This document shows, piece after piece, positions 1 through 32,569 of a stretch of 32,569 nt of DNA. The position numbers were made by a program, and so were the translations under genes. Source of the DNA: Promethearchaeota archaeon (GTDB lineage Archaea > Asgardarchaeota > Thorarchaeia > Thorarchaeales > Thorarchaeaceae); contig JBHLPB010000003.1 of the NCBI GenBank assembly GCA_048939905.1, forward strand, positions 1 to 32,569. Reading direction: 5' to 3'. The notes beneath the pieces were generated by a model. The model made no database searches. It saw only the letters and a program-made list of their open reading frames with translations, and had not been told where the DNA came from. Positions within the stretch are counted from its first letter, which is position 1, and every line of letters starts with the position of its first letter.

Positions 1-1540
1 CCTGCAATTGCAAAAGAAAGACGAGAAAAAAGAGAACAGGCTTTAGAAAATCAAGATAACTTGGATAGATGAAGAGCATCGATGCCAGTGCTATATAGAG
101 GAGTCGTCGATCGCGCAAGGCAAATAGAGGTGGAATGGCCCATAACAAGTACCATCCATAGAAGACGTCCCTCGACATTGAGAGTAACAGCATAAGCACA
201 AATGCCGCCAACATACTGAGTTGGAAGTTCGAAACGTGCCTTCCTGGACTAGTCCTCCAGCGCCCCCACGCCAACCGCATCATCAGCACAGTGCCAGCAG
301 CGGCAGAAGCTCCCTTCGCAAAGGCAATGTCAGTGGGATATCTCCAATACACACCAATTCCCGGGTCAAGAAAGGGATAGATCCAGGTGAGTAGAATCAT
401 TATTACAAGAAAGGCAGCAAAGCCAGCGGTAAGGATGTCATATAGCAGAGCAGTCCTGAAACTCTCCAGTAGGGAAACAGATCTAGCTGAGATTACGGCC
501 ATCAGTAGGACTATGCAGAACGCAACCACGATAATGGCAATGAACTCCGTCGGTCCGAGTCGGCTAATGAATCCAAGAGTGGCGTCCAAGAATCCCGTGG
601 ACAGTCCAGGCATTGCGGTTCCAGGAAGTAGGAAATCGCCTCTGAGCCACACCGAGATTGAGAAAGGAACGAAGGTCAAATACATTGCAAGTAATGCTAG
701 AAAGACAAACTTCGCCTTCTTCCGATGCTCCTTGATGTTCAGGAGCAATATAGGAATTAGGAATATCGCATAGGTCTTGGTGGCAGCACCGAGTCCTACC
801 AGAATCGCGCTAGCTTGGTCCCGTCCCTTGATGATGCACCAGATTCCGAGAAGGATAAAGAGATTGGCTATCGGTTCAAAGTGGCCATTGAACCCAGATT
901 CAATAATCGAGAAAGGCAACAGAGCGTAAGCTAACGGGAGAAGAACGCCCGGGCCTGAGACTGCTTTGAACTTTGACATGGTCCAGAGAACCATTACTAT
1001 TGCGAGGTCGAAGGCTATTGACAGCACTCTGAAGCTATCCACTGCCGGCGCAGCTTGGTACACGGCGTAGATCACGTAGCCGAAGACAGGAGGATATGGG
1101 AAGAAGAAATCTGCGTAGGGCATTAGGCCTTGCGCCATGAACTTGCCATAGTCGATGTACCACAGCGCATCCAGTGATATGAGAGTCCCCACACCCAACC
1201 AAGCCATTCTCGGAACAAGCGTAACAACTGTGAGGGCTCCAAGTGTATGCTTTGAGTTGACTGAGAGAGGCGAAGACAATTCGGCTCGCTGCACACGGAA
1301 CAGAACTGCAAGCGTAGCCACATAGAAAGCGGACCAAAGAGATAGCGTCGTGAAGAAGTGATACATTGTGCCGCCGACCGAACGGAGAACCAATGGAGGA
1401 ATCATGTTGGCCGCTATTAGAGAAACCGCAAGCAGAGGAATGCTGGTTGGTTCTGAAAGCTGGGGTACTGACGCATTCGGAGATTGCAGTGAATCGCGCT
1501 TCGTTTCCATTCGCTTCACCAACCATTCAGTAGGCGGCAT
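1..1540 (-). CDS. GT-C fold membrane glycosyltransferase (GT87/DUF2029-like), 3' end runs off the window
   Basis: Absent from the ORF track because there is no stop in the window. Manual translation from ATG 1540 (alternative ATG 1510) gives MPPTEWLVKRMETKRD...LDALWYIDYGKFMAQGLMPYADFFFPYPPVFGY...IIESGFNGHFEPIANL...VFYGWYLLWAIPP...LFIYPSYLDFLKPVLFFLVFLLQLQ, with both ends in the same frame. It has many hydrophobic helices and the D-x-x-x-Y...G-x-x-PY...YPP, E-x3-NGH-x-E and WY-x-x-W motifs typical of GT87-like proteins. Confidence 0.8.
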   Translation of the reverse strand, partial: MPPTEWLVKRMETKRDSLQSPNASVPQLSEPTSIPLLAVSLIAANMIPPLVLRSVGGTMYHFFTTLSLWSAFYVATLAVLFRVQRAELSSPLSVNSKHTLGALTVVTLVPRMAWLGVGTLISLDALWYIDYGKFMAQGLMPYADFFFPYPPVFGYVIYAVYQAAPAVDSFRVLSIAFDLAIVMVLWTMSKFKAVSGPGVLLPLAYALLPFSIIESGFNGHFEPIANLFILLGIWCIIKGRDQASAILVGLGAATKTYAIFLIPILLLNIKEHRKKAKFVFLALLAMYLTFVPFSISVWLRGDFLLPGTAMPGLSTGFLDATLGFISRLGPTEFIAIIVVAFCIVLLMAVISARSVSLLESFRTALLYDILTAGFAAFLVIMILLTWIYPFLDPGIGVYWRYPTDIAFAKGASAAAGTVLMMRLAWGRWRTSPGRHVSNFQLSMLAAFVLMLLLSMSRDVFYGWYLLWAIPPLFALRDRRLLYIALASMLFIYPSYLDFLKPVLFFLVFLLQLQ

Positions 1541-1558
1541 CAGGGAGGAGTCAATCCC

Positions 1559-2269
1559 TCAGGATTGCTGGAGATACCTGATGTAAGCCCGGATAGTCCG
1601 AGGGATGTTCATCTTGCTCAGACCCATCTTCCTTCTATAATCTAGGCTGACCGGCAACTCCTTTATTCTTGCCCCCGCAGCTTGAAGCCGCATCAGAATC
1701 TGCGCTGTGGAGGTGAACTCCACTGTAGTGATGAAGGAATCTCCGAACATCTCAACCGAGCGGCGGAGTGCTTCAATACTGATGCATCGGAATCCAGAGG
1801 TGCTGTCTCTGGCACTGCTTCCTCTTAGACGAAGCAGAATGTTGATAGCCCTGCCAAGGATACGACGATGAAATGGGAGATTGAGTTGCTGACCTCCTGG
1901 AACGTAGCGTGAACGCACAACGACATCGTAGCCCTTGCTGAGCTCAGAAACCATGTCAGGCACTAATGCCGGGTCATGAGTAAGGTCTGAATCCATTGTG
2001 ACAACAGCCGAGCCGTCGCTTCCATTTCCTACAATGTAGGAGATGCCTGTTTTCAATGCGGCTCCCAAGCCTTGGTTCGCTTCATGGTTCAATACAGTTA
2101 CTGGCATCCGCTTGGCATGTTCATGCGCGATGTCACCAGTCGTATCGGTGGACCCGTCATTGATGAGTATGATTTGATACTCATGAGCCGCCTGTGCTAT
2201 CGCATGAAACAACGCCGGGAGGTTCTCCTCTTCGTTGTAGGCGGGCAACAGGAAATAGACCGGTTTCAT
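1559..2269 (-). CDS. GT2 glycosyltransferase, polyprenol/dolichol-phosphate sugar synthase (DPM1-like)
   Basis: 236 aa; motifs LPAYNEEENL, INDGSTDTT, NQGLGAAL, TMDSDLTHDP, DSTSGFR, RKMGLSKM. Confidence 0.9.
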   Translation of the reverse strand: MKPVYFLLPAYNEEENLPALFHAIAQAAHEYQIILINDGSTDTTGDIAHEHAKRMPVTVLNHEANQGLGAALKTGISYIVGNGSDGSAVVTMDSDLTHDPALVPDMVSELSKGYDVVVRSRYVPGGQQLNLPFHRRILGRAINILLRLRGSSARDSTSGFRCISIEALRRSVEMFGDSFITTVEFTSTAQILMRLQAAGARIKELPVSLDYRRKMGLSKMNIPRTIRAYIRYLQQS

Positions 2270-2306
2270 CGGGATGCCCCAACTGTGCTGTCAATCTGGC
2301 AGCGGA

Positions 2307-2312
2307 TTATAA
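2307..2312 (-). promoter_or_regulatory. candidate TATA box for the GT2 gene
   Basis: TTATAA about 38 nt upstream of the ATG at 2269; inferred from position only. Confidence 0.35.
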
Positions 2313-2384
2313 GTACCTATCCTGCGCAGAAGGGGTATTCAGTTGCCGAAGAAAGCTGCATGTACGACTTCGACGATTGAATGA

Positions 2385-2615
2385 TTAATCCACATTCTCA
2401 GACTGTAATGCCATCTCTTCCCAGAGCTCAAGCCGTTTCCTTGCTTCGTCTTCGTCGATTCGCTCGATAGCATATCCAGTGTGGACAATAACGTACTCCC
2501 CCTCCTGCACCGCCGGCAGAAGAGATACACACACCCTCTTCCGCACACCTCCGAAATCTACATCCGCGTAATCGCCGTCAATACTCTTGACGAGTCCCGG
2601 CACTGCCAGACACAT
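2385..2615 (-). CDS. hypC: [NiFe]-hydrogenase maturation chaperone HypC/HupF
   Basis: 76 aa; N-terminal MCLAVPG, A-x-VDFGGV and GEYVIVHTGYAI signatures. Confidence 0.95.
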   Translation of the reverse strand: MCLAVPGLVKSIDGDYADVDFGGVRKRVCVSLLPAVQEGEYVIVHTGYAIERIDEDEARKRLELWEEMALQSENVD

Positions 2616-2709
2616 TGCAGTGCAAGAGCGTTGGGATTCTCTTTAGAATCTTGTGACCTGAACGAGTTTCAAATCGGTGTTCAATGACTGAGTCATATCG
2701 AAGCGGCAC

Positions 2710-3813
2710 TCAACTGACCGGTCTCCAACAGATTCCGAGCTCGTCGGCCTTTTCAAACGCTTCTTGCATCTCTTCCCTGCTGACTCCCCTAGCTATGTCA
2801 TGAAATTTGTCCTTCTCCCATAGAACCTTGTGTTCTGGTCGATATTGCCCCATGATGTTCACCATGCAGTCAGGCATGTTCTCAGCGACCCACTCGAGAA
2901 TGGGGTTAGTACAACAGTCCAGATGATTGGGCATGACCAAGTGTCGTATGATCACTTCTCCATGACTGTAAGCAATCAGATGATTCCTTGAGACTATGCT
3001 GAAATAGTCCTTCACGCCTGAGAGTCGTTCGGCACATTCGGGGTTTCCATACTTGAAATCTGGCAGCCATACATCGAAGACATCGGCGAGCAGACGCATG
3101 GTGTCTTGGGAGCAGTAGAGGTTTGAGTTCCAGAGCTGTGTCACGTTTGAAGTGAGGTACTTCATCGATCCGAGTATAGTGTGAGTGTTGGGGATGGGGT
3201 CACCGCCCACGTAGTTTATGTTCAAAGCCCCGTCTCTGAAGAGGGTCTCGGCGACCGCCGCTAGCTTCTTCACATCTACGACATGACCCGAATTGGGGTT
3301 CGTGGAAATGTCGTTGTTCTGACAGAACACACAACCGAAGCAACACGAGGAGAAGAAGATCGTACCACTGGGAACCAACGGAGCCTCCTCTCCAGTATGC
3401 AGGAAGGCCGACGAAACACGAGACTCGCTCCCAAGCTTGCACCATCCCTTCTCGTCACGAGTCCTATCTGCGCCGCACTTGCGCTCACAGAAGTGACACT
3501 CTGAGAGCACTCTGTTAGCAAGCTCAATCTTCAGGTCTAGAAAGGAAACCGTCGTCCTCTCTTTGAGGGTAGCGCGTGGTTCACCTGAGTCCACCTTGTC
3601 CAAGTACATCTTGTGCCTCTGAGACAGCTCAGAGTGCACATCCCAGAGTTCCTCGGCGGATTCATCAAGTGGCGTGTCGCATTCTAGGTCTCTCGATAGG
3701 AGGTACTTTGCCACTCGTTCCTGATCGATAATCCCTCTGTATCTTCTTAGTCTGCGAATCGTTTCCGGATCTTTCCAGACTCTAAGCGAGTCGGGTCTGA
3801 AGAACTTCCACAT
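2710..3813 (-). CDS. Radical SAM protein, PflX-like (pyruvate formate-lyase activating enzyme-related) family
   Basis: CxxxCxxC (CCFGCVFCQN), N-terminal CHFCERKC-x-A-x-R...GWC, HTGEEAPL, NINYVGGDP, WNSN-x-Y, LPDFKY, IIRHLVMP and NIMGQYRP motifs. Confidence 0.88.
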   Translation of the reverse strand: MWKFFRPDSLRVWKDPETIRRLRRYRGIIDQERVAKYLLSRDLECDTPLDESAEELWDVHSELSQRHKMYLDKVDSGEPRATLKERTTVSFLDLKIELANRVLSECHFCERKCGADRTRDEKGWCKLGSESRVSSAFLHTGEEAPLVPSGTIFFSSCCFGCVFCQNNDISTNPNSGHVVDVKKLAAVAETLFRDGALNINYVGGDPIPNTHTILGSMKYLTSNVTQLWNSNLYCSQDTMRLLADVFDVWLPDFKYGNPECAERLSGVKDYFSIVSRNHLIAYSHGEVIIRHLVMPNHLDCCTNPILEWVAENMPDCMVNIMGQYRPEHKVLWEKDKFHDIARGVSREEMQEAFEKADELGICWRPVS

Positions 3814-3839
3814 GGTCGCTCGCCTATTGTGGGCAGTCG

Positions 3840-3845
3840 ATAAAA
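3840..3845 (-). promoter_or_regulatory. candidate TATA box (leaderless transcript of the radical SAM gene)
   Basis: TTTTAT on the minus strand about 27 nt upstream of ATG 3813. Confidence 0.35.
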
Positions 3846-3866
3846 GGTCTGCGAGATGGCTTAATG

Positions 3867-4859
3867 CTAGATAAGAGCTGAATGCTTCCCACTCTCGGGG
3901 CCTCCTTCCACCTGTTGAATTGAGGCGATGAGAGCCTGCAACCGTTTCAAAATCCAGCTCCTTGTCAGATTTCGATCAGATTTCCAGAGTCTTGCATCAA
4001 GAAGAAGATCCTTTTGCACTGAGGGTTCCGTTAGAAATGCGCAATTGCTGGGAAGGGCTTCATCTTTGAAGTACCAGTCCCGAAATCGTGATGCGTGGTC
4101 TGCGTTTCTCTCTGGATGGCTGTAGTTATCGAGTCGACACCAATTTGCTGCAAACACAGCGTCTACAGTCTGAACGGTTTCCTCCAACTCTGCAGACTCC
4201 TCGAAGATAGCGCCAGATTGAGTAGCCCGCTCACTGGCATCACGAGTGACCCGTTTCAGCAAGGAGAAGTCAGGCGGTGAAGCTAGAACGACATCTGCAC
4301 CCAGTGACGCGAGAATAAGAAGTAAGCTATGAGCCGTATTCGGCAAAACGAACTTCGATCCGAATCCCCAACAGACTGCAATCCTCTTGCCTTTCAAGCC
4401 GCCAAGGTGTTCCCAGAATGAAGCCGCCACACCGAGTGCCGGCTGCGGAGCGAAGACTTCGTCAGCCAAGCTGATCGTGGGGACTTCAGAGATTCTTGCG
4501 AATTCTTCTGTGATTGCACGACCAGCCCCCAGTGTTTCCCGATCTATGAAACCAGTCACGAGGATATCAACAGCTTGACTGAACATTGACAATTCGTTGG
4601 TGAGGGCTTCATCAGATTTGGCCTTGACGTCATCCCATCCGAGAGCAACATGGCGATATCCAAGCCGGGCGGAAGCCAGTTGAAGCACTCTTGATTCGGT
4701 AGACGATACTCCATGTAGTAATGAACCTACAAGTTTCGCAACATGCATTCCATCAATGGCCATTGATGAGACAAGTCCTTCATGGCCTAGCGTCGCCTGA
4801 ATCAAATCCTCCAATGCTTTGCTGGATAGACTGTGCATGCAGCTCAGCCAACTGTACAC
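3867..4859 (-). CDS. Transcarbamylase-fold protein, YgeW-like (knotted carbamoyltransferase) with degenerate active site
   Basis: LKGKRIAVCWGFGSKFVLPNTAHSLLLILASLGADVVLASPPDFSL...ATQSGAIFEESAELEETVQTVDAVFAANW resembles the second domain of YgeW/AOTCase. The STRTR, HPxQ and HCLP motifs appear as STESR, APQP and TEPS. Start more likely at GTG 4859 (GGAG upstream) than at ATG 4904. Confidence 0.75.
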   Translation of the reverse strand: MYSWLSCMHSLSSKALEDLIQATLGHEGLVSSMAIDGMHVAKLVGSLLHGVSSTESRVLQLASARLGYRHVALGWDDVKAKSDEALTNELSMFSQAVDILVTGFIDRETLGAGRAITEEFARISEVPTISLADEVFAPQPALGVAASFWEHLGGLKGKRIAVCWGFGSKFVLPNTAHSLLLILASLGADVVLASPPDFSLLKRVTRDASERATQSGAIFEESAELEETVQTVDAVFAANWCRLDNYSHPERNADHASRFRDWYFKDEALPSNCAFLTEPSVQKDLLLDARLWKSDRNLTRSWILKRLQALIASIQQVEGGPESGKHSALI

Positions 4860-4982
4860 GAGTCTTCTCCGATAAAGGCTTCGCGATTGATGCTGCGAAA
4901 TCATGAAGTCCGTGGGCTTCGACCGATAGTCGCCGAACCAAATCTTTAATCGGAGCTGGTGGTCGCTATCATTTGAACCGAG

Positions 4983-5750
4983 ATGAAGAAGCTCCTAGTA
5001 ACTCTCACGGTAGCTGAGAGCAAACGGCTTATTGCCAAGGGACTCCTGGCGACAGATGCAGTGCAGGGAGCCATAAAGAGCGGGTATCTCTGTGTGACTC
5101 TTGGTACAACCTCTGCGTATCTTGTCGAAGAGATGCTTGGAAACTACGACAAGACCAAGCATATAGCTGGCCTCGTAGTTCCAAAGGGACTCTCTGTGAC
5201 GAACAGGGACATTCGGTCCTCTGATGCGATCTTTCACAAGGGTAAGCATATCAAAGGAAAGAAGGTGATTGATGTGCTTGACGAGCTGGGGCCAGGCGAC
5301 GTGATCATCAAGAGTGCAAACGCCCTTGATGCAAACTATGTTCCGATTGTATTACTGGCGAGTCGTACAGGAGGCACTGTGGGGACCTTCATGAGTCCTG
5401 CAGCCGCTCGGAACATCACGGTAATCATGCCCGTTGGCCTCGAGAAATGCATCCCTGCACTATATGATGACTTTCGCAACGAGTTCGGAATGGACGACTG
5501 GGACTATGCTATTGGTACACCAGTGGGTGTAATCTCAATTCCCGGAGCCACTGCTTTCACAGAGATTGAGGCACTAGATGCACTGTTTGAAGTATCAGCA
5601 ATGCCCATCTCTGCTGGAGGGATAAACGGGGCTGAAGGCTCGGTGACGTTGTTCATATCAGGAGAGGAAGAGAACACAAGAAAAGCATTCGAGTTCCTTA
5701 AGGGAATAAAGGGGGAGCCACCATTCCCTCTCGTAGAACATGTGAAGTAG
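4983..5750 (+). CDS. Conserved hypothetical protein (alpha/beta, possibly CoA-transferase/isomerase-like fold)
   Basis: 255 aa, ordinary protein-like composition; LT-x-AESKRLIAKG, GTT, DVIIKSANA, GGT-x-G, PVGLEK, TEIEAL and AGG-x-x-GAEG motifs suggest a conserved family; TATA-like TTTAAT at about 4945. Confidence 0.7.
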   Translation: MKKLLVTLTVAESKRLIAKGLLATDAVQGAIKSGYLCVTLGTTSAYLVEEMLGNYDKTKHIAGLVVPKGLSVTNRDIRSSDAIFHKGKHIKGKKVIDVLDELGPGDVIIKSANALDANYVPIVLLASRTGGTVGTFMSPAAARNITVIMPVGLEKCIPALYDDFRNEFGMDDWDYAIGTPVGVISIPGATAFTEIEALDALFEVSAMPISAGGINGAEGSVTLFISGEEENTRKAFEFLKGIKGEPPFPLVEHVK

Positions 5751-5786
5751 ATGAGAGAGCCCTGCCAAACGAGGAGCAACTGCGCT

Positions 5787-6551
5787 ATGACCGATACTGT
5801 GATTCGGACTGAATCTCTGACGAAGATCTTCGAAAAGGGTAAGAAACGCGAAGTTGTTGCACTTGACAAAGTGAGTATGGAGATTGGTCGCGGAGAAGTG
5901 TTCGGGCTCCTCGGCCCCAACGGGGCTGGCAAGACCACACTCATCAGAATCCTAATTGGTCTACTTGCACCGACCGCAGGAAATGCTTGGGTCTTGGGAC
6001 GTGATGTCACGCAGGATATTGACTACATCCGTGAGAGAGTGTCACTACTCCCTCAAGAGGCCGGAATCTATGAGCGGCTCACAGCTCGAGAGAATCTGGT
6101 CTACTATGGAGGCCTCTATGGTATTCCTGACGACGATCTTCACAACAGAGCTGACAGATTGCTGGACACGGTCGGTCTTCGCGAGAAGGAGGATTATCAA
6201 GTCAAAGGATTCAGCGGCGGAATGAAACGAAAGGTGCTGGTTGCTAGAGCACTGATAATAGAACCTGAGATTGTGTTCATGGACGAGCCGACTACTGGAG
6301 TCGATACGATAGGTGCACGTGTTGTCCGTAATGTGTTGAAGAAGTTGAGTTCTGAACAGAAGAGGACAATCATCCTTACGACACACGACTTGAATGAGGT
6401 CGCCGAGTTGTGTGATCGTGTGGGAATCTTGAACGAGGGCAATCTCGTGGCAGTAGGGAAGCCAAGCGAGCTGGAGAAGGAATTCAAGGCTGCAGACTTG
6501 GAGGAGGTCTTCATGGGGCTTGTCACAGGTGAAGGCGTATACGAGCAGTAA
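5787..6551 (+). CDS. ABC transporter ATP-binding protein (ABC-2 exporter type)
   Basis: Walker A GPNGAGKT, signature FSGGMKRK, Walker B VFMDEPT, H-loop TTHDL; ATG 5787 is a more plausible start than 5751. Confidence 0.95.
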   Translation: MTDTVIRTESLTKIFEKGKKREVVALDKVSMEIGRGEVFGLLGPNGAGKTTLIRILIGLLAPTAGNAWVLGRDVTQDIDYIRERVSLLPQEAGIYERLTARENLVYYGGLYGIPDDDLHNRADRLLDTVGLREKEDYQVKGFSGGMKRKVLVARALIIEPEIVFMDEPTTGVDTIGARVVRNVLKKLSSEQKRTIILTTHDLNEVAELCDRVGILNEGNLVAVGKPSELEKEFKAADLEEVFMGLVTGEGVYEQ

Positions 6552-6559
6552 GAGGAAAG

Positions 6560-7771
6560 GTGATTAAACTGGTACGGAAAGGGCCTGACAGGAAGATGAT
6601 ATGGCTAATCAAGAAGGAGGTCAAGTCACTCTTCCGGTCCCGGTGGCTAATCTTTGGCCTTATGATCAGCCCTCTTTTCGCATGGATGTTCGAGGGTGTC
6701 TTCCTCTCCTTTGTTGTGGCGCAAACCAGTGCCGAGCCTGAAACTGTCTACATAACACTTGAGGATGAAGGCATTTGGGGGAACACTCTCTATAGTGCTA
6801 TCGAGGGGAACATGACACCACTCCTTATCGAAGAACTGCTGAATGTCACAAGATCTGATGGTGACAATATGGTTGCCAACAGGACCCTATCCGTTTGGAT
6901 TCTAATCCCTGAGAATTTCACTCAAGAGTTGGAAGCGTCCACCAACAGCACGTTGGTTGTTTGGGTAAACACAGGCAACTTCAGGGCAACGGCTGCAGCG
7001 CAGAGGATTGACGCATTTGCGAAACAAGTCATTAACGAGATAGTAGTTATCAGAAACCTTCGTGTGGACTGGTACACTATCACCCCTGAAGCGACATACG
7101 GGCACTCCCTTGCCATATTCTTGGTAATGATAGTGTCTGTGATGGCACCATCACCATATGTCGGGCAGTCATTTGCAGGGGAGAGAGAGAAACACACACT
7201 AGAGGCGCTTCTCGTAGTTCCGATGAGCAGGGTCAGCATTCTCATTGCCAAACTGATTGCGGGACTTGCGCTCACGATGCTCTACTCAATCTTCACAGTG
7301 TTCGGTATCTTGATTTACAATTGGTCAATAGAAGTACGAGCGGTAGGCCTTCCTCCCGCAGCAATGGCCTACTATGTCAACCTCTATACTGTCAATTCGT
7401 CAGCCATCCCGCTCATATTCTTCTGTCAGCTGCTTATCCTTATCTGCGCAATTAGCATCGGGATTGTGGTGTCGAGTCTTGCGCGGGATCAGGCCACTGC
7501 CGAATCCATCAACAATCTCATACTCTTGATTCCTACTATGGTGATAGGTATCCTGGGCTTCACCGGAAGTATACTTCAGTACGGAGGCGTGTTTGGTGTC
7601 TTCGTCCTTTCGATACCATTCAGTCATGCGATTCTGTTCCTCAACGGTGTGCTCTCTGGTGTGGCTACGCCAGCCAGCCTCCTCGGAAATGTGGTCTACA
7701 TGCTTGCGTTTGCGCTAGTATTCCTGGTAATTGGTGCCAAGCTATTCGAGCGTGAGGCTATCATCGCATAG
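6560..7771 (+). CDS. ABC-2 type transporter permease (NatB-like)
   Basis: IKKEVKSLFR N-terminus, one TM helix, an extracytoplasmic domain, FAGEREKHTLEALLVVPMSR...AKL motif, then several TM helices. Confidence 0.92.
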   Translation: MIKLVRKGPDRKMIWLIKKEVKSLFRSRWLIFGLMISPLFAWMFEGVFLSFVVAQTSAEPETVYITLEDEGIWGNTLYSAIEGNMTPLLIEELLNVTRSDGDNMVANRTLSVWILIPENFTQELEASTNSTLVVWVNTGNFRATAAAQRIDAFAKQVINEIVVIRNLRVDWYTITPEATYGHSLAIFLVMIVSVMAPSPYVGQSFAGEREKHTLEALLVVPMSRVSILIAKLIAGLALTMLYSIFTVFGILIYNWSIEVRAVGLPPAAMAYYVNLYTVNSSAIPLIFFCQLLILICAISIGIVVSSLARDQATAESINNLILLIPTMVIGILGFTGSILQYGGVFGVFVLSIPFSHAILFLNGVLSGVATPASLLGNVVYMLAFALVFLVIGAKLFEREAIIA

Positions 7772-7786
7772 TATGGAGTCCTTGGA

Positions 7787-9205
7787 CTAATCCAATGGCC
7801 ACTTGGGTGTAATCTTGACATCAGCCCTTTCCATGAGTGATTGATTATGTTCACGCGCTCGCTGAATCACACTCTCCTCATCGAGTGTGAGGAGCTTCTT
7901 GCCCTGCATCAAGAGACGGCCATTGACCATCACAGTGTCAACTGCATAGCCACTTCCCGAATAGACAAGGTTCGAAACCGGGTTCGTGTTGGGAGTCAGG
8001 CCAAGATCATTCATGTCGACCAAGATGATATCTGCCAGTTTTCCTGGCTCGAGAGACCCCACCGTTTCAGCAATACCCATGGCTTTGGCGCCGCCCAGTG
8101 TTGCCATCTCAATTGCCTGCTCAGCAGTCACTACAAGAGGGTCATCGGCCTTGGCTTTGTGAATCAGTGCGGCCAATCGCAACTCCCGGATCATGTCATA
8201 GGTGTTGTTGCTGGGTCCTCCATCGCAACCCAGCGACACAGGCACTCCCAGCTCCAGCATCTCAGGGACTCTGGCAAAGCCTGAAGCTAGCTTCATGTTG
8301 CTTGCTGGACAATGTGAGATATTCGACTGGGTTACAGCCAGGCGATTCAGGTCGGCATCATCAAGATGTATACCATGCGCGAAGACCATGTCGGGCCCAA
8401 GTAGCCCCATCTCTTGAGCAAACTCAGTAAGACCCATCTCAAAGTTGTTTCGGACAAATCTTACATCATCCACGACCTCTCCCAAGTGCATGGTCATCCG
8501 TGTGTCCTTCTCTCTGCTCAGTCGAACTACTTCTTTGAACAAGTCGGGAGTGACCGCGCCAAGAGAACGCAATCCATACCACACCTGTAGACGGCCATCC
8601 GCTTTCCCATGCCACTTGGAGTACATTCTGTCGGTTTCCTCCAAGCACGCGTCACGATCTTCAATCATGCCGTGATACATGATGTCCTCGCTATCGGCAT
8701 AGCCGGTTGAGTCCATCACAATCTTGGACAGAGCACCACGCATGCCGACCTTCTCTACCGACTCTGCAATCTTGTCAAAGCCATAGCGAGTGTGAATCAT
8801 GCATTCTAGGAACGAAGTGGTCCCAGTTCTAATCATCTCCGCCATGCATAGCTCCGCAGACACCTTGCCGTCATCGCCAGTGAAATTGCCTTGAAGCACC
8901 CAAACATAGCTCTTAAGCCAGTCAACGAGAGATACATCGTCGGCACAGCCTCTAATGAGTGCCTGGGCGAGATGAACGTGAGTGTCGATAAGCCCAGGCA
9001 TGACAATCATGTTTCTTGCATCAAGAATGAGCTCCGCCTTTGTGTCGCTGAGCTCTTCGGTCTTTCCGACACTGTTGATTTTGCCATCTTCTATATGGAC
9101 AGCACCGTCAGCGATTATCCTGCGCGTCTTATCCAGAGTTAGAACATAGCCATTCTTGATGAGAACGGATCTTGCAGATTTCAAGTCGATGACCCAAATG
9201 CACAC
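7787..9205 (-). CDS. Metal-dependent amidohydrolase, MTA/SAH-deaminase / SsnA / AtzA-TrzA family (probable purine or nucleoside deaminase)
   Basis: PGLIDTHVH, GTTS, MHLGE, AHGIH, HCPASNMKL, LGCDG and GSLEPGKLAD motifs; true start may be TTG 9184. Confidence 0.9.
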   Translation of the reverse strand: MCIWVIDLKSARSVLIKNGYVLTLDKTRRIIADGAVHIEDGKINSVGKTEELSDTKAELILDARNMIVMPGLIDTHVHLAQALIRGCADDVSLVDWLKSYVWVLQGNFTGDDGKVSAELCMAEMIRTGTTSFLECMIHTRYGFDKIAESVEKVGMRGALSKIVMDSTGYADSEDIMYHGMIEDRDACLEETDRMYSKWHGKADGRLQVWYGLRSLGAVTPDLFKEVVRLSREKDTRMTMHLGEVVDDVRFVRNNFEMGLTEFAQEMGLLGPDMVFAHGIHLDDADLNRLAVTQSNISHCPASNMKLASGFARVPEMLELGVPVSLGCDGGPSNNTYDMIRELRLAALIHKAKADDPLVVTAEQAIEMATLGGAKAMGIAETVGSLEPGKLADIILVDMNDLGLTPNTNPVSNLVYSGSGYAVDTVMVNGRLLMQGKKLLTLDEESVIQRAREHNQSLMERADVKITPKWPLD

Positions 9206-9257
9206 ATATCTGGTCTAGGTCATAATGGTTGTGGTCTATGGGGTGAGCCCCTCATGA

Positions 9258-11039
9258 TTACGAAGGGTCTGCAAGTCTGAACTTGATGGTCACGTCAAGT
9301 CCCTGTTTCGGACGACCGGCTACTCTGTCTCCCACAGTCAGTTCTGCATCGTACTTCTCGGCGAGACGCCTTACTAGATGCAGACCAACGCCTCCGTATC
9401 TTCGCTCTGCATCAAGAATGGCCTTCTTCTTCGAGGCAGTGAGACCGGGCCCGTTGTCGGAGATACTCAGACTGAAGGTATCTCCTTTCTTCTTGCCTCT
9501 AATCCACAGACTGCGCTCCAGTTTAGAATTATGCTTCACACCGTTCTCAAGCAGGTTCCACAAGAGTTGAGAGAGCGCACTGTCAGCCATCACAATCATT
9601 CGTTCTGGCACCCCAACCATACTAGGAGTAACAGAGTACTGTTCGGATAAGTGTTTGACTTCCTTCCTGAGGATGGGGGAGAGATTCACTGGAGATACAC
9701 TCTCCTGCTTGGATGCCTCGGCTTTCCTCACCTTCGTGATGAGATCAAGGCATCTGTCGGCGCCGTCGAGTATGTACCGCTTGGCTCTCATGACCTCGTC
9801 TGAAGTGCAGTCGTCTTGGAGAAAGCCACCTCCTGCAATTATCAGTTGCATCTGGTTTCCGACATCATGCATCAGAAGATCAAGCAGAAAGCGCACCTCG
9901 TCCTCTGCCGACTTCAATTCAGTTACCTCAGTGAATATGGCAAAACTGCCAGTGTACTTTCCATCGGGATTGTGAATGGGTGCCGCGGACACCATTACCG
10001 GGATTAACTCTCCCGACTTGTGAATCAGCTTCGCCTCGTAGTGCTCCACCTCACCCTTTCTCCTGGCAGCCTTCCTTTCCAGCTGTTTCTCCTTCGTCAG
10101 CCCATGGAGTATCGAACTATTCTCGGTGCCGACTAGCTCTCCCTTCTCATATCCCAACATCTCGTTCAAGGCGGCATTGGTATAGATGATTCTGCCATCT
10201 TCGTCGTCTACACCCATTCCTGCAGTCATTGTTTCTACGAGTTGGCGGTAGTTCCGTTCGGACTCCTCGAGCATTTGCTGGTGTACTTTCTGATCAGTTA
10301 TGTCCATGAGCTGGGTAACTGACTTTACTCTACTATCACGTCCAGTCATCGTGCTTACGTGAACACGCACATCGCGGGGAGTGCCATCAGCTCGGCGAAT
10401 CTTGAACTCATACGTGGATGGGATCTTCTCGCCTCTCTGTCGCTTTTCATAGCGCTCAGCCACCATGTCCAGACTATCAGGATGAACATACTGACGGAAG
10501 TCGCTTCCTAGGAGTTCTGCACGCCGAACTCCCACGATATCGCAGAGCTTGTCGTTTACATATTCAAATCGGTACTTATCATCAATAATCATTATTCCAT
10601 TGAAGCTTGAGTATTCTACGATATACTCCAGTAGATCAATCCTCTCACGAATCTTCTCCTCTACGGCAACCCTCCGTGAGAGATCCACCAAGTAGGCCAC
10701 AAAGCCAGACAACTTCCCATCAGTCAGTATTCTGTCTGAATACACTTGAGTTGGGACGTGCACACCGTCCTTTCTGACTACTCTGAGACTCAGAGAGGTG
10801 GGCTTTGCGCCATCCTGGAGTGCATTCAAACCTCGATGAACCAGTTCTATCTGCTCATTGGCCACCAAGGTGTCAAGATGTACTCCCCTTCTGATGTCGG
10901 TTTCATCCATTCCAAAGAGTTCTAGTGCACTGGCATTGGCATACTCTAGATAAAAGTCAAGATTGAAATCCAAGACGGGGATTAACATGGAGTCCGCGAT
11001 TTCTCTGAAACGCTTCCTATCTTTCCCCATGTCAATCAC
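9258..11039 (-). CDS. Soluble multi-PAS sensor histidine kinase
   Basis: Three PAS/PAC-like repeats (YANASALELFG, YVNDKLCDIVG, YTNAALNEMLGY); H-box LLMHDVGNQ, N-box NLLENGVKHN, G1 DNGPG, G2 GGVGL; no TM segment. Confidence 0.92.
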   Translation of the reverse strand: MIDMGKDRKRFREIADSMLIPVLDFNLDFYLEYANASALELFGMDETDIRRGVHLDTLVANEQIELVHRGLNALQDGAKPTSLSLRVVRKDGVHVPTQVYSDRILTDGKLSGFVAYLVDLSRRVAVEEKIRERIDLLEYIVEYSSFNGIMIIDDKYRFEYVNDKLCDIVGVRRAELLGSDFRQYVHPDSLDMVAERYEKRQRGEKIPSTYEFKIRRADGTPRDVRVHVSTMTGRDSRVKSVTQLMDITDQKVHQQMLEESERNYRQLVETMTAGMGVDDEDGRIIYTNAALNEMLGYEKGELVGTENSSILHGLTKEKQLERKAARRKGEVEHYEAKLIHKSGELIPVMVSAAPIHNPDGKYTGSFAIFTEVTELKSAEDEVRFLLDLLMHDVGNQMQLIIAGGGFLQDDCTSDEVMRAKRYILDGADRCLDLITKVRKAEASKQESVSPVNLSPILRKEVKHLSEQYSVTPSMVGVPERMIVMADSALSQLLWNLLENGVKHNSKLERSLWIRGKKKGDTFSLSISDNGPGLTASKKKAILDAERRYGGVGLHLVRRLAEKYDAELTVGDRVAGRPKQGLDVTIKFRLADPS

Positions 11040-11158
11040 ATTTCCCGAGAAGTGACAACAGAGTCAATTACGTGATTCCTAATAGTTCCTAATAAGTGTT
11101 CATAATCCTTATGTCTTATCCGAGGTTGTGTTCTTGTGCCCATAGGTCCGGGTCATCA

Positions 11159-11312
11159 GTAATGCGAGGCTATGATGCTATTATACCTGAGCATTACCAA
11201 ATTCCTTCGTAGTTTCCTTGAGCACGAAGCAGTCCGATTGCGCCCTTAGTCAATGGCAACAACTTAAAGGGCCGAACTGAAACACGGTGAAGGGCCACGA
11301 ACTAGGAAGGAG
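11159..11312 (+). promoter_or_regulatory. Candidate structured 5' leader of the first AOR operon
   Basis: Inverted repeats: GTAATGC(11159-65)/GCATTAC(11191-97); 11202-11215 pairing with 11299-11312; GCCCTT(11242-47) able to pair with AAGGGC at 11267-72 or 11290-95. Confidence 0.35.
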
Positions 11313-11324
11313 AATCCGAGAGGT

Positions 11325-11816
11325 TTGAAGAGCATTCTATCTATCGAAGCAAACGCTTGCACGGGTTGTCGGAACTGCGAGATTGCATGTTCGATAGTTC
11401 ACACAAAGTCATTCAATCCTGCTAGGTCACTGATACGGATACTGAAAGACGAAACCCACGCGCTGATAGTACCCATGGTCTGCCTACAATGCGAGGCCCC
11501 GCTCTGCAAGGCTGCCTGCCCAACAGACGCCATCATTGAGAACAAGAATGGGATTCTCTACGTGGAGAAGGATGAATGTATAGGCTGCATGAACTGTGTC
11601 ACAGCCTGCATCTATGGTGGGATTGAGATAGACCCTCTGACCAAGAGAGCCGGTAAGTGTGATCTCTGTCAGGGCGATCCTGCATGCGTGAAAGCATGCG
11701 ACTACGGAGCAATCAAGTTCATCGGAGCAACAACTGAAGGACTTGTGCAGCGGAAACAGGGAATCCAAGTGCTCACACAGGTCTACGACCATGAATCACA
11801 GGAGGCACAGCAATGA
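11325..11816 (+). CDS. 4Fe-4S dicluster (DmsB/HydN-like) electron-transfer subunit of AOR 1
   Basis: TTG start; four Cys groups CTGCRNCEIAC, CLQCEAPLCKAACP, CIGCMNCVTAC, KCDLC...C...C; ATGA overlap with the AOR gene. Confidence 0.92.
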   Translation: MKSILSIEANACTGCRNCEIACSIVHTKSFNPARSLIRILKDETHALIVPMVCLQCEAPLCKAACPTDAIIENKNGILYVEKDECIGCMNCVTACIYGGIEIDPLTKRAGKCDLCQGDPACVKACDYGAIKFIGATTEGLVQRKQGIQVLTQVYDHESQEAQQ

Positions 11817-13747
11817 CGTTTCCATACAAAGGTTATGCAGGCCACTACGCAGACATCGACCTCACGAAGGGGAAGGTCCACAAATGTGAGATGGAAAAGG
11901 AATGGGCGAGGCTCTACCTTGGCGGAACGGGAGTTGCGGCCAAGATTCTATGGGAGAGTACAGGACCAGATACCGACCCTCTGTCTCCTGACAATGTCCT
12001 GGTTCTCGGTACGGGGCCTCTAACTGGAGTGATGTTCTCACCCTCTGGCAGGATGATGTTTGCTGCAAAGGGACCACTCACCGGAGTCTGGGCAGAGTCT
12101 CATGCAGGTGGGTTCTTCGGCCCTGAAGTCAAGTATGCTGGTTTCGACTTCGTCATACTCCGTGGAAGAGCCCCTAAACCAGTCTATCTGCTGCTGCGGG
12201 ATGGAGAAGCTGAGCTTTTGGACGCATCCGATCTATGGGGTCGCGAAACCAACGTTGTCACCGACATGATGCGAGAGGAGCACAAGGACCCAGACCTGAA
12301 GACTGCAATCATCGGTCCGGCTGCAGAGAATGGCGTGCTCTATTCTTGCATAACGGTTGACATCTATCGTGCAGCTGGACGTGCTGGTCTGGGGACCGTT
12401 ATGGGCTCCAAGAACGTGAAGGGCATAGCAGCAACGGGGGCTTTGGGTCTTGAGGCACATGATATGGACAAGTACCTAGAGGCCAACGACAGGGAGATGG
12501 AGAAACTCAACGATCCCCTCTGGACTGACTCTCTGGGATCGCTGCGGAATTATGGCACGACTGATCTTGTTGCCGTAATCAACGAGATCGGCAGATTGCC
12601 GACAAAGAACCACTGGACTGGTTTCTATGATGATGCTGATGACATTGGCCCAGAAACCATTGCCGAAAAATACAGAGTTGGACAAGAGGCCTGTCACGGC
12701 TGTGCCATCGGTTGTAAGTACATATATCGTGTGAAAGAAGGAAAATTCGCATATGGCCCTGCTGGGGGCCCGGAATACGAGTCTTTGATGGCATTTGGAT
12801 CGAATTGTCTGAACAATGATATCGAGTCAATATTCCACATGGGCACTAGGTGTGACCAACTTGGAATGGATACAATATCTTGCGGAAAGTCCATTGGATT
12901 CGCCATGGAACTCTGGGAGAAAGGCATCATAACTGAGAAAGACACGGACGGTCTGGACCTCTCATGGGGCAATGTCGACTCGATGGTCGAGCTTGTAGAA
13001 CAGATAGCGAAGAGAGAGGGCTTCGGAGACGTGCTTTCAAAGGGAGTCAGGAAGGCTGCGGAGATTATTGGAGGCGATGCCTGGAAATATGCAGTGCACG
13101 TAAAGGGCCTCGAAGCGTCTGGCCAAGACCCAAGAGCTCACCAATCGATAGGTCTCACGTACGCTACCAATGTCCGAGGTGCTGACCATCTAAGAAGTCT
13201 ATCGAGCCTTGAGGAACTAGGATACCCAGACATCGTCGAGAGGAGGTTCGGCAAGGAGAAGACCGAAGCCATCCTTGACATAATGTCACCCAAACACAAG
13301 GGAGAGGTTGTCAAGGACATCGAAGACCTATATGCGCTTGTGGATAGCGCAGTGATCTGCAAATATGGAACGATGTGGCCTCCTGTATTCTACTTTGATA
13401 CCTTTGAGAATGTCATAGCACCGCTCACAGGCATGCAGGAATGGTCCAATCTCAAGTTTGTCAAACAGGCCGCAGAACGCATCTCCCACCTACGGAGAGC
13501 CTATAACCACAGACTTGGAGTAACTCGAAAGGAGGAGAACCTTCCAATCAGGCTCAAGGAGGAGCCTATGCCGACTGGGCCTTCAAAGGGAGGACTACCA
13601 GATATAGATGAGATGCTTGATGAATACTATGACTTCCGGGGTTGTGATCGGGAAACAGGATTCCCCAAGAAGTCGAAACTCATGGAATTAGAGTTGGAAT
13701 ATGTCGCGAAAGATCTAGGCAAGCGAAAAATGTTGGCGAAGGAGTAA
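11813..13747 (+). CDS. Tungsten-containing aldehyde:ferredoxin oxidoreductase family protein (AOR 1)
   Basis: 644 aa; KGPLTG...ESHAGG, GRAGLGTVMGSKN, GRLPTKN, CHGCAIGC, GPEYE, DQLGMDTIS, HVKGLE, RGADHL, VDSAVICKY, LDEYY-x-x-RG motifs. Confidence 0.95.
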   Translation: MTFPYKGYAGHYADIDLTKGKVHKCEMEKEWARLYLGGTGVAAKILWESTGPDTDPLSPDNVLVLGTGPLTGVMFSPSGRMMFAAKGPLTGVWAESHAGGFFGPEVKYAGFDFVILRGRAPKPVYLLLRDGEAELLDASDLWGRETNVVTDMMREEHKDPDLKTAIIGPAAENGVLYSCITVDIYRAAGRAGLGTVMGSKNVKGIAATGALGLEAHDMDKYLEANDREMEKLNDPLWTDSLGSLRNYGTTDLVAVINEIGRLPTKNHWTGFYDDADDIGPETIAEKYRVGQEACHGCAIGCKYIYRVKEGKFAYGPAGGPEYESLMAFGSNCLNNDIESIFHMGTRCDQLGMDTISCGKSIGFAMELWEKGIITEKDTDGLDLSWGNVDSMVELVEQIAKREGFGDVLSKGVRKAAEIIGGDAWKYAVHVKGLEASGQDPRAHQSIGLTYATNVRGADHLRSLSSLEELGYPDIVERRFGKEKTEAILDIMSPKHKGEVVKDIEDLYALVDSAVICKYGTMWPPVFYFDTFENVIAPLTGMQEWSNLKFVKQAAERISHLRRAYNHRLGVTRKEENLPIRLKEEPMPTGPSKGGLPDIDEMLDEYYDFRGCDRETGFPKKSKLMELELEYVAKDLGKRKMLAKE

Positions 13748-13752
13748 TCTGG

Positions 13753-14847
13753 ATGGCAGATCTTCGGGTTGAGATAGCGGGGCTGAAGTTCCGAAACCCT
13801 GTCTTCACCGCTGCAGGACCCACCTCTAGAGACGGCATGACTCTGCTCAACGCGGCGGCAGGTGGAGCAGGAGGACTAGTAGCGAAGACTGTCAGCGTCA
13901 AGCCCGCAGAGGTTCCAAGGCCCAACATGGCAGCCATTGGTCGTGGGAGGATTGTTTCGAGGCGGGGGATTCTCAACGCAGAGCTCTGGAGTGAGTTGCC
14001 GTTCGAGAGATGGTATGAGAAAGAATATGAGATTGCACTCGGGGCAGGTCTTCCCGTGCTAGCCAGTGTGGGCTATACTCCAGAAGAAGTGGCATCACTT
14101 GCACCGAAGATAGAGGAGAAGGGTGTACATGGCATCGAGTTTAGTACACATTACGTCGGTGGCCATACAGAGATAGCCAAGGCACTCAGAGAATCAGTAG
14201 ACATCCCAGTCTTCGCGAAACTGAGCCCAAGAGTCGATGTGACGGAAGTGGCAAAGTCGCTGGACAGATTAGTCGACGGGATTGTTGCTATCAATACATA
14301 CGGACCCTGCTTGAGAATAGACATTGGAACTGGCAGACCAATGCTAGGAAGTGAGCTGGGGCAAGGATGGATGAGTGGTTCAGCACTGAAACCCATAGCC
14401 TTGAGGTGCGTTGCAGATATTGCGAGGTCTACAAAGAAACCTATCATTGGTGTCGGCGGAGTCATGAAGGGAGAGGACGCAATTGAGTTCTTCATGGCAG
14501 GCGCCTCAGCAGTTGAGGTTTGCACTGCTGCAATCCTTGAAGGTGACACAGTCTACGGACGCATTGTATCTGAGATTCAGGAATGGCTTGACGAACATGG
14601 CCACAGTTCAGTCGAAGATGTCAGGGGCATGGCACTTCCGCATCTTAAGAGAGGCATTGTTTTAGAGCCCCCACCTAAGGTTGATCGAGAGCGATGTACG
14701 CTTTGTGGACTCTGTAGGAAATCATGCGTTTACCATGCAATCTCAATAGACAAGGCCAAGGGTACTTTCGAGATAAGCAAAGAAGCATGCGAGGCATGCG
14801 GTATGTGCATCTCAGTCTGTCCACATGATGCGCTTAGCGTCGACTAG
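13753..14847 (+). CDS. Dihydroorotate/dihydropyrimidine dehydrogenase (PreA-like) FMN protein with C-terminal 2x[4Fe-4S] domain; atypical active-site loop
   Basis: NPVFTAAGP, VAKT, LNAELWS, PVFAKLSP, AINT, SGSALKPIAL, IIGVGG, AGASAVEVCT; C-terminal CTLCGLC...C and CEACGMC...CP; IEFSTHY in place of ELN-x-SCP. Confidence 0.85.
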   Translation: MADLRVEIAGLKFRNPVFTAAGPTSRDGMTLLNAAAGGAGGLVAKTVSVKPAEVPRPNMAAIGRGRIVSRRGILNAELWSELPFERWYEKEYEIALGAGLPVLASVGYTPEEVASLAPKIEEKGVHGIEFSTHYVGGHTEIAKALRESVDIPVFAKLSPRVDVTEVAKSLDRLVDGIVAINTYGPCLRIDIGTGRPMLGSELGQGWMSGSALKPIALRCVADIARSTKKPIIGVGGVMKGEDAIEFFMAGASAVEVCTAAILEGDTVYGRIVSEIQEWLDEHGHSSVEDVRGMALPHLKRGIVLEPPPKVDRERCTLCGLCRKSCVYHAISIDKAKGTFEISKEACEACGMCISVCPHDALSVD

Positions 14848-14863
14848 AACTAGTCCGGTGTGA

Positions 14864-16057
14864 CTAGAGATAGAGCAATTCATCAAGTCCTGTTGTGAGT
14901 AGCTTCGCCTTGCCCTTGGTCACCGTGTAGTCATTCTCAATCCGCACTCCGCCAATCTCCTTGAGGTATACTCCAGGCTCTATCGCCATAACGTTCCCAA
15001 TCCGGAAATAGTCCTCTCGTTGATGCATGCTGGGGTCCTCGTGTACAGCAAGACCAATACCATGACCCAAACCATGCGTCATGCCTTCAGTGGCCGCAGG
15101 GTTCAAGCGACGAGAGTCGTAACCGGCCGCCTTCAGGGTTTCAGCACAGGCGAGATTGACATCGTCAATCTTGGCTCCATCCGTGAGTGCATCAACTGAG
15201 GAATCGGCCGCTGCCTTGACGGACTCAAACATATGGCGAATATTCTCACTCACTGAACCTTTGATGAATGTTCGCGTGACATCTGCAACATAGCGTTCCA
15301 TCTTCAGCCTAGGAAACACGTCTAATATTATGGGAACCTCAGCTTTGAGCTCATCCTCTGGAGCACCAAGGTAATGCCAGTCAAAGCCCTTGTCACCCAC
15401 AGCCAAGATTGTGTCCTCGGCAGAATGAGCACCCTGATCCAGCAAGGAATGCTCGAGTGTCAGCTTGACATCCTTGACGGTCAACGGCTTGTTCTCATAC
15501 ATCAATGTCTTCTTTGGACCGACTTCTGAGTCCTTAACCATCTCCAGTACTTTCGATATGGCACCAGTCGTTGCGTCCCCAGCCTTCTTAATCGCCTCAA
15601 TCTCGCTCTCAGACTTGGTTGCCCGAGCATCCATCATGATATCAGAGACGACCTTGACATCATAGCCGAGCTTGAGAACTGTTTCATACACCTTTGAAGG
15701 TGTGTCCTCTGGAACTCCAATCGTCTTTCCTGTAAACACACTGCGCAGAATGTCGTCAAAGATCACGTCGAGGTTTTCTGCAACTCGTTTGTTTTCTTTC
15801 ATCAGTTTGAGATATACACCGCTGATGTCATGAGTAGTATTGATTCGACTCTCTTTCTGCACACGACTAAGTGTGTGGAAACCAGCTGCAACAATCGGTC
15901 TGTCGTTTATGTTCTGGATGAAGACAATCTCATCACTGGATCTGAACCCAGTAAGCCAGAAGAGGTCATTCATCTGGAAAGTACTTCCAGCAGTGAAAAG
16001 TGCGTCAATCCCATACTCCTCCATGAGAGCGTCTAGGTCGTCAAGCACATGCAGCAC
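14864..16057 (-). CDS. M24 metallopeptidase (Xaa-Pro aminopeptidase/prolidase family)
   Basis: R-x-x-KS-x-x-EI, ILDVFP, YVADVTRT, HGLGHGIGLAVHEDP, IEPGVY, GGVRIEND. Confidence 0.93.
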   Translation of the reverse strand: MLHVLDDLDALMEEYGIDALFTAGSTFQMNDLFWLTGFRSSDEIVFIQNINDRPIVAAGFHTLSRVQKESRINTTHDISGVYLKLMKENKRVAENLDVIFDDILRSVFTGKTIGVPEDTPSKVYETVLKLGYDVKVVSDIMMDARATKSESEIEAIKKAGDATTGAISKVLEMVKDSEVGPKKTLMYENKPLTVKDVKLTLEHSLLDQGAHSAEDTILAVGDKGFDWHYLGAPEDELKAEVPIILDVFPRLKMERYVADVTRTFIKGSVSENIRHMFESVKAAADSSVDALTDGAKIDDVNLACAETLKAAGYDSRRLNPAATEGMTHGLGHGIGLAVHEDPSMHQREDYFRIGNVMAIEPGVYLKEIGGVRIENDYTVTKGKAKLLTTGLDELLYL

Positions 16058-16096
16058 CGAGCTGGTGGAATCAAGTGCATATGAAAAAGCCTTCCC

Positions 16097-16990
16097 TCAG
16101 GCCTGCGAATATGGCCTCATTCTTCGCAACACCTGTTCCTTGCTGGGAAGATTATATGGACCAACGGTTTCAACGTTGAAGGACGAGCATGTGGCTCCGA
16201 ACAAACCCGCACGCTTCACATCACCGGTTCGCATATACTCAAGAAGGAATCCAATCGTATAGCTGTCACCACATCCGGTCGAGTCCACCTGAGCATTTGC
16301 AAGGACAAGAGGAATATCCACCTGGATATTTCGAGTATATATCGTAGAGCCTCGCTTGTCACGTGTGACGACTACCATTCTTGGCCCCAGAGCAAGCAGC
16401 TCTGTTGCCGCAGAGAGCTCGGACTTTGCGTCAACTGCAAGCTGGAGTTCGGTGTCGTCGAGCTTCACCACATCGGTCAGGCTGATAACGTCATCACGAT
16501 CTGGCCATTCTCTCTCGACGACCTCTTCGCCCTCTACACTCCTCAGATATCCCTGTGCGTCCAGAGAAATCAAACCTCCGCTCGATCTTGCAGTTTCAAT
16601 CATGGAGAGCGGCATCTCCTCTGCGGTCAGTGGGCAGAAGTGGTATATGCTAGCCCCAAGGTGCTTCTGTTGCATGTCATCAGGTTTCAGGGGAGGAGCC
16701 CTTGCCTGAAGCCGTTGTTTGCGCGCGCCCTTCTCGTCGTACTCATTCACAAAACGTGTGGATTTGCGACCTCTATAATGCAGGCCATCAATATCTAGAC
16801 CAGATTCCTGAAGAGTCTGTACATAATCCTCTTCAAAGTCAGTGCCTACGCAGGTTATGATTCCAGCCCCGAATGCTTCAAGGTTCATCGCCAGCATTGC
16901 GTAGGCCGTACCACCTCCAAGAACCTCTCTTGTTGTTTCTGGTGTGATGATGAGATCCCTGCTCAGGTGACCAACAACCACAATCTCCAT
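16097..16990 (-). CDS. PfkB/ribokinase-family carbohydrate or nucleoside kinase
   Basis: VVVGHLSRD, GGGTAY, VGTDF, LDAQGY, VVTRDKRGS, DSTGCGDSY. Confidence 0.92.
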   Translation of the reverse strand: MEIVVVGHLSRDLIITPETTREVLGGGTAYAMLAMNLEAFGAGIITCVGTDFEEDYVQTLQESGLDIDGLHYRGRKSTRFVNEYDEKGARKQRLQARAPPLKPDDMQQKHLGASIYHFCPLTAEEMPLSMIETARSSGGLISLDAQGYLRSVEGEEVVEREWPDRDDVISLTDVVKLDDTELQLAVDAKSELSAATELLALGPRMVVVTRDKRGSTIYTRNIQVDIPLVLANAQVDSTGCGDSYTIGFLLEYMRTGDVKRAGLFGATCSSFNVETVGPYNLPSKEQVLRRMRPYSQA

Positions 16991-17083
16991 TCCCGAATCC
17001 TCCAGCAGTAGGCTCTTGCTACACCGACTAGATGCGTGTCCTTCAGCAATGTCACCTATAATTCCTCTGAATCCTCCTACCTT

Positions 17084-17106
17084 GTTACACTTCGTAACGG
17101 TTAAAA
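17084..17106 (+). promoter_or_regulatory. Palindrome GTTAC-N5-GTAAC plus TATA-like TTAAAA upstream of the second AOR operon
   Basis: GTTACACTTCGTAAC at 17084-17098 and TTAAAA at 17101-17106, about 28 nt before TTG 17134. Confidence 0.45.
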
Positions 17107-17133
17107 TCCCTAGTCACACGTTCGTAGGTTGAG

Positions 17134-17424
17134 TTGACGACTTTGGCAACAGTCACTGTAAAGTTCTTCGCAACAGTTCGCGAGGCAGTAGGTAGGAGAA
17201 GTGCTGAGATAGAGGCTGCGAACATAAGAGAACTGCTGGAGCTTCTCAAACAGAAATACGGGAAACGCTTCACCGATACAGTGATTGATGATAAAACTGG
17301 TGAGCTGAAGAGGTTCTACCAGTGCATGGTCAATGGAAAGCGCATTGAGCTTCTGGACGGATACGAAACAGAACTGAATGATTATGACTCCGTGGCGCTT
17401 TTCCCTCCCGTTGGAGGAGGCTAG
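17134..17424 (+). CDS. MoaD/ThiS-family sulfur carrier, ubiquitin-like small archaeal modifier (SAMP1-like)
   Basis: VKFFATVRE, VNG...LDGYETEL, C-terminal ALFPPVGGG; TTG start at 17134 or 17143. Confidence 0.92.
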   Translation: MTTLATVTVKFFATVREAVGRRSAEIEAANIRELLELLKQKYGKRFTDTVIDDKTGELKRFYQCMVNGKRIELLDGYETELNDYDSVALFPPVGGG

Positions 17425-17450
17425 GACCCCAAATCAGTCCTAAGAGAGGT

Positions 17451-18818
17451 ATGGCATCCATGGTTGACCTGGTCGTAAAGAATGCACGACTTCTACTGGA
17501 ATCAGGATTAGCGAAGGGAGGAATTGGAGTTGAGCAGGGCCGCATATGCGCAATCGCGAGAGACGAGCATCTGCCCGACGCAGATACCGTAGTTGACGCC
17601 GAGGGCAACATCCTGATGCCTGGTCTCATCGATGGTCATGCTCACATTCACGACCCCACTATGCCGGACCACGAGGACTTCACAACCGGTTCTCGCGCTG
17701 CAGCTGCTGGAGGTGTCACGACTCTTATTGACATGCCCTTAACCAATCAGGTTGATACGCCCCAGGTTGTGGACGAGAAAATCAAACAGGGAGAGCAAAT
17801 GTCGATTGTTGATTTCTCGTTCTATGCAGGAATGCTAAGCTCAGAGAACTACCCGATGATACCGTCTATGGTCGAAAGGGGGATCGCGGCCTTCAAGGCT
17901 TTTACTTGCGAACCATATCCAGTACATGACGGAGTCCTGGTCCAAGCACTGAGTACGGTTTCCGAGTACGGCGGACATGTGACGGTGCACTCAGAGAATC
18001 AGGGTGTCTTAGATGAGTTCGGGAAGGAGATGGAGGGAGAATGGGACGCCCCCATCAGTCACTCCCTCGCAAGACCAAACCTTGCAGAACAACTCGCAAT
18101 CAGACAGATGGTCAGTATTGCAGAGCAGACTCAGGGACACTTGCATGTGGCACACGTCACCACGAGGGAAGGTATTGTTGAGGTTGAACGCGGAAAGCTG
18201 AGAGGTGTGATGACAACCACTGAAGTATGTCCACACCATCTTGTTTTCCAAAGGGATGACATGAATCGACTTGGCCCCAAGAGCAAGATGAACCCACCAC
18301 TCAGGGCCAAACAGGACAGGTCAGCTATGTGGTCAGCCCTGCTGAGAGGCACAATTGACATGACCGTGAGTGATCATGCGCCGTGTCCTTTGGAGAAGAA
18401 GGAAGCAGGTGCTGAAGATATCAGAGAGGCATGGTCAGGAGTCGACGGAATTCAAATGATTCTAAGAGTCCTTCTTTCAGAAGGAATCAACAAGGGTCGA
18501 CTGTCATTCACAAGACTCCTCAACGTAGCCTCGTGTAGTCCTGCCAAGGTATTTGGACTCTACCCTAGAAAGGGGGTACTTCAGGTTGGAGCCGACGCCG
18601 ACTTTGTCGTATTGGACCACACAAAGGAAGAGAAGATCAGCTCGGACATGATGTTCTCCAAGTGTGGATGGACACTCTACGAAGGTATGAATATGAAGGG
18701 AGTGCCTCTCAAGACTTACGTACGGGGCACGCTTGTTTTTGAAACTGACAGGACCACAGTGGAGCCAGGTCATGGAAGATTCCAATCTATGAGCGGCATG
18801 AAACCATTTGAGGACTGA
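17451..18818 (+). CDS. Cyclic amidohydrolase, allantoinase/dihydroorotase/hydantoinase family
   Basis: PGLIDGHAH, AAAAGGVTT-x-IDMPL, FKAF (carbamylated Lys), HSEN, HVAHVT, EVCPHHL, KMNPPLR, SDHAPC, GADAD. Confidence 0.92.
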   Translation: MASMVDLVVKNARLLLESGLAKGGIGVEQGRICAIARDEHLPDADTVVDAEGNILMPGLIDGHAHIHDPTMPDHEDFTTGSRAAAAGGVTTLIDMPLTNQVDTPQVVDEKIKQGEQMSIVDFSFYAGMLSSENYPMIPSMVERGIAAFKAFTCEPYPVHDGVLVQALSTVSEYGGHVTVHSENQGVLDEFGKEMEGEWDAPISHSLARPNLAEQLAIRQMVSIAEQTQGHLHVAHVTTREGIVEVERGKLRGVMTTTEVCPHHLVFQRDDMNRLGPKSKMNPPLRAKQDRSAMWSALLRGTIDMTVSDHAPCPLEKKEAGAEDIREAWSGVDGIQMILRVLLSEGINKGRLSFTRLLNVASCSPAKVFGLYPRKGVLQVGADADFVVLDHTKEEKISSDMMFSKCGWTLYEGMNMKGVPLKTYVRGTLVFETDRTTVEPGHGRFQSMSGMKPFED

Positions 18819-18821
18819 ACA

Positions 18822-19313
18822 ATGACAATACGAGAGTTCGTATTTGGAGACCCAGAGGTGTGCACTGGATGCATGATCTGTGTGAACGTGTGCAGCATGC
18901 ACTACTTCAAGGTGATAGGACCGGCATGGTCTCGTGCCAGAGTTGTGAGAGTAGAACCAGGGCTTGACTTCCCTCTGTTCTGTCGCAACTGCGAAGATGC
19001 GCCTTGCATTGACTCTTGTCCGGAAAAGGCTCTCAGCAGGACATCAAAGGGAGTCGTGATAGTGAACAACAAGAAGTGCAAGGGACATGGTGCCTGCATC
19101 GCTGCATGTCCATACAATGCAATCCATTTGAATCCGGACACTCAGAAGGCTATCAAGTGTATCCAGTGCGGCAGATGCGTAGAGCGGTGCCCAGTGAACG
19201 CAATCTGGACTACAACGGACGAAGAGCTCCAGAAGATGGATTCAGACGGAAGGCTTGCAGGGCACTATGAAAGAAACAAGGCCGAGATCTATGGCAAGGA
19301 GGGCTTCCGGTGA
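18822..19313 (+). CDS. 4Fe-4S dicluster electron-transfer subunit of AOR 2
   Basis: CTGCMICVNVC, CRNCEDAPCIDSCP, CKGHGACIAACP (His in place of one Cys), KCIQCGRCVERCP; GTGA overlap with AOR 2. Confidence 0.92.
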   Translation: MTIREFVFGDPEVCTGCMICVNVCSMHYFKVIGPAWSRARVVRVEPGLDFPLFCRNCEDAPCIDSCPEKALSRTSKGVVIVNNKKCKGHGACIAACPYNAIHLNPDTQKAIKCIQCGRCVERCPVNAIWTTTDEELQKMDSDGRLAGHYERNKAEIYGKEGFR

Positions 19314-21190
19314 TCAAAGGAATAGGTGGGAACATCATCTGGGTAGACCTAGCGAAGGGAGAGATAGAGAAGCGACCAGTCGAGGAAGAGATGGTCAGAC
19401 AGTATCTTCTTGGAGCTGGATACCTATCCAGGGTTATCTTCGACCTGGTCCCGGTAGGCACAGATCCTTTCTCACACAAAAACGTCCTCGGAATTGCGAC
19501 GGGGCTGCTCACAGCATCGATGTTTCCGCAGGCGTCGCGTCATGTCGTGGCGGCACTGTCTCCCCTCACGGATGTTTGGGGAGAGTCGCACGCGGCCGGA
19601 TTCTGGGGGCCAGAGTTGAAACTGGCAGGTTACGACGCGGTAGTATTCACTGGTGCCTCTTCAGACCCGGTGTATCTCAATATTGAGAACAGCAAGGTCG
19701 AACTCCTGGACGCAAGTGAGATTTGGGGAACATCCGTCTTTCATACAGACGACTGGATTAGAGAGAAACACGACCGACAGACCAGAGTGCTCTCAATTGG
19801 TCAGGCAGGAGAGAATCTTGTAAGATTCGCTGCAGTGATGAACGACAGAGACAGAGCGTCAGCAAGATCCGGACTCGGCGCAGTCATGGGGGCGAAGAAA
19901 CTGAAGGCAGTTTCCGTACGGGGAACTGGGAAAATAGAGGTTGCAGACCCGCAGAACTACCTGAAGCAAATGGACATATTCTATAAGCGCATGTTGGCCA
20001 ACCCTTTCACGGAGGAGAGAGCGAAGTACGGTACAACAAACCTGGTCGAACTCATGGATCACATAGGCAGGCTCCCCAGCTATAACATGAAACAGGGCGT
20101 CTTTGAGGGTTACGAGAAGATCAGTGGAGAAACCATTACCAGGGAGTATCTAGTGAAACCGCGCTCGGATTGGAGCTGCTTGCAGAGATGTGGCAGATAC
20201 ACGAGAGTGAAGGATGGCCCCTATAAGTACATAGGCGGGTCTCCCGAATTCGAGTCCCAGTCATCACTTGGTTCTCGTTGTGGGAATGATAACATAGAGT
20301 CCGTGCTCTATTCGCATCATCTCTCTAACCTATACGGCATGGATACTATCTCTCTTGGTGGCACAATCTCTTGGGCTATGGAGGCCTGGGACGAGGGACT
20401 CATCACAGCAGAAGACACTGGAGGAATAGACCTCTCTTGGGGCAACCACGAAACGGTGGTCAAGTTGACTGAGATGATCGCGCTGAGAGAAGGATTCGGA
20501 GATATCCTAGCCGAGGGAAGCGCTAGGGCTGCCGAGAAGATTGGGCGCGGCACTGACAGGTTCGTGATGACTGTGAAGAAGCAGGAAATGGCAGGCCAAG
20601 AACCCAGAGCGCAGAAGTCCATGGGTCTAGCAGCAGTGACAGCGGCACGGGGGGCAGATCACCTCTACTCATTTCCGGTCCTAGACGAGGCCGGATTTGA
20701 CGACGAGATAAAGGAGCGTTTCGGAGAACAGTATCTTCCTGAGATGGCTGACAGATTGAACCCGAAGTACAAGGGTATAATGGTGAAAGAATGCGAGGAC
20801 TTCATGGTAGTTGTCGAAAGCGTAGGACTATGCAAGTATGGTACGCAGATTCCTCCGGAGTTCTACTATGACGACGTTGCTCTTGCTCTTAAGATTCACA
20901 ATGGGCTTGAGTTCACAGTGGAGGAGCTGCAGGTGATTGGAGAGAGAATTGTAAACCTGAACCGTCTGTTCAATGTAGCACGTGGGGTGACTCGTAGAGA
21001 TGATCAGCTGCCTGACAGGCTCACAAAGGAGAAGGCCCCCAAGGGACCGCCCAAGGGCCAAGTTGTCGAACTTGACCAGATGCTTGACGAGTACTATCAA
21101 GTGAGAGGATGGGAGGTTGAAACGGGACTCCCTCTGAAAAGCACGCTTGAGCGACTGGGTTTATCGAAGGATGCTGAAGGAGTTGTCTAG
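19310..21190 (+). CDS. Tungsten-containing aldehyde:ferredoxin oxidoreductase family protein (AOR 2)
   Basis: 626 aa; SPLT...ESHAAG, RSGLGAVMGAKK, GRLPSYN, DWSCLQRC, SPEFE, YGMDTIS, RGADHL, VESVGLCKY, LDEYYQVRGW. Confidence 0.95.
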   Translation: MIKGIGGNIIWVDLAKGEIEKRPVEEEMVRQYLLGAGYLSRVIFDLVPVGTDPFSHKNVLGIATGLLTASMFPQASRHVVAALSPLTDVWGESHAAGFWGPELKLAGYDAVVFTGASSDPVYLNIENSKVELLDASEIWGTSVFHTDDWIREKHDRQTRVLSIGQAGENLVRFAAVMNDRDRASARSGLGAVMGAKKLKAVSVRGTGKIEVADPQNYLKQMDIFYKRMLANPFTEERAKYGTTNLVELMDHIGRLPSYNMKQGVFEGYEKISGETITREYLVKPRSDWSCLQRCGRYTRVKDGPYKYIGGSPEFESQSSLGSRCGNDNIESVLYSHHLSNLYGMDTISLGGTISWAMEAWDEGLITAEDTGGIDLSWGNHETVVKLTEMIALREGFGDILAEGSARAAEKIGRGTDRFVMTVKKQEMAGQEPRAQKSMGLAAVTAARGADHLYSFPVLDEAGFDDEIKERFGEQYLPEMADRLNPKYKGIMVKECEDFMVVVESVGLCKYGTQIPPEFYYDDVALALKIHNGLEFTVEELQVIGERIVNLNRLFNVARGVTRRDDQLPDRLTKEKAPKGPPKGQVVELDQMLDEYYQVRGWEVETGLPLKSTLERLGLSKDAEGVV

Positions 21191-21192
21191 AT

Positions 21193-21708
21193 ATGACAGA
21201 TGAAAGCACAGATTGGTTCCAAGTCAAAATGGACACCACAGTAGAGGATTACATCAAGACTGCAGGTGCCAAACTCGTGTCATTGATATGAGGGTTTGAG
21301 GAAACCTTAGGAAAAGACCGAGCTCATCAAATCGTATCCGATTGGGCGGAGCAGAATTCCATCAATGACGTTCGGAGCGTAATAGAGTCACTAGAGAAGC
21401 CTGTACAGGACTTCGAGGATGTCAAGGCACTTCTCAGACACTGGGTCAAAGAGCTTAATGACAACAACATCGAAACTGTTGAGACCGTGAAGGAAACTGC
21501 TGACAGATCATTCTGCCATGTGACTGAATGTGTTTGCGCAAAGGTGTACAGTGATCTTGGGGCTCCAGACATCGGACATCTGCTCCACTGCAAACATGAT
21601 TTTGCTGCTGCACCATCAATCCACCTCAAGGATGTACTAGATGGGACCAAGACTCTTATGGAGAAGCATGACTGCTGTGACTTCGAGTACTACCGGTCAA
21701 GCGACTAG
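21193..21708 (+). pseudogene. L-2-amino-thiazoline-4-carboxylate (ATC) hydrolase-like / V4R-like protein interrupted by an in-frame TGA
   Basis: ATG 21193: MTDESTDWFQVKMDTTVEDYIKTAGAKLVSLI*GFEETLGKDRAHQIV...VTECVCAKVYSDLGAPDIGHLLHCKHDF...TKTLMEKHDCCDFEY; TGA at 21289-21291, same frame continues to TAG 21708. Confidence 0.7.
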
Positions 21709-21748
21709 AAACAACGACTGCATGAAGCAGCCTACTTCTCAGCAGTGG

Positions 21749-21994
21749 TCACTCATATGCCGCGCAGACATTGGTTACAGTATCCTTGACGCCATCCACC
21801 TTCCTGAGGGAATCGACAACAAAGGAGCTGAGGGACTCAGGAGTCTTGAAGACGCCCTTGATGAGCAGGTCATAGGCACCATAGATGAGGTGAGCCTCCT
21901 CAACCTCATTCAGTTCTCGTACACTATTCAGCACATCACGTGCCTTTGACGACTCAACTTTAGCCATTATGAAAGCGGTAATCACGACATACAC
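21749..21994 (-). CDS. Stand-alone Lrp/AsnC ligand-binding (RAM) domain protein
   Basis: AFIMAKVE...EVEEAHLIYGAYDLLIK...LRKVDGVKDTVT; no HTH. Confidence 0.88.
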   Translation of the reverse strand: MYVVITAFIMAKVESSKARDVLNSVRELNEVEEAHLIYGAYDLLIKGVFKTPESLSSFVVDSLRKVDGVKDTVTNVCAAYE

Positions 21995-22133
21995 CAGCTG
22001 ACAAGCAAAGACTGCTCTAAACTATCTTTGAAGGGATAAAACTGTTCCTTCTCAGAACCGACCTGTCTCACTCATACGACTCTTGTCGTATCTCAGGAAC
22101 CGATTGTTTGCAGTGCGGCGAAATGAAATCGAA

Positions 22134-22174
22134 GTAGATAAATACCAGTAGAATTCAACTGCGTAGAAATCTAC
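22134..22174 (+). promoter_or_regulatory. Three tandem GTAGA-N2-TCTAC-like palindromes, probable PadR operator array
   Basis: GTAGATAAATAC (22134-45), GTAGAATTCAAC (22148-59), GTAGAAATCTAC (22163-74, perfect), directly upstream of the padR start. Confidence 0.6.
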
Positions 22175-22180
22175 CTAGTT

Positions 22181-22729
22181 GTGTCCTGGATGAGCAAGCA
22201 AATCAAACTGTTCCTTCCCACACCTGAAAAGCTCACTCCCATTCAACTTCTTGTCATGATTCAACTCCTCGGAACCTCAAAATACGGTTACGAGATTATC
22301 AGAAGCCTTCGAGAGGGCTTCAAAGGTTCATGGGAACCTAAGACTGGAACTGTATATCCGGCTCTTCGTGCCTTGGAGAAGAAGGGAATCATTGCAAAGA
22401 GCATGGTTTCTGAGAAGACGCACTACAGTCTAACAGTCAAAGGTAGAGGAATAATGCAAGAGATCAGTGACTACGTTGCTGATTATCTCTTGTTTAACTC
22501 AAGATTCATTGAATCCACTGTAGACAGCATGCCCCCGTCCTTCACTCAAGAAGTCTTCAGCAAGATCCACGAGGCCGGCATTGATGAGATTCTTCCAGAA
22601 GCAACGATTCTGGAAGCCATTCGACAACTTTCTGACAATGACTTGAAGAGAGCCTTTCTTGAGTTGCGAAAGGAAACGCTTCTGCGTAAGCTCGGGCTTG
22701 TGAGGAAGCAATTGAAAGATCTGGACTAA
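22181..22729 (+). CDS. PadR-family transcriptional regulator
   Basis: YGYEII...WEPKTGTVYPALRALEKKG...HYSLTVKG winged-HTH signature. Confidence 0.92.
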   Translation: MSWMSKQIKLFLPTPEKLTPIQLLVMIQLLGTSKYGYEIIRSLREGFKGSWEPKTGTVYPALRALEKKGIIAKSMVSEKTHYSLTVKGRGIMQEISDYVADYLLFNSRFIESTVDSMPPSFTQEVFSKIHEAGIDEILPEATILEAIRQLSDNDLKRAFLELRKETLLRKLGLVRKQLKDLD

Positions 22730-22741
22730 TGAGGTGATGAA

Positions 22742-24145
22742 ATGAAAGAGTATGATGTTGTAATCGTAGGCGCTGGTCCGGGCGGGTCTCTTGCAGCAAA
22801 GGAGGCTGCAGAGAAGGGTCTCAAGACCATCTTCTTCGAGCGCGGTAGAAAACCTGGAGAGAAGAACTCCTCCGGTTGTGGATTGGGACCTCGTCTGTGG
22901 AGGGAATTTGACTTCATGGAGGAGCTCAATCCCGAAACGTGTCCATCTATGAGACCTGGTGCTGCAGCTAGGAACTACTTTGTTAGTGCTGACGGCGAGG
23001 TAACTGGCTACATAATGACCAGACCGACTGAATCAGTGACCTATGAGCCTGCGAAGAGCTGGATCACAATGAACTGTTATCGAAGTGAGTTTGATCCTTG
23101 GCTTGCGCAGTTAGCTGTTGATGCTGGAGCAGAGCTGAAGACGTCAACACTTGTAACAGGCCTGCTGAAGGAAGATGGCAAGGTCACTGGGACTGTTGAC
23201 GAAAAGGGGGAGAAGTACAAGGGATTCGTCATAGGGGCAGATGGTGCTGTTTCGATGGTTGCCCAACAATCAGGTCTTCGGCAGAGATGGAGGCAGGAAC
23301 AGACAACACTGACACTCCAGTATGATTTCGAGTGTTCATCGTCTAAGATAGACGACATAATGGGTGATGAAGCTCTAGCTGTGTGGTGGTCTGCCACATT
23401 TCCCGCTGCGTATCAGGTGTTCTTCAATTCTAGTTTCCATATCGGGTTTGGAAACTGGATGACTTGGTGGGACAAGAACCCCGTTCACTATCTGAATAAG
23501 GTAATCAACCTGAAGTACTTCAAACGATTGATCAGGATTTTGGGTGCGAAACCTCGAGAGTTTCAGGCTCATCTTCTACCTTGGCAAGGAATGCCAGAGA
23601 ATACACACACTGACAATGTGATACTCATCGGTGATGCTGGAGGATTCCCGTGTCCACTTGAGGCAGAGGGGATCTATCCAGCCATGGTGACTGGAAGAGC
23701 TGCGATTGAAACCGTAGCTGAAGCAATATCCGCGGGTGACACTTCCAAGCAGTTTCTCTCTCTCTACGATGAGAAATGGATGGCGACCTCGGTTGGAGAC
23801 GACTTCAAGTCGGGCCCGGAACTGCAGAGCATCTGGATGGCACTTCCCTTCAGTCCAAGGAAATCAATGTCCTGGTTCGTACCATTGTTCATGGAAGTCT
23901 TAGGTGGAATCATTGACTGGTCCGAACCCCACCCCGTTAGAATACGACAAGTCGCGCGGAGAATCAAACAGTATCTCCCTCAATTAGTGCCGTTCATAGT
24001 GAAAGAGGTGATTCCACTCCTGACTTCGGTACTAGGTGAGGACAGAATGAATATGCTAATGGATCCTGAGAAACTACTTACTGAGATGCCAGAAATCGAA
24101 GAGGCCATAGCTATGGCCTTCATGACAGATGAGGAGGAGGAATGA
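22742..24145 (+). CDS. FAD-dependent oxidoreductase, FixC / geranylgeranyl reductase superfamily
   Basis: YDVVIVGAGPGG, ERGRKPGEKN, YRSEFDPWL, IGADG, LIGDAGG...EGIYPAMVTG; GAGGTGA RBS. Confidence 0.9.
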   Translation: MKEYDVVIVGAGPGGSLAAKEAAEKGLKTIFFERGRKPGEKNSSGCGLGPRLWREFDFMEELNPETCPSMRPGAAARNYFVSADGEVTGYIMTRPTESVTYEPAKSWITMNCYRSEFDPWLAQLAVDAGAELKTSTLVTGLLKEDGKVTGTVDEKGEKYKGFVIGADGAVSMVAQQSGLRQRWRQEQTTLTLQYDFECSSSKIDDIMGDEALAVWWSATFPAAYQVFFNSSFHIGFGNWMTWWDKNPVHYLNKVINLKYFKRLIRILGAKPREFQAHLLPWQGMPENTHTDNVILIGDAGGFPCPLEAEGIYPAMVTGRAAIETVAEAISAGDTSKQFLSLYDEKWMATSVGDDFKSGPELQSIWMALPFSPRKSMSWFVPLFMEVLGGIIDWSEPHPVRIRQVARRIKQYLPQLVPFIVKEVIPLLTSVLGEDRMNMLMDPEKLLTEMPEIEEAIAMAFMTDEEEE

Positions 24146-24420
24146 CGAGATTGAAGATAGACCACAAGAAGCTTGTGAAGAGAATTCCCGGTACTGGCGA
24201 CTTCATCAGCATAGACAACGACAAGTGTACTTTGTGCGACCGTTGCCTCATCATCTGTGTGATGAGCCTCTGGAAGAAACGCGATGACATAGTGTACATC
24301 GTAGACGACTATACCTCACAGTGTCTGGAGTGCGGAGCATGCCAGCAGGTATGTGAGAGTGATGCAATAGAATTCAGATTCCCTGCTGGAGGAACAGGAA
24401 TAGTCATCGAGCAGGGTTAA
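24142..24420 (+). CDS. Ferredoxin, FixX-like
   Basis: CTLCDRCLIIC and CLECGACQQVC...FRFPAGGTGI, the latter matching the FixX C-terminal pattern; ATGA overlap with the FixC-like gene. Confidence 0.85.
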   Translation: MTRLKIDHKKLVKRIPGTGDFISIDNDKCTLCDRCLIICVMSLWKKRDDIVYIVDDYTSQCLECGACQQVCESDAIEFRFPAGGTGIVIEQG

Positions 24421-24427
24421 CAATGAC

Positions 24428-25885
24428 ATGACAAGGAAGCGGGTAACAAGAATGATTCCAGCGGTAACCAAGATTGTTGGAGAGGATAGAGTCACCAGCA
24501 AATCAGAGATACTGGAGGACTACTCAGGACTCAATTCGCCTGCACTGGTTGTCTGGCCAAAGTCAACTGATGAAGTTGCCAAGATCGTAGAATGGGCGAA
24601 TTCAAACTCAGTGGCACTTGTTCCTGTTAGCTCTGGAGGGCCTCGACGCCGAGGCTCATCTACGCCCAAGGTAGACAACGCCGTGATTGTTGACCTTAGT
24701 AGAATGAACAAGATAATTCGAGTTGACACAAAGAACAAGGTCGCGATGTTTGAGCCTGGAGTCACATTTGAGCAGCTTATTCCGGAGCTCAAGAAGAAGG
24801 GACTACGACCACTGATGCCTCTCCTTCCTAAAGCATCAAAATCTGTTCTGGCAAGCTGCCTTGACAGAGAGCCAACCACAATCCCGCGATTTCATTGGGA
24901 TATTTCCGACCCACTCCTGTGCACTGAAACCGTGTTTGGGTCTGGTGAAACATTGAGGACTGGCTCTGCTGCAGGACCTGGCACAATAGAGGAACAGTGG
25001 GCCTCAGGGCAAGCGCAGAAGAATCCTCAGGGACCCTCCCAGTTTGACCCATTCAGGATAATCCAGGGTTCACAAGGAACCATTGGCATTACCACGTGGA
25101 TTTCGATGAAGTGTGAACTTCTGCCAGACGTGCATGAGATCTATCTCACAGGAGTGGAAGAACTTGGTCAGCTCGAGGCATTCAATTACGCTCTGCTAAA
25201 GCGACGGCTAGTAGATGAACACTTTCTGCTAAACTCTGTATCATTATCTGCAGCCCTTGGCTCCAAGAGGAAGACTCCCAACTGGGTCTTGGTTCTGGGT
25301 GTTTCTGGACACGGAATTCTCGCTCAGGAGGAACTCGAATATCGAACTGAAGACACTATGGACATTGCAGAAGAGATGAACTTGAAATTGACAAGGTCAC
25401 TTGGTGATATCAAAGCTGACGAAGTGAAATCTCTTCTTAACAGGTCTAGTAGCGCATCCTACTGGAAGTACTCTCCACGAGGCAGTTGCAGTGAAGTCTT
25501 CTTCACAACAACTCTGGACCAAGTTGCAGAAATGCACTCAGCCTTCTTAGAGGTGGCAGATGAAGTTGGCGTTCCTAAAGAACAGATTGGTGTCTATGTC
25601 CAACCTGTGGTCCAAGGAGTGAATACACACTGTGCCTTTGATATTCATTATGACCCAGACAGCGGCGAAGAAGTCGAATCAGTGAGTGCCCTCCTGGACA
25701 AGGGGCAACACAGGTTATTGGATGAAGGAGCGTTCTTCAGCAGACCCCACGGCATCATCACTGACCTGGTGTTCGAGAAGACCACGCCTGAAATGGTTGA
25801 AGCAATTCAGAGTGTCAAGAAGATCTTTGACCCCAAGAATGTGCTGAATCCTGGAACTCTCTGCTTCAAGGAGGTGCCGAAATGA
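24428..25885 (+). CDS. FAD-binding oxidoreductase, VAO/PCMH (GlcD-like) family, subunit 1
   Basis: VVWPKSTDEV, VDLSRMNKI, FEPGVTF, GSQGTIGI, KKIFDPKNVLNPG. Confidence 0.88.
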   Translation: MTRKRVTRMIPAVTKIVGEDRVTSKSEILEDYSGLNSPALVVWPKSTDEVAKIVEWANSNSVALVPVSSGGPRRRGSSTPKVDNAVIVDLSRMNKIIRVDTKNKVAMFEPGVTFEQLIPELKKKGLRPLMPLLPKASKSVLASCLDREPTTIPRFHWDISDPLLCTETVFGSGETLRTGSAAGPGTIEEQWASGQAQKNPQGPSQFDPFRIIQGSQGTIGITTWISMKCELLPDVHEIYLTGVEELGQLEAFNYALLKRRLVDEHFLLNSVSLSAALGSKRKTPNWVLVLGVSGHGILAQEELEYRTEDTMDIAEEMNLKLTRSLGDIKADEVKSLLNRSSSASYWKYSPRGSCSEVFFTTTLDQVAEMHSAFLEVADEVGVPKEQIGVYVQPVVQGVNTHCAFDIHYDPDSGEEVESVSALLDKGQHRLLDEGAFFSRPHGIITDLVFEKTTPEMVEAIQSVKKIFDPKNVLNPGTLCFKEVPK

Positions 25886-27153
25886 TTCTGGAGCAGTTTG
25901 AAGACATGATGGACAGCTGTGTCCGGTGTTCCAAGTGCAAGTACATTCCACAGATAGCAATCAAGAGCCAGAGGTTCTCACACATCTGTCCTTCAGTCCA
26001 ATACTACAACTTCCATGCGTATTCGGGCGGCGGTAGGATGATAATGGCAAACGCCTACCACAAAGGCAGACTCAAATGGACTCCTGAGATGCTTGACATT
26101 CTGTATCAATGCACGAACTGCGGAGGATGTGAGGTTTCCTGTAAATGGGTCTATGATCTTGAGCCAAACGAAGTCATTCACGAACTGAGAGCCATCGCTG
26201 TTGAATCCGGCGTAGGACCGATGCCCAAGCACAAGAAGTACATTGAGCTCGTGGAACGTTACAACAACCCCTACGGGGAACCACGAGAAAGGAGGCCTGC
26301 CTGGCTCACTGAAGACGTCCGTGTGGATAAGGATTCGTCAACTCTATACTTCGTAGGATGCACCGCGGCCTACCGCAGAGAAGAGATTGCTCTGAGTACT
26401 GCTCGAGTGCTTAATGCAGCCAACGAGAGTTTCAGCCTACTAGAGTCAGACGAACTATGCTGTGGAAGTCCTGTCTATCGTGTTGGCGATCGGAATAGGG
26501 CAATCGAGATTATGAAACGCAACCTTGAGCTCTTCCTGGAGAAGGGCGTGCGGAGAATCATAACGAGTTGCTCTGGTTGTTACAACATGCTGAAGACGGA
26601 ATACCCTCGGTTTGTCAACACGGACTTTGAGGTGATTCATACTTCACAACTTATAGACGGACTTCTCAAAGAGGGAAGGCTGAAGCCAAAGAAGGAAATC
26701 GCGCTCAAAGTCACATATCACGACCCCTGTCACCTGGGACGAATGTCTGAACCCTATGAGGCCTACGAGGGAGAACAGTTCGAACTGCTGTCTCAGGTCT
26801 TTGTATGGGACCCTCCGAAACCCCCCAGGCAGGGCACAAATGGAGTCTATGATGCCCCCCGGAATGTTCTGAAACAGCTCCCAGGAGTAGAACTTGTTGA
26901 GATGGAGAGGATTCGAGAATACTCCTACTGCTGCGGTGCAGGAGCTGGATGCAAGTCCGCATATCCAGACTTCGCACTCTTTGCTTCAAACCAACGCGTA
27001 GATGAGGCGGAAGCGACGGGAGCTCAAGCTATGGTCTCAGCTTGCCCGTTTTGCAAGACCAGTCTAGTGGATGCATTGGAAACCAGAGAGAATCCGATGG
27101 ACTTCTTCGACGTGACTGAGCTTGTCCTGAGAAGTCTGGAGGGAGGTGAGTAG
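25882..27153 (+). CDS. Fe-S oxidoreductase with two CCG domains (HdrD/GlcF/GlpC-like)
   Basis: CVRCSKC...CP, CTNCGGCEVSC, YFVGC, ELCCG, TSCSGC, YHDPCHLGR, CCGAGAG, SACPFC. Confidence 0.93.
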   Translation: MILEQFEDMMDSCVRCSKCKYIPQIAIKSQRFSHICPSVQYYNFHAYSGGGRMIMANAYHKGRLKWTPEMLDILYQCTNCGGCEVSCKWVYDLEPNEVIHELRAIAVESGVGPMPKHKKYIELVERYNNPYGEPRERRPAWLTEDVRVDKDSSTLYFVGCTAAYRREEIALSTARVLNAANESFSLLESDELCCGSPVYRVGDRNRAIEIMKRNLELFLEKGVRRIITSCSGCYNMLKTEYPRFVNTDFEVIHTSQLIDGLLKEGRLKPKKEIALKVTYHDPCHLGRMSEPYEAYEGEQFELLSQVFVWDPPKPPRQGTNGVYDAPRNVLKQLPGVELVEMERIREYSYCCGAGAGCKSAYPDFALFASNQRVDEAEATGAQAMVSACPFCKTSLVDALETRENPMDFFDVTELVLRSLEGGE

Positions 27154-28737
27154 ATGTTGGAAGACGACGTCTACCATAAGCTCCGTGTTGTGGTCGGAGA
27201 ACAATACATCACAAGGACTCCCGCAATCCTGGACACCTACGCGTTCCAATGGTGCTACGAGATTGAGAGCGTCCAGAGAGGGGAGGAGCCTTCAAGGTTC
27301 GGTATAAGGCCAGCAGCGGTTGTTCTGCCTCATACTACAGAGGAAGTTCAGTCAATTGTTAGAGTCTGCAATGAGCATGATGTGAAGTTCAAACCAATTA
27401 GCACTGGCATGGGACCATGGGCTGGGGTTTCAAATCCTAGGTCAATCCAGATTGACCTTCGGAGAATGAATAGAATCGTTGAGATTGATTCCAAGAACAT
27501 GTATGCGGTCATCGAACCATACGTCACAAATGCTGAGCTACAGGCGGAGCTATTCAGGTATGGTCTAATGCATCACGCACAGGGAGCGGGGCCACAGACC
27601 TCTCCATTAGCAAGTCACACGTCATTTGTGGGACCTGGATTCACTTCGCCGTACACTGGGTTCAGCGGGCGCAACCTGCTTGGTGTGGAGTGGGTGCTGC
27701 CCAATGGCAAACTGCTCAAGGTTGGTTCTTTCGAGTATACAGGTAAGTGGTTTAGTGCAGATGGTCCCGGATTCAGCATGCGAGGCGTTATTCGTGGATG
27801 GATGGGTGCCTACGGTGGTCTTGGAGTGTTCACAAAGGCGGCTATCAAGCTCTATTCTTGGCCTGCTCCAAAGGACTGGACTTGGGAGATTGGTGGGACA
27901 ATCCCCCATTATGAGTGGAACGTACCACGATACTGGAGGATGTTCGTGCTCAACTTCCCTGAGTGGGAGCAGTTTGAACCGGCTTTCTATGAGGTCAATG
28001 ATCATGACGCTGTCATGATGGCAAGCTGCTCTTCAGGCGAGGGGCTTGCCGCACTGCTCACCGACACCAAGCTGGAGGCAATTGAGGCCATATTTGGAGG
28101 TTTGACCAACGTCGCGAGGAGGTACTTTTTGGTCCTAGTTACAGCACACACAGAACGTGAGTTCAATTACCGGACCAAACTCATCCAAGCCATAATGGAG
28201 AAACATGGAGGAAACGATCTCATTCAAGACGAAGTAGTCGTGCCCAGAAGCTCCCATTACGCCGAGTCTGTGAGGAACATGTTGGGATGTCATGCGTTCA
28301 GATTCTCCAATTGTTTCCAGAGTACTCACGGAGGAATGGACTCCATCGCCTTGGCTGTAAGAATTGCGAAAGTGAACCAGCCCATAAAGGCGAAGTACAT
28401 AGAGAAGGGGGTCATTGGTGATGACAGAGGAGAAGGAGTCTGGACCACTGCCTATGAAGGGGGTCACACGGCGCACCTCGAAGTACCTACAGTCTACAAC
28501 GCTGCATCTAAGGAATCGTGCAGAGGATATGCAGAGTATCAAGACGAATGCAACGAGGTTGACCTGCAGCAAGCCCTGGGCATGCCTTTCTTCATTGTGG
28601 GCGATGCAGTTCACGACTATTACGGGCCCCGTACAATGTACTACCCCAAATGGCTAAGGAAAATCAAAGCAACATTCGACCCGAAAGGTGTAGGAGACTC
28701 AAGTCACTACATCTCTGCGAAACTAGACGAGGAATAG
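27154..28737 (+). CDS. FAD-binding oxidoreductase, VAO/PCMH family, subunit 2
   Basis: PAAVVLPHTTEEV, PISTGMG, IDLRRMNRI, VIEPYVT, LGVEWVLPNG, GGLGVFTK, IKATFDPKG; own RBS GGAGGTGA. Confidence 0.88.
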   Translation: MLEDDVYHKLRVVVGEQYITRTPAILDTYAFQWCYEIESVQRGEEPSRFGIRPAAVVLPHTTEEVQSIVRVCNEHDVKFKPISTGMGPWAGVSNPRSIQIDLRRMNRIVEIDSKNMYAVIEPYVTNAELQAELFRYGLMHHAQGAGPQTSPLASHTSFVGPGFTSPYTGFSGRNLLGVEWVLPNGKLLKVGSFEYTGKWFSADGPGFSMRGVIRGWMGAYGGLGVFTKAAIKLYSWPAPKDWTWEIGGTIPHYEWNVPRYWRMFVLNFPEWEQFEPAFYEVNDHDAVMMASCSSGEGLAALLTDTKLEAIEAIFGGLTNVARRYFLVLVTAHTEREFNYRTKLIQAIMEKHGGNDLIQDEVVVPRSSHYAESVRNMLGCHAFRFSNCFQSTHGGMDSIALAVRIAKVNQPIKAKYIEKGVIGDDRGEGVWTTAYEGGHTAHLEVPTVYNAASKESCRGYAEYQDECNEVDLQQALGMPFFIVGDAVHDYYGPRTMYYPKWLRKIKATFDPKGVGDSSHYISAKLDEE

Positions 28738-28740
28738 AGC

Positions 28741-29820
28741 ATGGAAACAACGATTAGCCCAAAAGTCAAGGAGGGTTGGACCGGACCTGGAAGACGTGAC
28801 GGAACGATAGTTCCGCTGAAGCCTGAAGATGATGCTCTCCACATTGAGGTGGGAAAAAAGAACCAGTTTGAATGGTGGTACTTTGATGCCCATCTCGAAG
28901 GAGGATACACACTGGTGGCATTCTTCTATGCTGCATATCCAAATCCTGGACTTGACCAAGGAAAGACTGCAGTTGAGTTGACACTTCTAAGACCAGATGG
29001 ACGCAAGACTCAGAAAGTGGTCAAGTACAAAAAACGAGACCTCTATGCTTCACGAGAGAAACCTGATGTCAGAATTGGCAATAACTACATGGAGGCGGAA
29101 TTCTCCGATGACGGTCTCTCAATCTATGAGATATTCTTGGAGGATGAGGATCTCATGTTCCATCTGACCTACAAGGCGCAAGTAAAGGGTTGGAAACCTG
29201 GTACCGGCTATTCGCATTTTGCAGACAGGGGTCATTTCGCATGGGTGGTCCCTTTTCCAAGAGCCTCGGTTGAGGGAACTGTAAGAGATGGAGATATGAC
29301 AATGTCGGTAACAGGAGTGGGATATCATGATCACAATTGGTTGAACTTCCCATTCCAGAATATCATTGAGTACTGGATGTGGGGCAGAGTCTACTCTGAG
29401 AGCTTCACAGTTTCATATGCTTTCATTCAATGCAACGACAAGGTGGACCGACACGCGGTGAAGGTCTTGATGTTGGCGAAGGGGGAGGATGTTATTCTAA
29501 GCAGTGGAGAATATGATCTGACTGTGGAGAACTTCGAGTATGATGATAGAGCAGGTCACCAATTCCCCAAGACTCTAACACTCACAGATCCAGGCAACCT
29601 CAAAGTAACACTAGAAGTCCAGAGAGTCTTGGAAGCTGAGAACATGCTTGATAACTTCAACGTCTTTCTCAGGTTTGTTGCGGGAAAAATCCTAAGATTG
29701 AAGCCGGGTTATTTCAGGCTGCTCTCGGACTTCAAGATTAGAGCGACACTAGAAGGACAGACGCATGAAGAGGTTGGTACAACATTACATGAGATTGTTG
29801 CCTTCAAGGCGATTGAGTAG
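28741..29820 (+). CDS. CrtC/AttH/tocopherol-cyclase-like (lipocalin-like double beta-barrel) protein
   Basis: FEWWYFDA, FAWVVPFPRA-x-V-x-G, G-x-GYHDHNW and W-x-WGR motifs. Confidence 0.8.
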   Translation: METTISPKVKEGWTGPGRRDGTIVPLKPEDDALHIEVGKKNQFEWWYFDAHLEGGYTLVAFFYAAYPNPGLDQGKTAVELTLLRPDGRKTQKVVKYKKRDLYASREKPDVRIGNNYMEAEFSDDGLSIYEIFLEDEDLMFHLTYKAQVKGWKPGTGYSHFADRGHFAWVVPFPRASVEGTVRDGDMTMSVTGVGYHDHNWLNFPFQNIIEYWMWGRVYSESFTVSYAFIQCNDKVDRHAVKVLMLAKGEDVILSSGEYDLTVENFEYDDRAGHQFPKTLTLTDPGNLKVTLEVQRVLEAENMLDNFNVFLRFVAGKILRLKPGYFRLLSDFKIRATLEGQTHEEVGTTLHEIVAFKAIE

Positions 29821-29838
29821 TGGGCCACGTGATGAGCA

Positions 29839-30519
29839 ATGAGTTCGATTGAGAGATTGAAAACGGTGATTGACGAGCGGCACTTTCCACTATGGGGCAT
29901 AGTCGGATCACTTGTGGGGCTCGTATTCATTCTGGGGGCTCAGATTCCCTACTCTGGAAGATATGGCGAGCCATTCTCGATGCTGAACCATTTCGTGTCG
30001 GAGCTCGGTGAGATTGGAGTTTCAGAGTTCGCATTCCTGTTCAATTCAGGGATGATCCTTGCCGGGCTAGTCTTCATGCCATTCATGATCGGGCTAGGCC
30101 TCTATATGGACAACATCGTTTCAAAGATTGCAGGTGTGGTGGGAGTCTTCTCCGCTGTATCGATATTTCTCGTGGGGATATTCCCCATGAACTACCTGGC
30201 CGAACATAGCATGGCTGCCATGTCGTTCTTCTTCAGTGGCATGATCATGGTAGGGCTCTGGACCTTAGCCATATTGCTACAGAATCAGGTGAAGATACCC
30301 AAAGGTTTCTCCTTGGGAGGAGTGGTCAATTTCGTTATCTTCTTCCTATTCCTCTATGGTCCGTGGGAGTCAGTAGAAGACCTCTCCACTCGTCCTGATC
30401 TCTGGATGGTGCCAACTCTTGAATGGGGCATCTACTTTGCCATAGTCGGGTTCCTGCTAGCATTGTCTGTCTTTGTCTGGAACAAGGAATCCCGTGTCAG
30501 CGGCATTCGGAACGCCTAG
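29839..30519 (+). CDS. DUF998-like membrane protein
   Basis: About 6 TM helices; NHFVSELG, FNSG, VGIFP and H-x-x-x-A motifs. Confidence 0.75.
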   Translation: MSSIERLKTVIDERHFPLWGIVGSLVGLVFILGAQIPYSGRYGEPFSMLNHFVSELGEIGVSEFAFLFNSGMILAGLVFMPFMIGLGLYMDNIVSKIAGVVGVFSAVSIFLVGIFPMNYLAEHSMAAMSFFFSGMIMVGLWTLAILLQNQVKIPKGFSLGGVVNFVIFFLFLYGPWESVEDLSTRPDLWMVPTLEWGIYFAIVGFLLALSVFVWNKESRVSGIRNA

Positions 30520-30534
30520 TAGGACATAGAAAGA

Positions 30535-30828
30535 CTACGGTAAATCTCCAGCCAGCTTCACGGCCTCTTCCGTAGATATCGCCAGCAACGTTTCAGTCCT
30601 GTTTCCTCCGCCTGCCGCAAAAGCGAACAGCGTCTTCATTGCAACTTCAACGCTTGGAGCCTCAACTATTGTGACCCAATCATAGCGACCCATGGTGAAA
30701 TAGCTATCAATGATCTTAACATCCATGTCCTTTGCCAGTTTCTGAGTGTCTTCTAGTCCCTTAGCCAAGTCCTTTATACCTTTGATTCCTTCCTGCGTCA
30801 TATTCCCGAGTACTACAAATCTGGGCAT
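30535..30828 (-). CDS. GYD-domain protein
   Basis: 97 aa; T-x-EG-x-K, YFTMGRYD, RTETL; RBS GGAGGTGA at 30833-30840 on the minus strand. Confidence 0.88.
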   Translation of the reverse strand: MPRFVVLGNMTQEGIKGIKDLAKGLEDTQKLAKDMDVKIIDSYFTMGRYDWVTIVEAPSVEVAMKTLFAFAAGGGNRTETLLAISTEEAVKLAGDLP

Positions 30829-30913
30829 TCTATCACCTCCTCTGGGACATAATGGACTCGTCTAATACCTGAACTTCCTATTAAGCCTAATCAGGAACTG
30901 AATGGGGGTAGAA

Positions 30914-32569
30914 TCACTCCAGGTACAATGAAACGCGGCCGGGCAGCGCAAAGCGTGCCTTGTTGTCAGGGTCGTAGTCGGCCTTTGCAGAATCATGGAT
31001 GTAGACTTTCATATCAACTTCGGATTCGATATACTTCGCTGATTCCCGCATTGCAGCTAGCTCATCCTTGGCACTATGTGAGTGATCCCACAGACCGTTC
31101 TCCTTAGCAATTCTATCTACTATGTTCTTCACGTCCTTGCCATGCTTCCGGAAATCAGTATTTGACATCAGGTACTTCATGATTTCTCCGACTATTAGCC
31201 GCATATCTGCCTCACGGATACTATTCATTGCATCAAACATCCACTGAGGAGCCACATAGATGTGAACCTTCTCTGCCTTCTTACCCTTCAGGAGTTTCTT
31301 TATTTCACGAATGTCACGCATTGTAGAGTCCACTACTTGAAATGCCTGTTCAGCAGATTTGTCGATTAACTTCTTGTCGGCATCAGGCCAGTCTGCAAAC
31401 GAGACAAAGCCGTCACGCTTCATCTTAGACCAGAACTCCTCACAAAGATGTGGAATCATGGGTGCAGCTATTCGCACCCAGATGTCACAAACATAGGCCA
31501 TTGTACCGTCTTTCTCATCCTTCGGGACCTCGGGACGCTTCAGGTAGTGATTGGCTGAACGAATCATCTCAGACGTCACTCCAAGAGCATAATCTCTTGG
31601 TTTGAAGCTGTCCAAGTAGTCCGTGCAAGACTCAACGACTGAATTGACCTTGGAGAGTAGCCACTTCGTCGCGAATGTGGGATTCTCCTTCTTGGTGTAC
31701 ACCTTTGGAGTCTTTGACGCAAACCTCTTCATGATATTCGAGAACTGGTTCAGTTTGTTGCGCACCGCTGGAACTTCACTCTCGCGATACTCTATCTGGC
31801 TTGCTGGTTCTGCGGCCGACACTACGTAGGTACGATAGACGTCAGCACTGTACTTCTCTGGAATCTCACCAAGTGGTATTACATTCCCCTTACTCTTCGA
31901 CATCTTCCCTCCTTCTTGGATCAGGTGTTCATTCAGACTTATGCATCGTATCCAGTGTTTCTTGGGGAATATTGCCGTATGGTGAAAGATTGCGAAGCTC
32001 AGATGATTCGAGATATGTGATGGCGAAGTATGCCTCTGATCGTTCGGATACCAGTAAAGGAACTCCTCTCGCATTGATTTCAGCAGATCTGTAGGAACTT
32101 CCGTTTCAGCGGCCACCTTCTTAATCTTCCCTTGGCCCAGAAACACATAGTCGAAGAAGCTCAGCGTCAGCTGCTCTGGTTTCAGTTTGTTTTGGGTTAT
32201 CTTGTGGGCAATAGTATAGAAGGCCATGTAGATGGTTGAATCAGAGAGAGCCTCTATTATCCATTCGGAATCGAAAGGTAAAGGTGTCCCAATTCCTCTC
32301 TTCCGTGCACATGGTCTTTGAGCCAACCAGTCAAACGTGGACTCAAACATGATTCGAAAGCTTTCAGGAACTATTCCCATTGAATTCAATGCGTCTCGGG
32401 CCATGTCCTTCCATCCTGGACTCTCATAGTCCAAGAACCATTGACCTGCCAAGACCGCGATTTGAACGTCAGTATCGCATTTGCAGACCACCGGTCGTTG
32501 ATCGGGTTCGTAGAACACATCACCACGATTTTGCTCCTCCAACCATGCGATGACATCATCCTTAACTTC
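30914..32569 (-). CDS. leuS: Leucyl-tRNA synthetase, archaeal type (C-terminal ~551 aa; 5' end outside the window)
   Basis: Frame open from the window edge (EVKDDVIAWLEEQ...); QWFLDY, CARKRGIGTPLP, IEALSDSTIYMAFYT, YWYP, NHL, KMSKSKGN, APMIPHLCEEFW, KARFALPG. Confidence 0.95.
   Translation of the reverse strand, partial: EVKDDVIAWLEEQNRGDVFYEPDQRPVVCKCDTDVQIAVLAGQWFLDYESPGWKDMARDALNSMGIVPESFRIMFESTFDWLAQRPCARKRGIGTPLPFDSEWIIEALSDSTIYMAFYTIAHKITQNKLKPEQLTLSFFDYVFLGQGKIKKVAAETEVPTDLLKSMREEFLYWYPNDQRHTSPSHISNHLSFAIFHHTAIFPKKHWIRCISLNEHLIQEGGKMSKSKGNVIPLGEIPEKYSADVYRTYVVSAAEPASQIEYRESEVPAVRNKLNQFSNIMKRFASKTPKVYTKKENPTFATKWLLSKVNSVVESCTDYLDSFKPRDYALGVTSEMIRSANHYLKRPEVPKDEKDGTMAYVCDIWVRIAAPMIPHLCEEFWSKMKRDGFVSFADWPDADKKLIDKSAEQAFQVVDSTMRDIREIKKLLKGKKAEKVHIYVAPQWMFDAMNSIREADMRLIVGEIMKYLMSNTDFRKHGKDVKNIVDRIAKENGLWDHSHSAKDELAAMRESAKYIESEVDMKVYIHDSAKADYDPDNKARFALPGRVSLYLE

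Follow-up and report, generated by a model that had tools for sequence, protein, structure and literature searches.

Tungsten-type oxidoreductase modules beside a UacX-type flavoprotein in Thorarchaeota: a candidate archaeal cluster for reductive purine breakdown

Why should genes for enzymes of the aldehyde:ferredoxin oxidoreductase (AOR) family lie among genes for nucleobase-ring enzymes in an archaeal genome? The question is raised by a stretch of 32,569 nucleotides (the window), which was placed with Thorarchaeota relatives, and in which the initial annotation had described two operons of AOR plus Fe-S subunit genes, each linked to a ring enzyme. The gene order, spacings and families given there agree with the gene coordinates and profile matches, and the link itself recurs across several archaeal lineages. 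The region is best explained as the Thorarchaeota form of an archaeal cluster by which an oxopurine-type ring would be broken down anaerobically and reductively. At the level of the cluster, we think it fairly probable that a UacX-type purine-ring reductase is functionally coupled to AorAB-type modules. The initial annotation knew of no such pathway, and our literature searches likewise found no description of this AOR/UacX-type arrangement.

The ring enzyme of the first operon is a flavoprotein (13753–14847, forward strand) whose gene begins 5 nt past the AOR1 stop. It consists of a DHO_dh FMN barrel (Pfam, 1.4e-33) and a C-terminal 2x[4Fe-4S] Fer4 domain, with eight family-invariant Cys at residues 315–356, and has no FAD/NAD domain. 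It had been read as a PreA/DHODH-like ring reductase; the ring-reductase type stands, and the PreA identity is rejected, as the protein scores 184.8 bits against a cut-off of 335 and carries a UacX-like deletion and motif. PyrD was rejected as well (pyrD_sub1, 178 bits against a cut-off of 270), and with these scores and no catalytic Cys loop the protein is unlikely to be the sole biosynthetic PyrD. Its identity to proteins from annotated uricolytic clusters is 44.9% in Cetobacterium somerae, 38.9% in Clostridium butyricum and 38.1% in C. novyi. The bacterial anchors were three records (H1, H3 and H15) of 102 in a plasmid collection, taken from among the best matches, and all three contexts lie within annotated uricolytic (2,8-dioxopurine) clusters, in the order dpaL, YgeY-family, D-aminoacylase, ssnA or amidohydrolase, UacX-type gene, and then FAD, 2Fe-2S and Mo-cofactor proteins. 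In the archaeal family and the three bacterial proteins alike, 7 residues are deleted from the catalytic-Cys loop, and all carry the motif [FIV]S[TA]HYVG, which is absent from E. coli PreA. Judged by sequence, the flavoprotein is thus a UacX-type reductase of the reductive uric-acid/2,8-dioxopurine pathway, and the substrates that we infer for the cluster enzymes are therefore most likely purines.

Upstream of the flavoprotein gene lie FeS1 (11325–11816, forward), a 163-aa polyferredoxin with 4x[4Fe-4S] resembling the electron-transfer subunit AorA, and AOR1 (11813–13747, forward), a tungsten-pterin subunit of the AOR family; the two genes overlap by 4 nt. FeS1 matches Fer4 families and also profiles of the PadI/AegA/YgfT N-terminal type, is 32–38% identical to E. 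coli YgfS, and has 16 Cys that are invariant across 22 orthologues. The best solved relatives of AOR1 (AFOR_N 4.9e-71, AFOR_C 7.9e-121) are AORs, namely 9mqx (421 bits), 8c0z (AorB, 398) and 1aor (396), and it retains the CxxCxxxC...C cluster motif and carries an RGADH motif. Both AORs of the window match AFOR_N and AFOR_C at E <= 1e-68 and retain the PEYE and His motifs conserved in the family, and tungsten is the metal that we infer for both.

The second operon starts with a MoaD-family small protein (17134–17424, forward) ending in PPVGGG, which matches TIGR01687 moaD_arch at 78.8 bits (cut-off 49.5) and the SAMP1 profile at 62.2 bits (cut-off 60). It had been called a SAMP; a better reading is a MoaD-like AOR accessory, as the aor operon has been described with MoaD-like aorD and aorE (PMC6365974), and the protein is probably a factor of W-cofactor maturation (AorD/AorE-like) and not a protein modifier. 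After 26 nt follows a cyclic amidohydrolase of the hydantoinase/allantoinase/dihydropyrimidinase group (17451–18818, forward), then after 3 nt FeS2 (18822–19313, forward), a second four-cluster polyferredoxin with Fer4 matches and the partner of AOR2, which it overlaps by 4 nt. AOR2 (19310–21190, forward; AFOR_N 1.7e-68, AFOR_C 4.8e-126) is the second tungsten-pterin AOR-family subunit. Asp (D287) stands in for the first Cys of its cluster motif, a feature of 19 of the 21 members of its clade.

The cyclic amidohydrolase falls just below the allantoinase cut-off (TIGR03178, 349.5 bits against 357.85) and below that for D-hydantoinase (311 against 393), and exceeds that of pyrC_multi (303.8 against 279). 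Among solved structures it is nearer to L-hydantoinase (1gkr, 269 bits) and allantoinases (233–240) than to dihydroorotases (at most 192), which makes a role as the sole biosynthetic PyrC unlikely. Its identity is 33% with E. coli AllB and 29% with HyuA; the HxH, K, H, H and D positions readable in the alignment are presumably metal ligands. We propose that it opens the reduced ring, in a HyuA-like role.

Conservation of these associations was examined in the best 80 of 373 relatives, which with the window make 81 sources. In this sample the block FeS1-AOR1-flavoprotein, M24-PfkB, MoaD-cyclic amidohydrolase-FeS2-AOR2 is repeated in Thor-type genomes, and the AOR-flavoprotein pair in Hermod-, Baldr- and Bathyarchaeia-type loci. 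An AOR gene lies upstream of the flavoprotein gene on the same strand in 45 of the 49 Thor-type loci with at least 2 kb of upstream sequence, and directly beside it, with gaps of 11–36 nt, in 16 of 20 distant loci (<= 58% identity); in three of the remaining four, AOR and Fe-S genes lie close by in a different orientation. This adjacency is beyond chance. The gap is at most 150 nt in 16 of the 45 Thor-type loci and 254–4044 nt in the other 29, so translational coupling of AOR1 and the flavoprotein is not universal; in the loci inspected, the inserts are CLC channel or DUF362 genes. Downstream, Thor-type loci of the sample retain M24 (42/45), PfkB (35/38), MoaD (34/37, and 16/21 in distant loci), the amidohydrolase (30/32), FeS2 (29/32) and AOR2 (26/28). 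A point against the proposed cluster is that in the closest complete-genome relative no more than FeS1-AOR1-flavoprotein-M24-PfkB and a shortened MoaD is retained, and the amidohydrolase-FeS2-AOR2 operon is missing from the corresponding place.

In the tree, the AORs of these clusters split into three clades, each spanning phyla. All 30 AORs located upstream of a flavoprotein gene fall in the AOR1-type clade (32 rows, support 99). The AOR2-type clade (21 rows, support 97) is a separate orthogroup retained across phyla, with 60–65% identity to AOR2 in Hermod-type, Baldr, L048 and L050 loci and 41% in the long-branch member from L076.

Some of the flanking genes had been brought into the proposed system, with mixed results. 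The amidohydrolase of the cytosine/guanine-deaminase-chlorohydrolase group (7787–9205, reverse strand), labelled SsnA-type, is DadD/MtaD-like by its scores: its best profile is 5'-deoxyadenosine-deaminase-like (NF005557, 410 bits against a cut-off of 522), SsnA NF005540 gives 220 bits (cut-off 444), and among solved structures it matches MTA/SAH deaminase 4f0r best (253 bits). Orthologues (53–54%) adjoin SsnA and FeS1 in Hermod-type loci, and in L041 and L074 the flavoprotein gene is directly adjoined by more distant DadD-like homologues (31–36%); the protein may deaminate bases or, like SsnA, hydrolyse a ring. Between it and FeS1, a PAS-domain sensor histidine kinase (9258–11039, reverse; PAS, HATPase_c) is a possible regulator, syntenic in Thor-type loci only and present at this place in those with sequence that far out. 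The M24 metallopeptidase-fold protein (14864–16057, reverse) and the PfkB-family kinase (16097–16990, reverse), both assigned by Pfam with weak NCBIfam matches, are convergent with operon 1 and divergent from operon 2. The kinase is present as described, and is a conserved neighbour only in Thor-type loci; neither gene occurs in the 21 distant loci among the best 80 of 373 relatives. A 255-aa hypothetical protein (only unnamed clusters in the Atlas), an ABC-2 ATPase and a permease (together 4983–7771, forward) form a syntenic upstream flank in Thor-type loci. The supposed YgeW-like protein (3867–4904, reverse) is a degenerate OTCase-fold ORF, in which the C-terminal OTCace domain alone is matched (39.5 bits). 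It scores 43 bits against YgeW (cut-offs 453–500), has STESR in place of STRTR and lacks the HPxQ and HCLP motifs. Synteny with L034, the closest relative with sequence there (91–97% identical), stops at about 4920; the ORF is not a conserved neighbour, and is probably outside the system.

How the AORs would serve a purine ring can be read in more than one way. As the initial annotation had stated, xdh and preT are not close by: when the window and 80 related loci were searched by tblastn with E. coli proteins, nothing matched XdhA, XdhD or YgfM at E <= 1e-8 or PreT at E <= 1e-6, and a YgfK homologue is absent from the same 81 sources. The AORs might themselves perform Mo-hydroxylase chemistry on the ring, namely urate 6-dehydroxylation and hypoxanthine/xanthine hydroxylation, or they might oxidise aldehydes and supply the electrons for ring reduction; we hold both readings only tentatively and give them about equal weight. 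Against the proposed cluster as a whole, both AORs are unremarkable in sequence and closest by HMMER score to characterised broad-range aldehyde oxidoreductases, and we know of no AOR-family enzyme that acts on N-heterocycles. Glyoxylate, suggested as a released aldehyde, is without support because AllC, AllD and AllE of the allantoin pathway were searched for and none was found. The Thor-type block may also have a narrower task than full purine breakdown, as SsnA, a functional OTCase, YgeX, YgeY and carbamate kinase are missing from the window, which thus does not encode the full pathway.

Related archaeal loci are richer in such genes. SsnA is found only in non-Thor loci (L041, 455.6 bits with a cut-off of 444; L048, 396; L045, 380), hydantoinase-like genes in L048, L050 and L076, and OTCase-family genes 32–35% identical to YgeW in 15 loci of the best 80 of 373 relatives. 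L076 also carries an adenine deaminase and a PnrA-type nucleoside-binding protein. In L041, ssnA, DadD-like, flavoprotein, Fe-S, MoaD, AOR, Fe-S and AOR genes form a single same-strand run, and in Hermod-type loci MoaD directly follows the flavoprotein gene. Counting against the coupling, the flavoprotein gene of the Thermoplasmata locus L074 accompanies a 2-oxoacid:ferredoxin oxidoreductase, with no AOR within 11 kb.

Under the preferred explanation, reductive breakdown of an oxopurine-type ring, FeS1, AOR1 and the UacX-type flavoprotein would form one complex, in which the tungsten and FMN sites would be linked by an Fe-S chain. The FMN would receive low-potential electrons and with them reduce the purine ring, and the reduced ring would be opened by the amidohydrolase at 17451–18818 and possibly that at 7787–9205. 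Operon 2 (17134–21190) would add another W module, transcribed together with the genes of its MoaD-type maturation factor and of the ring-opening hydrolase. The conserved block thus points to an undescribed tungsten-dependent purine degradation.

Two bacterial systems offer comparisons. The bacterial aorA-aorB-aorC-aorD(MoaD) operon, as described in PMC6365974, is colinear with operon 1 and shares its 4x[4Fe-4S] polyferredoxin and W-pterin subunit with 1x[4Fe-4S], whereas the slot of the FAD/NAD subunit AorC is taken in the Thor operon by the UacX-type FMN and 2x[4Fe-4S] protein. UacX is the ferredoxin-type counterpart of bacterial YgfK, which dearomatises 2,8-dioxopurine. According to Li et al. 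(bioRxiv 10.1101/2025.05.19.654654), UacX is a PydA homologue that has an FMN site but lacks an FAD domain, takes the place of YgfK in C. difficile and is probably ferredoxin-dependent; ring reduction by YgfK alone was undetectable and perhaps thermodynamically unfavourable, which would give a reason for a low-potential electron donor. Bacterial UacX has SsnA and Mo hydroxylases as its neighbours, whereas the archaeal UacX-type gene is flanked by pairs of polyferredoxin and AOR genes, in many cases accompanied by SsnA, hydantoinase-like and OTCase-family genes, and the archaeal AOR modules occupy the place of the bacterial Mo/Se hydroxylases XdhD/YgfM and XDH.

The two operons with aldehyde-oxidoreductase-family (AOR) genes both lie on the forward strand. 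In operon 1, a 163-aa polyferredoxin gene (FeS1, 11325–11816) is followed by AOR1 (11813–13747, with AFOR_N and AFOR_C matches) and by a 364-aa flavoprotein gene (13753–14847; DHO_dh domain plus two [4Fe-4S] clusters), which starts 5 nt past the AOR1 stop. Operon 2 opens with a MoaD-family gene (17134–17424) and continues with a cyclic amidohydrolase (17451–18818), a second polyferredoxin after a 3-nt gap (FeS2, 18822–19313), and AOR2 (19310–21190); FeS1 and FeS2 each overlap their own AOR by 4 nt. The initial annotation had described two AOR plus Fe-S operons tightly coupled to ring-enzyme genes, and our ORF map and family scans uphold this anatomy, the 5-nt and 3-nt gaps included. Between the operons, on the reverse strand, lie genes for an M24-fold protein (14864–16057) and a PfkB (16097–16990). 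Upstream of operon 1, also on the reverse strand, are a PAS histidine kinase (9258–11039), a DadD-like amidohydrolase (7787–9205), and a degenerate OTCase-fold ORF (3867–4904). Scans across the window returned no Rfam match and no tRNA.

In the flavoprotein, Pfam recognizes DHO_dh (residues 4–279) and Fer4 (309–361) and nothing else, with no FAD or NAD(P)H domain, and the window has no PreT or GltD-like gene and no PyrK-like gene. The protein reaches none of the curated PreA and PyrD cut-offs: 184.8 bits against 335 for the PreA model NF006183, and 178.1 against 270, 174.1 against 269, and 127.9 against 330 bits for the PyrD models TIGR01037, NF005574, and NF041011. Alignment with pig DPD, a class 1B DHODH (5ksw), and E. 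coli PreA shows that the catalytic-Cys segment is deleted; nothing in the flavoprotein corresponds to CNFSCPQ in E. coli PreA or to SCP in pig DPD, and the N-x-S-C-P loop is missing. We take the Cys of this deleted loop to be the catalytic Cys of PreA and DPD. The barrel Lys, Asn, and Asn-Thr positions (Lys45, Asn75, Asn181, and Thr182 equivalents) are kept. The "PreA-like" label first given to this gene had to be dropped in view of the sub-cut-off score, the deleted Cys loop, and the lack of PreT in all 81 sources (the window and 80 related loci). A biosynthetic PyrD is also improbable, given the sub-cut-off scores, the loop missing relative to 5ksw, the ferredoxin domain, and the lack of a PyrK-like gene in the window.

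A different kinship emerged when the flavoprotein was compared by tblastn with annotated plasmids and chromids. The best matches were from Cetobacterium somerae, Clostridium butyricum, and C. novyi, and all three contexts that we fetched are annotated uricolytic clusters. There, diaminopropionate ammonia-lyase, a YgeY-family hydrolase, D-aminoacylase, and SsnA or an "amidohydrolase" precede the flavoprotein relative, with FAD, 2Fe-2S, and Mo-cofactor proteins downstream, in some cases together with a second xanthine dehydrogenase, dihydropyrimidinase, and XdhC. The bacterial relatives themselves are labelled only "4Fe-4S binding protein". Identity to the window flavoprotein is 44.9% (Cetobacterium), 38.9% (C. 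butyricum), and 38.1% (C. novyi), compared with 29.2% for E. coli PreA, and the window and three bacterial proteins have in common a 7-residue deletion and the motif [FIV]S[TA]HYVG, while PreA lacks the deletion. According to the accessible text of one recent study, UacX is homologous to PydA, has an FMN site but lacks an FAD domain, and in C. difficile stands in for YgfK, the 2,8-dioxopurine reductase; reduced ferredoxin is suggested as its donor (10.1101/2025.05.19.654654). By domain make-up and by kinship with the uricolytic-cluster proteins, the window flavoprotein is putatively of the UacX type.

To place the locus among its relatives, an alignment of the flavoprotein was scanned against one genome per species, giving 373 relatives, of which the best 80 loci, all archaeal ones being metagenome-assembled, were retrieved together with flanks of at most 10 kb, and the window proteins were placed on them by tblastn. 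Among these best 80 of 373, 59 loci form a close set (Thor-type, at least 63% identity) and 21 are distant (50–58%); homologues at 57–90% identity carry Thorarchaeota and other Asgard labels. A same-strand upstream AOR is present in 45 of the 49 Thor-type loci with at least 2 kb of upstream sequence, at a distance from the flavoprotein gene of at most 150 nt in 16 of them and 254–4044 nt in 29. Downstream, these close relatives retain M24 (42/45), PfkB (35/38), MoaD (34/37), the amidohydrolase (30/32), FeS2 (29/32), and AOR2 (26/28). Among distant loci with enough upstream sequence, the AOR is directly adjacent (11–36 nt) in 16 of 20, under the labels Hermodarchaeota-type, Baldrarchaeota, Bathyarchaeia, "Nitrososphaeria/Thaumarchaeota", and Thermoplasmata, and three loci (L041, L068, and L076) have AOR and Fe-S genes nearby in other orientations. 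Because the Thor-type loci are close kin, they were counted as one architecture, and independent support for the AOR-flavoprotein association comes from about seven architectures. Across these, and across five labelled lineages, AOR adjacency persists despite shuffled gene order. The recurrence of AOR and ring-enzyme neighbourhoods, which the initial annotation had proposed to survey, is thus borne out in 45/49 Thor-type and 16/20 distant loci among the best 80 of 373.

Several features vary around this conserved core. In many Thor-type loci, AOR1 and the flavoprotein gene are separated by same-strand inserts: CBS-domain genes of the CLC chloride-channel type, singly or in pairs, or a DUF362 gene. 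The three loci scanned for inserts have two CLC-channel/CBS genes (L024, 6259–9946), one such gene (L012, 8082–9956), and a DUF362 gene (L007, 5538–6494), and a gap of 490 nt in a fourth (L029) holds a small antisense ORF. L001, a complete chromosome (93–95% identical), keeps FeS1-AOR1-flavoprotein-M24-PfkB and a truncated MoaD, and at this place is without the second operon (amidohydrolase-FeS2-AOR2) and without the upstream flank. Its own flanks (888–3086 and 17186–18718) carry a carbon-nitrogen hydrolase, an M20 peptidase with 23% identity to E. coli YgeY, and an Amidohydro_3 protein of D-aminoacylase type. Beyond AOR2, window positions 22181–28737 encode a PadR regulator, a FixC/geranylgeranyl-reductase-like flavoprotein, a FixX-like ferredoxin, two FAD-linked oxidases, and a CCG-domain (GlpC/HdrD-like) Fe-S protein. 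In the Thor-type loci, nothing equivalent to this block is seen, and AOR2 is followed instead by CrtC-like, DUF998, or tRNA ligase genes; the block looks like an inserted module of lactate/glycolate-oxidase type. Conserved A/T-rich, promoter-like boxes stand upstream of both operons (window ~11255–11275 and ~17090–17110); AACAACTTAAAG occurs ahead of FeS1 in 19–20 of 26 Thor-type loci and a GCAACGGTTTTAATC-like box ahead of MoaD in 9–14 of 37 loci, and no k-mer common to the FeS1 (26 loci) and MoaD (37 loci) upstream regions was found. A Rosetta-stone search, a weak kind of evidence, found no longer or fused flavoprotein forms, and neither the AOR2 homologue search nor the Atlas searches named a cultured archaeal host or a function for the hypothetical 255-aa protein encoded in the upstream flank (4983–7771, shared with ABC-2 ATPase and permease genes).

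Both AORs resemble well-characterized members of their family. Their best solved relatives are 9mqx, 8c0z (AorB), and 1aor at 359–434 bits (398 bits for AOR1 with 8c0z_A), with formaldehyde oxidoreductase, WOR5, and BamB scoring lower. The catalytic-region motifs are kept in both, as is the CxxCxxxC...C motif in AOR1. A FastTree phylogeny of 57 cluster AORs and E. coli YdhV, with rows from 13 of the 59 Thor-type loci, 20 of the 21 distant loci, and the window, resolves three clades; limited to cluster AORs, it describes relationships within such clusters and not the confinement of a clade to them. The AOR1-type clade (32 rows, support 99) holds all 30 AORs seen upstream of the flavoprotein, the AOR2-type clade has 21 rows (support 97), and the members of the third clade (4 rows) follow closely after the flavoprotein gene in L041, L048/L050, and L076. 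All three clades have RGADH next to a conserved His (AOR1 ~455–459, AOR2 ~447–451), where the solved AORs 9mqx and 8c0z have RGGCH and RGACH. In the AOR2 type, 19 of 21 rows have Asp in place of the leading Cys of the [4Fe-4S] motif CxxCxxxC (window residue 287; outside the window, for example, L045:13328–15253), whereas this Cys is retained in 32/32 AOR1-type and 4/4 third-clade rows. This substitution suggests that the AOR2-type cluster may be Asp-ligated or otherwise altered. The AorA-like Fe-S subunit has 16 invariant Cys. Among E. coli proteins, YgfS and the N-terminal part of YgfT/AegA, labelled formate-dependent uric acid utilization proteins by NCBIfam, are similar to the polyferredoxins. 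By Pfam, no FAD- or NAD(P)-binding domain is encoded in the position of AorC, which is occupied by the FMN/Fe-S flavoprotein.

The hydrolases are harder to name. The cyclic amidohydrolase (17451–18818) scores 349.5 bits against a cut-off of 357.85 for allantoinase and 311 against 393 for hydantoinase, and exceeds the cut-off only of a broad domain model, pyrC_multi TIGR00857 (303.8 against 279); its solved-structure matches rank L-hydantoinase, allantoinase, D-hydantoinase, and dihydroorotase in descending order. Two of the original gene assignments did not survive. The supposed SsnA-type gene (7787–9205) is below both SsnA cut-offs (NF005540, 220.3 against 444 bits; TIGR03314, 204.8 against 455.5) and is best described as DadD-like (410 bits against 522). 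The supposed YgeW-like gene (3867–4904) has a C-terminal OTCase domain at 39.5 bits, no OTCace_N, degenerate motifs, and YgeW scores of 43–44 bits against 453–500, and it is non-syntenic in L034, the nearest relative with sequence there, where synteny halts at ~4920. Adjoining this ORF, and outside the conserved block, is a radical-SAM gene (2710–3813) with a match to the general Radical_SAM family only (40 bits) and a weak PFL-activase-type score. SsnA, YgeX, YgeY, and a working OTCase are all missing from the window, so that the Thor-type block, by its predicted gene content, is only part of any pathway.

More of a possible pathway is found in the distant loci, for which 93 ORFs from six loci were analyzed with Pfam, 17 of them with NCBIfam, together with tblastn using E. 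coli references. SsnA-like amidohydrolases score 455.6 bits in L041 (cut-off 444), 380 in L045, 396 in L048, and 307 in L068 (a split gene), and such genes occur in L041, L045-type, L048/L050, and L068 loci, none of which has Xdh. The DadD-like amidohydrolase of the distant loci (410–475 bits against 522) is of the same family as window 7787–9205, which is 53–54% identical to the copies in Hermodarchaeota-labelled (Hermod-type) loci and 31–36% to those of L041, L048, and L074. Hydantoinase-group hydrolases are present in L048, L050, and L076, and 15 loci have one or two OTCase-family genes with 32–35% identity to YgeW, yet these score as N-acetylornithine-carbamoyltransferase-like. A PLP enzyme in L048 and L074 is threonine-synthase-like; DpaL was rejected for these on such scores and on the lack of a match to a YgeX query. 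An adenine deaminase and a PnrA-type nucleoside-binding ABC system occur in L076. The distant loci also have one to three AOR and polyferredoxin pairs, and MoaD genes; L041 combines SsnA, DadD-like, flavoprotein, Fe-S, MoaD, AOR, Fe-S, and AOR genes in a single same-strand run, and L048 has 14 consecutive genes on the purine/AOR theme. In L074 (Thermoplasmata, 1223–8918), the flavoprotein gene follows genes for an ADP-forming acyl-CoA synthetase-like protein, a 2-oxoacid:ferredoxin oxidoreductase, and the threonine-synthase-like PLP enzyme, and it overlaps the DadD-like amidohydrolase gene; no AOR was seen within the 11 kb of this locus. Homologues of XdhA, XdhD, YgfM, YgfK, YgeX, YqeA, and YqeB/C were found in none of the 81 sources (E ≤ 1e-8), nor were PreT, AllC, AllD, and AllE (E ≤ 1e-6). 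The tblastn with E. coli references across the 81 sources thus agrees with the earlier remark that no xdh or preT lies near the cluster, and the allantoin route was dropped because AllC, AllD, and AllE were missing from all of them.

From the gene families, their spacing and conservation, and the UacX-type kinship of the flavoprotein, we propose that the polyferredoxin would connect the cluster of the W-pterin subunit with the FMN and both clusters of the flavoprotein. The latter would then dearomatise an oxopurine, for which a base resembling 2,8-dioxopurine is the likeliest candidate, and the amidohydrolases would open the reduced ring. A low-potential electron feed would be sensible, because the YgfK reaction alone was undetectable without SsnA in the accessible account of that enzyme (10.1101/2025.05.19.654654). 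Whether the tungsten sites act on the ring or supply electrons is a choice between readings that we rate about equal. On one hand, they may replace XdhD and XDH on the purine ring, a possibility that we hold tentatively: the AOR1 type, always beside the UacX-type reductase, would act as XdhD/DOPDH does and form 2,8-dioxopurine by stripping urate of its 6-oxo group; hydroxylation of hypoxanthine or xanthine, as by XDH, would fall to the AOR2 type and third clade; and polyferredoxins would shuttle electrons between these steps and the FMN reductase, so that the conversion of hypoxanthine to a dihydro-dioxopurine could proceed with no net electron demand. A pterin enzyme beside UacX in both domains argues for this, as do the two Mo enzymes per bacterial cluster compared with two or three conserved AOR orthogroups in archaea, the lack of Xdh nearby, and the established pathway being without an aldehyde. 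However, the AORs are ordinary by sequence, and we know of no N-heterocycle activity in the AOR family. On the other hand, and in our view just as conceivably, the AORs may be conventional aldehyde oxidoreductases whose polyferredoxins feed the flavoprotein, with tungsten never touching the heterocycle; they could oxidise aldehydes that stem from amino acids, or one formed in the pathway such as malonate semialdehyde, in a role likened to that of formate in E. coli urate degradation. The nearest solved relatives are true AORs with the catalytic-region motifs kept, the third subunit of AorABC is described in the accessible text as the electron exit (PMC6365974), in L074 the neighbour of the flavoprotein is a ferredoxin-reducing 2-oxoacid oxidoreductase in place of an AOR, and the polyferredoxins resemble proteins of formate-dependent uric acid utilization (YgfS and the YgfT/AegA N-terminus). 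Yet the bacterial pathway, as far as the accessible text describes it, has no aldehyde intermediate (10.1101/2025.05.19.654654), two or three AOR orthogroups with their own polyferredoxins kept across phyla seem to exceed what an electron feed requires, and the substrate of the reductase still needs a producer, with no Xdh nearby.

Two further readings would remove the purine altogether. We consider it unlikely that the locus encodes reductive pyrimidine degradation, with the flavoprotein as a ferredoxin-type dihydropyrimidine dehydrogenase like Clostridial PydAc, the cyclic amidohydrolase as dihydropyrimidinase, the DadD-like protein as cytosine deaminase, and an AOR oxidising malonate semialdehyde from beta-alanine, matching the two electrons needed for uracil reduction. 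Asn75 and Asn181/Thr182 are kept and align with positions of pig DPD that we take to be uracil-binding, and the window has a dihydropyrimidinase-like hydrolase and no SsnA. The PydAc variant of C. pasteurianum is also reported, in the part of the source available, to have the same make-up, with FMN, one ferredoxin domain, and a further ferredoxin as a separate ORF (PMC7332683). Against this reading, the PreA/DPD catalytic Cys loop is deleted, a deletion common specifically to the uricolytic-cluster proteins in a comparison that covered E. coli PreA, pig DPD, and a class 1B DHODH; the window has no beta-ureidopropionase or aminotransferase; and SsnA, adenine deaminase, and a purine-nucleoside binding protein are found in related loci. 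Still less probable, to the point that we would be surprised by it, is that no pathway exists, the hydrolase and flavoprotein being biosynthetic PyrC and PyrD or unrelated, the AORs serving peptide fermentation, and their adjacency a historical accident among lineages that are related. The hydrolase does exceed the pyrC_multi TIGR00857 cut-off (303.8 against 279 bits), homologues are publicly annotated as "dihydroorotate dehydrogenase subfamily 1", and Asgard genomes have many AORs, read as aldehyde-oxidising in one reconstruction in the text available to us (PMC8163825). But the flavoprotein lacks the class 1 DHODH loop, has a ferredoxin domain, and is below all PyrD cut-offs, the hydrolase scores hydantoinase and allantoinase structures above dihydroorotase, the adjacency survives reshuffling in about seven architectures and five labelled lineages, and the bacterial relatives lie in uricolytic clusters.

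A purine-ring role for the flavoprotein and its AOR partners would have consequences for both archaeal ecology and tungsten enzymology. The reductive uric-acid pathway was resolved in 2025, and in the accessible accounts it is known from bacteria only and depends on Mo/Se hydroxylases. Sediment archaea (Asgard, Bathyarchaeia) may have a related route around predicted tungsten enzymes, and purines may join the substrates recycled by these abundant, mostly uncultured archaea. For AOR enzymology, the locus would mean one of two things: a combination of subunits that is new, in which a DHODH-fold FMN enzyme is wired to AorAB, or a class of substrate wholly new to the family. If the AORs act on purine, N-heterocycle chemistry would be seen for the first time in this family, and the purine pathway would run on tungsten and be independent of selenium. 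Public annotation of the homologues is generic, and many archaeal genes called "dihydroorotate dehydrogenase", "4Fe-4S binding protein", or simply "aldehyde ferredoxin oxidoreductase" could receive a specific annotation. Our literature search for AOR or tungsten linked to purine or pyrimidine catabolism, judged by title and start of abstract and with subscription journals and bioRxiv supplements outside its reach, returned nothing relevant. The accessible texts of Li et al. and Liu et al. make no mention of archaea or tungsten (10.1101/2025.05.19.654654; 10.1101/2025.04.24.650524), that of Liu et al. has no occurrence of "archaea", "tungsten", or "ferredoxin" (10.1101/2025.04.24.650524), and the SsnA network of Li et al., as presented there, is confined to bacteria (10.1101/2025.05.19.654654). 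The tungsten-purine question is directly testable with recombinant proteins.

Among known systems, E. coli PreA and pig DPD (1gt8, 7m31) are alike in having a TIM-barrel FMN domain followed by two [4Fe-4S] clusters, with the Lys45, Asn75, Asn181, and Thr182 equivalents kept, but identity is 27–29%, and the flavoprotein differs in its deleted 7-residue catalytic-Cys segment and in having no PreT partner. PydAc of Clostridium chromiireducens, in the available description, likewise has FMN, one or more ferredoxin domains, no FAD/NADPH site, and a low-potential Fe-S donor, but it reduces uracil and lies in a Pyd cluster (PMC7332683); the flavoprotein, without the PreA/DPD Cys loop, groups with the uricolytic proteins. 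With AorABC of Aromatoleum aromaticum, as far as the accessible text goes, the archaeal loci share the order of polyferredoxin, W subunit, third redox subunit, and MoaD-like gene (PMC6365974; 8c0z_A), and in the Hermod-type operon the MoaD gene after the flavoprotein gives the aorA-aorB-aorC-aorD/E order (PMC6365974). The likeness extends to the 16-Cys AorA-like subunit and to the match of AOR1 with 8c0z_A. There, NAD+ reduction is ascribed to AorC, which contains FAD, and a part in W-cofactor synthesis is proposed for the MoaD-like genes (PMC6365974). In the archaeal host, by contrast, the third subunit is a UacX-type FMN and 2x[4Fe-4S] protein of the DHODH superfamily instead of an FAD/NAD AorC, and RGADH replaces RGACH beside the conserved His. 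The bacterial uric-acid/2,8-dioxopurine clusters, in their accessible descriptions, comprise XdhD-YgfM, YgfK or UacX, SsnA, HyuA, YgeW/UacY, YgeY, YgeX, and YqeA (10.1101/2025.05.19.654654; 10.1101/2025.04.24.650524). The archaeal cluster resembles these in its UacX-type FMN/Fe-S reductase with the same loop deletion (38–45% identity), its hydantoinase-group amidohydrolase, and the gene for a pterin-cofactor redox enzyme beside the reductase, and related archaeal loci add SsnA, an OTCase-family gene, and, as in C. butyricum, a second amidohydrolase directly upstream of the reductase. Unlike the bacterial clusters, this one is hosted by Archaea, the window itself is without SsnA, and no Mo/Se Xdh-family enzyme, YgfM, YqeB/C, YgeX, YgeY, or carbamate kinase lies within 10 kb in the 81 sources; in that place stand AOR-family (predicted tungsten bis-pterin) enzymes with their four-cluster polyferredoxins.

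Follow-up and report, generated by a model that had tools for sequence, protein, structure and literature searches.

A PadR-led flavoprotein operon of a Promethearchaeota archaeon with a conserved VAO-CCG-VAO core and a possible role in remodelling isoprenoid-tailed compounds

The window analysed here, a stretch of 32,569 nucleotides from a Promethearchaeota archaeon (Asgard, Thor-type), contains at positions 22181..30519 an operon of eight tightly packed genes, all on the + strand and headed by a regulator gene. The intergenic gaps are, in order, 12, -4, 7, -4, 0, 3 and 18 nt, and GGAGG-like ribosome-binding motifs are located 5' of most internal genes. A preliminary description had proposed eight co-oriented, closely spaced genes of these families, which was borne out by the recomputed coordinates, gaps of -4 to 18 nt, and Pfam and other profile matches (Pfam matches being those above the gathering score). 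As the gene order is kept in other genomes, the arrangement represents more than chance. The first gene, padR (22181..22729, +; alternative start ATG at 22191), encodes a PadR-family transcription regulator of 182 aa (PF03551, E 5.4e-15, 55.6 bits vs a 27-bit cut-off). The 12-bp palindrome GTAGAAATCTAC (22163..22174, unstranded) lies 7 nt ahead of the padR GTG and immediately 3' of an A/T-rich TATA-like stretch, and occurs once in the window, with 0.03 matches expected. In 79 related loci (1.165 Mb), nine exact matches to GTAGANNTCTAC were identified, all positioned from -90 to +30 nt relative to a padR ORF start, and eight out of ten padR-bearing loci possess it. We regard this conserved palindrome as a candidate PadR operator.

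The second gene (22742..24145, +) encodes a GGR/FixC-like FAD flavoprotein of 467 aa (FAD_binding_3, 57.6 bits) and is overlapped by 4 nt by the gene for a 2x[4Fe-4S] ferredoxin (24142..24420, +; 92 aa) with Fer4 family matches and two CxxCxxCxxxC motifs in its translation. The TIGR02032 alignment spans the entire flavoprotein and scores 142 bits, below the 158.8-bit cut-off, and the FixC score (NF007542) is 79 against a cut-off of 610; the nearest solved structures are those of FixC (7koe_C, 83 bits) and a lipid reductase (3oz2, 68 bits). With the GGR motifs named as in PMC10821996, the protein has an LxGD motif as well as a SGCGLG stretch with its Cys, and lacks an exact PxxYxWxFP motif. A role as housekeeping lipid reductase was rejected, as the protein is a divergent paralogue and six further, better-scoring GGR paralogues encoded elsewhere in the genome exceed the TIGR02032 cut-off. 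As with the geranylgeranyl reductase of M. acetivorans and with FixCX, a small ferredoxin gene comes after that of a GGR/FixC-superfamily flavoprotein with an FAD_binding_3 domain; in M. acetivorans, the lipid reductase is described as depending on a ferredoxin from the same locus (PMC10821996). In contrast to these systems, the TIGR02032 score is below cut-off, PxxYxWxFP is inexact and EtfAB/FixAB genes are absent from the locus, the ETF genes of this genome residing on other contigs.

The following three genes encode VAO1 (24428..25885, +; 485 aa), an HdrD/GlcF/GlpC-like iron-sulfur subunit termed CCG (25882..27153, +; 423 aa), and VAO2 (27154..28737, +; 527 aa), the two flavoproteins being divergent members of the VAO/PCMH fold. 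VAO1 matched FAD_binding_4 (67.1 bits) and FAD-oxidase_C (31.2 bits) and VAO2 matched FAD_binding_4 (86.0 bits), with no Pfam match to the cap domain of the latter. The CCG protein has two ferredoxin-type motifs and two complete CCG domains (PF02754 matched over two stretches with 123.7 bits, and Fer4_8 matched as well; TfrB-like at 192 bits, below cut-off), and among 30 CCG sequences ten out of ten CCG cysteines are invariant and eight out of eight ferredoxin cysteines are invariant or nearly so. The assumption that the flavoproteins are not standard glycolate or D-lactate dehydrogenase subunits held: they score 71.3 and 66.7 bits for TIGR00387 (glcD), about an eighth of the 567.9-bit cut-off, and come 8th and 9th among the 13 glcD-like proteins matched in the genome, in which stronger paralogues reach 319 bits (C43), 175, 147 and 135 bits. 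The best family-profile matches were p-cresol methylhydroxylase for VAO1 (97.7 bits; mouse D-lactate dehydrogenase 72) and 4-ethylphenol oxidase for VAO2 (82.5 bits; D-lactate dehydrogenases 63-64 bits). Both flavoproteins are, by profile, slightly closer to 4-phenol oxidoreductases than to D-lactate dehydrogenase, which suggests a phenolic head group.

Of the two flavoproteins, VAO2 was modelled by AlphaFold (pLDDT 84.9). Foldseek retrieved eugenol oxidase (E 5e-25) and mouse D-lactate dehydrogenase (E 8e-25) with this model, and VIA-align gave Z values of 29.7 for mouse D-lactate dehydrogenase and 27.9 for eugenol oxidase; the predicted fold is equidistant from both groups and does not favour the phenol oxidases. 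Using what we take to be the numbering of the phenolate-binding Tyr/Tyr/Arg residues of true 4-phenol oxidoreductases, we found in HMM alignments at <20% identity that this set is kept in neither protein. The first Tyr is replaced in both; VAO1 has Ser in place of the Tyr of the Tyr-Arg pair and retains the Arg, and in VAO2 the pair lies within an insertion. Thus, the 4-phenol oxidoreductases (PCMH, vanillyl-alcohol oxidase/dehydrogenase, eugenol oxidase, 4-ethylphenol oxidase) resemble the operon proteins in providing the best profile matches of both and in sharing the whole fold of the VAO2 model (TM 0.70-0.74, Z ~27-28 over ~470 residues), but differ in the low identity, in the Tyr/Tyr/Arg set and in having a cytochrome c subunit where the operon encodes the CCG protein. 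A further point of resemblance is that the Geobacter enzyme of this group has two different alpha subunits. Its gene cluster has been linked to a membrane complex (PMC4122944).

Two systems come closest to the cluster, namely the Ted/Hgs pair and the GlcDEF-like trio found in anaerobic benzene degraders. Similar to GlcDEF of E. coli and the trio of ORM2a, an anaerobic benzene-degrading member of the Desulfobacterota, the operon combines two VAO-fold FAD proteins with an HdrD/GlcF-like CCG iron-sulfur protein. According to its published description, the trio in the ORM2a 'Magic' cluster (proteins #24-26) shares the order flavoprotein, Fe-S protein, flavoprotein, is, like the trio here, remote from GlcDEF in sequence (at most 23% identity) and is modelled as a GlcDEF-like heterotrimer (PMC13101534). 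In that article, the trio is surrounded by genes for a CoA ligase, for CoA transferases and for MaoC hydratases, whereas the neighbours here are an SCP2 carrier, the GGR-like protein with its ferredoxin, and a protein that is either AttH-like or tocopherol-cyclase-like; the ORM2a counterpart of CCG reportedly lacks some of the CCG cysteines, all of which are kept here (PMC13101534). The invariance of the trio among related loci, the 4-nt overlap and 0-nt junction between its genes, the invariant CCG cysteines and, by analogy, the ORM2a model suggest that VAO1, CCG and VAO2 may form a complex.

The gene downstream of VAO2 (28741..29820, +) encodes a CrtC/AttH-like protein of 359 aa with two lipocalin-type domains, the N-terminal one matching CrtC (PF07143, 31.8 bits vs 22.5). 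All 27 members of its family match CrtC and the Diels-Alderase N-domain, and 24 match Svf1_C. The N-terminus is hydrophilic and devoid of a TM-like segment, and the protein is probably cytoplasmic. It is a candidate isoprenoid double-bond hydratase or cyclase, and characterised AttH/CrtC-family members are described as hydrating isoprene double bonds (preprint 10.1101/2025.10.20.683597). In related loci, the corresponding slot harbours a CrtC/AttH-like gene in 35 out of 64 cases and a gene of the Pfam tocopherol-cyclase family (81-88 bits vs a 26.6-bit cut-off) in nine, but both in none (0/64). A comparison of the two profiles yielded a probability of 70.7% (E 3.8e-5); no tocopherol-cyclase Pfam match was obtained for the CrtC-like protein of the window, and PF14249 has none in the organism's genome (74% complete). 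Pfam SCP2 matches occur 3' of VAO2 in four Thor-type genomes, and a 134-138-aa protein of Loki-type loci (model pLDDT 84.3) best matches the UbiJ SCP2 domain (E 4.6e-5, TM 0.62/0.69). This operon has no SCP2 gene, and the SCP2 homologue of the genome is located on another contig among unrelated genes.

UbiJ presents prenylated intermediates to soluble enzymes. The relatives are reminiscent of soluble ubiquinone synthesis with its UbiJ/UbiT-type carriers, given the modelled UbiJ-like fold, and of plant and cyanobacterial tocopherol cyclase, given that the gene after the SCP2 carrier may belong to that family; unlike in those systems, neither gene lies within the window and the cluster is devoid of quinone-synthesis genes. 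With Ted/Hgs, a B12 radical SAM tetraether desaturase and an AttH-like hydroxy-GDGT synthase, the operon shares the tight coupling of an AttH/CrtC-family protein to an isoprenoid-chain redox enzyme and the logic of making or using a chain double bond and then adding water, the redox partner here being a flavoprotein/Fe-S complex and not a radical SAM enzyme. As Hgs homologues are reported absent from Asgard at BLASTP 1e-80 (10.1101/2025.10.20.683597), the CrtC-like family can be related to Hgs only distantly, if at all. Within the phylum to which the L090 genome belongs, just 3 of 201 genomes gave a match to the CrtC-like profile. The last gene (29839..30519, +) encodes a DUF998 membrane protein of 226 aa (PF06197, 40.3 bits) with about six hydrophobic segments.

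A literature search yielded no published description of the cluster. An orthologue of VAO2 is present in 102 out of 301 Asgard genomes sampled, about a third and in a patchy distribution. In the first set compared, PadR-GGR-Fd-VAO1-CCG-VAO2 were colinear in five of seven related genomes, and among 78 related loci the VAO1-CCG-VAO2 trio formed an invariant core, with CCG present in 73/73 assessable loci, in all of them immediately 5' of VAO2, and VAO1 in 57/57. The expectation of a conserved gene order was therefore confirmed, the trio being kept in every assessable locus. The GGR/FixC-like gene adjoins the trio in 30/45 assessable loci, always together with the ferredoxin gene (30/45). In contrast, padR heads the cluster in Thor-type loci only (8/44 assessable), the regulators varying with lineage and Loki-type loci having a response regulator and a conserved 231-aa protein instead. 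DUF998 had no match in the eight related loci of the first comparison and in 0/64 assessable loci of the wider survey; a weak match in L031, about 9 kb from the cluster, is a single case. Thus, of the proposed eight-gene unit, the trio with its frequent GGR-like/ferredoxin and hydratase-or-cyclase companions stands, while PadR is restricted and DUF998 is an operon member in this genome only, outside the conserved cluster; conservation covers less than the full operon, and the label '8-gene' overstates it. At least one lipid-type neighbour occurs in 54 out of 66 related loci spanning Asgard phyla, and genes for an MFS transporter and an alpha/beta-hydrolase are close by.

Four independent components, the GGR-like protein with its ferredoxin, the CrtC/AttH-like protein, the tocopherol-cyclase swap and the SCP2 carriers, point, by sequence and modelling, to an isoprenoid or lipid ligand. 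We tentatively favour, at somewhat less than even confidence, that the operon is an inducible, oxygen-independent module remodelling a lipophilic compound that bears an isoprenoid tail and whose head group would be a prenylated phenol or quinol. A prenylated quinol or phenol is proposed because relatives carry a UbiJ-like SCP2 fold and a tocopherol-cyclase-family gene; we infer a molecule of the chromanol, tocopherol or prenylquinone type, and likewise the direction of the pathway. PadR would bind the palindrome over its own promoter and be released upon binding of a hydrophobic or phenolic ligand. Lipid-binding proteins might retain the substrate in the cytoplasm; relatives would have the SCP2-fold carrier for this, and the SCP2 gene of this genome lies on another contig. 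The CrtC/AttH-like protein would hydrate a trisubstituted prenyl double bond after protonating it, and the tocopherol-cyclase-like substitute would instead add the neighbouring phenolic oxygen, closing a ring; the reverse of these steps is also conceivable. VAO1 and VAO2 might act as a GlcDE-like pair dehydrogenating the head group or an activated carbon, with electrons passing to the HdrD-like CCG subunit in place of the cytochrome c subunit of p-cresol methylhydroxylase. The ferredoxin would supply the GGR/FixC-like flavoprotein for reduction of prenyl double bonds, which may draw on the electrons freed by VAO1/VAO2. The differing regulators, the MFS and hydrolase neighbours, the patchiness and the padR palindrome suggest, at the level of sequence, an inducible accessory role of the cluster.

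The earlier proposal of a prenylated or phenolic substrate is upheld in part: SCP2-fold carriers, the cyclase swap and profile scores slightly nearer to phenol oxidases lend it independent support, which is limited by the absence of the Tyr/Tyr/Arg set and by the structural tie between D-lactate dehydrogenase and eugenol oxidase. We count the latter two against the favoured remodelling of a prenylated compound as well, together with the lack of a PF14249 match in the genome and of an SCP2 gene in the operon, the sub-cut-off GGR-like score without exact PxxYxWxFP, the lack of a tocopherol-cyclase match in the operon's own CrtC-like protein, and the absence of aromatic prenyltransferase or methyltransferase genes from the cluster. 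The best profile matches (PCMH, vanillyl-alcohol dehydrogenase, eugenol oxidase, 4-ethylphenol oxidase) and the PadR regulator would also suit a dehydrogenase for soluble aromatics, such as lignin-derived 4-alkylphenols or compounds of the p-cresol type, or for an activation as proposed for benzene degraders, in whose cells the same-order trio (FAD, Hdr-like Fe-S, FAD) is reported to constitute the three most abundant proteins (PMC13101534). Such an enzyme, the lipid-type neighbours of which would handle hydrophobic aromatics generally and not prenyl chains specifically, might also fit the stimulation of Loki-3 archaea by lignin and humic acids described for isotope-probing incubations (PMC8027215), the sediment and mangrove origin of the metagenomes sharing at least half of the stretch's words (5 runs, 2 studies), and the aldehyde:ferredoxin oxidoreductase gene immediately 5' of the operon. 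That neighbour, however, had no match in eight related loci, and the residues that bind phenolate are not conserved. The trio of the benzene degraders is flanked by CoA ligases, CoA transferases and hydratases that are missing here, and the GGR-like enzyme, the hydratase/cyclase swap and the SCP2 carriers would be left unexplained; we consider this reading unlikely.

Less likely still is an ordinary 2-hydroxyacid dehydrogenase of the GlcDEF or D-lactate type serving fermentative energy metabolism, with electrons leaving through the FixCX-like pair and with unrelated neighbours in the lipocalin and SCP2 genes. The GlcDEF architecture of two FAD_binding_4 proteins and a CCG Fe-S protein, the label 'glycolate oxidase' given to homologues in some public sources, the top Z of VAO2 with mouse D-lactate dehydrogenase, which also accepts hydrophobic 2-hydroxy acids, and FixC as best solved relative of the GGR-like protein are in line with it. 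Against it stand the low glcD scores, the clearly better glcD-like paralogues in the genome and the location of the ETF genes on other contigs. Moreover, a GEHG-type motif, which we take as a mark of GlcD/D-lactate-type enzymes, was not found in the family consensus sequences of the flavoproteins, and lipid-type neighbours in 54/66 loci across Asgard phyla are hard to put down to chance. Alternatively, the module might alter the cell's own membrane lipids as an Asgard counterpart of Ted/Hgs without a radical SAM enzyme, a reading that appears rather improbable to us, if less so than the two dehydrogenases. The flavoproteins would then set isoprenoid-chain saturation, the GGR-like protein and ferredoxin reducing and the VAO-CCG complex oxidising. 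Hydration of a chain double bond by the AttH-like protein, or cyclisation by the cyclase-like substitute, would yield hydroxylated or ring-bearing archaeal lipids. To our knowledge, VAO-fold flavoenzymes do not desaturate unactivated alkyl chains. The AttH-like Hgs has been shown to act on the double bonds that Ted installs, giving hydroxy-GDGTs, the two genes overlapping (preprint 10.1101/2025.10.20.683597), and in the cluster, too, an AttH-like protein occurs together with SCP2-fold carriers, a ferredoxin and a member of the GGR family; yet Ted is a B12 radical SAM enzyme, none of which is encoded in or beside the operon, and Asgard are stated in that preprint to be without Hgs homologues at BLASTP 1e-80. 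The patchy distribution (102/301), the inducible-type regulators and the MFS transporter are more in keeping with an accessory or catabolic function than with the synthesis of core lipids.

The eight co-oriented genes of the preliminary description were all found as open reading frames on the plus strand with exact coordinates, and Pfam confirmed each of the gene families named there: padR (22181-22729, PF03551), a GGR/FixC-like FAD flavoprotein gene (22742-24145), a ferredoxin gene (24142-24420), the genes of two FAD_binding_4 flavoproteins of the VAO/PCMH fold, VAO1 (24428-25885) and VAO2 (27154-28737), between them the gene of an HdrD/GlcF-like iron-sulfur subunit (CCG, 25882-27153), a CrtC-like gene whose product contains the CrtC N-terminal lipocalin domain (28741-29820), and a DUF998 gene (29839-30519). 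The intergenic distances are, in this order, 12, -4, 7, -4, 0, 3 and 18 nt, and most of the internal starts are preceded by GGAGG-like motifs. None of the operon proteins reached an NCBIfam equivalog cut-off. Literature searches returned no description of this Asgard cluster or of its combination of enzyme families; a START-domain preprint that came up in them concerns a different fold.

An alignment scan of species-representative genomes with VAO2 identified 603 related stretches, and as about 80 of the closest loci were analysed, the census covers near and middle relatives. The best 79 of the 603 loci belong to Thor-, Hermod-, Jord-, Frey-, Atabey-, Hel-, Hod- and Loki-type Asgard archaea, with one further record each labelled Deferrimicrobium and Nitrososphaerota. 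In a tblastn census of 78 of these best loci, anchored on a full VAO2 and counting only loci with enough flank, CCG resides directly upstream of VAO2 in 73 of 73 and VAO1 is present in 57 of 57, the GGR-like protein and the ferredoxin each in 30 of 45, PadR in 8 of 44 and DUF998 in 0 of 64 assessable loci. Gene order is thus conserved for the VAO1-CCG-VAO2 trio and, in part, for its neighbours, but not for all eight genes. Similarly, in the seven related genomes fetched first, padR, GGR-like, ferredoxin, VAO1, CCG and VAO2 are colinear in five, the CrtC-like gene comes next in two and DUF998 in none. The GGR-like/ferredoxin pair has the same orientation as the trio in Thor-type loci and is divergent in Loki-type loci. 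In ten Loki- and Hermod-type loci (e.g. L071:6567-7523) the gene of a response-regulator receiver protein (about 290-318 aa) separates VAO1 from CCG; since CCG and VAO2 stay contiguous despite this insertion, they appear to be the tightest unit of the cluster. Loki-type loci also harbor a conserved 231-aa protein, an MFS transporter and sometimes an alpha/beta hydrolase. Orthologs of VAO2 (E <= 1e-90) occur in 102 of 301 Asgard genomes of at least 80% completeness, spread over many families, which places the cluster among the more widespread uncharacterised Asgard metabolic modules; among high-quality Asgard genomes the count is 31 of 90. By family, the distribution ranges from 57/91 and 27/71 genomes in two families to 0/27 and 0/19 in two others, and Bathyarchaeia and Chloroflexota harbor remoter relatives of full length.

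The possibility that the flavoproteins are standard glycolate or D-lactate dehydrogenase subunits, which would have spoken against the pathway proposed in the preliminary description, was not borne out. Scores against the glcD model TIGR00387 (71.3 bits for VAO1, 66.7 for VAO2) lie far under the equivalog cut-off of 567.9, and among the 13 glcD-like matches of the organism's own genome, the better of which reach 319 (best), 175, 147 and 135 bits, VAO2 ranks eighth and VAO1 ninth. A single-sequence search of solved structures aligned the FAD domain only, at about 60 bits, to phenol oxidases and D-lactate dehydrogenase alike. The family profile of VAO1 matched p-cresol methylhydroxylase (PCMH) at 97.7, vanillyl-alcohol dehydrogenase at 89, eugenol oxidase at 85 and mouse D-lactate dehydrogenase at 72 bits, that of VAO2 4-ethylphenol oxidase at 82.5, PCMH at 71 and D-lactate dehydrogenases at 63-64 bits. 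By profile, 4-phenol oxidoreductases are thus slightly favoured as the closest characterised relatives of both proteins, with small margins and a tied structure ranking. A structural model of VAO2 (pLDDT 84.9) matched phenol oxidases and D-lactate dehydrogenases over the whole length, with Foldseek E-values of 5e-25 (eugenol oxidase) and 8e-25 (D-lactate dehydrogenase) and a VIA-align Z-score of 29.7 (437 residues, 3.1 Å) for D-lactate dehydrogenase and of 27.9 (469 residues) for eugenol oxidase. 4-Phenol oxidoreductases bind the phenolate via two tyrosines and an arginine (Tyr108, Tyr503 and Arg504 in VAO). In HMM alignments of low identity, and hence with moderate confidence, this set is not kept in VAO1 and VAO2: the tyrosine of the GRNxGYG motif aligns to a residue other than tyrosine in VAO1 and to proline in VAO2, and the Tyr-Arg pair reads Ser-Arg in VAO1 and falls inside an insertion in VAO2, so that the arginine alone is retained, in VAO1 only. 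GlcD-type enzymes possess a C-terminal GEHG-type active-site motif and a His/His/Glu metal site; no GEHG-type motif is seen in the family consensus sequences of VAO1 and VAO2. The ESM Atlas yielded nothing beyond generic 'FAD-binding oxidoreductase' clusters. Taken together, the profile scores, the structure matches, the lost tyrosines and the better glcD paralogs indicate that VAO1 and VAO2 branch off on their own within the VAO/PCMH superfamily, and they are predicted to be neither standard GlcD/GlcE proteins nor phenol oxidases of the standard kind.

Two motifs of the ferredoxin type are present in the CCG protein, along with two CCG motifs, both complete, the ten cysteines of which are all invariant in 30 sequences. 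Against the TfrB model the protein scores 192 bits (cut-off 385). Judged by these intact motifs and invariant cysteines, it is predicted to be equipped like HdrD, GlcF or GlpC. In Atabeyarchaeia loci the CCG gene is intact, which ruled out a seeming split that had been considered as a possible sign of selenocysteine. Two FAD_binding_4 proteins together with a protein of the 2x[4Fe-4S] plus 2xCCG type correspond to the three-subunit make-up of GlcDEF, and by analogy and synteny we propose a putative VAO1-CCG-VAO2 complex. A cytochrome c subunit as in PCMH is not encoded in the operon, where the CCG gene sits between the flavoprotein genes.

The GGR-like protein aligned to TIGR02032 over the full length of the model (1-297/297) at 142 bits, under the cut-off of 158.8. 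In a scan of the genome with the same model it scored 143.1 bits and six paralogs exceeded the cut-off, and by this measure it is a seventh, sub-threshold GGR paralog of the genome. Among solved structures it comes closest to Thermotoga FixC (83 bits), with a lipid reductase next at 68 bits. The equivalog scores for FixC (79.4 bits vs a cut-off of 610) and FixX (25.4 vs 166) remained low, and EtfAB/FixAB genes are not in the operon locus; the ETF genes of the genome are located on two other contigs (C100 and C12). A conserved cysteine, LxGD and PxxYxWxFP are named as catalytic motifs of GGR in a review (PMC10821996). The GGR-like protein displays SGCGLG and LIGD, and the third motif reads VWWSATFP, which is inexact. 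According to that review, the Methanosarcina acetivorans reductase depends on a ferredoxin from its own locus, and archaeal FixC-type GGR paralogs with adjacent ferredoxins are uncharacterised (PMC10821996).

The region following VAO2 is the most informative part of the cluster. In four Thor-type genomes a 141-aa SCP2 protein (PF02036) is encoded directly after VAO2, and Loki-type loci have in this position a protein of 134-138 aa without a Pfam match. Comparison of the latter to the Thor-type SCP2 protein (hhalign probability 0.3%) and a PDB profile search yielded nothing, and its SCP2 fold was recognised by fold search alone: the model (pLDDT 84.3) best matched the SCP2 domain of UbiJ, a protein of ubiquinone synthesis (E 4.6e-5, TM 0.62/0.69), followed by sterol carrier proteins. 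The SCP2 homolog of the window's own genome is on a different contig with unrelated neighbours. The slot after the carrier gene is taken by one of two genes, that of the CrtC/AttH-like protein or that of a 326-331-aa member of the Pfam tocopherol-cyclase family (PF14249, 81-88 bits vs a cut-off of 26.6), such as the one at L070:11070-12053. Among the 64 loci with enough sequence, from the best 80 or so of 603, this slot is occupied by a CrtC-like gene in 35, by a cyclase-like gene in nine, by both in none and by neither in 20, and the flanking genes of the CrtC-like and cyclase-like loci are otherwise almost identical. The two families are distant homologs, with an hhalign probability of 70.7% (E 3.8e-5, 157 columns) and common motifs. 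Within the same set of best loci, at least one lipid-type gene (carrier, hydratase or cyclase) is present in 54 of 66. The CrtC-like protein of the window matched the CrtC N-terminal lipocalin domain at 31.8 bits (Pfam gathering score 22.5), scored 15.5 bits against the CrtC equivalog NF045922 (cut-off 400) and was not matched by PF14249, for which the organism's genome (74% complete) likewise gave no match. In its family, CrtC and DA_N were matched in 27 of 27 and Svf1_C in 24 of 27 members. As its N-terminus has no hydrophobic stretch, the protein looks cytoplasmic. Between Asgard archaea and records under the labels Anaerolineales, Proteobacteria or Nitrososphaerota (e.g. locus L090 and genome G332), CrtC-like proteins share about 60% identity; among remoter Asgard loci, VAO2 shares 42-46%. 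Conservation of the CrtC-like protein is thus much stronger than that of the flavoproteins, a hint that its gene is under strong constraint or was transferred recently.

An isoprenoid or lipid ligand is suggested by each of four separate components: the reductase of the GGR family together with the ferredoxin, the protein of the AttH/CrtC type, the tocopherol-cyclase-type protein that can take its place, and the carriers with an SCP2 fold. A prenylated phenol or quinol is favoured as the head group, given the cyclase-type protein, the resemblance of a carrier to UbiJ and the lean of the flavoprotein profiles towards PCMH. We therefore prefer, tentatively and with a confidence somewhat short of even, a reading of the cluster as an inducible, oxygen-independent module that remodels a lipophilic compound with an isoprenoid tail. 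Electrons from dehydrogenation of the substrate by the flavoprotein pair would go to the CCG subunit, a prenyl double bond would be the target of a hydratase or cyclase, and the prenyl reductase would be fed by the ferredoxin. An accessory role, probably in catabolism or salvage, is a better fit than core biosynthesis to the differing regulators, the presence of a transporter and hydrolases, and the patchiness of the distribution; the direction is one we infer. The nearest published analogs are GlcDEF, the GlcDEF-like trio of ORM2a, an anaerobic benzene-degrading member of the Desulfobacterota, the Ted/Hgs pair of tetraether desaturase and hydroxy-GDGT synthase, and GGR with its ferredoxin. 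The likeness, by published description, of the AttH-like Hgs to the CrtC-like protein would suit a Ted/Hgs-like remodelling of the cell's own membrane lipids, which we nevertheless regard as unlikely: the B12 radical SAM gene ted that adjoins hgs has no counterpart beside the operon, the nearest radical SAM gene of the window being at 2710-3813 on the other strand, and in their preprint the authors state that Hgs homologs are absent from Asgard archaea at 1e-80 (bioRxiv 10.1101/2025.10.20.683597). A CrtC-like profile run on 201 genomes of the phylum of L090 gave three matches, two of them near-orthologs and none Ted-linked. Catabolism of soluble aromatics, as proposed for benzene degraders, is distinctly improbable in our view; it draws on a GlcDEF-like trio of the same order in ORM2a (proteins #24-26), set beside the window's trio by its published description, and on the great abundance of such complexes in anaerobic benzene degraders reported in that study (PMC13101534), and it is opposed by the lost phenolate-binding set and the lipid-type genes. 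An ordinary 2-hydroxyacid dehydrogenase would be consistent with the D-lactate dehydrogenase matches of the VAO2 model and is, given the low glcD scores, very unlikely.

It may be speculated, at long odds, that the cluster makes or dismantles a vitamin-E-like chromanol or prenylquinol without oxygen. In place of O2, water would be used by the PCMH-like pair of flavoproteins, with the HdrD-like subunit as electron sink; ring closure or opening would fall to the tocopherol-cyclase/AttH-type enzyme, and the SCP2 carrier would keep the lipid in the cytoplasm. Asgard archaea are usually held to lack quinones. They are the prokaryotic lineage nearest eukaryotes, and SCP2, Svf1-like lipocalins and tocopherol cyclase are otherwise best known from eukaryotes and plastids; if true, an oxygen-independent chromanol or prenylquinone pathway would exist in this lineage, built from these very families. 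Activity on prenylated quinols, chromanols or isoprenoid lipids would bear on the diet of sediment archaea (plant and algal lipids, lignin-type phenols) and would provide a function for GlcDEF-like complexes of two flavoproteins plus HdrD.

The padR product contains the winged-helix domain PF03551 (55.6 bits). A perfect palindrome, GTAGAAATCTAC, occupies 22163-22174, between an A/T-rich box and the padR start, from which it is 7 nt away, with one match in the window vs 0.03 expected. The pattern GTAGANNTCTAC occurs nine times in the 1.165 Mb of the best 79 of 603 loci, each time between 90 nt upstream and 30 nt downstream of a padR start, and is present in eight of the ten padR-bearing loci among them. 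The palindrome is thus a good candidate for an operator of padR auto-repression, and with this conserved candidate operator and its compact operon the cluster is directly testable by heterologous expression.

Several loci differ in composition around the trio. Two tandem VAO2 genes, 46-49% identical to VAO2 of the window, follow CCG in two Hel-type loci (L048:9001-12150 and L049:5384-8566), and a second CCG-VAO2 pair occurs in loci L055 and L061. An Arf/Rag-family small GTPase is encoded beside the trio of L049 (8818-10041), on a contig labelled Candidatus Deferrimicrobium, a bacterium, which may be an Asgard fragment binned with it. In the Jord/Frey-type loci L040-L044, a TdeIII-type restriction endonuclease and a DNA methylase directly follow the trio and replace the carrier and hydratase genes. 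In the three closest relatives (L021-L023), a convergent 428-aa radical SAM gene without a B12 domain is located downstream of the CrtC-like gene together with a conserved family-less 176-aa ORF, where the window has DUF998 instead.

The operon is flanked upstream by an aldehyde:ferredoxin oxidoreductase (AFOR) gene and downstream, on the opposite strand, by a GYD-domain gene and archaeal leucyl-tRNA synthetase. Homologs with assigned names put the organism with the Thor-type Asgard archaea. As AFOR has no match in eight related loci, its place beside the operon is not a conserved feature and a functional link was rejected. The window contains two separate modules of a polyferredoxin followed by AFOR, at 11325-14847, with a DHODH-like Fe-S flavoprotein coming next, and at 18822-21190, ending about 1 kb upstream of padR. 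A cytoplasmic histidine kinase of 593 aa with multiple PAS domains and no adjacent response regulator is encoded at 9258-11039 on the minus strand. Directly upstream of the second ferredoxin-AFOR pair, a ThiS/MoaD-like small protein and an amidohydrolase (17134-18818) may form a unit related to the tungsten or molybdenum cofactor, or a degradative one. Between AFOR and padR lie two putative family-less ORFs of 102 aa (21641-21949, plus strand) and 107 aa (21327-21650, minus strand).
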